Positions 1 through 64,000 are shown, counted from the stretch's first letter. The stretch is 64,000 nt of DNA from Nemertoderma westbladi (GCA_032718475.1 JAUCBJ010003414.1:1667-65666); one strand, 5' to 3'. Program-made: numbers and translations. Notes: generated by a model from the sequence alone, not told the origin.

Positions 1-79
1 TTTTGACCTGAGGGGGGGGGGGGGGGGGGTGTACCCCCCCCCCCCCCCATAACTTCACAACAGTTATTTATAGCATTAC

Positions 80-205
80 CTGAACAATTATATATACCAT
101 CTCCAGAATATCCCATGTTGCAGGTACAATTGTATCCTCCATCAGTATTTGTACAGAATGCATTCATGTGACAGTCGTCTGTGTTGTCTAAACATTCATT
201 TACAT
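80..205 (-). CDS. Calcium-binding EGF-like domain exon (126 bp, phase 1-1)
   Basis: ag|...|gtaatg boundaries; translates (D)VNECLDNTDDCHMNAFCTNTDGGYNCTCNMGYSGDGIYNCS, with six Cys and the EGF_CA D-x-N-E-C and N-T-x-G-x-Y motifs. Confidence 0.92.
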
Positions 206-546
206 CTAGAATGTAGAACAGTCGAAATACTCATGAAATAAATTAATTACACTAAAATTTAACCTCTACGTTTATTTGGGATGCTGATTCTCTGAGAATA
301 CATTTTAAATTCCCTTGAACACTATGGATGAACGATAGGATTTGAATTATGTCATGAATTTCACAGATGGGACTATTTATTATAAAGTTCTTAACATGGG
401 TAATTTTGACAATGTTAAAAAAAATCATGTAACTACTAACTATTATACATAAATATGTCCAGATGGCAGGATATTGCCTAGTCTTTCAAAATGATCAGTC
501 ATTTAATTCGATGTCAATGTATTATTATGAAAAGATGTAGCATTAC

Positions 547-672
547 CTGAACAGTTATATATACCATCTCCAGAATATCCCATGTTACAAGTACAATTGT
601 ATCCTCCATCTGTATTTGTACAGAATGCATTGTTGTGACAGTCATCTGTGTTGTCTAAACATTCATTTATAT
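547..672 (-). CDS. Calcium-binding EGF-like domain exon
   Basis: 126 bp, AG/GT boundaries, near-identical to the exon at 80-205. Confidence 0.92.
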
Positions 673-916
673 CTAAAATGTAGAATAGTTAAAATATTAG
701 TCAAAATACTAGTCTTTCATTTTATTTTACTTTGTATTAGAAATTATATAAAATTTTCCAGCTGATCTGATCCAAATCTCACATGGGATGATATTATATC
801 ATATCGATATGATCCCTAATATTTGAAGACCATGGCAATGCAAGGTGAAACATATAAGCAGTTCCAGTAAATGAATATAGCTATTGAGCATGATTCCGAA
901 GTTGTGTAGATTAATA

Positions 917-1162
917 AGTAGAAGGCGGGGTAGCTCAGTTGGTTGAGCGCCGGGCCTGCAATCTATTGGTTGTAGGTTCAGCCCCGCCAGGGTCCACTCA
1001 GCCTTTCATCCACTGGGGTCGATGAAATGAGTACCAGTTAAATAACTGGGAGCAAATCTTGGGATATGAGTAGCGCCCAGCCCTACCCTCAGGTAGCAGC
1101 TATCGAAAGAGGAGCCTTCGAGTCGCCTCCGGCTTCAGCCAACTGTTTGCTTTTTTTGCTTT
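917..1162 (+). mobile_element. tRNA-derived SINE
   Basis: Head GGCGGGGTAGCTCAGTTGGTTGAGCG (A box) and GGTTCAGCCCC (B-box-like); core ACTCAGCCTTTCATCC...GGGGTCGATGAAATGAGTACCAG; T-rich tail; 12-bp TSD TGTAGATTAATA (905-916/1163-1174); absent from the duplicate block. Confidence 0.88.
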
Positions 1163-1424
1163 TGTAGATTAATAGGCCCATCTTTGTTAGACATACATGA
1201 GTAGAACAGCAACGGCATACCCCACTAGTAGTGGTAACTACAAAATGCAAGATGCAAGTACTTATCATTATTTATTAATTCCACAGTACCTCCTCTGTTT
1301 TTGAGCTTGTGATTGATGTCCATTTAATGTCGGTTTTAGGTACAGTTATAGATATCACGGACTGTGTTGGTATCCTTCGCTGGGTACAACTACTATCATG
1401 TCAAATGAGCTAGGACAATGGAAA

Positions 1425-1797
1425 TGATTGAGTATCCCCTTCGAGTTGGTCTATATATCTCATAGCCGGTTGCCATGGCACAATGCATACCTTATGTTCT
1501 CCCCCGAAATGAAGATCTGGTATGATTTCGCCTTTACTTCTCCAGCAGTACCTCCTGAATCATACACACATGTGGAGTGATGGTGATGATCCAGGCGTGC
1601 CCAAAGGTGTTGTCCCATCCAGTGGAGCCAGAAACACAGCATATGCAGCATATTGAGTAGTTGCTACAGGATTATTGTACCACAAAGCTCGATGTTTTTG
1701 TTCAGTGTTGTCTACAGCTGGTAATTAAGTGTGGCCCTTAGTAGAGTGGTGTAACAACCATGCATTTGTTGCTCAAGTATTATTTTCAGTGTCCTGG
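1425..1797 (-). pseudogene. Highly decayed RTE-type LINE C-terminal fragment
   Basis: Remnant peptides QMHGCYTTLLRATLN and YIDQLEGDT resemble the RTE ORF2 C-terminus; stops and frameshifts present. Confidence 0.5.
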
Positions 1798-1991
1798 TAT
1801 AACCACTATATAAAATTACACTTTTCACTTATATTTGATTAATATAATATTCAAATAATATTACAAATTATATCAGTTTTACAGCTGATCAGGTCCCTAT
1901 CTCCAATTGGAAATCATATAATATATCTCGAAGAGTGGTAGTTCTGTAGTTCACTATGGTGTAGGAGGATTATAACAAATAAATGCATTAC

Positions 1992-2117
1992 CTGAACAAT
2001 TAGATATACCATCTCCAGAATATCCCATGTTGCAGGTACAATTGTATCCTCCATCAGTATTTGTACAGAATGCATTCATGTGACAGTCATCTGTGTTGTC
2101 TAAACATTCATTTATAT
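1992..2117 (-). CDS. Calcium-binding EGF-like domain exon
   Basis: 126 bp, AG/GT boundaries, duplicate of 80-205. Confidence 0.92.
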
Positions 2118-2444
2118 CTAGAATGTAGAACAGTCGAAATACTCATGAAATAAATTAATTACACTAACATTTAACCTCTACGTTTATTTGTGATGCTAAT
2201 TCTCTGAGAATACATTTTAAATTCCCTTGAAAACAATGAATGAATGATAGGATTTGAATTAGGTCATGAATTTCACAGATGGACTATTTATTATAAAGTT
2301 CTTAACATGTGTAATTTTGACAAAGTTAAGAAAAAGTCATGTAACTATTATAAATATGTCCAGATGGCAGGATATTGCCTAGTCTTTCAAAATGATCAGT
2401 CATTTAATTCGATGTCAACGTATTATGAATAGATATAGCATTAC

Positions 2445-2570
2445 CTGAACAGTTATATATACCATCTCCAGAATATCCCATGTTACAAGTACAATTGTAT
2501 CCTCCATCTGTATTTGTACAGAATGCATTGTTGTGACAGTCATCTGTGTTGTCTAAACATTCATTTATAT
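2445..2570 (-). CDS. Calcium-binding EGF-like domain exon
   Basis: 126 bp, AG/GT boundaries, duplicate of 547-672. Confidence 0.92.
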
Positions 2571-3069
2571 CTAAAATGTAGAATAGTTAAAATATTAGTC
2601 AAAATACTAGTCTTTCATTTTATTTTAATTTGTATTAGAAATTATATCAAATTTTCCAACTGATCTGATCCAAATCTCACACATGGGATGACATGATATA
2701 TTATATCGATATGATCCCTAATAATTGAATACCATGGCAATGCAAGGTGAAACATATAAACAGTTCCAGTAAATGAATATAGCTATTGAGCATGATTCCG
2801 AAGTTGAATAGAGTAATAAATAGGTCCATCTTTGTTATAAATACATGAGTAGAATTACAATGGCATACCCCACTAGTAGTGGTAACTACACAATGCAAGA
2901 TGCAAGTACTTAACATTATTTATTAATTCCACAGTGCCTCCTCTGTTTATGAGCTTGTGATTGATATCCATATAATGTAGATTTTAGGTACAGTCATAGC
3001 TATCACTGACTGTATTGGTATCCTTCCTGGGGTACAACTACTACCATGTCGAATGAGCTAGGACAGTGT

Positions 3070-3472
3070 ATAGCCAGATATTCCCATTGGTGATATCTCC
3101 TTTGCAGAAGTGAAGGCTGCTGCAAAGAGCATTAAGACCAATCATGCCAGTGGAGTAGATGGTGTTCCCCCTGAGGTCTTTAAAATACCTGAGTGTTTAA
3201 AGCTCATCTATCCCATCATAGTAGACATGTACCGAACAACAAGAGTCCCACAAGAAATGAAAACAAATAAGTTGGTGCCAGTTCCCAAGAAGGGCAACCT
3301 AACACTCTATGGTTCTTTTCGGGGAATCTCATTGATCTCGATTGCTGCAAAGCTATACAATAGAATTCTATTAAATCGCATCAGGGATCCCATTGAGAGA
3401 CTGCACCGTGGAAATCAGAATGGGTTCCGTAAAGTTCATGGGACCATGGAGCCCATTTTGGAACTTAGAAGG
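3070..3472 (+). mobile_element. RTE-type LINE reverse transcriptase N-terminal fragment
   Basis: ASGVDGVPPE, VPVPKKGNL..FRGISLISIAAKLYNRILLNRI and NQNGFRK motifs; ends abruptly at the LTR-A remnant. Confidence 0.88.
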
Positions 3473-3526
3473 AGAAAGTTTTTACGTTAAACTACAAATG
3501 CTATCTAATAGTGAAATAATCCATCA
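3473..3526 (-). repeat. Truncated 3' LTR of A1 (first 54 bp only)
   Basis: Matches the first bases of the 5' LTR and directly follows the PPT. Confidence 0.9.
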
Positions 3527-4165
3527 CCGCTCCATGAAAACAGTAAGTAAGACTGTTTTCACCAATCGAAATATAAACTATTTACAAAATACTTCTAAAT
3601 CTACTGGTGGGGCCTAAAATATAAAATAATCACTACCTAATTATTGCATACTTAATATTGCAGGTACAGCGTAAATACAATCTATCATACATACAAAATA
3701 CAAATTTACCAATTAACTTTAGTGCATAAAATACAAAAAAAGCTTTCGGTTAACAAGATAAGCAAATTAAACAAATCAGAACAAATCAAACAAATAATTT
3801 CAAGTTTTCAATAATCTTTATATATTGCAAATATACATAATAAATTTACCAAATTAAATCAGTCTTATAGAATAAACATAATACGCTAATATCTTTCAAA
3901 TAAGTCTTAAAGTGTCCTCCTGACGAGCTAAAGTTCGTCCTGCTGGTCTGGATATCTTCTCCTGAGCACTAATTGCTAACGGTAGGCTCTCAAGCCTTCC
4001 TTCTCCATCTCACTCCTCCAAAACCAACGTTCAATATAAATACCCAAATATAATATCCAAATATAAATATCCAATATAAATATCCAATATCAACATCCAA
4101 ATAAAATATCCGAATATAATATCCAATTGGTAGGCTCGCAAGCCTTCCTTCTCTATCTCGCTCTC

Positions 4166-5956
4166 CTATTCCTTGGCCGAATGGGCTCGTACACGCCCTC
4201 TATTACGATTGGGTGGTGGTCGGGATCGAACTGGACTCGGACTTCGGTGTCGAGCTGTCGGTGGTTCCAAAACGCTAGGAAAGGGGACGACGGGAGTTTT
4301 GCACATCCATCGTGCGCTCAGTCCTCTAAATCCTCGTCCGATTCCAATTGTTGGCTTAACATCGGATCGAGTCTCCACAACGCTGGGAGGAAGTCGAAAG
4401 GGTGGGACTGTTCCGTCCGCTGACACCTCGCTCTCTGATGTCGTCTGAATTCTAATGGGTTCCGGCAAAGCGTATCCTGTCCCTCAGCATTGTTCTCTAG
4501 CGAGGGAAACCGTGCCCCGAGTCATCCAGAGTTGCGACTTCGATGTTGTCCTCTCGGCGATATTTACTACCTTCTTTATCCCTTGTCCGGCCTTCTGGGC
4601 TCTAAGTATACGAAGTTGCGGATCATCCTGTGGGTGACGCGTCTTTTCGGCTAATGGCGTGGCCTTGAAGCCAGTCTCACGCAAAACGTCCGTCTCGTCT
4701 AAAATACACGAGGTTACGCGTTTGTGATAAAATGCGCTCCTGTATGCCCAAGCTATCGAATGCCAGGCTCCTCGATTCCGCTGTTCGACTCGCAATTTGT
4801 CGAATTCCCTGGCGGTAATCTTGTTCACCACAGTTTGTAAGTTCCAAGTGTTCTTGTTGTCGCGGTGTACCTGTAGAAAGTAGTCCCGCACAACCTTAAA
4901 TCCGCTATACAATGGCAATATATCCAGCACCTCCAAGAGTTCATCATATTGAGGCATAGCTGACACGTATCCTTCCTTCGACATTGTGAGAGGGTTTACG
5001 GCCCAAAATCCCAAGTGTGCTCTCATAGGGAAACGGCGTCGCTGTGTCGATACATGCTCATCTGCTAGATTCTCCCAATGGTCGAATAGCTGTCGAATGA
5101 TTTTAACTGACATGTGCTCATAGGGGATGTCCCTAAGTTGACATTCGGATGCCCTATGACCTTTAATATTACAATATGTGCACTGCGCCACGAAATGCCA
5201 GCAAGTGTAGAAAATGTGCGAACGATGATCCCCGCACCAGTTACATACTAAGTCCGGTAGATATATGTGTTTCGCTCCGCATTTCTTTGTGTGGTGGCCA
5301 GTTGCCCCGCATCTGCCACAAATAGTGTTGGCAGGGTACCAAACTCGCTCATACTCAGTTCGCGTCTTCCTCGGAAGGTTCTCTATCTCTATGAGTTGCC
5401 GCAACGGTTCATCTATTATCGCAAACTCGGTTGGATCCACATCGTCGTGATGGGGGGTAGGCTCGCGAGCCTTCCAGGATCCTTCTGGGCCTTTGAATTC
5501 TGCGTGGCGTTCCCCGTCGTAGGGTACTAACGTTAACATCGATGGTCTGTCGACTAGGGTTCCCGCGTGAGTGAGATAGATGTCCCTGAAAACGCTAAGT
5601 CCCGCTCGCGTGAAAACTTTGCAGTGCACATCGGTGTTGTAAAAGGGTTGGAGAAATGGGCGGAATACATCAGTATGCGTCCTTCCTCCGTCGTAAAAGG
5701 TATGTCCTTCACCGAGACATAACGGATGTCGCTTTAGAGTCCTAGACACTACATCGGCGATGAAACAAACATTTACCGAAGATTCTATCGCCAAATAGTA
5801 TTGCAAGATTATTCGTGGAGGTGAAGTAATCGCCCAGTACACGCAACCTCGCCACTTTAGCTGTGACTCGAACTCGTTTACGCCGGGGGTATCTCCCTCT
5901 CCGTATATGTCCGTGTATTTGCTCCTCTTACTCTCCTTATAATCCCAACTAAACAT
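4166..5956 (-). CDS. Family A accessory protein, C-terminal part: three tandem CCHC-type zinc knuckles and an R/S/P-rich basic tail (490-aa and 100-aa ORFs split by a lesion)
   Basis: CGRCGATGHHTKKC, CNWCGDHRSHIFYTC, CTYCNIKGHRASEC; the two ORFs are one reading frame in copy A2 (42335-43021). Confidence 0.8.
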
Positions 5957-6830
5957 TAGGTATGAGATATAACCCGTTCCATTTTTAGCGTGTTATACTC
6001 CCTAAAATATCCTCGCTCAATAGCCCAAAGCAACAATGGTCTAGTATCCACGTATGGCATAGGCAATCGATCCTCTTCCGTGGGCATTCCTGCGAAATCG
6101 CTAATAAGGTCATCCCGTACACTGGATCCGATCTTGACGATGCTCTTATCAAGCACAAACGTCTCGTACGGCCTTTGGCAACATTCTAGCTTCTATGCTA
6201 CAAGCCAGGTCCATGGATTTAACTATCCGTTTTATCATCGCGTGTCTTTGCGTCGTTCCTTCCGGCATAGGCATCTTTCTGTCGCTCCTCTGTCGGCTGA
6301 AGACATGTAACACGCCATCTGGTGCTCGAATCTGTATGGTCTTCGAAGTGAGGCTTTGCTGATGGCTTCCTCCTTCATTATTGTAAAACATAAAACCATT
6401 CTCCTTCAGATATTGGCTAGTCGCGTCCCAATCGTCGAGTAAATCGTCGGTAGGGTTCCAAATTCTCCCTATTGACTTTTCATCATCGAAACTAATAGGT
6501 TTACCAGTCCAATTGGTCGCAATATCGGTGTCGGTCTCAAACGTTCCGACTCCAATCCATAATCGAATCATTTTCGTTAGATATCCTCGCAAGATACAAG
6601 GTGCGATATCCGTCCCCGCGCGATCCACTTCCTTAAAGTCCGTAATATGTGGAGGCACATTGCGTACGATTTTCTGAACTATCGTTCTATGCAACTCGGC
6701 TGACTCTAACACATTACCAAAGGTAACCGATGGGGGGAAATCCAGGTTCGAAATGATCTCCGGGTGTTCAACTGTAGGAATCTCATAAGTTGTCTCCTCT
6801 CGGGTCGGTATACTAATAGAGCTCGGGTGT
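5956..6830 (-). CDS. Family A accessory region, middle part (187-aa and 66-aa ORFs, probably frameshifted pieces), function unknown
   Basis: Contiguous or overlapping ORFs on the element sense strand; no recognised domain. Confidence 0.55.
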
Positions 6831-6837
6831 CATCTCC

Positions 6838-7653
6838 TTAGGTTCGGTTTGATCTTGGGATATCCAGTAAAATGGTAGGCTCGCGAGCCTTCCGCTGAAC
6901 TCCTCGATCTCGCCTTTCTCGTACGCCTTTTACGCCCTGTAGGCTCAAAGCTTCCCGTTTCTCTTGCGTCGACTTATTAGACTCGTCCACTACCATATTG
7001 TAGACGTCTGGTTCGACTAATTTAGGTTCGTAAATAATGATCTCACCCGCGTTCGGTCCACTCATCTTGAACGAATGGTACGGATTCGTCAAAGGGTATC
7101 CGCCTTCTTGGTAATGCAGACTTTGGTGGTATGAGCATCGCGCTAATATCGGCTCGGGGTTTTCCGAGTTCAATCGCATAGGAATCGCGTTGTCTTGCTC
7201 GCGCATACATGCTCCACATTTGTAAAACAGTTTGTATATGGAGAACGCGTCCTTTGTCTCTGGATCCGCTCCTCGAGCGTGTCTATAAAGATGCATTCCA
7301 TCGAATTCGTCCCTAGCTGCAGGCAAGGGTTCGTTCACCGTCAAATATTGCAGTGTATGATATAATCGGCGTATCTCCGTGTCTGGATCCTCGCAAATGT
7401 CACTGGCATCGCATAACGCATACAACGCATTGAACTCCGCGCGTAATTCCTCCACTCTTTTGTTATAAGCGTCCAATCGCTGTTTTGTAACATTCGGGTC
7501 CGCCTTGGATTTAGCGAGCTTGGCTGTACTCCTAGCCATACTCTCCACTCCAAACATGCTAAAGTTTTTAGCTCCATAACGATTAAACGGCGCCTGGTGC
7601 TCCTGTTCCTGCGTAAATCCCTGACGTAACTCCTTATAAATCTTCTCCGCCAT
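6838..7653 (-). CDS. Family A accessory region, first ORF (271 aa; predicted coiled segment and a CxxC...CxxH cluster)
   Basis: ATG in ACAATGG context after a branch point/polypyrimidine/AG; CGAC...CSYH. Confidence 0.7.
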   Translation of the reverse strand: MAEKIYKELRQGFTQEQEHQAPFNRYGAKNFSMFGVESMARSTAKLAKSKADPNVTKQRLDAYNKRVEELRAEFNALYALCDASDICEDPDTEIRRLYHTLQYLTVNEPLPAARDEFDGMHLYRHARGADPETKDAFSIYKLFYKCGACMREQDNAIPMRLNSENPEPILARCSYHQSLHYQEGGYPLTNPYHSFKMSGPNAGEIIIYEPKLVEPDVYNMVVDESNKSTQEKREALSLQGVKGVRERRDRGVQRKAREPTILLDIPRSNRT

Positions 7654-8388
7654 TGTATACGCGTATATATGGTTACATATCGTTACGTTTCTACTAGATG
7701 AAGCGCAAAATAGAGGTTAGATGTGAGGTGACTTAGAGTTTGTCGGCTTTTGGCTCAACTTTGCTCTAAAACCCCAACCCATTTGCCTAATGACTTCGGG
7801 TTCGCGTGATTTCGCACTGGCTCCTAATCCAACAAATTGTGCCGATAAAAAACGAATTCTGGGTAAACTAGCCGCGAGTCTAAAATACTCACCTTTTAAT
7901 TTCCCAAACTACATTCCCAAATAAATAATGCAGTCGAGAATTAATTCAGTCTAAATAATAGTAGACACGACTACATAGAACAAGGCCGGTTTTCTTTTCC
8001 AAAAAAATTTGTCGGTAGGCTCGCAAGCCTTCCATCCGCTCTTGTCCTCCCCAATTTTAATTTTTATCTAGCTGTATTCTAGAATTCGCATTCACTGGAG
8101 AATCATTTTTCTTAAATTTAAATCCAACTGAATGGATTTGTCTAATAATTTTGAAAATTGTCTCACTTGTGGGTTCCAAGTGGAATTCCATTCCTACTGT
8201 ACACACAATCCCGCTCCTATGTGATACATAAGGGTACTACCCTCCATGTTCACATATAAAGACAATGGAATTCCACCGCTGTCTCTATCTACAGTGAAGA
8301 GGATTACAAATGCACATACAGTAATACAAAATACTAAATTACTAAAATACGGTAAGGCTATGTGGCAGCCATCAAGGGTCCCACATCT

Positions 8389-9308
8389 CTATTTACTAAT
8401 GTTGGGTGGAGATTTGTAGTCTCCTGTCTCGTTTCTAGTCTCCTCAAGGAGTACGAGACGTTGTACAGGCCTATCTACAGTATGTCCGTCGATAGTCCTT
8501 ACAGTAACTGTCCTTACTACACCAGATGTAGGGTGCGTGGTCAAAATGACTCCAGTCAGCCAAAACCGTCGTTTCAGATTGGCTTCAGCCAATAAAACAA
8601 AGTCACCGCGTCTTAGACATCGGGTATTAAGATACCAAGAGGTTCTGGTTGAAATAGAGGGCAAATAATACTTCTGCCATATTTCCCAGAATTTGTTTGC
8701 AAGTAGCTGAGTGATTTTCCAAGCCTTGTTGCCGTATCCGTCGCTATTAATGGGTACCGAAGTGGGCAACAATGTCATCGGCGCCTGCATAAGCAGGTGC
8801 GCTGGTGTCAAAGCAAACTGTGCGTCGTTATTGTCTGGGATCAAAGCGATCGGCGTGTGTTCAAAATCGCTTCGAATTCTATTAACAACGTCGTCAGTTG
8901 GTCGTCTGTCAAAATGTGTTGCGTCGGTATTACTTTAGCCATAGCTGTTTTGATTGAGCCAATCAGCCTTTCCCAAACGCCGCCTCTCCACGGACTGTCT
9001 GGAGTGTTGAAGTTCCAAACAATACGGTAAGGACATAGTTCCTCGGAAATCTGGTCTTGGTCCAACTTTCTTAAAGCTCTGGTTATCTCATTCCATGCAC
9101 CCACAAAGTTTGTCCCTTGGTCACAATAAATGGATTTGACCAATCCACGTCTAGCGATAAATCGCCGTAAGGCTAGGATAAAGGCATTGGTGGTCAAGTC
9201 TGTCACACGCTTTATATGGACAGCTCTGCTGGCCATGCAAGTGAAGATTAATCCCCAACGTTTTACCTGTCCTGTACCCTTCCGCGTTTCGCGATAATGA
9301 GTCCAAAT
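8389..9308 (-). pseudogene. BEL/Pao integrase core and C-terminal domain of A1 (frameshifted)
   Basis: CDQGTNFVGA, PWRGGVWERLI, LTPAHLL, FWEIWQKYYL, GVVRTVTVRT and RPVQRLVLLE motifs. Confidence 0.95.
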
Positions 9309-11480
9309 CCGTCATCTCGGTGAACTGTTTGGCGCTGATCGTTTCTGCTGGTTGCAACGTGGGTTTCCGAAAGGGTGTTTCTCGTGGAGGATTGTCAATG
9401 TATTGGTTCGTCGATCTTTCCTCCCGTTTGTAATCAGCTGCTGCTGTCGCTCCAGTACGGAATATTTCCCTTTCCGTCGAGTCCGAGTTGCTAGATGAGC
9501 TATTTAGCTATGGTTGGCGGGTTCACGTCCGGCGTATTACCTTTTGTTGGGCTCGTTGTGGTCTGGAATCTACGGTTCTCCGTCGTTCGGTAGGCTCGCA
9601 AGCCTTCCACGAAGTCGTAGGTCTCATTAAACATTGTTCGATCCTGTGGGTACTACCTACATCCGTCCTCCTCCGTTGTTCGGTAGGCTCGCAAGCCTTC
9701 CACGAAGTCGTAGGTCACGTCGAACATTGTGTCAAAGGTCTAATAAAGCAGTCGGGTTTCGTAGTCGGTCTATAAATAACTGGGTTCGTACAGCACGTCA
9801 CAGGTTTAACTGCTAACGGCTTACTTAACTGTTTAATTGTCATAAACGCAGGTTCCTCTCTTCCTACAAGTAGACTACGACTTACTGTAGGTGGACTAGT
9901 TACATTACCTGCCAAAATTGGCGATGAAGTTGCCCTAGGTTGCGGTATTTCCATCACAACAAACCTGTTACCTTGAGTCGAGCGCACAGGTGTTATTTCC
10001 TTAGGTTTCGTAACAAAGACCAGGTTTATCAGAGTCGTGGGTTTGAGCATAGGAATCCCTTGTAGAAAACGTTTGCAGTAATCCTCGATGAACTCCTCTC
10101 CTCGATCTATCGCTCCCACACTTCCTTCCTCAATTCGCTTCTGTATCCCGCGATATCGAGCTTCCAAGCGATCCAGGGCAGACAAGTTGTGTCCAGCTCA
10201 CGATCTTATAGATCTATCTCTCGCGTCGAGTTCGAGGTCCGCTTGCGCGTTCGCTGCCTCGCGTGATCTACGATTTAGTTCGAACTGTAGTTGCATCTCC
10301 TTTTCGTGTCGATCTGCTACTTGTTGTTGTGCCGCTAACTCCGCTTCTTGTATAGCTAGTCGAGCGTTAATTTGTCTCACTTCCAACTTGGCGCGTGCGT
10401 CAGATGCCACTTTCTTCCGAGCTAACTCCGCTGCGTTTACTGTCGCAACTCGTCGGCTGCATGCAGCTTCTTGTGCCAAATCTTCCTACAGTCTTCTTAG
10501 TTCCAAGGCTTCGAATTCTGCTTGCGCTTTGAGTTGCGCAATCCTTGCCTCGTCTTCTCTTTGTTGTTTTTCTCCCTCGATGGCGATCTGTGCCATCTGC
10601 CGTTGCGCTTCTCCCTTGATGACTTGTTGTCGGCGTGCAACTTCCTGTTGTTGTCGAGTAATTACAGACGCTGTTCTACTAACGTCGCCAACGTCGCTCC
10701 GCATGCTAACAAATGATCTATCCAGTGGTGGATTTTGGTAGGCTCGCGAGCCTTCTGTAGCAAGAACTTCCGTCGTCCCTCGTGGTTCGACTTCCGGTTC
10801 TTCGATCGGTACGCCGTTTCTATGAAGAAAATTGGTGAGCGTCTCTAACCTCCCGTCCAGGCAGTATAGTTCTTCTTCCTCTTCGGGTTGTAACAACGCG
10901 TCCGAAACTGACTCACCTAGCAGTTGGTCGAACTCCTCCTGTTGAGCCAATCTTATTACTGACTTAAACTGGATAAGGCTTTCCCTCGCACTTACCAACT
11001 TATCTATTATCTTTACCTGAGTAAAGTTGTCGACACGCAACTCTGCAAGTTCGTGTAAACCTTTAAGTTTATCTACGGAGGCATATACCCTACTTTCTAT
11101 CCTTACCTGTAAGGTGTAGAACTCGTATCTCGACATCAGGGCGGTTAACTCGCGTAAAACGCGAAAACCTTCTCTGAGGTTTAGAGTAATCTGGGCCACG
11201 TGTCCTCCTATACTTCAATGACATTTTCTTGGCTTCCCGCCAAGCTTACCATGTCTGGTTCCCGTGACCTGGTCTGCGGGACTGTAGGGAAATCCTCGAT
11301 CCTGCCGTCGCCACGCATTGCGGCTTCCGGTATTTCTCTTCGGGGTACCGGCGACGCACGCGGTGTGACATCGGTGGAATCTCGGGTTCTCCTTCTCGGT
11401 TTGTCTACTGTCGATCTGTCCGGTTCGCACGAGTCATAGTCTGTAGGTGGGTATCGAGTCGAGTATGGTGTGTCACTCAT
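9309..11480 (-). pseudogene. gag N-terminal region of A1 (stops and frameshifts)
   Basis: Starts MSDTPYSTRYPP; Q/E/R-rich coiled coil; homologous to 35110-36920, which leads into BEL gag-pol. Confidence 0.85.
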
Positions 11481-12463
11481 GTCTTATTATATACGTCAAG
11501 TACGGGTAATAAAATATCAAAGTATCGGAATGTCGAAATGTCAAACTTACCTTGGTATATATATAGCATATATATACCCTAACCGGTACAAATAAATCAA
11601 CAAAGTCAGAATGTCGAAATGTCAAAATGTCGAAATGTCCAAATGTCAAACTTACCTTGATATATATATATATATATCATATATATACCCTAACCGGTAC
11701 AAATAAAACTAACAAAGTATATAATAAAATATGTAATAATCTAGCCTACCGGCTAAATTTGTATGAATAAGTGAGATAACGGTATACGTTACCAAAATGT
11801 AGATCAACAAGTACAAATAATAGGCAAAACAGCAACGTCTAACGGGAAATAAGTACCAACAACACTACTAATTAGACAGTGAAACCCACAAATTTTGAGT
11901 ACTACTGTGCTTTTAAGTTTGAACGACACGAGTCGTAAAACTTACGCTCCTTTGATCTTCCAGTCATGCAAATTCCTAAATACAAACCGGACGTGGGTCG
12001 TTCCGTTTTTCGGCGTCGCGGACAAATTTTGTGTCTCCCAAACTTGCGAAAAGCGGTCTAATCCTCGAAGCAGTCCAGAAATGAGTCCTTGAGTCCTGAA
12101 AAGTCGAAGGTCAGAGTTTTACTTCTACTCTACGAAAAATCTTCCTAGGTACCGATACAACTTGGTCTTTAAACCCTATTTACCTTTTTAAGTACTGAAA
12201 AGTAACACCGCACACACACGGCGTAAAACAAATTGCTACTAACTAACTATTAGCTAGTCAAATATTAAATACGAAACTACTAGCTACCCTAAAGCCTACT
12301 GAAGCAGGGGACGTTCTACAAATTACTAATTTTACTAATTTTAAATTGTAAGTATCTCCTACTTTTATAATAGCTAACAATATATTTATATCTCACTTTA
12401 GGTAAGATATATCTACCATTTGCAAATTACAATTTGCAAATTAAACAATAAATATACCTCACT

Positions 12464-14644
12464 TTGAGATCCTCTACGGTAACGGCTATCCTACGGCCTA
12501 CATATCTACTAGTACGAAGCTATAGAGTATCTCTAACCGTAAAGTCCAGTAGTATACCGCTTACCAGATCCTAGTAACGATGTATCTTACCGTAAGATCT
12601 AGTAATGAAACGGGCTCGTACAGTATCTGACAACAAATCCCAGTCCAGGGTATCTAAACAAACAGATACAATACACAAACGACTACTGGCGAGGAGCAGA
12701 GCCTAGTGTCTATTCATGTACGTGAGCGGGTCTAATGCCTACAAACTAGACAAAAGGAAACCTGTCCTCTAACCAGTATGGCAGATGTACAGTTACAGTA
12801 ACAGACCAAACTCACGGGAAAACAATCCCCGCGCAGCGAATCCTAAGTATCGCTGACAGTCCTAAATACCATAACTTGCCGCGGTGTGATTTATATGGTT
12901 TATATACGAGCTAGTGGGTTAACATACCTAGCGTAACAATACTGATCCCCCTGTACGAAATCAGTCTAAAGAGGGTCGTGCCTAATGTAACAATACCGCT
13001 GCTCTGACAAAACAACACTTTAATAACAAAATAAATACTCCTTCTTGCCGTAACTAAATATCAGATCCTAAAATTACAAAATACCAACAGTGAGTTATAT
13101 ATATATTCTGCCTAAAGTAACCTAACGTGCGCTATGTAGTAGAACTCTAAGGGTAAATATGTTTTAGGGCGTGTGTATGTGGGTGTGTTACAATAAAACA
13201 ATTTTGGTGTATATCATTTTACTAGGTTTTAGTGATTTTCTGACCAAAACAATACCGTGCGCTAGCTACGAAAATAAGCTAGTCGCGTTTTGTAGAACTT
13301 TATACTTATAAATGACGTCAAAGCTCTCTCCTTCCTATCCACAACTCAACCGGGCAATTACGGTGTTAGTAACTACACCCGTGATCGGCACAAATACCAG
13401 ATTCTGGTTGTAAGATAAGAAATAGGGGTTAATCGCTACCATATGTTAGCTGATCTGGTATACAAATTTGATTCTAGAACTTTGTTGCCGCAGTGGTTAG
13501 CAGCAATACCTATCAGTACGTGGCAAGGTGCGGTAGGATATTAATAAACCTCCCAAGGCCAAGCGGTGTGCCGGTAGCAGAAATACTCCTTGCCTGATCA
13601 AATAACTAAGGTTCAGACAGGGGGGGGGGGGGGGGGGGGGTACTAATGTATGTTCTACAAAGCGAACCGGTACCAAACGGTCAGTGCTTCGAATCACTAA
13701 ATTATGGAACATATGCTGTCCTTACTCGCGTACTGACGAACGGCAATAGCTCACACCTGTGAGGTATACAGGTTAACCCAGGGATTTGTAGTACTGACGG
13801 GGGGGGGGGGGTTCTGTCAGAATATAATTATTTGATCCTAAATTTTGCGGTGCGCCAGAATGGCGTCACACTTACCCTGATCTATAGGTCTTACGTCGGG
13901 CAAGGGCGTCAAACAAAGTCTTACCTTCCTCTGAAATCGGCGCTGCATGGCAAGGTGGAGTATTTCGAAGGGCGAAGGGGGTGCGCGGTCTAATCCAATG
14001 TGGGCGCTAGCGTGTTGTGGACATCTTTCCCTGCGTTGCTGATGGCCTAACGGTCTAGGCGGCCATCTCCTCAATGCTTGGCTGTCCCAAAGGTGGACGT
14101 TCGAAAATATACATGTTCAGAAGTTTACAGTATATTTACAGTTTAGCAAATGATTTATCAAACAGATTTATAACAAAACAAATACTAAGTGTCTAAATGA
14201 AGTAAGGATTGATATAACAAGAATGGTGATAACCGAAGGCAAACCAGCCCTTTATATACTAAACTGGGATATAGAATCCGCTAGAACCTTCCAGAGTATT
14301 CCATGGCCTCACATTGGAGCAATAAGATGTTCTATGCCCTATGATTGGCCCAACTCATCGTTCCATGTGTTGTACGCACCTCATTGGTTTATCAAATTGT
14401 ACCAAATGAAAATAAATTGCCCCAAAATGCAAATTTCCCGACTGGGATTCGAATTCGTAACCTATCTGTAATGCAACCAACGCCTTAACCATCTGACCAC
14501 TACGCCATGAGATTAACTACGGGTTTTATGTGTACCAATATGAATAGGCATATTACATTACTGTAATTTAATCAAAATTCGTCGGATTTTAGAAAGTTTT
14601 TACGTTAAACTACAAATGCTATCTTATAGTGAAATAATCCATCA
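12464..14644 (-). repeat. 5' LTR of A1 (about 2.18 kb)
   Basis: Homologous to 23929-25549 and 43687-45637; 3' end set by the TSD-defined terminus of A2. Confidence 0.85.
14436..14506 (-). ncRNA. tRNA-like Pol III cassette inside LTR-A (copy 1)
   Basis: GGCGTAGTGGTCAGATGGTTAAGGCG (A box), TTCGAATCCC (B box), then a T-run. Confidence 0.55.
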
Positions 14645-15535
14645 GGCATTACTGTGCCTCTACCTGCTGAACGGTAAAACAAGGATAGTGCTGAACTACA
14701 TGCTGTTTACATTACTGTTACATTACTGGTTGACTGGCGACAATGCTTTCTACGTATATTAGACTCGACTCCTTCAAAAAACTTTTCGGCAGCAAATATG
14801 TAAAATTTAATGCTGATTATTTTTTCACTGTTTTTCGAGGGTTTATAGTGTTTTCCCTATGTTTACGGATATTACTTAAGGTGTGCTATGCGAGGAGTAC
14901 ATTTAGGATTACCAATTTAGTATAGTACATGTGTTCATTTATAATATTTTCCTATAATAAATTAATAATTCAATTAATAATTTCCCGCTTATCAATATTT
15001 TCACTATTTTCCGGGTGTATTACAGTGTTTTTCTTGTTTTTCTGTTTTCTTAGTGTTTTTCTGTTCTACTAGTGTTTTCCTAATTTAGAACTATCTTATT
15101 TTGTGTTAGAGAATAAGGATTGTTTTTGAGAATAAACAAGGATCAAGATTAGGATGGATTGGATGGATTTAAAGAAAATGAATTTGAGTTTTCCTTTTGT
15201 GACCCGAGTTTCACTCTTTCTATAACTATTTTAAACTGTAGAATTACATATTGCAGTTGAATTTGATTGAATATTGATTCCAAATATTATCATCAGACCA
15301 CTCTTGAACTGATAAACTACAAATTGAAAGAAAACCTAGAAATAGTATTATTCCTAAAAGTTGACATTATTACCGAATTATAGGGAAAGTTCCCAGATAA
15401 ACGATTGATCTGTATCTCTTCTGTGGGATATAAAGTGTTGAATAGAAAGACATGTAATTTATGTTATATCAAAATGCTTACTTTTGTCCTTAAAGTCGAT
15501 GTACCATTACATTATTTATCTATTTATTTAATATT

Positions 15536-16206
15536 TTAATCATTATTGGTTAACTCACTGTTAGGTGGAGTGTAATTTAGGAGCTCATCGTATGCTTCTC
15601 CTAATTGTTTCACAGGGAGAGAACAAGGGTAATATCGAGCATGGGCAATAAAACCTGGGAAGGCTTGTGCAGCGTTGTAAATACGTTTTCCTAAATACAG
15701 ATTCACAGTGCTATCCAATGCTGCTCTATGGGTATTTGGAGTGTCGAACTCCATTCTTCTGTAATCTGCACTACCAACTCTTCGACTGTAAAGGGATGTT
15801 TGTTTATTAGCAGCACTCACACCAACCGCAACGAAATACCATTCATTGGAGGTGATGGCGTTGGGAAATGCTTGAGTGGCTGACGATATTGGATTATAGT
15901 ACAATTGACGAGCATCAGGCCAAATCCATAGATGTGTTCCATAGTTTACAGTGTCGCCAAACTCAAATATTGGGCCACCTCCAGGCGTATTGATAAAGGC
16001 CAACATTGTAAGAGATTCTGAGGTTAACTCATTTGGATCATGTGCGATTGATATGTAGCCGTTAGTGAAATCTATCGCTTGGTTTTCTACACCGCCTGGT
16101 CCAAGTCCATATCTTAATGTTCCAACAATGTCTCCATGGAGATTTGGTAATTTGTTCTGTCCACCGTCAACCAAGTTCAGTGGCCACCATGAATCAAATT
16201 GGCAGT
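15536..16206 (-). CDS. Laminin-G/concanavalin-A-like (pentraxin-like) domain, terminal exon of a host gene
   Basis: tttgcag| phase-1 acceptor; (D)CQFDSWWPLN...AIDFTNGYISI...EWYFVAV...LYLGKR...FPGFIAHARYY pattern; ends in a stop codon. Confidence 0.8.
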
Positions 16207-16869
16207 CTGCAAATAATTAAGGAATACACATATGATTTTTTTCTGAATGATATATTGATAACATTTACTACAACTACTAGGTCGAGCGAGCTCAGACACT
16301 TTCAGTGCTGATAACTTTTACACCAAACTAAGTATGTGTTATTTGCATCGATTTTCGTCTGGAGAGGGAGGAATTTAGATGCTTCGAAAGTCCCCCCCCC
16401 CCCTCCCCTCCACCTATCTTAGTGAAAAAAAGTGAACAAAGTTTCCTATTGGATAATTCATCATTAAATTGCTGTTCCGATTGTATTCCAATTGTAGATG
16501 TGTGCCGCTCTGTAAATGAAACTGAGTAGAGATCAATGAAAACTACAATCTGATATAACGTATTGTACTTAAGTCGATAAAAATCGAAAAGTCGAAAAAA
16601 ATACGACCAACCAGGTTTTTGCTCCATTGACACAGTGGGTGGTCTGCTAACCAAAATCCGCGAAAATCCGCCAATTGAAACTCTAGTTATTGACCCTTGA
16701 CTCTTCGACTATAGAGGAATGTGTGCTTTTATTAGCTACCCCGCGTTAGGCTGTTTTTTTTTATCTATTTCTGCCAGATTATTAATTGGGGGGGGGGGGG
16801 GGGGGGGGGGATTATGCCCGGAATTAAGTTCCATAGTGTGCATGTTTAAATGACACAAAGAACCTTGGC

Positions 16870-17030
16870 TGTCATTCTTGCCTATCAGCCATTATTCTCC
16901 TTACATATTCGAAGCTCTTCATCTGACTTCCACATACATTAACCCAAATAGCGGAAGTCATACATATGATCAAGCATGTCATCCTTATGGCTTATGTATA
17001 TTTGAACATAGAATTCATAAGGACTATCAG
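16870..17030 (-). mobile_element. Old degenerate copy of the RTE LINE family seen at 18516 and 52176
   Basis: Aligns by eye with about 19050-19210, with many substitutions. Confidence 0.55.
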
Positions 17031-17371
17031 ATGATCAATAACTCATTCACTTTGGCTCTCATTCACTTGATCAGTACTTTGCAAAGTTCATTTAACTTAA
17101 GTTGATAAAACGTTCCAAATCACTTGATCAGTAAGTCGCTTGTCTCTCAATCACTTGATCAATAAGTTTCTTGGTTCTAAATCAGTTGATGGCGTTCCCC
17201 TGGTTGTAACGAATCTTTATCGCCAGTTATTTTGCTATATTCCTGAAATATTTCAAAATAAGCGAAAAATTATTTTGGTCAAGTAATCACTACCAACATG
17301 ATACAGTTTTGGTTAGCTCTGTAAATGTTTATAAAAATTTAAAACAGATTAATTCACCAGCATCATCTTGA

Positions 17372-17625
17372 TTAAGTAGTTATTTCGTCCAGATCACCCC
17401 TTGATATATAGCAGCTGTAATACCGGAACTGAGATATATATCCTGGGAAGGGTTGACTTGGAAACCCACATGTCCCACAAATATGCCGACCCAAAGAAAG
17501 GTTGGAAACACTATCATGATCATGTCTATTAGTATTTATTGTGTTGGCAAAATCTATACTTGTATGTTCAGAACTTCCAACTCATCGACTGTAAAGGAAT
17601 GTGTGCTTATTAACTGCACTCACCG
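17372..17625 (-). pseudogene. Decayed paralog of the LamG-like exon (3' half)
   Basis: VSAVNKHTFLYSR*VGSS...NLSLGRH...FPGYISQFRYYSC versus VSAANKQTSLYSRRVGSA...NLYLGKR...FPGFIAHARYYPC; in-frame TGA. Confidence 0.75.
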
Positions 17626-17699
17626 GTGCATAACCATTAACCATGCAATATTTGAACGCTCATATCCCAGCTATTTTTAAACGAAATTCAAATTGTGTT

Positions 17700-19930
17700 A
17701 CATATTTGGAATCCTTGCATATGGTCAGCTTTCCATTGGTACCAACAAACAGCTATAAGGTAGAATAATAACTGCGGTGTAACTGTTGTAATATTGCGGT
17801 TATATTTAAAAATATCGAGACATGAAAAATATCGAGAGTAAAAATAACGCGAGTAAAAACATCGAGTGTTGAAAAATAACGATAATCGTTTTCCATTGGT
17901 AATCGCTTTCCATTGGTACCAACAAACAGCTATAAGGTAGAATAATAACTGCGGTGTAACTGTTGTAATATTGCGGTTATATTTAAAAATATCGAGACAT
18001 GAAAAATATCGAGAGTAAAAATAACGCGAGTAAAAACATCGAGTGTTGAAAAATAACGATAATATCGAGAGTTCAAAAAATATCGAGAGTAAAAATATCG
18101 AGGGTAAAAATATCGAGAGTAAAAATACCGAGTGTTGAAAAATATCGAGAGTAAAAATATCGAGAGTAAAAATATCGAGTGTTGAAAAATATCGAGAGTA
18201 AAAATATCGAGTGTTGAAAAATATCGAGAGTAAAAATATCGAGTGTTGAAAAATATCGAGAGTAAAAATATCGAGTGTTGAAAAATATTGAGTGTTGAAA
18301 AATATCGAGTGTTGAAAAATATCGGTTGTTGAAAAATATCGAGAGTAAAAATATCGAGTGTTGAAAAATATAGAATGTTGAAAAATATCGAGAGTAAAAA
18401 TATCGATATTAACAATTTTTTAAATAAGGGTTGTATGATATTTTTTTTTTAACTAAAAATGTTCTAGAACAACAATATTTATTAACATTTAGTAGCTTAT
18501 ACAGTACGTGTTCTACTACTACTACTACTACTGGGATCGGCATGCTGCATTGCAGCTCCATTTTTAAGAATGCTGTGCCGGCTAGTCAACAAAATTGCAC
18601 CGCCACAACTCCCTATCACCCATGACATTTGCTAGATCATCCGCATCTTCAAGGCCAGTGTCCTTTAAGATGCGTCTCAAGAAAGTAATGGGCTGTCCAC
18701 CATGCTTATTCACTCCATGAGGCTGCCAAAGTACAAGATTATGCACTGGCTGGTCCTCACGGCGAAAGCAATGTCCTGCAAAGCGGAGGCGATTTTGTTC
18801 TAGTGTCAAGCTTGGGGGAACCAATGAGACACCTCCAATGTTATATAGTGTCTGGTTGGAGATGTGTGCATTGTACTTGACACAATGAACCCGGCGTAGC
18901 ATTCTTGTGAATGTGCCATCCAGAGATTTGGTGTCCTCAGCAGTTAGAGCCCAGCATGGACTCCCGTAGAGGAGTACTGGAACTACTGCTGCTCTAAATA
19001 ATCGGACCTTAAGTTTCCGATTAATTCTCGGTGACTTCCAAATCCTTGAAAGCCTATTCAAGGCTGCCCATGCCTTTCCCTTACGTATTCGAAGGTCCTC
19101 ACCTGACTTCCGGATCCATGATCCCAGGTAACAGAAGTCGTCCACATGCTCAAGCATACCATCCTTTGAGCTTATGCTCATCCGATCATAGACTTGCTGA
19201 GGACTTTCAAAGTACGTGTTCTAATATAATATTTAACAATATTTATAATATTTATCAAAATTTATAGCTAGCACTTCTTTTATAATATTTATTAAAAAAA
19301 TAGCAAAAAATAGCTAGTATAATAAATCTGGTAAATGGGTACCCAAGGTGTATTACATAATGCCATTCACTTGCACTTGCACTGTTGTAACCCATGCACT
19401 GCAATATTGTTCCATAATTCTAAATAAAATGCTCAAGCAAAATGCAATATTTTTACTCTTGATATTTTTCAACACTCGATATTTTTCAACACTCGATATT
19501 TTTAATCTCGATATTTTTCAACACTCGATATTTTCAACACTCGTTATTTTTACTTTCGAAATTTTTCAACACTCAATATTTTTACTCTCGATATTTTTCA
19601 ACACTCGATATTTTTACTCTCGATATTTTTCAACACTCGATATTTTTACTCTCGATATTTTTCAACACTCGATATTTTTACTCTCGATATTTTTCAACAC
19701 TCGATATTTTTGCTCTCGATATTTTTCAACACTCGATATTGTTACTCTCGATATTTTTCAACACTCGATATTTTTCAACACTGGTTATTTTCGATATTTT
19801 TCATCTCGCGTTATTTTTACTCTCGATATTTTTTTATCACGTTAATTTTCAACACTCGTTATTTTTACTCTCGATATTTTCACTCTCGTTGTTTTTACTC
19901 TCGATATTTTTCAAGTCTCGATATTTTTCA
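17700..19930. mobile_element. Foldback-like element: two oppositely oriented arrays of 14/16-bp units (AAAATATCGAGAGT / AAAAATATCGAGTGTTG) around an AT-rich core
   Basis: Array at about 17805-18410 and its reverse complement at about 19447-19930; outer termini not resolved. Confidence 0.7.
18516..19210 (-). mobile_element. 5'-truncated RTE LINE (ORF2 C-terminus) with (TAG)n tail
   Basis: FCYLGS, VLLYGS..W and RLRFAGHC motifs; 13-bp TSD AGTACGTGTTCTA (18503-18515/19211-19223). Confidence 0.93.
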
Positions 19931-20375
19931 CCATTACCAATATTGCTGGAGACTCTTTTTTATAAACGCTTGTAGCTAAAGATTGAAAGCAAAAATAAAA
20001 ATTCTGGCTCACCCAGTCAGTGGTCAGGAGGTGAAACTATCTCTGTTTCAAATTTCATGCAATCTCATTAAGATTTGTAGAAAAATTAGTGGGGAGGGTG
20101 GGGGGGGGGGGGGGGGGGGGTGTAATCGGATTCAATTCCGAGCATTACCCACCTAAAACGGGACTAGTGGCATTTTACCAATATAGTTGGGGATGTGAGA
20201 TTACCAATAATAATCTCACCTCATAACCAACTGGGGGGGGGGGGGGGGGGGGATACACGCCGCAAGCCATAGAGGAAGGTGAGAGGTCAAACCACCTCAC
20301 AGGGACAAACAAGCTAGTGAGGCTAGCACCAAGGGGTAACACCAACAAGGAGTGGCGAGGTGAGCATTAATCGGG

Positions 20376-21460
20376 TTAACCCTATTAAACCCGGGGGGGG
20401 GGGGGGGGTCAATATGACCCCTTCCCCGTGGTTTTTTTATTATAATTCTGAAACAAACACAGTTGGGAATCTGAAATTTTATGACTTTTCCTAAAAATCT
20501 ATTGTCTTCCTAGTAGTGAAAACCGTTTTTAAAAATATTGGGTACTTTTCGAGTTATAGCACCATTTTTTAACCCTAGTTTTGGCACTTTTTTTGAGACG
20601 TTTTTTGAAAATTACATTTCATTAAATATGAATTGTAACATCTTTATTTTTGATTTACACCGGTTTTTTGGTGTTAGAAATTGGATGGAATTCATATAAA
20701 TTGATTTAGAAATTTCAAACTTGTTTTTTTCGGTGGGTGCCAAATTTTGGTGCTAGCACCAAATTTTGAAATAAGTCAATTTTGTAAATTGATTGTTTGA
20801 AACTTGTTTTTTACGCAATTGAGGTTTTTTGGGGTTCTGGATTCGATGAAATATATACGAGTAGCACCAAGCGTATCAAACTTGTATTTTTCGGTGCTGT
20901 GTGCAAATTTTGGTGCTAGCACGAAATTTTGAAAATCCATTCAATAGATAAAATTGCTTGTGACAATTTAATTCTTGCGTTTTAGAGGTTTATGGCTGTT
21001 CTGAATTCAATGGAAAATATAATTATCGAACTAGACATCTCAAACTTGTATTTTTCGGATGTGGGTGCAAAATGTGGTGCTAGCACCAAATTTTGAAAAC
21101 CATCAAATATATCAATTGATAGTGTCACCTTGTTTCTTGCGTTATACGGGTTTGTGATGGTTCTGAATTCAATGGAATCAGTAAAAATTTCATAAGAGTT
21201 CTCAAACTTGTATTTTTCGCCGGTGTGTGAAAATTGTTGTGCCAGCACCAAATTTTGGAATATATGCAAATTGATAAGTAGATAGTATCACCTTTTTCTT
21301 GCGTTATACGGGTTTATGAGGGTCCTGAATCCGATGGAATCAATATAAACAGCACTGGACATCGCAAACTTGTACTTTTTGGTGATGGGTACGAAATTTG
21401 GTGCTAGCACCAAAATTTGCCAAATTACGCCGAAAAATACAAGTACCCAGTAGTTTAGGG
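20376..21460. mobile_element. Probable non-autonomous DNA transposon fragment with about 120-bp internal tandem units
   Basis: Begins TTAACCCT; six recurrences of AAACTTG...GGTGCTAGCACC-AAATTT (palindromic core GGTGCTAGCACC); matching other terminus not found. Confidence 0.5.
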
Positions 21461-21841
21461 CTACAACCAATATGTGTCAACGATATAACCCTTGTAATTA
21501 CTGATTATTAGTTAGTTGATTCTGGAGACCGTAATCCGGTTGTGAGACCGGAATAGTTTTTGACCTTCATTACCGTTACTGTTTCTATTGCATATTATTA
21601 TATTCAGACTGTGCTATAATCAATTGCTGTGATTATCAATACTGACAACTAACTGTGTTGTTTTCCATCGGCCTTTGGCCAAACATATATCCTGCCTTCA
21701 GCCCAGCAGCCCAGCGACGCAACGACGCGTACAACCTACACCGGTCAGTATCCACGACTGTCAACTCAAGTGGATACCATCACAGTCAAAACATACCAAC
21801 GACACAACTAATAAACTGTGACCACAACAGAGGAGGATAAG

Positions 21842-23343
21842 ATGAGTGAACATACGCCCCAAGTCTCAGAGGGGAGAGAAACACCACAGCGGACCCCGAG
21901 CGATACAGACCAAACGATTCGAGAGGCCGCGATGAGGTGGCACCGGCCCTCCACGATCCGGACACCCAAGAGGAGGGTGTCCGACAACGAGGAGGGAAAG
22001 ATGACGAGTCGACGCAAGATCCCAACAGCGGTCGAAGTACCAAAGTCGATGGCCAACCACTGGCCGACCGCGGCAAATGGCCCACCGGAACGGCGACAGT
22101 GGGGCCGACGGTAAGGCGCCGGACGAGGAGGGAAGGCAAAGTTCACGATGAGGACATTGGGATGAGAGATCGCCTGCGATGGGCATACAACGCCGCAAAG
22201 AGGCTGTTGTAGGACACTAGGGAGGGGAGAAAGGTAGACCAGCACAAACTATACCTAAGGCTAGGTGAGTGCAACAAACACTTCCGATATCTAGTCCGAT
22301 TTGGGCAGGGGAAATGGCAAGTGAGAGGGCGAGGGGGGTCACCACAGAACTGTTTGAATTGTAGCGATCCGAGGTGGTGGAGGCAGATGTTGTGTACATA
22401 GGGCCTTATCTGGTGGATGCGAGGGGGATTAAGTTAGTGGGATGGGCGGATCCACATGGCAGCAAATCCGAGGTTAACCCCAAAGATTCGGTGTCGTTGG
22501 TTAGTAGGACTCCCAGCAAACGGGGGAAAATTAGTAGGCCGGACAGGCGGCAGGAGTCCGTCGCAACCGAAAAGTCTGCTACATCCTCCGTGAAAGCAAG
22601 ACGGGTGTTAGAGATAGATCTGGCGTGTCAATTAGACATTGTTGTGCTGGATCAAAATGAACTAGAAAGGCAGTTGGATGAGGTAAATGCGTTATTAGAG
22701 AGGGAGAGGGAATTAGCGAAAGAGTGTAAAGAGAGGGCCGAGAGGGTGGCGAGAAACTATCGAGAGCGGGATGAGAGAAAAATGAGTGAGCACAAAGAGC
22801 GAGAGGTGAGGGAAGAGAACGAGCGTAGAGAGCGCAAGGAGCGGGAGGCGAGAGTGGAAAACGAGCGCAAGGAGCGAGAGGCTGAGAGAATTGAGAGAGA
22901 AGTAAACGAACGGAGAGAGCGGGAGGCGAGAGAGACAAACGAGCGCAGAGAGCGAGAGGCGAGAGAGACGAGCGCAAAGAGTGGGAAGCGAGGAAAGCTG
23001 AGAGGATTGAGAGAGAAGTGAACGAACATAGAGAGCGGGAGGCAAGGGAGACATAATTAGCCGATCAGAGTATTAGGGAGGATAGAGAGAGAGAGAGGGG
23101 GCAGGTAAATGTTTGCGGGATGATATGCATACCCGGTTGATGGGGTTAATGCAATACCAAGCGAAGCAAAAGTGCCGGTTAGAACTGGCAAATATGGGTT
23201 TATCGGAGAGTGAGGCTGGTTTGGGTAGTATTTATGAGGAACCAGAGGTGATGGAAACCTTTGTTAATACCCCACTTACAGGTACCGGACGACAGACCCA
23301 AGACTGGTGTGACCGTATGGGCGGGGGGGGGGGGGTAATAATA
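21842..23343 (+). pseudogene. gag N-terminal region of a third BEL/Pao-like family (C), left part
   Basis: MSEHTPQ... start; VNPKDSVSLVSR..SSVKARR motif followed by an E/R-rich coiled coil, as in BEL gag; continues at 59992 across a TSD. Confidence 0.6.
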
Positions 23344-23928
23344 TTTTATTTTATTCTTTATTGCAGGCATCGCCCATAGTAAATTGCTAAATAGTATACA
23401 GTAAATTGCACAGAAGTATAAATATAGTGATACACAGATATACATATATATTTTATACCAGTATTGAATAACTATTTATTTAAGAATAAAATTAATATAG
23501 ATATGCAATATTATCGAAAGTTTCGCGGATTCTAGAACAACAGTAGGTGACGTTATAAACTGAATTAACGACAGTGTTTATCGAACAACAAATCCTATTA
23601 AAGAGACTATTTGCACTACGAAATCTAATATGACGAAACACAGTAAATTGTGTTCTCCAAAAAATTGTGACATGCTGTTAGAGACCTGTGCACTAGAAAG
23701 TCGGGGAATCTTAAATAGTATTCGAGCTGCGTTGTTGTAGGCAACTCTAACGCGGTTATATACAAAAGATGAGTAATTCAGTCTCGCCCACAGAGCTTTG
23801 CAATACAGTGGTGTGAAGAACATACGGAATAAACAACATTTGACCGATACAGAACAGGCACTAAATTTACGAATTAATAAATTAGCACTTGCATAAATGC
23901 TCCTAATAGTTTTCTTTATAACATAATC
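23344..23928 (-). mobile_element. CR1/L2-group LINE, 3' part (target of the A2 insertion)
   Basis: DYVIKKTIRSIYASANLLIRKFSACSVSVKCCLF...YNNAARILF; AATAAA-rich tail; in frame with 58677-59991. Confidence 0.88.
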
Positions 23929-25549
23929 TGATGGATTATTTCACTATAAGATAGCATTTGTAGTTTAACGTAAAAACTTTCTAAAATCCGACGCATTTTG
24001 ATTAAGTTACAGTAATGTAATATGCCTATTCATATTAGTACACATAAAACCCGTAGTTAATGTCATGGCGTAGTGGTCAGATGGTTAAGGCGTTGGTTAC
24101 ATTACAGATAGGATACGAGTTCGAATCCCAGTCGGGAAATTTGCATTTTTGGGCAATTTATTTTCATTTGGTATAATTAGATAAACCAATGAGGTGCGTT
24201 CAACACATGGAACGATGAGTTGGGCCAATCATAGGGCATAGAACATCTTATTGCTCCAATGTGAGGCCATGGAATACTCTGGAAGGTTCTAGCGGATTCT
24301 ATGTCCCAGATTTAGTATATAAAGGGCTGGTTTGCCTTCGGTTAACACACATACACTTGTCCTTGACTCTTGATTACTATTTAGTTGCCCCCCCCCCCTG
24401 TCTGAACTTAGTTATTTGATCAGGCAAGGAGTATTTCTGCTACCGGCACACCGCTTGGCTTAGGGTGGTTTATTAATATCCTACCACGCCTTGCCACGTA
24501 CTGATAGGTATTGCTGCTAACCACGCAACAAAGTTCTAGAATAAAATTTGTATACCAGATCAGCTAACGTACGGTAGCGATTAACCCCTATTTCTTATCT
24601 TACAACCAGAATCTGGTATTTGTGCCGATCACGGGTGTAGTTACTAACACCGTGGTTGCCCGGTTGAGTTGTGGATAGGAAGGAGAGAGCTTTGACGTCA
24701 TTTGTAAGTATAAAGTTCTACAAAATGCGACTAGCTTATTTTCGTAGCTAGCACACAGTATTGTTTTGGTCAGAAAATCACCAAAACCTAGTAAAATGAT
24801 ATACACCAAAATTGTTTTATTGTAACACACCCACACACACACGCCCTAAAACATATTTACCCTTAGAGTTCTACTAGATAGATAGCACACGTTAGATTAC
24901 TTAGGCAGAATATATATAACTCATGTTAGTATTTGTAAATTTAGGATCTGATATTTAGTTACGGCAAGAAGGAGTATTTATTTCGTTATTAAACTGTTGT
25001 TTGTCTGAGCAGCGGTATTGTTACATTAGGCACGACCCTCTTTAGACTGATTTCGTACAGGGGGATCAGTATTGTTACGCTAGGTCTGTTAACCCACTAG
25101 CTCATATAAAACCATATAAATCACACCTCGGCAAGTTACGGTATTTAGGACTGTCAGCGATAGTTAGGATTCGCTGCGCGGGGATTGTTTTCCCGTGAGT
25201 TTGGTCTGTTACTGTAACTGTACATCTGCCATACCGGTTAGAGGACAGGTTTCCTTTTGTCTAGTTCGTAGGCATTAGACCCGCACACGTACATAGAATA
25301 GACACTAGGCTCTGCTCCTCGCCAGTAGTGGTTTGTGTATTGTATCTGTTTGTTTAGATACCCTGGACTGGGATTTGTTGTCAGATACTGTACGAGCCCG
25401 TTTCATTACTAGATCTTACGGTAAGATACATCTCGTTACTAGGATCTGGTAAGCGGTATACTACTGGACTTTACGGTTAGAGAAATTCTATAGCTTCGTA
25501 CCAGTAGATTTGTAGGCCGTAGGATAGCCCTTACCGTAGAGGATCTCAA
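23929..25549 (+). repeat. 5' LTR of A2 (internal block deletion relative to A1)
   Basis: TGATGG...GGATCTCA(A); TATA-like TATATAAAGG near 24316. Confidence 0.87.
24067..24150 (+). ncRNA. tRNA-like Pol III cassette inside LTR-A (copy 2)
   Basis: A box TGGTCAGATGG, B box GAGTTCGAATCCC, downstream TTTTT. Confidence 0.55.
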
Positions 25550-26498
25550 AGTGAGGTATATTTATCTTACGAAAGTGAGAGATATACTTTACAGTGAGGT
25601 AACTATATATTGTTAGCTATTGTAAAGGTAGGAGATACTTACAATTTAAAATTAGTAAAATTAGAAATTTGTAGAACGTCCCCTGCTTCAGTAGGCTTTT
25701 AGGGTAGCTAGTAGTTTCGTACTTAATATTTGACTAGCTAATAGTTAGTTTGTAGCAATTTGTTTTACGCCATGTGTGTGTGGTGTTACTTTTCGGTACT
25801 TGAAAAGGTACATAGGGTTTAAAGACCAAGTTGTATCAGTACCTAGGAAGATTTTTCGTAGAGTAGAAGTAAAACTCTCACCTTCGACTTTTCAGGACTC
25901 AAGGACTCATTTCTGGACTGCTTCGAGGATTAGACCGCTTTTCGCAAGTTTGGGAGACACAAAATTCGTCCGCGACGCCGAAAAACGGAACGACCCACGT
26001 CCGGTTTGTATTTGGGAATTTGCACGACTGGAAGATCAAAGGAGCGTAAGTTTTACGACTCGTGTCGTTCAAACTTAAAAGCACAGTAGTACTCAAAATT
26101 TGTGGGTTTCACTGTCTAATTAGTAGTGTTGTTGGTACTTATTTCCCGTTAGACGTTGCTGTTTTGCCTATTATTTGTACTTGTTGATCTACATTTTGGT
26201 AACGTATACCGTTATCTCACTTATTCGTACAAATTTAGCTGGTAGGCTAGATTATTACATATTTTATTATATACTTTGTTAGTTTTATTTGTACCGGTTA
26301 GGGTATATATATGATATATATATATATCAAGGTAAGTTTGACATTTGGACATTTTGACATTTCGACATTCTGACTTTGATGATTTATTTGTACCGGTTAG
26401 GGTATATATATGCTATATATATACCAAGGTAAGTTTGACATTTCGACATTCCGATACTTTGACATTTTATTACCCGTACTTGACATATATAATAAGAC

Positions 26499-26809
26499 AT
26501 GAGTGACACACCACATTCGACTCGACACCCACCTACCGACTATGACTCGTGCGACCCGGACAGATCGACAGTAGACGAACCGAGAAGGAGAACCCGAGAT
26601 TCCACCGATGTCACACCGCGTGCGTCGCCGGTACCCCGAACGGAAATACCGGAAGCCACAATGCGTGGCGACGGCAGGATCGAGGATTTCCTTACAGTCC
26701 CACAGACCAGGTCACGGGAACCAGACATGGTAAGCTTGGCGGGAAGCCAAGAAAATGTCATTAGAAGTATAGGAGGACACATGGCCTAGATTACTCGAAA
26801 CCTCGGAGA
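26499..26809 (+). pseudogene. First, interrupted copy of the A2 gag start
   Basis: MSDTPHSTRHPP...; cut at 26809 by the DNA transposon; duplicated at 35110. Confidence 0.85.
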
Positions 26810-27434
26810 TACGGAAGCCCATAAGGACCACGTCAAATTGACAATTTCATTCGTCAAATTCGCAATTTCATCCGTCTACTATTTATGGAATTGCCGGTTT
26901 GACGGGTGAAATTGAATGAAATATGGACCACGTTAATTTGGCAATCTACAATCCTGCATTCATCATTGATTGCGCCCTGTCTGCTGTCTATGGTCTGGCT
27001 CTCTGTACTGCCTGTGACTATACCGTTACTTACAGACTTACCAGTCAGCCAGTACACTGTCTGACAGTAGGCCTACAGCACAAAATACTTTCAGTCTTTG
27101 TCACAGATTGTTGATATAGCTGTATGTATAAATGTATACTACTGTCCTATGGTACCGGCTGCCGGCAGACCGGTACTGCAGTACTGTAGTACAGTTGGCC
27201 TATGCATTCAGTAAGAGTTCTGGAGTAGGTAGCTTATCCCATGCCATATCCCTTTTACCAGTATACTGTTATAGCATATAGGCCTACAGGCATTAGCTCT
27301 AGCTGTATGGTGCATTATTGATAAAATTAGGCCTACAGGAGGCCTAATCTGATAAATGATAATACTGTAATACCGGTACTGTGTAATATTGTAATAGCCT
27401 TTCTCGGTATCGGACCCAGGCTGCCAGGACCGAT

Positions 27435-28148
27435 ATGTTTTGTCGCAGGTGTGGAAGGGAGCTTCCCGAGGATTCAAAATTTTGCTCAAATTGCGGCTTG
27501 CCTCTTCAGCTACCTATGCCGGTAGGAAGTGCCGGCGATCAGCCCGTCATTCTGGATACCAGTATTATTACCGGTAGCAGCACATTCACATCACCTAGAA
27601 ACAGCACCGGTAATTCTGATATCATAAAGTTACGTGAGTTTGTTGCGAACAAGCGAAGTGGCCATTTTCGCCAACCTGATAGTATAAAGAAATCGAAACA
27701 TTCTGATTACGATGAGCATGCTCAAAATCCGGAAGTCACAATTTCAATTGGTTTGATGAAGTTTTATGGGAAACTTGGCAAACTAAAGGCAATGTTTGGA
27801 AAGAGAATTCCAATAACCGTTGCACGAAATGCTAATTACGACACAATACTACATCTTGGCTTTGGAAAATTCCATTCTTTCTACACCGACGTCATTGGAG
27901 AGGCAGCTGTATGTGATGATTTCGTGTTAGCATATGAGTCGGGAAGGATTGCCTCGAAAATACCTGGTTCGGAAGAAGAATTCAATCTAAGGGGCTATAG
28001 AGATGCACTCGGGCGCGAATATCGCCGTATAACCTTGTATCTTTGTGATAAGGAAGACATGGAGCAGACTGATTCTTGGAGTGATAATACTCATAGTGGC
28101 GGGCTGAGTGGCAGGATCTCGAGTTTTGCAACCCCAACCTCTGCCTGT
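27435..28148 (+). CDS. Transposon-borne zinc-ribbon plus G2E3-like HECT gene, exon 1 part a
   Basis: MFCRRCG...FCSNCG zinc ribbon; in frame with 31129 after removing the LINE (PTSAC-NDLASG). Confidence 0.75.
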
Positions 28149-28149
28149 A

Positions 28150-31125
28150 CAGACCAAATGATGATAATACAGATCAAATACAGATAATAATAGATAATAA
28201 TAGAATAATACAGATACTGATCAAATAATACAGATAACTATATTGAATGCAATACATTTCCGGCTGACTTTTCCGATCACGAATTTATAGTACTGAAATC
28301 CAAACTAGTAATTTCACAACCACCACAAAACACGAAACCAGTATATTCTACAGTTAAATTCCGCGATCTATCACATTTCAATGAATCTGATTTTCTTAAT
28401 GAAATTAGTAAAATTGACTGGACGAATAATTATTTTACAAGCAATGTAGATTACGTTTATGACAACTTCGAAAATAAATTAAATGAAATATATGATAAGC
28501 ATGCACCAATTAAAACTAAATGCATACGATCTAGCAATAATATCAAAAGCAACTTGCACAACATATCACTATGGTGGAACTCAGAACTATCATCCCTAAA
28601 TATTGAAAAACAGCAAAAATTAATCAGGTGGAGACATTCAAAAAGTGAAAGTGACTTTGCAGACTATAAAACAATTCGAAATAAATTTAACTCACTAAAT
28701 AAAAACCTAAAGAATAAATATATAAAATCAAAACTAAATGATGCAACTGCAATAAAAGACAAATGGGCAATATTAAATAAAATCACTAATAATAATAAAA
28801 AAACCGAGCAAACTATATCGTCCTTAATTAATCACGCAACAGGCTCTATTATTTATAACATATTACCAATGGCGAACCTACTTAATGACACATATCTAAA
28901 TCTGGGTAACTTTCAAAGCACTGGCTATATAAAAAGACATTGTACTGTTCACTCTAGTTTCAGCTTTAAGAACGTAACCGAATTAGAAATATTTGAAATA
29001 ATATCTAAAATAAACACAAATAAACCAACTGGTCCGTCAATATTAAGTCCAAAATTAATAAAACTAATTGCACCGTATATTACCATACCACTAACTCACA
29101 TCACAAACTTATGCCTAACGTCAAGCACTTTTCCTTCTCGGCTAAAATCAACCTTTATTACTCCTGTATTCAAAAAAGGGTCTCGAGATGAACCATCTAA
29201 TTATAGACCTATTTCTGTCACATCAACATTCGAAAAAATAATTGAAACAGTCATATATCACCAAATTACAAAATATCTACACAACAATAAAATACTACAA
29301 AGTAAGCAATTTGGTTTCAGAAAAGGGTATTCTACAGCAGACGCCGTTTTATTTGCAACCGAGTCTTGGAAACGCGAACTTAACGAAAAAAAATATATTG
29401 CTATTGGAGTACTAGATCTCTCTAAAGCTTTCAACTCCCTCCAGCACGACATTCTCCTAGATAAATTAATAGAAATTGGATTCCAATCGAATGCTGTTGC
29501 ACTTATTAAAAGTTATCTTCTCGACCGCCCGCAAGCTGTAAAATTAAGCAAAATGTTCTCAGACTGGAAAATTTGCAATAGGGGTATACCACAGGGCACC
29601 AAACTTGGACCATTATTGTTTTTAATATATGTCAATGACTTTGCAAATCAAATAAATTTGGAAACAATCCAATATGCCGATGACACTCTTATATATTGCT
29701 CGCACCCAAATGCACATACTGCAGTAAAACAACTAAACAATCAAATCACATATATTAGCCAGCTATTCGCAACACTAGGTATGAAATTAAACTCAAATAA
29801 AACAGAACTTCTTGTTATATCCCCATTAAAGAGAACAGACGAATTAAATAATCTACATCTTGTGCTTAATAATGACATAATTAAACAATCAACCACAATT
29901 AAATATTTAGGCATCATCATAGATAACAGATTATCATGGAAGGACCAAATAAAAACTACTACATCTAAAATGGCAGCGGCCACATCCACAATACGCCAAA
30001 TAAAAGGACAATTGCCAATCTCTACGAAATTAATGTTATACAAAGCTCTAGTCATGCCGTACCATAACTACTGTAGTATCTTAACAGCGACATATAATAA
30101 TACTCACGGATATAAGGAACTACTGTACAAAATGGATAAGATTCAAAATTACGCACTTAGGCTAATCTATAACAAAAAAATACGAGAAACTTCAGGAACA
30201 GAACTAAGACAATTAGCTAGGATCCCGCACCTTAACGCACTGAGAGAATACCACGCAATACAATATTTCTATAAATACATGTTCAACATTATCCCAGCAT
30301 TTAAATCATTAAAACTCCCGTTCATCAATCAAATATCACTATCTAATAGGCAAATAAATCCACGAACTAAAAAAATAAAAGTTCCAAAAACAACAAACAG
30401 ATTTGGTCACAACTCTTTTATTGTCACATGCATAAAATCATGGAACAATTTACCTAATAACATTCGTAAATTTGCACTCAATAATAATTTTTTATCACTA
30501 TTGGAAAATTACTACATAACACAATATGAAAGAAAAGCAGTAACATAATCACTTAACTATACATTATTATAAAAGTCAGGCTATAAAAGAAGGGAAGGGG
30601 GGGGGGTGGGGTGGGGGGGGGGGGGGGGGGGCAAGTATGTAAGGTGCTTGTAATTTTTCGTGTTATTTTATCTATACTGTGTATTGATATTTAAGTATGG
30701 AGTACGTGGATATTGGTTTTATTTATGCATGGTATGTGTGGGGTGTGCGGAAGTGCATGTTTATGCATGGGATGGGCTTGATAATACGGGTTGATAATGC
30801 GATAGTACGTTAATAGTTTATGTATGGCTGAGCCTGGCCCATGCACGTAGTTTTATTTAACCATACACCATACAACTTTAGTTAACTAAGTACGGTTGTA
30901 ATGTGTACAGTAAATATCTTATTCTATTGTTTAGTGTCGTATTATTTACAAATTATACTGTGTCAACACATACATAGAAGATGGACCAAGTCCATCCAGC
31001 CCGCTGACTTTGACCTTTTAAACTATCAGTTTAATGTGTAACTTCGGTGCCATTTCACTGCCTTTAGTCCAGCATGCTGGCTAAAGTTTTAAGGTTAATA
31101 TAATTGAATTGATTGATTGATTGAT
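28150..31125 (+). mobile_element. 5'-truncated CR1/L2-group LINE with open RT ORF (28554-30548, frame extends upstream to the endonuclease SDH motif)
   Basis: NYRPIS, QFGFR, DLSKAFN, GIPQGTKLGPLLF, YADD and KYLG motifs; 3' hairpin and (ATTG)n tail. Confidence 0.95.
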
Positions 31126-31128
31126 TGT

Positions 31129-31753
31129 AATGACTTAGCATCAGGATCCTTTCCATCAGAGGCAGAGTCGACTGTTAATCAAACCTTTGACTTAGACTTA
31201 GACGCAATACTCTATGATTTCATTGATGCTACCAGTACCAGTACCACTGATGAGACTGGTACCACTGATGAGACTGGTACCACTGATGCTACCAGTGCCG
31301 GAACCACTGATGAGACTGGTACCACTGATGCCACCAGTGCCGGTACCACTGATGAGACTGGTACCACTGATTCTGCTGGTACCACTGATGCTACCGGTAC
31401 CACTGATGCTGTCGGCACCTCTGACCTCCCATCTTCTAGTAAGGAGGTATCTCATATGGAAACATGTGACAACATTCAAAACATTTTGCAACGGTTAATG
31501 ACAAAGATCGAAGATGATGGATGCATTATCATTAATGTAACCCGGGCAGATGTTCTTGATGGGGGTTTCCGTGGCTTTGCAAGGAGTTCGTTCAACCCAT
31601 GGAGAAGGTTGAGTGTCAAGTTTGGAGATGAAATTGGAATAGACACGGGCGGATCTACTAGGGAATTTATGCGATTGGCCATCAAACAAATAAGAGATCT
31701 ACCTATATTCTGTGGTCCACCAGACGAAAGGATGCTTGAACTGGATTATAACA
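31129..31753 (+). CDS. HECT-like gene, exon 1 part b (start of the HECT N-lobe)
   Basis: INVTRADVLDGG...LSVKFGDEIGIDTGGSTREFMRL; donor A|GTTAGT at 31753/31754. Confidence 0.8.
31230..31415 (+). repeat. Coding minisatellite (GGTACCACTGATGAGACT-type units encoding TTDETG/TTDATSAG)
   Basis: Frame-preserving 18- and 24-bp units. Confidence 0.9.
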
Positions 31754-31944
31754 GTTAGTTAAGTATACAGTTTGTTTATACTGTTAGTTTTTTTAACTGT
31801 TAATTTTTTAAATCAAAATATATTCTACTGAATTAATACTATTTACGAATAACTTCATTAAGAAACTTTTTTATTGATACATTTAATTATGTTACCGGTA
31901 GCTGTATTTAGCTGTAGTTGTATTTTTATTTTATGTTAATGTTG

Positions 31945-33610
31945 TTTATTGTTAATCACAACAAGCCAATTAAGGCTATTGTTGAGAGCAAAGTAGTATC
32001 AACTGCACGCTACAATACCGGAGTACAAATACATTTAGAAAAGAAATACATAGGTGAACCCAGTGCGTAAAGTAGGAACATAATATATATTATATCTACA
32101 TAATAACAACCTAAACCGAAGAACTACCAACACATACTCACACCACAAACATTCAACACACGTAATACGTACTAACTAGGTTTTAGCCTCCAGTCGTAAT
32201 TTAAAGGCGTGATATAAAAACACACCAAACTGCTTAATTTTGGAATCCGACGTCAGACTGAGGAGTTCAAGAAATTTGACCGATGAAGGATTTCTATGAT
32301 ATCTTACTGCCAAAAATTTAATGCGTAGATCATGATAGAGCGGACATTTAAGTACAAAGTGGTATTCATCCTCCACTTCTTGGAGGTTACAGAGCTGGCA
32401 TAATCTATCGTTACGCGGTACATTATGCCAACGTCCGTATTCAATTTGTAGATCGTGTGAGGAACACCTTAGGCGGCTCACAGTCTTACACAGTGTAGGG
32501 TAACCACTAAGTGAGTTTAAGTAGTTTTCTGCCCCAAACACCCTCTTGAAATACCAAATTCCCTTGGGAGAATTTTCTATCGCACTCCACCAAGACTGGA
32601 TGAAGTTATCCTGTAATGTACGTTCTAGAGATTTAATAAACATTTTATTACAGCTGACCGACTGGTTGACCCACGCCCAACTTTTACCAGACTTATTAAG
32701 CAGATCGCGCACACCAGAAACCCAGTTACTGTCATTGAAAGTCAGACAGTCCTGAAGTAGCATAAGATACGCCTGCTTGACTAAACGCGAGTCTGGTAAA
32801 TTAATAATTTTAATCCAATATTTTACTATACGAATTTCCCTAGACAATGCTAGCGGGAATACTCCAGTTTCACCATAACTCATGAAGTTAGGTGTTCCTG
32901 ACTTTACCCCCAATAACCGTTTTAGAAATTTAAGTTGAACTCGTTCGCACTCTGGAGCGCTGTGGAAACCCCAGATTTCACTTCCATATTCCAGGATCGG
33001 TTTCACAAGTGTATTGAAGATATGAACTTTTAAGCTCAGTGAAATGTTTGGGAATTTCGAAAAATATTTTAAGAGTACAAAATATGCTTTAGAGGCCTTC
33101 TCTGCAAGAGAACACTCCGCTTTCCTGAATCCGCCAGAGGGAGAAAATATTACTCCTAGGTAAGTATAGTCAGAGACAATTTTGAGTTCACGATTGTGGA
33201 AAGTCCACCGTTCACGCTGTGCAAGATTCCCACCGTTTTTAAAAATCATAATATTGGACTTGTCCATGTTAACCCGCAAACCCCAATAGTCGGCATAGCA
33301 ACCAAGGATATCGAGTGCACCCTGTAGTCCACTAATACTTTCACTAACCAACACGATATCATCAGCATAAAGTAACAGGAAAAGTTTGAGCGCACCTACA
33401 TCCAGGCCCTGAATTCCTCCATCCCGTAGTTCCGCCTCTAAATCATTAATGAATAGCGCGAACAGAAGGGGACTCAAGCATTCCCCTTGTCGGACTCCTA
33501 CAAGACAATCAAACTGCACAGATACTGAACCCTGAAATCGAACTTGAGACCTCGCCGCACCATACATGTTCTTTATTACTGTAAGAATTTTTCCAGAGAA
33601 TCCGTTAATG
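31945..33610 (-). mobile_element. 5'-truncated non-LTR retrotransposon in the HECT-gene intron (RT plus C-terminal CCHC; clade uncertain)
   Basis: GVRQGECLSPLLF, LLYADD, YTYLG and RLCQLC...EDEYHFVLKCP motifs; ORF 32176-33621. Confidence 0.92.
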
Positions 33611-33627
33611 TGTATATTCACTTTCAG

Positions 33628-33812
33628 GTCTCACCAATAATACATATTTTAAAGCCGGCTTCATGTTGTCATACATCATTCTTCATCGAGGACCATGCCC
33701 CCAGTTCTTTCATGCAATATTATTCCAGCAGCTCTCGGCTGAACCATCTGATGAAGTTCAAGCATCTATTGCTGATGTGACTGATTATGTCGTCCGTTCT
33801 AAACTGCAACGG
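33628..33812 (+). CDS. HECT-like gene, exon 2
   Basis: ctttcag| acceptor, phase matches the 31753 donor; (S)LTNNTYFKAGFMLSYIILHRGPCPQFF resembles G2E3-type HECT. Confidence 0.75.
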
Positions 33813-33958
33813 GTGTGGTATTTACATATTATTTAATTTTTATTTTATCGTGATATATTGTTCCGGTATTTACTTACATTGAATTATGAATCATTTATTT
33901 TAATTAATGGAATAATTAATATGAAAGAAAATATTTAGGGGTATCAATTTAATTTTAG

Positions 33959-34072
33959 CACCTTGATTCAACTGCCGATACGTTTGGAAATGCAATTGAG
34001 GTCCTGGAGGATATCATTAATGTCGCTGGTTGCTTCAACATGGCGATACACTATAATCAGCGACAACATCCT
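33959..34072 (+). CDS. HECT-like gene, probable exon 3 (truncated; catalytic C-lobe absent)
   Basis: aattttag| acceptor in phase 0; HLDSTADTFGNAIEVLEDIINVAGCF. Confidence 0.5.
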
Positions 34073-34239
34073 ATTTTTTAAGTTTTAAGTAAAGTTTTTA
34101 CAATCATCAGTATGCAATATTATCATACCCCATTAATTAGTTTAAGTAGTTGGAACTGGTATATAGTTAGTTTCAATTTGGTTTAAGTAGTGTTTTTTAC
34201 TGGTGGTTATTATATTAGTTTAAATTACACTAAATAGAG

Positions 34240-34719
34240 TTACATGAAATCGCGAATTGTCTTAAATAGTTGAATACCATGTTCCCAAGTTAAATCTCTA
34301 TTATTGTAGTTCAGAGTTTCACAAATATAATGGCAGTATTCAATTACGTCTTTGTCAATGATACCATAATTAACGTCATCATCTTGAAAAAATTCTTTAA
34401 CTAATTGTAATGCCTCCCTTTCTGGTGTAATTTCTATATTGGGTTCTCCACCTTTGCTAGTTGGATTATAATAATTCAACCAAGGCTTTCCAGATATACA
34501 GTTGTAACGTGATTTTCTAATTGTATGGTAGTTCCAATCCCGTACAACATCATCGAGTTCCCTCTGAATTATGTCAGCCATACAAAACCACATTATACTA
34601 CGATGAATGGGACAATTTGCATCGTAATCCCCGTTATGAACCAAATTACCAAACACGTCAATGTAGAAGTTGGCCCATGTCTTTCTTAAGTAACACCACC
34701 AGGCCTCTATACGCTGGTT
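34240..34719 (-). pseudogene. DDE transposase/integrase C-terminal half
   Basis: NQRIEAWWCYLR...MWFCMADIIQRELDDVVRDWNYHTIRKS, one frame from 34719. Confidence 0.85.
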
Positions 34720-35109
34720 GTCTATACGCTGGTTGGTACTTATTTCCCGTTAGACGTTGCTGTTTTGCCTATTATTTGTACTTGTTGATCTACATTTTGG
34801 TAACGTATACCGTTATCTCACTTATTCGTACAAATTTAGCCGGTAGGCTAGATTATTACATATTTTATTATATACTTTGTTAGTTTTATTTGTACCGGTT
34901 AGGGTATATATATGATATATATATATATATCAAGGTAAGTTTGACATTTGGACATTTCGACATTTTGACATTTCGACATTCTGACTTTGTTGATTTATTT
35001 GTACCGGTTAGGGTATATATATGCTATATATATACCAAGGTAAGTTTGACATTTCGACATTCCGATACTTTGATATTTTATTACCCGTACTTGACGTATA
35101 TAATAAGAC

Positions 35110-38100
35110 ATGAGTGACACACCATACTCGACTCGATACCCACCTACAGACTATGACTCGTGCGACCCGGACAGATCGACAGTAGACGAACCGAGAAGGA
35201 GAACCCGAGATTCCACCGATGTCACACCGCGTGCGTCGCCGGTACCCCGAACAGAAATACCGGAAGCCGCAATGCGTGGCGACGGCAGGATCGAGGATTT
35301 CCTTACAGTCCCGCAGACCAGGTCACGGGAACCAGACATGGTAAGCTTGGCGGGAAGCCAAGAAAATGTCATTAGAAGTATAGGAGGACACATGGCCCAG
35401 ATTACTCAAAACCTCGGAGAAGGTTTTTGCGTTTTACAAGAGTTAACCGCCCCGATGTCGACATATGAGTTCTACACCTTACACGGTAAGGATAGAAAGT
35501 AGGGTACATGCCTCCGTAGATAAACTTAAAGGTTTACACGAGTTGCGTGGCGACAACTTTACTCAGGTAAAGATAATAGATTAGTTGGTAAGTGCGAGGG
35601 AAAGTTGTTGTTACAACCCGAAGAGGAAGAAGAACTATACTGCCTGGACAGGAGTTTAGAGACGCTCACCAATTTTCTTTGTAGAAACGGCGTACCGATC
35701 GAAGAACCGGAAGTCGAACCGCGAGGGACGACGGAAGTTCTTACTATGGAAGGCTCGCGAGCCTACCAAAATCCACCACTGGATAGATCATTCATTAGCA
35801 TGCGGAGCGACGTTAGTAGAACAGCGTCTGTAATTACTCGACAACAACAGGAAGTTGTACGCCGACAACAAGTCGTCGAGGAAGAAGCGCAACGGCAGAT
35901 GGCACAGATCGCCATCGAGGGAGAGAAACAACAAAGAGAAGACGAGGCAAGGATTGCGCAACTCAAAGCGCAAGCAGAATTCGAAGCCTTGGAACTGAGA
36001 AGACTGGAGGAAGATTTGGCACAAGAAGCTGCAGCCGACGAATTAGCATGAGTTGCGACAGTAAACGCAGCGGAGTTAGCTCGGAAGAAAGTGGCAAGAT
36101 GGAAGTGAGACAAATAAACGCTCGACTAGCTATACAAGAAGCGGAATTAGCGGCACAACAACAAGTAGCAGATCGACGCGAAAGGGAGATGCAACTACAG
36201 TTCGAACTAAATCGTAGATCGCGCGAGGCAGCGAATGCGTAAGCGGACCTCGAACTCGACGCGAGAGATAGATCTATAAGATCGCGAGCTGGACACGACT
36301 TGTCTGCCCTGGATCGCATGGAACCTACAGTAAGTCGTAGTCTACTTGTAGGAAGAGAGGAACCTGCGTTTATGACAATTAAACAGGTAAGTAAGCCGTT
36401 AGCAGTTAAACCTGTGACGTGCTGTGCGAACCCAGTTATTTATAGACTGACTACGAAACCCGACTGCTTTATTCGACCTTTGACACAATGTTCGACGAGA
36501 CCTACGACTTCGTGGAAGGCTTGCGAGCCTACCGAACAACGGAGGAGAACGGATGTGGGCAGTACCAACAGGATCGAACAATGTTTAACGAGACCTACGA
36601 CTTCGTGGAAGGCTTGCGAGCCTGCCGAACGACGGAGAACCGTAGATTCTAGACCTCAACGTACTCGACAAAAGGTAATACGCCGGACGCGAACCCGCCA
36701 ACCACCTTATCCGGACGATAGCGACTCATCTAGCGACTCGGAGTCGACGGAACGGGAAATATTCCGTACTGGAGCGGCAGCAGCGGCAGCAGATTACAAA
36801 CGGGAGGATAGATCGACGAACCAATACATCAACAATCCTCCACAAGAAACACCCTTTCGGAAACCCACGTTGCAACCAACGGAAATGATCAGTGCCAAAC
36901 AGTTCATCGAGATGACGGACCGACTAGCTCAACTCGAAGAACGATTCGAAGCGCAACCGTCGGATCGATCACAAACCAGCGTGGAGATAGAACAACCTAG
37001 ACAACATCGACCACCAAGGAGAGAACAGGAGACTAGACAGACTCTGACCCATCGAGAAGAAGATCCCGTTAATATTTCCTACCGACGAACAATGCGCAGA
37101 ATGGAACGACTGGACGACGCAACCGAACAAGGACGCAGACAGTTAGATTTAGTTAGCGAGATTGCGAAGTTTGCGGCTAGACACGGATTACCGGCATAAC
37201 AACCGCTGAAGTTCTCTGGCAAAGTGAAACACTGGCATACACTGGTAGACTACGTAGAGTCCCAGATTGCTAAGTGTGCATTCACCTCGACGGAGAAGTT
37301 GAATTACTAGCTCCAAGTCCTGTCTGGTGAGCCGAAACGATTAGCGGAAACCTTCATTGGTGTTCCAGATGCCTTTGAGTTGGCGTACGACCATCTATAT
37401 TCGATTTACGGCGGCAACGTCGCCATGGCTAAATCCATTATCGAAGACCTCTGCAGAGGAGGCAGTATTTCGAAACCGATCGATCTTCTATGACTCGCGG
37501 ACGAAATCAAGAATGCTATAGAGACTTTACGGTCCATTGGACAACTCGAATACGCTAACGCACCGACAGTTCTCATTCGAATAATCGGTAGACTTCATCA
37601 TAGACTACGACGAGAATGGCGACGCATCGAGTACCAGCGTGAAGAAGCCGGCGGGCTATTGAAACTCACCGACGTCTACCAACTGATTTCACGGGAGGCC
37701 GTAATAGAGACTCGATCGAACTATACTGATCACCATATAGCGGCAGAAGGGATAGCTATTTCTGCGCCGACTCGGACTAAACCATTTCCGACGAACGCGA
37801 AAGCCGTTACCTATGCCACCCCAACTGAGACTTCTAAAGTTCTGACGCCTATCGGCATCTAGCAGCCACGACAACAGTTGCCGGCGGACTTTGTGGGATG
37901 CTCATACTGCGAGCGGAACGGCAGGAACCATAGCGGACATAAACTACGTGGATGTCGCGCTTTTAGGGAGTTAGGAATCGAAGAAAGAAGACTTCAGATT
38001 CGATCTTTGGATTCTTGTTGGAGATGTACGAAGCCAGGACTCGTCCGGAAGGATTGCCCGAGCGACGATACATGTCCTCTATGTGGACGTAACCACAACG

Positions 38101-38873
38101 CGTTACTTCACACGACTAGTCATACTCCGACCAAATGCTTTCGACGAGAGTATCCAGATAAAGCGGCTAGATGCGATGCGCTTTATAAAGAGCGTGCGCC
38201 GCGCGAGATTCGTACTTTCTATACAGACTGTATGGATCAGTCGGGATCATCGGACGAGGACGAGGAGGAAGACGACACATTTTACGTGCATGCGGGGGAG
38301 GAACAGCCATCAGTAACACTCCTCACACAGAACCAATTGAAAGGGTTTAGCGTGATTCCTATAAAGATTACCGGAACCAGAGGGAGCAAGCGTATATACG
38401 CTATCTTAGACTCTGCGTCATCGCATAGTTATGTCGACGAACAAGTAGCCGATGTGGTTACGGACATGAGTCAAGGTAAGACTGCTCAGTATACTGTAAG
38501 CAGCATGCATGGTAAGCGAGCGATTCCAGTGACAAGAGTAAAACTAACCTTATACACTCTTCTTTCCAAAGCGGAACACAGCAAGGAGGAGCGCTCATTA
38601 CTTCCGGTAAAAAATTTGACCTTTGCAGCTACGAAGGACTTTAGTAACTTGCTCGGCCCTGTGCCAGAGCAATCACCGGAAGATCATAAGTATTTCCGAC
38701 ACCTTGGAATACCGGAATGTCCTGTTAATTATCGTTCAATCACGATGTTAATTGGGACAGACCAGTTTAACTTACATCAGGTATGGGAGACACGCCCATC
38801 TGTTATTACAGCGGGCAACCCCTATGCATGTAGAACTGGTATATATATAATATATATAACTTGGTATACTTAG
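35110..38873 (+). pseudogene. A2 gag and aspartic protease (several stops and frameshifts)
   Basis: BEL-type Cys/His cluster CSYC..H..C, CWRC..C, CPLCGRNHNALLH; protease YAILDSASSHSYV. Confidence 0.93.
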
Positions 38874-39290
38874 AGCACCAGTGCGTTCACTAGAGGTAAG
38901 TGACCAGGAGGACAACGTTTTGAGTACGTGTAGTTTATTGACTACTACGATGGATAATTCTCCTTCACACTCCTGTGGTCCAATTGTACAGACTGCATTA
39001 CGACAGACTTGCGTCGCTAACGCAGACGTAACCGATACTGACGTAACTGATCTAGACACGACCACACGACCTCTGGCTTACAACTACTTGCAGTAAACCA
39101 GGTTGTATTGACTACTGAAGACCAAAGGGTTGTTGCCGTGGATTACTCGATGAACAAGGTTTTTGGAAGGCTTGCGAGCCAGCCTACCGAAAAATCCGAA
39201 GGTCATTGACCCCACCCACCAGCCTTCGACACCGGTCATTGACCGGTTTTCAAACCGCCACACGACGATTCGACGCCGACTAGTGACACC

Positions 39291-40955
39291 AGAAGGCTTG
39301 CGAGCCTACCAGACACATTGAAACTAGCCACTGCAGCGGACGAAGACGTGGACGAGGACCATGGCGCAGTGCAAGCAGCGCTTGACCGACTGCTGACTCA
39401 ACGGACCATTAAATGGTTGGAACAGGACTCAGCAGAACCCGGTAGTTACGAGACCGCTATGTCAGAACAGGAAAAACGGTCATTAAATATTATGAGAGAT
39501 ACCATTCGCCAGACCGCGAATGGCCACTACGAGGTTGGCATATTGTGGTGCAATGGACAAACTAAACTCGTTAACAACTACCCACTTGCTTTGAGGCGAC
39601 TCAAATCAATAAGGCAGCGATTGTTGCGTGATGAGACGGCCCATATGCAATACAATGCGCAACTTCAGACGTATCTCCAAAAGGGATATGCCATTAGGAT
39701 GTTAAATCCCGAGGTAACCACAGATCAGACATATTACCTGCCACATCATTTTGTTCGACACCCGGACAAACCTGGCGAGGTGCGTGTAGTCAACGACTGC
39801 GCTGCGCTTTACCAAGGGATGTCTATGAACAGCGAATTGATGGACGGGCCGAATATGAATAATTACCTCATGGTAGTCCTAATGCATTTTAGACAACGCA
39901 AAGTGGCATTCACCTGTGACATAGAGGCCATGTTTCACCAGGTTAAGGCTTTGGAGCGGGACAGGGACAGCTTGAGGTTTCTTTGGTATCCGGACGGAAA
40001 TTTAGAACTTCCGCCAGAAACTTACCAAATGCAGGTAAGAGTTTTTGGAACCAGGGACAGCCCCAACTGCACCATATACGCCTTAAAGCAGACAGCATTG
40101 GACAGACAAGACCAATTTGACCCAGAAGTAGTTCGGACAGTGGAACGAGATTTCTACGTGGATGACGGCCTCAAGAGTTGTGACACTCTGGAGTGCGCTA
40201 CGACCGTAGCACACCAACTCCAGGATTGTCTTGCTGAGGGCGGATTCCGCCTTATGAAGTTCGCTTCCAACAAACCCGAACTAGTGAACTCATTCGACCC
40301 GATGGATCGCAGTGGAGGTGACTTAGACTTAGACCTAGAACCTCTACCTACGACCAAAGTATTAGGACTTAGTTGGGACCCTAACACCAACAATTTTAGG
40401 GTACATGTAAGGTCCAACGACCAGACTAGACCTCTCACTAAGAGGACTTGCTTATCGACCATGAATTGATTGTATGACCCATTGTGTTTCATTAGTCCAG
40501 TGATCCTACATGCTAGGATCATACTCCGCAGCATTTGGCAAGCCGGACTGGAATGGGACGATCCCATCCCAGAAAAGTTAGCTGAGCAATGGAGGGACTG
40601 GGAAGCCCAACTGACATTCCTACAAGACTATACCATACCAAGGGTATACTTTCCTTTGCAGACCACCTTTCCTGCCGATTTAGAGCTTCACAGATTTAGT
40701 GACGCTAGCAAGGATGGATTGGGGGTTACTTTATACCTTAGACGACAAGTGACATCGGACAGCTACGAAGTGTCTCTCGTTACTTCAAGGGCTAGAACAA
40801 TGCCGTTGAAGTATATGACTCTAGTTCAACGCGAGCTGGAGGCTAACTTGAAGGTCACATATTGGACGGATGCGACGTTGGTACTTTGGTACATAAACGA
40901 CGAATTATCAATTGCGATATTTCGCATGAGAGTTCACAGCGATCAATCAAGGTAA
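39291..40955 (+). pseudogene. A2 reverse transcriptase and RNase H
   Basis: YYLPHH, DIEAMFHQV, FGTRDSP, FYVDD, YDPL, LHRFSDAS and YWTDA motifs of BEL/Pao. Confidence 0.96.
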
Positions 40956-40977
40956 ACAGATCAAGTCTTCACCGATT

Positions 40978-41912
40978 TTGAGTTGGAGTCCGATTATTTA
41001 CAGGGGCTTACTTTGTCACAAGTCCAGACTCCAGAACATTGACTTTGCACTAGACTTTAGGTATCCTATCATCATACCGCAACACCATGAGTTACAGCGC
41101 GCTATGATACTGGACGCACATGTACAACTCAAACACGTGGGTAGACATCACTGCCTATCACACTTACGATCGAGGTTTGTACTGATTGGGCCTAGCAAGG
41201 CACTGAGTTCGGTAACACGGAACTGTATGATTTGTAAGAAGGTGCACGCGAGAATAGGACACCAAGAAATGAGTGAACTACCACTAGTGAGATTACAGGC
41301 GTTTAGACCCCCTTTCACTGAGACAGGGATAGACTGTTTTGGACCTATAATCGCGAAACGTGGAAGGATACAGGTAAAACGTTGGGGATTAATCTTCACC
41401 TGCATGGCCAGCAGAGCTTTCCATATTGAGCGTGTGACAGACTTGACCACCAAAGCCTTTATCCTAGCCTTACGGCGATTTATCGCTAGACGTGGATTGG
41501 TCAAATCCATTTATTGTGACCAAGGGACAAACTTTGTGGGTGCACGGAATGAGATAACCAGAGCTTTAAGAAAGTTGGACCAAGACCAGATTTCCGAGGA
41601 ACTACATCCTCACCATATTGTTTGGAACTTCAACACTCCAGACAGTCCGTGGAGAGGCGGCATTTGGGAAAGGCTGATTGGCTCAATCAAAACAGCTATG
41701 GCTAAAGTATTACCGACGCAACACATTTTGACAGACGACCAACTGACGACGTTGTTAATAGAAATTGAAGCGATTTTGAACACACGACCGATCGCTTTGA
41801 TCCCAAACAATAACGACGCACAGTTTGCCTTGACACCAGCGTACCTGCTTATGCAGGCGCCGATGAAATTGTTGCCCACTTCGGTACCTGTTGATAGCGA
41901 TGGATACGGAAA
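40978..41912 (+). pseudogene. A2 integrase (HHCC and DDE core), C-terminus deleted
   Basis: HVQLKH..CMIC, GIDCFGP, CDQGTNF and GGIWERLI motifs. Confidence 0.96.
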
Positions 41913-43021
41913 CACATATCTCTACCGGACTTAGTATGCAACTGGTGCGGGGATCAACGTTCGCACACTTTCTACACTTGTTGGCGTTTCGTGGCGCAGT
42001 GCACGTATTGGAATATTTAAGGTCATAGGGCATCCGAATGTCAACTTAGGGACATCCCCTATGAGCACATGTCAGTTAAAATCATTCGACAGCTATTCGA
42101 CCATTGGGAGAATCTAGCAGACGAGCATGTATCGACACAGTGACGCCGTTTCCCTATGAGAGCACACTTGGGATTTTGGGCCGTAAACCCTCTCATAATG
42201 TCGAAGGAAGGATACGTGTCAGCTATGCCTCAATATGATGAACTCTTGGAGGTGCTGGATATATTGCCATTGGATAGCGGATTTAAGGTTGTACGGGACT
42301 ACTTTCTACAGGTACACCCCGACAACAAGAACACTTGGAACTTTCAAACTATGGTGAACAAGATTACCGCCAGGGAATTCGACAAATTGCGAGTCGAACA
42401 GCGGAATGCCTGGCAGGAGCCTGGCATTCGACAGCTTGGGCATACCGGAGCGCATTTTATCGCAAACGCGTAACCTCGTGTATTTTAGACGAGACGGACG
42501 TTTTGCGTGAGACTGGCTTGAAGGCCACGCTGTTAGCCGAAAAGACGCGTCACCCACAGGATGATCTGCAACTTCGTATACTTAGAGCCCAGAAGGCCGG
42601 ACAAGAGATAAAGAAGGTAGTAAATGTCGCCGAGAGGACAACATCGAAGTCGCAAATCCGGATGACTCGGGGCACGATTTCCCTAGCTAGAGAACCACGC
42701 GGAGGGACAGGATACGCTTTGCCGGAACCCATTAGAATTCAGACGACGTCAGAGAGCGAGGTGTCAGCGGACGGAACAGTCCCACCCTTTCGACTTCCTC
42801 CCAGCGTTGTGGAGACTCGATCCGATGTTAAGCCAACAATTGGAATCGGACGAGGATTTAGAGGACTGAGCGCACGACGGATGTGCGAAACTCCCGTCGT
42901 CCCCTTTCCTAGCGTTTTGGAACCACCGACAGCTCGACACCGAAGTCCGAGTCCAGTTCGATCCCGACCACCACCCAATCATATTAGAGGGCGTGGACGA
43001 GCCCATTCGGCCAAGGAATAG
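41913..43021 (+). pseudogene. A2 remnant of the accessory zinc-knuckle gene
   Basis: Homologous to 5273-4166 of A1; joined to integrase by a deletion with AACA microhomology. Confidence 0.88.
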
Positions 43022-43686
43022 GAGAGCGAGATGAAGAAAGGAAGGCTTGCGAGCCTACCGATTGGATATTATATTCGGATATTTTATTTGGATGTTTATA
43101 TTGGATATTTATATTGGATATTTATATTTGGATATTATATTTGGGTATTTATATTGGATGTTGGGTTTAGAGGAGCGAGATAGAGAAGGAAGGCTTGCGA
43201 GCCTACCGTTAGCAATTAGTGCTCAGGAGAAGATATCCAGACCAGCAGGACGAACTATTGAGCTCGTCAGGAGGACACGTTAAGACCTATTTGAAAGTTA
43301 TTAGCGCATTATGTTTATTATATATTTAAGACTGATTTAATTTGGTAAATTTATTATGTATATTTGTAATATATGAAAGATTATTGAAAGCTTTGTAATT
43401 ATTTTTTTGATTTGTTCCGATTTGTATTGTTCTGATTTTGTTTAATTTGCCTATCTTGATAACCGAAAGCTTTTTTTTGTATTTTATGCACTAAAGTTAA
43501 TTGGTAAATTTGTATTTTGTATGTATGATGGATTGTATTTACGCCGTACCTGCAATATTAAGTATGCAATAATTAGGTAGTGATTATTTTATATTTTAGG
43601 CCCCACCAGTAGATTTGGAAGTATTTTGTAAATAGTTTATATGTCGATTGGTGACAACAGTCTTACTTACTGTTTTCATGGAGCGG

Positions 43687-45637
43687 TGATGGATTATTTC
43701 ACTATAAGATAGCATTTGTAGTTTAACGTAAAAACTTTCTGAAATCAGACGCATTTTGATTAAGTTACAGTAATGTAATATGCCTATTCTTATTAGTACA
43801 CATAAAACCCATAGTTAATGTCATGGCATAGTGGTCAGATGGTTAAGGCGTTGGTTACATTACAGATAGGATACGAGTTTGAATCCCAGTCGGGAAATTT
43901 GCATTTTTGGGCAATTTATTTTCATTTGGTATAATTAGATAAACCAATGAAGTGCGTACAACACATGGAACGATGAGTTGGGCCAATCATAGGGCATAGA
44001 ACATCTTATTGCTCCAATGTGAGGCCATGGAATACTCTGGAAGGTTCTAGCGGATTCTATGTCCCAGATTTAGTATATAAAGGGCTGGTTTGCCTTCGGT
44101 TAACACACATACACTTGTCCTTGACTCTTGCTTACTATTTAGTTGTCACTTGTTGGATTACACTAGTATTTGTTTTGTTATAAATCTGTTTGATAATCAT
44201 TTGCTAAACTGTAAATATACTGTAAACTTCTGAACATGTATATTTCTAAACGTCCACCTTTGGGACAGCCAAGCATTAGGAAGATGGCCGCCTAGACCGT
44301 TAGGCCGTCAGCAACGCAGGGAATGATGTCCACAACACGCTAGCGCCCACATTAGATTAGACCACGCACCCCCTTCGCCCTACGAAATACTCCACTTTGC
44401 CATGCAGCGCCCGATTTCCTAGGAAGGTAAGACTTTGTTTGACGCCCTTGCCCGACGTAAGACCTATAGATCAGGGTAAGCGTGACGCCGTTCTGGGACG
44501 CCGCAAAATTTAGGATCAAATAATTATATTCAGACAACCCCCCCCCCCCCCCCCCCCCGTCAGTACTGCAAATCCCTGGGTTAACCTGTATACCTCACAG
44601 GTGCGAGCTATTGCCATTCGTCAGTACGTGAGTACACATTAGGTACGGACAGCATATGTTCCATAATTTAGTGATTCGTACTACTGACCGTTTGGTACCG
44701 GTTCGCTTTGTAGAACATATATTAGTACATACATTAGTTACTAACACCGTGGTTGCCCGGTTGAGTTGTGGATAGGAAGGAGAGAGCTTTGACGTCATTT
44801 GTAAGTATAAAGTTCTACAAAACGCGACTAGCTTATTTTCGTAGCTAGCGCACGGTATTGTTTTGGTCAGAAATCACCAAAACCTAGTAAAATGATATAC
44901 ACCAAAATTGTTTTATTGTAACACACCCACACACACACGCCCTAAAACATATTTACCCTTAGAGTTCTACTAGATAGCACACGTTAGATTACTTAGGCAG
45001 AATATATATAACTCACTGTTAGTATTTGTAAATTTAGGATCTGATATTTAGTTACGGCAAGAAGGAGTATTTATTTCGTTATTAAACTGTTGTTTGTCTG
45101 AGCAGCGGTATTGTTACATTAGGCACGACCCTCTTTAGACTGAATTCATACAGGGGGATCAGTATTGTTACGCTAGGTCTGTTAACCCACTAGCTCGTAT
45201 AAAACCATATAAATCACACCGCGGCAAGTTACGGTATTTAGGACTGTCAGTGATAGTTAGGATTCGCTGCGCGGGGATTGTTTTCCCGTGAGTTTGGTCT
45301 GTTACTGTAACTGTACATCTGCCATACCGGTTACAGGACAGGTTTCCTTTTGTCTAGTTCGTAGGCATTAGACCCGCTCACGTACATAGAATAGACACTA
45401 GGCTCTGCTCCTGGTCAGTAGTCTTTTGTGTATTGTATCTGTTTGTTTAGATACCCTGGACTGGGATTTGTTGTCAGATACTGTACGAGCCCGTTTCATT
45501 ACTAGATCTTACGGTAAGATACATCGTTACTAGGATCTGGTAAGCGGTATACTACTGGACTTTACGGTTAGAGGTATTCTATAGCTTCATACTAGTAGAT
45601 TTGTAGGCCGTAGGATAGCCCTTACCGTGTAGAGGAT
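43687..45637 (+). repeat. 3' LTR of A2 (last bases displaced to 58667-58676 by element B)
   Basis: Follows PPT GGAGCGG (43680-43686); includes the tRNA-like cassette at about 43825-43905. Confidence 0.88.
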
Positions 45638-46833
45638 TGTAAAGGCTTTTGCGGATCTAGCTAGTTAATTTCCCCGCAAAGTACTCTGTAGGTGTTTTAG
45701 CGGACATAAAAAGCCGTTTCCTTGCTGTACAGGTGTTTTAGTGGACATAAAAAGCCATTTCTTCTGTATGTGTACTTTAGCGGACATAACTAGCGATTTT
45801 ATGTCGCAATACGCCAAAATACTCTTGATACAGTATAGTTCCGATGACGACATCTATCAGCTGATATGTCCACGTGTAACTTTTTCTTTGTTCTTTGTTC
45901 GGCTCACTCAACCAATCAGAGCGATTTTCTTTGCGTTGGACAGTGCATATAGAAACTCACGCAATTCAGTCAGTGTGTATTTTCCTAAGCCTAGAACACT
46001 GGCTGTGGAATTATTCTGTGTTTCAGACTTTAGCCAAACATTAGAACGGCTTTGATCATAGAAACGTATAACTGTTATCAACCAAATCGCACCTCATATC
46101 ACAAACCGAACTGGTCAGACTCAAATGCTATACATACCTTTCACCGCATTGTTTTACTGCTATTTACTGTCGGTTATTAACTGTATCAGTTGATGGAATA
46201 TTGTTATATTTGGAGAATATCGATAAATAACCATAAAACCCCAATCTTCTTGATATACTGAAGGTTAGAGAGACCGGTTACATATAGCAATTGCGACTTA
46301 CATTATAGTGGTTTTGGAGTGAATTGAATGCTATTTCAGAGGCCCTACATGTGTCGGTTGCTGTTCTCCTTATATATGATTAAAATTAGTGAAGGTCGGC
46401 AGATCGGTGTGCAGCATTGTGCGGTAGTGTGCATGAGTGTGATAGATAACAAAGCATCTCCTAAAGAATGCGCTTTATACGTGAATCATTAGCCATCCTG
46501 TTGTGTTTAGTGTAAGTCATAACTCTGTTTACATACTTAGAGCGCCACGTCCTAAAGGAACTGTTGATATTTCCCGAAAGTGAATAATATTTGTCAGAGA
46601 TTATATATTAACGATCAATCGAATAGTACAGTAGGCCTACACCGCAATAAGGTCAGAGCTTCCGAATCCAGTCTCCCGGGTAAATCCAGTGGGTGAATGG
46701 TCGCGCATAGGCTGGCTTCGGCTAATGTAGTTTTATGTGTATCAAATACTTGTCATAGGCTAAAGTCGATTTATAACCTAGAAGACACCTAAATTTGGCA
46801 GGTTAAACTGCTAAAGGTCTAAAAGCGCGAACA
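45638..46833 (+). repeat. 5' LTR of B (1196 bp)
   Basis: Near-identical to 57467-58666; three U3 repeats TTTAGYGGACATAA, a CCAAT box and a TATA-like element. Confidence 0.95.
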
Positions 46834-48885
46834 ATAACAGTTATAAATTCTGATTGCAGTGTAGAGGCAATAAATACAGTTTACTATTGTTCTGGTAAGA
46901 ACAATAACAGTTATATCTTCTAATTGCAGTGTAGGCAATAAATACAGTTTACTATTGTTCTGGTAAGAACAATAACAGCTATTGCTTCTTTATTGCAAAG
47001 TAAGCAATAAAGGTAAAAGCACCGGTCGACCGGTAACCAGTAGGCCTGACTGCCTAACCACCCGAACCGGTACTTACAGCAGTACAGGTACATCAGTATT
47101 ATTTCGATTGTGATATATTGTATATTGTAGGCTGTTAGGGGATTAGGGATTGATCACCCCTTATTCCTTTGTATGGTCTACTTATTTCTGTCAGTTTTAT
47201 TTATTTGTAGGTTAATATTGAACAGAAGGCGTGTAAGCCTGCTCAGATTGTACAGGTAATTTGTAGGCTGGACTGTTGTCTGACTGTTGTTAAGTCTGAA
47301 GAGATTGCAGTGTGTGTAGAGTGTATGTCCGATAAAGTACTAGTTAGGAACGTGGGGGCTTCCAGTGCTGTAAGGTAAATCCCCCCCCGAAAGAATAAGT
47401 CGTACTACTCGGTTAGAACGCATACTAACTAACCATTTCGGAGTCTGCATGTGCTGTGGTTTATTTAGGCTTGATAGTAGTCTGCCAGCGTTTGGTCTAT
47501 ATTTTGTTTGTGTAGTCTGTACGAGTAGCGTAATATTTATTATTCAGAGTTTATGCGATTATTCGCAACATACATACCCCCAAGTTTATTCCTACAGTAA
47601 TTGTGCTTGTTATACATACCGTTATAGTTAAATTAACCCCGGTACTACATCAGGGCTGTTTGGCGTAGGTAAAGACTGGAGATTTTATGCTTTGGTCACT
47701 CCGGCAGATACCGTGGTTCCTTTAGCTGTTCAAGTATTTTTAACTGCTGGTTATTTGTTGTATAAGTACTTGTACCTAATTTAGGGTTTAGTGTACAGTG
47801 CTTTCCGAAGGTAATTAGTGTGTAGGCAGTATATTTGTGTTGTAAAGTGGTTAATAGGCACGTTGACTCTGGTAGGCCGCGGTAATTAACTTCTAGGTAG
47901 GAACACTCCGTGATACATAATGTAGTACTTATAGCGCTACGGCTATAAGTCGTCAGACGGTGGTATTTTTCCTATCTGGACAACGCAATATATTTACTAC
48001 TGCTTTATTACTTTCAAATACCGTAGTATCCAGTCCGTTTGTAATAACCAGAAATTCTAACCCCTTGTTAGACTGGTTTGTAAATTTCTTGTAAAATTAA
48101 CCCTAAAAATTCGTACGTGTAATTTTTGTGTTTATTTAGAGATTGTAATCTCACCCCGCAATTGTACATAATTTGTAGTAATAAGTAACTTAGGCAAGTA
48201 GAATTATTTGTTTTAGTGTCCAAAACAATAGGTAGCACTTCACTGAGAGCGTACAGCTTCTGTGTAGTGACTCCTTCCCAGAAATAATAACATTTATTTC
48301 AAATATTGACAAAAACCCATTAAACGGGTATATATATTATAAATCAACTCAAACCAATTTATAAAATAGTAGGCCTGTCTTACAACAATTAGGTCTTAAT
48401 GTCAGCTACTGCTACTACTGCTTAAATAACGGTAATAAAGTAAAGTAAAGTAACCAAGTAACCCTAAAATTCAGAAATTCAATTATTCTAAAATAATTGA
48501 TATACCGGTATTCACGATAGGCTTATTATATATTTCTATATATTTGTGCTGAAAATATATACCGGTATTCTGTAATTAATTCTGGACTATAATTATACTT
48601 ATATATACTATAAGTGTAAGCTGTATACCGGTATTCACGATAGGCTTATTATATATTCTATATATTTGTGCTGAAATTATATACCGGTATTCTGTGACAA
48701 ACCTAGTCTGTAATAATACTTATATATACTATAAGTGTATATCGGTATTCTAATATATTGTAAATATATCACGTTACACTGAGTAACGATATCGGTAATT
48801 AATTACTAGGCTAACAGTTGATACTGAATTACTAGACTTGCTTTAACTGTAATATAGCAGTAGGTATTCAACTGTACAAACAAAC

Positions 48886-51800
48886 ATGTCTGACACAAAG
48901 CAAAACCTGTCAGACAGTCTCCTAGATACAACCATCTGTGAACCAGACAGGAGTGTGGAACGTGTGAGACCGAAGTTCAACTCACCTCCTACTGTGAGAA
49001 AGATCATCCCTACAGCAGTAGTGTCAGACCCTAGGCTAGTAGAACACCATAGGTCTATCATAGGCACTCGGGCTCAAGTCAAGCGGGACCAAGAAGCAGC
49101 TGTTAAACAGCAGCAACACTCGAGCCGAGAACTTATTTCTCAGCGGCCTGACAGCTCCAGTAGTCCGGATACTGTAGAGCTGACACCCGAGCGCGGAGTA
49201 AAGATGGCCGATGCGGTTTATTCAGATCCCCTTCTCATCCTTCCTGCAGCCGTACTCACTATTGCAGTGGAAGAACACCAAATTGATTGGGCGAGAAGTA
49301 AGCGATCGACCAAGGATAGTTATGCGGGATACACAAGGGAGGAACTGAGGTCTATTGTCGAGACGCAATGGAACTTCCCCGGACCCGGACTCCCATTTAA
49401 CTTATCAGAAGCTGCCTGGGAGGACTTATACAGGATGGGAGTGGTAAGGTACACTAGGGATTCGGCTATGTGGAAGAGGTTGGCAGCAGGATATGTACAG
49501 AGATTCTTCAGCTCTCTGGGGCGATTGGAGGAGCAGCTGTTTCAGCGGCCTCACGGACCTCAGGAGCAGGGAGAGCTGCTTTATCAAGTTCGCGAACGAG
49601 TTCTGTGGTTCAGACTAATTCTTTCAGCCTTTAAGAAAGTCTCATGGATAAGCCAAGATACGTCGTTGCGGGTCGCCGTAAAGACTTGGTTCCAACGAGT
49701 GAGTCTTAAAGTCCAAGAAATGACTCAATGGAAAGCTCTGCTAACCGAGCGCATGACCCAAGGAGAATCAACAGACGCTGTCTTTTCTCAAGTGGAAAGC
49801 GAAGCGACGGCAGAAAAACCTCAGAAGAAGGACGCAAGCATTACATCATCTGATGAAGGCGATACCACCGATCCTGAAGGTGGAGGAAATAGATCTCGTT
49901 CCAACAGATGTAGAACAATGCCTCACCGTCAGAAATTGCCTAATCTGCCCCCAGCTGTGAGAAGGCAACTAGCTAGCACAGACTTAGGTAGTACAGAACC
50001 CACAGACCAAATTATTACAGTAGAAAGACTCCCTACTATAGTAGATGAGCCTGAAATAATTAGGCCTGTTCTCGAAGCCGTTTGTGCTCCTCTCAGCAGG
50101 TCCGGGAGATGGAAGGGACTGTTCAGCAGTTAAAGGGCACAGTAAGGGAAAGTAGGTTAGAGTTGCAAGAAGTGCAACAGAGTATCGCGTTAGAACGCGA
50201 TAAATTGGTAAATATACAAAAGGGTATACCACCAACCCCTGTAACAATGTGTCAACCTGTTAGGTCTGAAGTATTTCATGCGCAAGGTGTGGAGCCTACA
50301 CGCATCTATACTGCTAGTGAAGTAGAAACTCCTATAGTAAACCCTATTAAGGGTAATTATAAACCTGTTGACAATGATATTCCATATAGACTTGATAATA
50401 ATCCGAGAAATTTATATACCGATAACTCAATATTAAATAACACGATGGCCCAAGAAAGTTTTACGCGTCAAATGGCTAGAACCGAAGCCCATCAAACGGT
50501 AAAGGTGGGAGAGATCGTCAAGTTCAATGGAGATGAGATGAAATGGTTACCTTTTAATGAATATTATAAAGATAACATACAGAACTCTGTGCTATCTAAC
50601 GGAGAGAAACTTATATTCCTCATCGAGTGCTTGGAAGGATCTCCCAAGTTAATGGCGTTAAAGTTTATTGGACATCCAGATAGATTAAGACAAGTTTGGG
50701 ATACACTAAACATCAGGTATGGTAATAGGACTAACATAGCTAGGTATTTATATGCGAAATTAATGGCGCCCCGAAAGTTTCTTAGCAGCGGGATTATAGA
50801 GTTTTCCGACGAGATTCAGGAGATCTGTAGACAACTAGATTGGTTAGGTAAGTCTCATGAATACCAGAATTCTATGGTTGTAGGAGCCTTAGCATCTACT
50901 TTGCCTAAGGGTGGAGTAGGTACACACTGGGACAAGAAAGTGTTATATATGATGGAACAACAACGAAGAGACCCTACCATGGCTGATCTCATGTCATTCT
51001 TAGATGGAGAGGTAAAATTACAGCTCCTAAAGCAGTCCAGAGAGAAGACACCGGAAAATAAGGTAAGTGAGAAACCCGTTTCTAGGAGAAAGGTAATACC
51101 AGTGTGTTATACAGACGACGGCGAAAGCCAGGCTTCTCAAGAGGAAGACAGCGGGAAAGACACTGAAAGATCTTACTATGACAACAAAGCGACTAAGGAC
51201 GTAAGTAAATTCAGGTCTCGAACCAATGACAGGAGAGAACAGGTAAGAAAAACTCCTCCTACGTCTCCTAAGAGAATTCATGGAAGAAAGCCCGAGGAAA
51301 GAACGAGTGTGCACAACGTTATCCAAAGTAAGGTAAGTAACATCAAACCAAAATGTGTGTTGTGCGACGGGCCCTACCGTTTAAGTGCGTGTGATGAATT
51401 CCTGAGGAAATCATTAAAAGATAGACGTGAAGTCATGTGGGATAAGTGGTTGTGTTATAATTGCCTCAGACGAGGACACCAACGACGAAACTGTTACTCC
51501 GACGCAAGGTGTGCTAAGTGCGGCGCAAAACATCATATCTTGTTGCACACTGAATTCGAAAGAAACAGCCCGAGTCAAGTAAGTGAGTCCGAACTACATG
51601 TCCAATTCAGTGATGTGAACAACACTGACCAAAGTTCTGAGATGGAAGGATTCTATACGGATGAATTCTCAGACGAAAACAAATCTTGTTACCTCATAAA
51701 CACCGCAGTGTATCGAGCACTTACGTATGAGACTGAAACCGATAGTGGGCTCCCCCTAACTGTTCCTGACCGACAACCATCTTGGAAAGCGCCAACTTCC

Positions 51801-53459
51801 AACGTAGGGATCCGAGAATTTCCCGTAGTGCAGTTGAGAGTCCACGGGTTAAAAGGAAGCTATATAGTGAACGCCCTCCTTGACTCCGGCAGCACAGGAA
51901 CATTCATCGACAAAAAACTAGCCGAAGACATCTTTGTTGGACAACCCAAGTTCCGAACTAAGTTGAACCTTTCAGGTATTATGCAGGTTTGGAAATCTAC
52001 AGTAGCAACAGACTACTATGTAGGCGCGTTGTCCACCCCCCAGGATGAACTAGGAGAACACAGTATAAGGTCAGTAAAAATGGTGGCGATAAAGAACTTC
52101 GCTACCAGCCAATTGGAACCTTATAACTGGGATAAAGACGATTTCACCCAGCAGCATGAGATACCTAGATTCAACTACTACTAGGATCGGCATGCTGCAT
52201 TGCAGCTGCATTTTTAAGAATGCTGTGCCGGCTTGTCAACAAAATTGCACCGCCACAACTCCCTATCACCCATGACATTTGCTAGATCATCCGCATCTTT
52301 AAGGCCAGTGTCCTTTAAGATGCGTCTCAAGAAAGTCATGGGCTGTCCACCATGCTTATTCACTCCATGAGGCTGCCAAAGTACAAGATTATGCACTGGC
52401 TGGTCCTCACGGCGAAAGCAATGTCCTGCAAAGCGGAGGCGATTTTGTTCTAGTGTCAAGCTTGGGGGAACCAATGAGACACCTCCAATGTTATATAGTG
52501 TCTGGTTGGAGATGTGTGCATTGTACTTGACACAATGAACCCGGCGTAGCATTCTTGTGAATGTGCCATCCAGAGATTTGGTGTCCTCAGCAGTTAGAGC
52601 CCAGCATGGACTCCCGTAGAGGAGTACTGGAACTACTGCTGCTCTAAATAATCGGACCTTAAGTTTCCGATTAATTCTAGGTGACTTCCAAATCCTGGAA
52701 AGCCTATTCAAGGCTGCCCATGCCTTTCCCTTACGTATTCGAAGGTCCTCACCTGACTTCCGGATCCATGATCCCAGGTAACAGAAGTCGTCCACATGCT
52801 CAAGCATACCATCCTATGAGCTTATGCTCATCCGATCAGAGACTTGCTGAGGACTTTCAAAGTTAACTGTCAGAATTTTGGTCTTTCTGGAGTTAATAAA
52901 AAGACCAACACTAGAAGCAGCATGTTCTAATGAGCTGAGGAGCCATTGGGCTCCCTCTAATGATTCTGAGAGTACTCCTAAGTCATCAGCAAAGTCTAGA
53001 TCAGTTAGGTACTTGGCAGGATTTCCTCGACTTCTGGAGCCAGTAGGTGGAGTTATCATCACCCCATCATCATTATGATGATCTAAGGACATGCGTAGAA
53101 CATAGTCAACTACAATAATGAACAAGAATGGTGCAAGTGTGTCTCCTTGTCTCCTTAGATTCAACACCGACTACCCAGGGGTACAGATACTCATCGGCCA
53201 AAATGCGCATGAGGCGCTTGAGACATTAGAGAAACGGCCTGCTCGACCGCAACCATTGCAAACCTATGCGGGAAGAACAAGAGTAGGTTGGTACCTCACT
53301 GGACCTTCCCGTGGGACACTCATGGAAAGGTTACCCAAAGATCGGGTCCATCAAGAGAGTGAATGGGAAGAAGACATCAGTGAGGGAGAGATGACCACAA
53401 CTGAGGGAACACCATACTCCTCAGATAATGACGATTTTAACTCCAATGTAGATCAATAA
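48886..53459 (+). pseudogene. B gag-protease (frameshift near 50100; split by an RTE LINE)
   Basis: KFNGDEMKW..EKLIFL capsid-like region; CVLC, CYNCLRRGHQRRNC, CAKCGAKHHILLH; ALLDSGSTGTFI; frame resumes after the LINE (EIPRFN-TDYPGVQILIG..RTRVGW). Confidence 0.93.
52176..53155 (-). mobile_element. 5'-truncated RTE LINE, same family as 18516-19210
   Basis: QGDTLAPFLF and DLDFADD motifs; (TAG)n tail; 10-bp TSD TAGATTCAAC (52166-52175/53156-53165). Confidence 0.95.
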
Positions 53460-53514
53460 AACAGCTAATATCACCTAAGTTTTTTATATTTTATTTTTTT
53501 TTTAATTTTTCTAG

Positions 53515-54143
53515 GGAGACATTGCCCCGAGACGATTAATCTAGCCGACATCGCTTCCAGAGGAGCAACTCCTCAAGAACTGACAGATACTCCAGACTGG
53601 TTAGGTGGACCCGACTTCCTAAGTAAAGAAGATGAATGGCCTCCCCATCTTACCACGGCTGAGATTAGACAAGCCAAGGGAGCGGAGAAAGTCAAACCTA
53701 AAACCCGGACGAGTAAATCAAGGTTATTTAAACCCGTGATAGATCTGTCTGTACTACACATTGCCAGGGACGACGCTGTGGATCTAAACTCCCCCACCGC
53801 GAACCGATCTGTTGTGGAGATCAGAGAGAGAGACTGGAGATCTGGAACACCAGACGTCTCGCCGGGACTCTCACCTCTCCTGCCGGGAGCGATGGACCAC
53901 TATAGATCCTGGAATCGGCTTTGTAAGGCCGTCGTGTATTTGAAGCGATGTTTTTATCGTCACTATTCCAGGACGAAGAGGAAACCTGGAATTGTATTCG
54001 AAACACAACATCTCAATCGCCCAGTTGGTCGTTTATGTTTACTGGAAAGAGACCGAGAACTGTCCGGAAACTATGGAAGGCAAGATACTCTTCCCACGAC
54101 CACCTCCCTAATCCAACAAACATCTAGGGACTCCACAACGTAA
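53515..54143 (+). pseudogene. B pol remnants: RNase H-integrase linker fused to the integrase terminal motif
   Basis: RHCPETINLADIASRG...WLGGPDFL..EDEWP, then RPVGRLCLLE. Confidence 0.85.
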
Positions 54144-55837
54144 CAGCGTCTGGAGTGGGTGTGTGACTATATTATTTTATATTTGTTTTTATTATTTTAT
54201 ATTTATGTATGTATTATTATGTAATATTATTATAATCGTTTACTTTAATTTTTTTAGTAGAATGTTATTTTAGCAATTATTCAGTAGATTAGTGCAATAT
54301 ATATTCGCGTTTATTACTTAATTACTTATATATTATATATTTAGTGCGACGGCGAGAAATAATTATTTTTCTCTTTCCTTACTGTCCGTATCATATTATA
54401 AATACGTGACTACAGTAAGATGAAATGTCCGTACTTATTAAAGTACAATAAAGCTCCTACTATATTCAAGTATTATTGGTAAGTATTAGGAATGCAAAAT
54501 TCAGATCCTCGTGTCTTGGCTAAACCAAGCTCTGGGTAGACCTTGGAAATGACTTGCCTCTTCTCACTGACATTGCTTCTTGCGATATTGTTCTCATACC
54601 GTATATTAAATAATACATATAGTAGCGTGATGTCCCTTTAACAGTAGCGTACAACGCAAAATAAATCTGTTAAACCCTTTGACCATCTGTAATTCTAGTC
54701 GATTAAGATATCGCGGCACCCACCGATATACTTGAAAGACAAAATTCTAGAATCAGTGGTTAATGTCCCCAGACAAGTTCTGGAATAAACCGGTGCCCAT
54801 CTTAAATATTAACTATTAATATTTGTAAAATCTGTCAAATAAATACAGTAGAGTAACTACTTACAAGTTAACTCTAGAAAATCTATAAATTAAAATCTGT
54901 AGAATTTTAGATCCTTTAAAATTCTAGTCTATTAAGATATCGTAGCACTTACCGATACTCTTAAAAGGACAAATTTCCTAGAATTCAGGATCCTAGTCCC
55001 CAGACATGTTCTGGAATAAAATTTCTATTTAACATTAAATAATAAAATTTACGGGAATAAATTATAATTCATCTCTTTTAATGAATTTGATAAATTGTCA
55101 TTTTATACAATTTATAACATTCCCAAAATTCCATTAATTAATAGATCATGGGAGCGGAGATTCACCCTATTAAGTGTATTAGTGTGCGAGAATCTCCAAT
55201 ATATAGTCAATAGCCGATAAAATTCATAAAATCATGTATAAAGAAGAATATTGACAATTAAATAATTACTATTAAACAGCATCCCAGATCTGTATGCATG
55301 AGAATTACCCTAACTCTACCGCTAGCTTTCCATAATGTCACCATGGCAACAACCACGCTAGAATTAGAAGTGAGTTAAAAGAACAATAAAGGCTTGTCCC
55401 ATTGAATAGCATAAGGAATAAATAGCACACTGCTAGTATCCAAGGATACCTAATAATAACGTGGCATTCTGGAAGGCACTTGACTAACGGACAAATGGCC
55501 CGAATGTGTGCTGTTTGTGACAGTTGTGTGGAATTTGTGCGTTTATAGGTGAATGTTAATACTAAAGTGTGTTTACAGTAGCGAGTCGCAATTGTGAAAG
55601 TAGCCCTAACTCTGCAGTAAGAACCTGAAGTAAATCTAAGCCTTTGGGACGGACGGTGGAGTGACTCGCGCTGGTTGTTGTGGTCGTTGTGCAGCTACTA
55701 TGTTGGCGATCGGCACATCGGCGAAAGTACACCGGCGCTGAGGATCTTGCGCTGTCCGGGGGCCGAGAGGGGTAGGCAGCGACGCCCGCTAGCCTAATTA
55801 TAACTAATTATAATATTGATAAACTCATATAGCAGCT

Positions 55838-57388
55838 ATGACTGAGTTGATAGAAGATGATCTTGGTATCAGGGAGAAATATACTCTACCGTTGCAAGCG
55901 TTTGTTGATAGCTTGATACGCAGCGACGCTAGTCCAACTACTACGGAGGACGATGGTCGTTATATCGATGCGCCGATGTCCCAGGAACAACTTACGCGTG
56001 AACTGGACTATCGAAAATTCACTGCTCGCTATACGCATCGTAATGGTACGCATATGGACTTCTTAACCACTGGTCATCCTATCGATTTACACGATACGGA
56101 CGATGTCGACACCGAAAGGGAAATGGTCCTATTTAAATATCATACCCAGCGGAGTCGGAACGATAAATTGAGAATCGAATGCGAAAATTCTATTCGAAAT
56201 CGACTCGAAAGAGAAGACGTTAAAGAACCGGATAAACGCGGTAACTCCAACGTATATTTGGAATTCTTGAGAGAAACATTGTAATACCGAATAAATATCA
56301 CCCGCGTTTCCCCTACAAGACGTGCGTCTTTGGTATTATTGCGATGAATGCCCAAGACCCAACCAACAAACGGAAAGACATAAACATCCACGGAGACGTG
56401 GCTTTAAACACGGTTTTACTCGCTATATTTACGGGAGTTTCGAGCGAAACTTGTTCGATGTATCACCTACGCTCGTTCGATTCAAACGATCCTTAAATAA
56501 ACCTATGATCAGAGTTCCGGAATACTCGGTCAGACCTCCTCATTCCCTAGTTAGACCTCAGACTCTTGATCCTAATAGTATCACGGATCCTCCCAAACTG
56601 TACTCACTGTTCAAAGATCTAGTGTTACCCGAACAGTTAGTCGGTGGCACTCCGGTTGTGGGCTCCCTAAATATTCGCCCATCTTACCTAGCCAGATTGG
56701 GACGCGGACATCTAATATCGCCATTCAACCGTATCATCGTCCCGGTTTAACCCGATACAACCTGTCACCGAGGCGGAGGAGAGAGTTGTACGAAACGCGT
56801 TGGACACTATTCTTCAAAAGATCGGAAAATGAACCTACAATTGTTTAGAGAAACGTAAATTGCAGCAACAAGTCCAAGCGGTAAACGAATTAGCTTTATC
56901 TCAGTTCGATCAGGAAATCCAGAATCTCTAAGAAGATATCGAACTTGGACGGCTCTACTTTCTGCAAGAGTTTGGACAAATGTTTTCAACGACAAGCAGA
57001 GGAAAATCAGCTCGAGGAGAAGCATATCGATTCCGATAGAGCCCGAGAACGCGAGTTGGAAAGAATCATCAAACCGAGGAAATTTCTCACTATACACGGT
57101 CCACCTACCGCTATCGTTCAGACGACCCGTCAGGGACCAGTAAGAGCTGCTGTCTCAAAACGCGCTCTCAAGGTTGTTCGACCTCGTTCCACTGAGGTTG
57201 ATACCGATCAACCGGGTACCTCGACCGGCGGATACACCGACCGTAACCCTAAACCTTCTGATGCAATTGTATTGCACCCTTCACCCAAGGGTTATAGCCC
57301 TCCTGGTAAAGTGGCTCGCCCCAAAGAGAAAAGGACTCTTGCTAGCCTCAAAAAACTGCGTAAACGCCGTCCGCGCAAGAAAAACTAA
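55838..57388 (+). CDS. Family B accessory region (148-, 142- and 147-aa pieces, probably one disrupted ORF), CxxC motif and basic C-terminus
   Basis: Sense-strand ORFs between pol and the PPT; LWYYCDEC; ends KKLRKRRPRKKN. Confidence 0.65.
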
Positions 57389-57466
57389 CTGTTTAGATTA
57401 TTTTTATATTTTAGAAACTGTGATTTTTTATATTTTATAGAATTAAATCCCATTTTCTGGGAGCGG

Positions 57467-58666
57467 TGTAAAGGCTTTTGCGGATCTAGCTAGTTATTTT
57501 CCCCGCAAAGTACTCTGTAGGTGTTTTAGCGGATATAAAAAGCCGTTTCCTTACTTTACAGGTGTTTTAGTGGACATAAAAAGCCATTTCTTCTGTATGT
57601 GTACTTTAGCGGACATAACTAGCGATTTTATGTCGCAATACGCCAAAATACTCTTGATACAGTATAGTTCCGATGACGACATCTATCAGCTGATATGTCC
57701 ACGTGTAACTTTTTCTTTGTTTTTTGTTCGGCTCACTCGACCAATCAGAGCGATTTTCTTTGTGTTGGACAGTGCATATAGAAACTCACGCAATTCAGTC
57801 AGTGTGTATTTTCCTAAGCCTAGAACACCGGCTGTGGAATTATTCTGTGTTTCAGACTTTAGCCAAACATTAGAACGGCTTTGATCATAGAAACGTTTAA
57901 CTGTTATCAACCAAATCGCACCTCATATCACAAACCGAACTGGTCATCTCAAATGCTATACATACCTTTCACCGCATTGTTTTACTGCTATTTACTGTCG
58001 GTTATTAACTGTATCAGTTGATGGAATATTGTTATATTTGGAGAATATCGATAAATAACCATAAAACCCCAATCTTCTTGATATACTGAAGGTTAGAGAG
58101 ACCGGTTACATATAGCAATTGCGACTTACATTATAGTGGTTTTGGAGTGAATTTAATGCTATTTCATAGGCCCTACATGTGTCGGTTGCTGTTCTCCTTA
58201 TATTGATTAAAATTATTGAAGGTCGGCAGATCAGTGTGCAGCATTGTGCGGTAGTGTGCATGAGTGTGATAGATAACAAAGCATCTCCTAAAGAATGCGC
58301 TTTATACGTGAATCATTAGCCATCCTGTTGTGTTTAGTGTAAGTCATAACTCTGTTTACATACTTAGAGCGCCACGTCCTAAAGGAACTGTTGATATTTC
58401 CCGAAAGTGAATAATATTTGTCAGAGATTATATATTAACGATCAATCGAATAGTACAGTAGGCCTACACCGCAATAAGGTCAGAGCTTCCGAATCCAGTC
58501 TCCCGGGTAAATCCAGTGGGTGAATGGTCGCGCATAGGCTGGCTTCGGGTAATGTAGTTTTATGTGTATCAAATACTTGTCATAGGCTAAAGTCGATTTA
58601 TAACCTAGAAGACACCTAAATTTGGCAGGTTAAACTGCTAAAGGTCTACTGCTAAAAGCGCGAACA
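57467..58666 (+). repeat. 3' LTR of B
   Basis: TGTAAAGG...GCGAACA followed by the TSD. Confidence 0.95.
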
Positions 58667-58676
58667 AGGATCTCAA

Positions 58677-59991
58677 ATAATCATCATCGCGAGTGCGATG
58701 TATTATGTATCCCAGATATTCAAACATATCAGATTCAATTATACATTTACCATTTATAAAGACTGGAGCCATACCAACAATTCCATTTTTAGAAGCAAAA
58801 TACATAACTTTTGTCTTTTTTAGATTGGAGATGATGCCATGTTTCGAGGCAAAGTCTTCGCAGATATATCAAGCAAGCTTTGCAAACCAATAACGGAATT
58901 AGAAAGCAGATTTAGGTCATCAGCATACATCAAATGATTGACCCTCTTGCCATCCAATGCACAACCGAAACTGGCCTTGGATAGCAAGACGGACAAATCA
59001 TCCATAAAAACATTGAATAAATATGCAGAGAGCACCCCGCCCTGTTTTACACCGTTAGACACTGTAAAAGGAGTAGAAAATGATGACCCCCATTTAACAC
59101 GTAACGATTGACTAGAGTACCAATATGTTATCATACGCACAATGTATAGTGGCACATTACGCTTTATCAGCTTCTGGTACAATGTACTGTGCACAATTCG
59201 ATCAAAAGCCTTAGAGGCATCCATAAAGCAAACATAAACTGATGAATCGTTGTACAAATAGTAGTCTATTATATCTAATAGAGTGTACGTACGTACACAA
59301 TTCAGTTCCACTACAACGTTTGTACGCGAATTGATTGTCGGTCCTTATCAAATATGATTCTATTCTAGAAAGAACTACATATTCAAACACTTTACTAATC
59401 ATTGTCGCTATAGCAATACCCCTATAATTTGACTTGTCGTCAATGGGACCATTCTTATCCTTAATGATTGGAATAATAAAACAGTCAAGGATGGCATTGG
59501 GCATGTAACCGTGAGTAAGCATAGACGTGAATAATGACGCCAATAGATTATTCAGGTTGTCACTTTTACTGTGAAATAAGTGTTCTGGGGCAATTTCATC
59601 TGGCCCCATTGACTTACCACATTTCAAGTTTGAAATTGCACAAGATATTTCACACCTGCACTAACGTTAATGTCGGCCCTATACCGTATCCCCGAAAATA
59701 AGTTATTCAGGTCTGAGGTTGCCTCGTCATTGGACTCATTGCTATTAGACTTATGACAATTGAACAGCGATTGATAATCATTCGCAAACATTTCACATAT
59801 TTCAGGTTCACCGTTTGTGCCGTCAATAACGTTAGGTAAAGGTACTGAAACTTTAGATTGTTTATTTACGGAATCCCAAAACGACTTACTATCGTTATTC
59901 AAGTTAGCAGTCGCTAACTTATCAGCCCTATTACGAGCATCATTATGTTTACATTGTCTAAACACGCGTTTGAAATGTGCCCTAGCAGTTA
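58677..59991 (-). mobile_element. CR1/L2-group LINE, RT part (5'-truncated, frameshifted)
   Basis: NYRGIA, DASKAFD, GVKQGGVLS, YADD and EYLG motifs; whole LINE bounded by 10-bp TSD GGTAATAATA (23334-23343/59992-60001). Confidence 0.92.
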
Positions 59992-60850
59992 GGTAATAAT
60001 AATACGTTTGATGAAGTTAATATTAATAGTACCGTAATAGATAACCCTATTACTAATGAAACTTTTCATGCAGGAAATAATATTTTACACGGTAATAATC
60101 TTAATATTGGTGCACAAAATAATTTATAATAATATAAATAATGTAGAGCAAAATAATTCAAATAATTTAAATAATAATAATCCAAGTAATAATATAATAA
60201 ATAACGGTGAACAAAATAATCAAAATAATATAATTAACGACGTAGCAAACCAGCAGTGCGAGACTATTAACGGTGCAATTAATACAAACGTAGGGGGAAC
60301 AAGTGACCTGCCCAATGAGAGCCTACAAGGCCACGCAGTTGCGCAGGAAGAAGCGGGAGTGAATGAACCCAGAGAGGGTAGAACTAACGCGTTGACTAGA
60401 AGGGAGCGTGGGGGCGAAGTAAGAGGTAACGGATGGGGGGGGGGGGGGGGGGTGGCTATGGGCACCCCACCACAAGCGATTAACGGCGAGGGGGGGGTGG
60501 GGGGCAGATAATGTCCCACGAGCGTCGGCGGATAATGCGCGCAGTGAGTTAAGTGAACCGTGGCACGTGGCAACCAGAGGGGAAGGACGGACAGTGAACC
60601 GTCGGTAGTCGAGACGAAGACAGAGAGCCGGTGGGGTCATTCTCCGGGAGAATGCCATCGCCCCGGAGAAACACAACCTGGTGAAATATACCACATACCG
60701 GGAGAGGGGTACAGAGTGTACCGGTACGAGGATGAAGACAGGAGAGGGGATCAGAGAGAAACTTCTAGTCGGAATGTAGCTGCCGATCGAGAATATGGTA
60801 GTCGCGGGGAGGACTTCTCGCTATTAAAGGGAAAATTATCGCAACCATTA
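59992..60850 (+). pseudogene. Continuation of family C gag (Asn-rich then Gly/Arg-rich low complexity)
   Basis: Linked to 23343 by the LINE TSD; frame continues G-NNNTFDEVNIN; right boundary uncertain. Confidence 0.55.
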
Positions 60851-61300
60851 ATAGTATCGGACCCTAAATGGGTTAAACCTAACATTATTCTTGGAGGTCC
60901 AGTAGTCCAAGGACAAAATATACACTTTTTTGATATTCTAAAAACTGATAGTGTGGCATTGTTGGCTAGCATTAGTAGGTATTTCACTATGCTGAATCGA
61001 ATGTAATTATATTCCATTTCCTAAAATTGAACTGGATGCTATTTTTTGTGCAACTAAGAAGTGGGCGTGGCACTTCAAATTTTGAAAAATACCCCCATCT
61101 TTTGATTTCAACGCGTTTTTATAGGTTTTCTGGACCGCTGAATCGATTGAAAATATTATCGAAGCCTGGCGCCACCGAGCGAGGTATGGCAATACTGCTT
61201 TTTACCGAATGTATATATAGTGCAATTTAAATCATAATTATCAGACTCGGTATTATTTTACATACCCCATGTTGGGTAGCTAATACGCCATACTTTTCAG

Positions 61301-61908
61301 CACTACACTACACTACACTACACTACACTACACTACACTACACTACACTACACTACACGACACTACACTACACTACACTACACTACACTACACTACACTA
61401 CACTACACTACACTACACTACACTACACTACACTACACTACACTACACTACACTACACTACACTACACTACACTACACTACACTACACTACACTACACTA
61501 CACTACACTACACTACACTACACTACACTACACTACACTACACTACACTACACTACACTACACTACACTACACTACACTACACTACACTACACTACACTA
61601 CACTACACTACACTACACTACACTACACTACACTACACTACACTACACTACACTACACTACACTACACTACACTACACTACACTACACTACACTACACTA
61701 CACTACACTACACTACACTACACTACACTACACTACACTACACTACACTACACTACACTACACTACACTACACTACACTACACTACACTACACTACACTA
61801 CACTACACTACACTACACTACACTACACTACACTACACTACACTACACTACACTACACTACACTACACTACACTACACTACACTACACTACACTACACTA
61901 CACTACAC
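61301..61908. repeat. (CACTA)n pentanucleotide microsatellite, about 120 units
   Basis: Nearly perfect array with one CACGA variant. Confidence 0.98.
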
Positions 61909-62618
61909 CAGCTGGTTACTGCCATTGACTGGCCCGAACTCCGGCATTCAACGTATGAGTGTGAGTGTCTTCCCCAAGTAACCTTATTGCAGTTGCGCTG
62001 TCCGTCCGCATTAGGCCTCTATACAGATCAGTTAAGTCTAATCGTCGTCGATGTTAAGACCCTCCAGCCCTTTGCTTTGTGTGAGCGCGTGTCTGTGTGT
62101 AACAGTGTGGTAATGCAGTAATGTGCCTTCGAATCCGCCAAACAACCCAGGGCGCTAGAATCTCTCTAGCACCAACAATTAATGCATTAAATGTATAATT
62201 ACACATTTTGAAATATATATTAATCACGAGTATACTGATACTGACTGACTGAGTCTGTAGTATTATATACTCAGACTCAAAGTCATGCACATTGTGCCAT
62301 CTTCACAGCAAATACAATATTTACCAGTTGTTTCGCTTTAAGTGAATGGGCGTTGTTTGGGCTAGGAGGTTGGGCGTTAAGTTTGGGTTAAGAGCTTGGG
62401 CGTTGTTTTTTACAATGAATATCATTTTAAATGATTAAATATAAATGAATTAAATTGAATTGTTTGGGTTAAGAGGTTGGGCGTTGTTTGGGATAAGATT
62501 GTTTTGGTTAGGAGGTTGGGCGTTTTGGGTTAGTTATTTACAATTATTATTTAACCATCCACCTAATAGTGTCCTTAAACATTCTTCGCCAACTACGTGG
62601 CTCGCCCCACACCTGAAA

Positions 62619-62765
62619 CATTGGAACTAAATTCGCTTCCATTGGAACTAAATTCGCTTGCATTGGAACTAAGTTCGCATCCATTGGAACTAAATTCGCC
62701 AAAATTGGAACTAAATTCGTTTCCATTGGAACTAAATTCGCATGAGGCTTAAATTGGAACTAAGT
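62619..62765. repeat. Minisatellite with ATTGGAACTAAATTCG core, about 21-bp period, 7 units
   Basis: Direct reading of the sequence. Confidence 0.9.
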
Positions 62766-63458
62766 ACGGGGAATCGGCTTCCATTACAAATTTAACATTG
62801 AAAGGCATTAGGCAGGACCAAATACCAGTATTATATACTACTGTATATATAGGCAATCACTTATTTCTAAATCATTTAGCAACACTATTGTGTTTGTTCT
62901 GGGGGGAAGATCCCCCCGGAAAAGGGTTTCTTTGGGGGCCAAATCATAAAAATTGGGGCTTGGAATGTTTTGGGGTTGGAATTTAAAAATCAAAAAGCGC
63001 GGGTAGGCCTATTTAAAAATCTCATAGTGTGGACCAAATACCAGGAGTATGACATACTACTACTGGTATTTGGTCCGCTCCTAAAGGTTTCCATTAAAAA
63101 TTTTACGTTGAAAAGCATTAGGGCGGCCAAATCCAAGAAATTGGGGCTAGGAAAGTTTTGGGGTTGGTATTAAAAAATCCAATCAGCCAATAGCATATTG
63201 ACCAAATATCCGTAGTATATGATAATAATACTATACTATACTAATAATAATATACTACTAGATAATAATACTAATACTAACAACCCACCCAACCACCCCC
63301 CCCCCCCCCCCCCCCACCCCCCAACCCAACATTACAATGTACAGATCAATGCAGCTCAATATTTTAGTAAAAGGTAAAGATGATAGAAAAAAATAATAGA
63401 AAAAATATAAAGTATTGAGGGTCTTTAGCTGGTTATATTATATTAGATAAAGATACAG

Positions 63459-63496
63459 TAGTAAACGTTTTCGACCTACCGGTCTGCATCAGACTA
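63459..63496 (-). ncRNA. Minimal hammerhead-ribozyme-like motif of the Penelope-like element type (one core mismatch)
   Basis: TAGT-CTGATGC-A-GACC-GGTA-GGTC-GAAA-ACGTTT-ACTA: stems I and II plus a palindromic stem III; CUGAUGC instead of CUGAUGA. Confidence 0.6.
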
Positions 63497-63577
63497 TGTA
63501 CATAGTATTATAGATATTATTAGGCAATATTTAGAGGCTTTATAATTAATTTATTTAATAAGGATAATAATTAATAA

Positions 63578-63638
63578 AATAAAATAATACACCTATAACA
63601 TAGGGGATGCCCCTATGTTATAGGTGTATTATTTTATT
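63578..63638. repeat. Perfect 29-bp inverted repeat with a 3-nt loop
   Basis: AATAAAATAATACACCTATAACATAGGGG-atg-CCCCTATGTTATAGGTGTATTATTTTATT. Confidence 0.95.
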
Positions 63639-64000
63639 ATATGGCCCCATCCACTGCCTGCCAGTAGGTATCTACTGCCAGTAGGTACCACGCTGTTGAA
63701 AGAGCATAGTCAACCCGAGTGACAACCAAATCAAGAAAGGACAAGCGCACCCCCCCCCCCCCCCCCCCCCCTCTCTCTCTCTCTCTTTCTCCGTCTCAAG
63801 GGTAAACCTAAGATTCGGATGGAGGTAATTCTAATGAGGGGCTTTGCACAGGGGACGAAGCTCGTTCTACCGGTATTTCCAGGTCTACCTTTTACCTGAG
63901 CCGTTAGCTGAATGGTTAGAATGTCAGACTTCCAACCCGGAGTTCACCAGGTCCATCCCACACCTACCTGGACGTCATTGCCGACTTTGCAAAGCTGTTT

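Follow-up and report, generated by a model that had tools for sequence, protein, structure and literature searches.

Family A and its 20-nt motif

The window, a 64,000-nt stretch of DNA from Nemertoderma westbladi (GCA_032718475.1 JAUCBJ010003414.1:1667-65666), holds three copies of one retroelement family, here called family A:

3473..14644, minus strand: copy 1, with 5' LTR (TG at 14644), leader, 5' part of gag, a deletion to the end of integrase, accessory region, 3' UTR and ~50 nt from the start of the 3' LTR
34732..45637, plus strand: copy 2, with leader, gag, PR, RT, RNase H and integrase, then a deletion that reaches into the accessory knuckles, the 3' UTR and a 3' LTR that starts at 43687 and is cut off at 45637; it carries several frameshifts and stops
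23929..26809, plus strand: copy 3, with LTR, leader and the start of gag only; lacks the motif described below

Judged by its sequence, family A is a BEL/Pao LTR retrotransposon (Belpaoviridae). Its pol domains matched Peptidase_A17 (E 1.6e-32), DUF5641 (E 7.5e-20) and Integrase_H2C2 (E 7.4e-6) in Pfam, and the RT matches are Peptidase_A17 polyproteins with 34-47% identity. The gene order gag-PR-RT-RNaseH-IN was read from the ORFs of copy 2, with the protease recognised by eye. The LTR starts with TG at 14644, 23929, 43687 and 3526; its 3' end and the primer-binding site were not located in the window copies. A second BEL family, also without the motif, lies in the ~39 kb outside family A.

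The sole dispersed repeated word in copy 1 or copy 2 is a 20-mer that occurs in a T and a C form:

3981..4000, minus: 3' UTR site 2 of copy 1, one loop mismatch
4129..4148, minus: 3' UTR site 1 of copy 1, T form
5456..5475, minus: C form in piece C of the accessory ORF, translated as KAREPT, shortly before the CCHC knuckles
6874..6893, minus: C form close to the end of piece A of the accessory ORF, KAREPT
8014..8033, minus: non-coding spacer past integrase, T form
9589..9608, minus: gag site 3 of copy 1, T form, from a 93-nt duplication
9682..9701, minus: gag site 2 of copy 1, T form
10737..10756, minus: gag site 1 of copy 1, C form, EGSRAY, one mismatch
35748..35767, plus: gag site 1 of copy 2
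36514..36533, plus: gag site 2 of copy 2
36607..36626, plus: gag site 3 of copy 2, one mismatch
39165..39188, plus: PR-RT linker site 1; a short duplication here is found mainly in copy 2 of the window
39242..39245, plus: linker site 2, the position of a motif in other family copies that is missing from copy 2 here
39201..39286, plus: diverged tails of two 78-nt linker units (39201-39242 and 39245-39286), 25/42 identical, ungapped
39291..39310, plus: PR-RT linker site 3, RRLASLP in the RT frame
43040..43059, plus: 3' UTR site 1 of copy 2
43188..43207, plus: 3' UTR site 2 of copy 2

A window scan recovered all 15 copies listed in a preliminary description of this DNA, at the positions and on the strands given there, with 0-2 mismatches. 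A degenerate copy claimed near 6939 did not hold up: only the 8-nt half GAGCCTAC is present, and there is no match within 7 ungapped mismatches. Dinucleotide shuffles of the sequence (n=100) gave 0 matches, and the best match outside family A in the whole window has 6 mismatches. The 39,043 bases outside family A hold 0 copies, versus 35 expected at the in-element density if this were uniform, which bears out the claimed specificity within the window and on which a genome-wide micro-transposon is rejected. As also claimed, every copy lies in the sense of the element. The sites are spaced 1-3 kb apart; the LTR, the leader and the RT-RNaseH-integrase core are without any copy, and the first motif of the element, gag site 1, lies ~720 nt into gag. 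Ten distinct sites, the number given earlier, is correct for the window, but most other family copies have 11 through an additional linker motif; the sites form seven groups with unrelated flanks.

Eight of the 11 sites are in coding frames (the linker being assigned by frame). The translations were found as described before, namely EGSRAY at gag site 1, KACEPT or KAREPT at gag sites 2 and 3 and at both accessory sites, and RRLASLP at the linker. With translation in three frames at some sites and none at others, a protein repeat is rejected and conservation at the nucleic acid level is supported; 19 of the 20 bases are invariant. An assembly or primer artefact is rejected, as copies 1 and 2 share orthologous sites that recur in contigs of three runs from two samples.

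Beyond the window, the motif pattern had 0 matches in viral contigs, where searches with the integrase and with P0122 (see below) likewise revealed no related loci, and two single matches each in metagenomes (bacterial-looking contigs) and in prokaryote genomes, all taken as chance. Among 121 proteins, of which 120 are distant BEL relatives, the motif-derived peptides had no exact and one fuzzy match. The T-form 20-mer had 0 occurrences in the searchable literature, which excludes most subscription papers, supplements and Repbase/Dfam entries.

Duplication, flank erosion and conservation

The preliminary description recognised two duplicated pairs and unrelated flanks elsewhere. The gag pair shares ~29 nt of flank upstream and 10 nt downstream, the 3' UTR pair ~15 nt upstream, and flank similarity of all other pairs is at background, with the exception of the PR-RT linker, for which the earlier account fails. 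In contigs from public runs, most other family copies carry a further motif between 39242 and 39245 (the 11th site); run X4 had no contig over 39120-39340. Because this third motif gives a 78+78-nt spacing, the linker is recognised as an old 78-nt triplication. The tails of its units are 25/42 (60%) identical, the best value against 15,717 other windows (next best 22), and the linker motifs are alike at 19/20 positions versus 25/42 in the flanks (Fisher p 0.006). Two departures at the linker sites of the window are not common to most other family copies in the contigs, and the number of duplicated units differs among copies. These eroded flanks beside a kept motif appear to be the best sign of selection, and we infer that selection retained exactly the 20 motif bases while the flanks eroded.

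Two comparisons within the family are uninformative on reduced variation at the sites. Copies 1 and 2 differ at 3/100 positions in motifs and 111/2565 outside (p 0.8). The five polymorphisms that reach at least 2% in the family within 39120-39340 all lie outside motifs, where only about one would be expected inside; low-depth contigs show some changes within the motif. An invariant stem leaves no covariation to observe, and a single origin is possible for the T/C variant. At the three linker sites protein constraint is possible because they share one frame.

Predicted folds and the accessory gene

The minimum-energy fold of the 20-mer is a hairpin (-7.6 kcal/mol), as first described, but it is equally stable on both strands, and the predictions favour pairing between neighbouring copies over separate hairpins: all three local motif pairs fold motif-to-motif. 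The mean predicted stem frequency is 0.72 for the antisense and 0.59 for the sense strand. The YNMG class of tetraloops is defined by the loop Y-N-M-G, and its extra stability comes from a C-G closing pair. The proposed assignment to this class therefore fits the loops, UGCG and CGCG, but not the closing pair, which is U-A. As a duplex, the natural motif forms reach -30.7 to -34.9 kcal/mol in cofold predictions versus -15.2 for two hairpins. The T form makes a good duplex on the sense strand only, through G-U pairs (antisense -22.9 kcal/mol). Any palindromic DNA site would yield the same RNA duplex. At E values up to 1, an Rfam search of the whole window matched nothing at the motif, and a search of 42980-43260 gave two chance-level matches (E 5.4 and 8); a histone 3' stem-loop was rejected, as its covariance model did not match at the motif.

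The accessory region of copy 1 and the predicted splice signals are as follows:

4166..7653, minus: accessory gene region in broken pieces, with orphan piece A and DEDDy-like motifs, recognised by eye, in pieces B and C
within 4166..7653, minus: three CCHC knuckles and an Arg/Ser/Pro-rich tail
7694..7720, minus: 3' splice site predicted from a branch point, pyrimidine tract and AG, 41 nt upstream of the accessory ATG (7653); consensus match only
11545..11658, minus: two predicted 5' splice sites of the leader, AAG/GTAAGT at 11655 and 11550, upstream of the gag ATG (11480); consensus match only

The CCHC accessory protein postulated earlier thus has a counterpart in an orphan gene with three knuckles. 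Those of piece C matched Pfam with E 0.005, below the cut-off, and the piece has one distant protein match (E 1.6e-4), also with knuckles. The knuckles and the Arg/Ser-rich tail hint at RNA binding. Piece A had 0 homologs among 417 candidates of 160-511 aa, piece C no usable Atlas match, and for the homolog P0122 only its own cluster was found. The accessory proteins had no solved-structure match and no NCBIfam assignment, the fold search was empty, and the AlphaFold models (pLDDT 37 and 34.5) are too low in confidence to use. Stretches resembling the ExoI-ExoIII motifs occur in order in the accessory pieces by eye, and residues 40-310 of P0122 fall near DNA_pol_A_exo1 clusters (score 0.90; the family is assigned to 11% and 29% of members). 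Pfam gave no match for such a domain, and the comparison of the window protein with the P0122 N-domain gave z 0.1. A DEDDy-exonuclease-like domain is only a lead. In rotifers, ORF3 of Juno and Vesta is likewise an extra ORF after pol, possibly with a DEDDy exonuclease fold, but these elements belong to other LTR lineages, and neither 'hairpin' nor 'CCHC' occurs in the main text of PMC5408684.

Seven of the 11 motif sites lie inside the predicted intron and four in the predicted accessory exon. Since these four would stay in the spliced accessory mRNA, the motif fits poorly with a signal marking only unspliced RNA, and the suggested Rev/RRE-like mark is not upheld in this form. Rex/Rem-type response elements are likewise present in all transcripts. 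The Cer1 protein CERV, which exports genomic RNA (PMC10309623), and HIV Rev resemble the accessory protein as cysteine-rich orphan proteins encoded downstream of pol and made from a spliced mRNA, which is predicted here. Cer1 differs in being a Ty3/gypsy element, we found no defined RNA target of CERV in PMC10309623, and the HIV RRE is one structured region.

Candidate functions of the motif

The reading that we prefer, and hold to be evenly poised between right and wrong, takes the motif as a multivalent signal on the >15-kb genomic RNA that would serve its pairing, packaging or export. In three of the seven groups the motif spread by local duplication of longer units, and selection would then hold the 20 bases while the flanks decay. 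Each copy could act as a weak hairpin or form a 20-bp duplex with another copy, on the same RNA or between two packaged genomes; pairing between copies would require identical sequence, not shape alone, at all sites. Through these handles, Gag NC and/or the spliced accessory protein might bring about dimerisation, compaction, packaging or export of >15 kb of RNA; the element's own zinc-knuckle proteins would thereby read or chaperone the motif copies. A more speculative version, which we put forward with considerable doubt, sees the 11 interchangeable, self-pairing 20-mers throughout the genes as a private RNA zip-code by which the genomic RNA dimerises or condenses. Its putative dedicated reader would be the accessory protein made from the spliced mRNA, with an exonuclease-like fold, three knuckles and an Arg/Ser tail, which would export or shield the RNA in an RNA counterpart of the VANC system. 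The RNA cis-signal proposed in the preliminary description thus retains specificity, sense orientation, the orphan CCHC gene and the sign of selection in its favour, but the hairpin as its working form is not established by the folds.

Dimerisation and packaging signals of retroelements usually lie in the 5' leader, and retroviral dimer-initiation sites are self-complementary sequences of the genomic RNA, one or two in the 5' UTR. The 5' leader of family A holds no motif site, which speaks against reading the motif as an RNA handle. Dimerisation of the LTR retroelement Ty1 is driven by the palindromes PAL1 and PAL2, which are likewise self-complementary sequences in genomic RNA, but one or two in the 5' UTR, whereas here 11 sites extend over ~11 kb (PMC6844567). 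In MS2, HBV and picornaviruses, multiple packaging signals are likewise spread across the genome as stem-loops with a shared recognition feature, but this is a small motif of varying affinity and not a sequence with 19 of 20 bases invariant (PMC6281560). Sireviruses have high-copy symmetric motifs and LTR palindromes, also upstream of an extra ORF (PMC2829016, PMC4728375). These plant Copia elements differ in that their motifs are fast-evolving and clustered in LTRs and non-coding DNA, while in family A the LTR is free of the motif, which is invariant inside genes.

As a less probable but serious alternative, a dimeric element protein (e.g., piece A) could bind the 20-bp inverted repeat in double-stranded DNA and keep the element unsilenced or transcribed, as in Arabidopsis VANDAL transposons, where the VANC protein binds a DNA motif and removes methylation (PMC5735166). 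VANC motifs, too, are short, family-specific and numerous, have a single orientation, spread by tandem repeats with changing copy number, and accompany an accessory gene; for this reason, orientation cannot separate an RNA from a DNA function. The strict two-fold symmetry with sharp edges is operator-like, and the element interior is CpG-rich (o/e 1.1-1.3 vs 0.8-0.9 elsewhere). However, the LTR and leader, where promoters lie, are free of the motif, the same asymmetry recurs at every site, and the only variant kept pairs on sense RNA. Neither VANC (DUF1985/DUF287) nor any other DNA-binding domain was found with Pfam and NCBIfam, and the knuckles and Arg/Ser-rich tail hint at RNA as the target. 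VANDAL is also a DNA transposon with 8-9-bp, non-palindromic and mostly non-coding motifs for which binding has been shown (PMC5735166), whereas the near-palindrome described here has 20 nt and is coding at 8 of 11 sites.

An RNA-binding protein of the host that acts in export, localisation or stability, or a host transcription factor, might instead be recruited by the multiple copies, with the accessory gene unrelated. This is unlikely: the distribution of the motif would be the same and simple retroviruses do recruit NXF1 directly via an RNA element (PMC10309623), but such a site would be expected in the host or other elements, too, whereas 39 kb including the second BEL family have 0 copies, and Rfam had no match. 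Very unlikely is a functionless by-product, in which the palindrome would stall reverse transcriptase or promote template switches and be copied or converted between sites. Template switching preserves orientation, three groups stem from local duplication with a unit number that varies among copies, and copy-to-copy conservation does not exceed that of the flanks; yet the flanks of duplicated units have decayed to 60% or background beside 20 intact bases, the large deletions in copies 1 and 2 do not end at motifs, and the sites are absent from the enzyme core and leave reading frames intact. Least likely, the motif would be a reverse-transcription signal that, in the manner of central or multiple polypurine tracts, gives an exceptionally long genome a number of internal sites for plus-strand priming or pausing; it is sense-only, internal-only and spaced 1-3 kb, the UTR sites follow purine-rich runs, and Sireviruses have multiple PPT copies (PMC2829016), but only 11 of its 20 bases are purines, the non-UTR sites lack a purine run, it is unlike the tract before the 3' LTR, and its DNA hairpin reaches just about -4 to -5 kcal/mol.

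How LTR retrotransposons select, dimerise and export unspliced RNA is understood from a small number of elements in yeast and worms. In the literature scope given above, neither work on these steps for unspliced BEL/Pao RNA nor a description of a dispersed 20-mer layout in BEL/Pao-type elements was found. The multivalent RNA signal proposed here would be one synthesisable 20-mer with 11 repeats and a candidate reader in the same element, which opens the question to oligonucleotide and reporter tests. If the DNA operator were true, an animal retrotransposon would parallel the anti-silencing by VANC in plants. Under either reading, a cis-signal would override coding sequence in three frames.

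Family A and the distribution of the motif

The 20-nt near-palindromic motif, drawn as the hairpin GG-A-AGGCU[YGCG]AGCCU-A-CC, occurs in sense orientation in family A, a BEL/Pao LTR retrotransposon in which Peptidase_A17, integrase and DUF5641 were detected. The relatives of its reverse transcriptase share 34-47% identity, and the named ones are from marine invertebrates and fish. Copies 1 and 2 are both interrupted by stops, frameshifts and deletions; merged on common coordinates, they give a distance of ~15.5 kb from LTR start to LTR start as a lower bound. Public DNA runs yield contigs by the thousand (17,066 in run X1) that match copy 1, including its accessory region downstream of the integrase. 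Thus, family A is multicopy and the accessory region is part of the family. The 3' end of the LTR and the primer-binding site were not located in the LTR copies of the window.

Features of the window
14644 to 3473, minus strand: family A copy 1, retaining the 5' LTR, 5' gag, integrase end and accessory region
34732 to 45637, plus strand: family A copy 2, retaining gag-pol and the 3' LTR
23929-26809: family A copy 3, LTR and leader
12469-14644 (-), 43687-45637 (+), 23929-25544 (+): family A LTR, a minimum of 2.1 kb long; it contains poly-C tracts, and its internal deletions differ copy by copy
48853-52184 (+): DUF1759-bearing gag of a second BEL/Pao family, no motif
48500-48690: leader of the second family, four repeats with an ACCGGT core, resembling the unit at 11512-11718 that is duplicated in the family A leader
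28221-30548 (+), 32176-33630 (-): a pair of RVT_1 ORFs, reverse transcriptases of non-LTR type
15536-16216 (-): laminin-G-like ORF
17728-18416 and 19447-19944: two 16/32-bp satellite-like arrays in opposite orientations, flanking an ORF fragment with DUF6451
61301-61908: tandem array of a 50-bp unit, >99% identical

A motif search of the whole window, allowing up to three mismatches, gave 27 matches, of which 15 are sites and 12 merely mirror the palindrome on the reverse strand; the same search found no motif in 100 shuffles. All 15 sites named in the preliminary description were recovered, and the degenerate copy it proposed at 6939 proved to have the 3' half of the motif only. When the search was extended to seven mismatches, the closest match outside family A had six, where 35 copies in 39,043 bases would be expected at the in-element density. 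The second BEL family lacks the motif both in this search and in a repeated-word analysis, and no other dispersed word of at least 10 bases is repeated more than four times in either element copy. Within the family A copies of the window, the LTR, the leader and the RT-RNaseH-integrase core contain zero sites; on the common scale of two copies, successive sites are separated by 1055, 93, 2546, 126, 3321, 1140, 1418, 1327 and 148 nt. As described earlier, the motif is read in different frames, the seven checked sites translating as EGSRAY, KA(C/R)EPT and RRLASLP, and is untranslated at the spacer and UTR sites. These peptides have no exact match in a set of 121 proteins, all but one of which are distant BEL polyproteins; relatives at that distance thus do not share the motif.

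Duplication history and sequence conservation

The gag pair, 93 nt apart, has a common flank of ~29 nt upstream and ~10 nt downstream, and the UTR pair shares ~15 nt of upstream flank. In the PR-RT linker, read-contig depth drops about tenfold at 39240-39255 (four public runs, compared with 39120-39340), and contigs of runs X1, X2 and X3 carry there an extra 36-letter piece that holds another motif. With the length of this piece included, the three linker motifs are spaced 78 and 78 nt. The old linker repeat is confirmed from the window by itself, because 39201-39242 and 39245-39286 are identical at 25/42 positions without gaps, the best match against 15,717 other windows (runner-up 22). The motifs flanking these tails are identical at 19/20 positions, a small duplication excluded, and differ in this from the tails with a Fisher p of 0.006; this p value is approximate, and the three linker sites are read in a single frame. 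Among 45 site pairs, a flank identity of 18/40 is reached by gag2/gag3 and one borderline pair only. In total there are 11 sites, including the linker motif of the other copies, in 7 groups whose shared flanks are graded from long to none. Local duplication of two pairs, as originally reported, stands; the count of 10 sites with unrelated linker flanks gives way to 11 sites and a 78-nt linker repeat. The graded series would be the expected remnant of duplication followed by selection on the 20 bases.

Copies 1 and 2 differ at 3/100 motif bases and 111/2565 bases elsewhere (p 0.8), a comparison that speaks neither for nor against selection because post-insertion decay should proceed irrespective of function. 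Five family polymorphisms of at least 2% all lie outside the motifs, but chance alone would place only about one inside (39120-39340, window-private differences excluded). Within-motif changes are present in low-depth contigs, and the linker site is also covered by contigs that are only 80-85% alike.

The accessory gene

Features of the accessory gene in copy 1
11655, 11550: two consensus donors in the family A leader
7720-7694: consensus branch point and acceptor after the integrase and spacer; copy 1 has two of this kind
7653: accessory ATG, downstream of the predicted acceptor
4166-7653 (-): ~3.5 kb orphan accessory gene that encodes CCHC knuckles and an Arg/Ser/Pro tail, plus candidate DEDDy exonuclease motifs
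5000-5350 (-): knuckle segment, uninterrupted in this copy

The consensus donors in the leader, together with the branch point and acceptor before the ATG, make it likely that the accessory mRNA is spliced; the predicted product would retain 4 of the 11 sites. In copy 1 the gene is fragmented into pieces A, B and C. Piece A had zero homologs in the protein comparison. Piece C contains three CCHC-like knuckles and has one distant match, P0001 (E 1.6e-4, 33% over 102 aa). A cluster mate of the latter, P0122 (1027 aa), has an N-terminal region near DNA_pol_A_exo1 clusters (Atlas, 0.90) and an Arg/Ser/Pro-rich tail in common with the window protein; a pairwise comparison of the two was null (z 0.1). 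Stretches that we take to be ExoI-III-like, found by eye, occur in order in pieces B and C. A DEDDy exonuclease domain is thus an unproven lead, made relevant by two precedents: rotifer LTR elements carry DEDDy ORF3s (PMC5408684), and in Egalitarian the catalytic residues play no part when the exonuclease-homology domain contacts stem-loop RNA (PMC13186709). P0122 itself is an unnamed JGI/IMG protein without a Pfam match that combines a candidate exonuclease-like domain, a triple knuckle and an Arg/Ser tail, and it may represent a wider, undescribed family of candidate retroelement accessory proteins.

Predicted pairing between sites and possible functions

The 20-mer folds as originally drawn, albeit with only -7.6 kcal/mol and equally on either strand. 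Its loop sequence fits the YNMG tetraloop class, but the C-G closing pair of that class is absent. In 200-nt contexts, the inner stem probability is at least 0.6 at 10 of the 14 sense sites; only the gag pairs, four sites in all, fall below this value. The predicted minimum-energy fold joins motif to motif at the gag, linker and UTR pairs. The UTR inter-motif spacer (43060-43187, plus; 4001-4128, minus) consists of short GGATAT-type repeats, is predicted to fold as a single long rod closed by a motif-motif duplex, and seems from contig joints to vary in unit number among copies. Strict identity without covariation points to site-to-site pairing or base-specific reading rather than independent hairpins. 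Only one fixed variant distinguishes the sites: position 9, which faces an invariant G, is either C or T. This variant keeps every site mutually pairable in sense RNA, since the natural forms have predicted duplexes of -30.7, -32.8 and -34.9 kcal/mol (-15.2 for two hairpins), whereas the antisense T form weakens to -22.9 kcal/mol. This predicted pairability is no more than suggestive: an identical duplex would be expected of a palindromic DNA site, and the position-9 variant may have a single origin.

The reading that we favour over all rivals, and hold to be about evenly balanced, is a multivalent RNA handle that would serve dimerisation, compaction, packaging or export of the genomic RNA. 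A DNA operator like that of VANC, the VANDAL transposon anti-silencing system, is unlikely, yet the strongest of the rivals; VANC motifs likewise all point one way (PMC5735166), so that the single orientation cannot tell an RNA signal from a DNA signal. A host-factor site is improbable, a neutral template-switching product even more so, and internal priming sites the least probable.

Among the literature matches listed, none reported an invariant 20-nt palindrome dispersed across LTR retrotransposon genes. Every ingredient is separately precedented: Ty1 palindromes (PMC6844567), dispersed viral packaging signals (PMC6281560), CERV (PMC10309623), VANC motifs (PMC5735166) and Sirevirus repeats (PMC2829016, PMC4728375). 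The motif is a real cis-element of family A and has probably been under selection.
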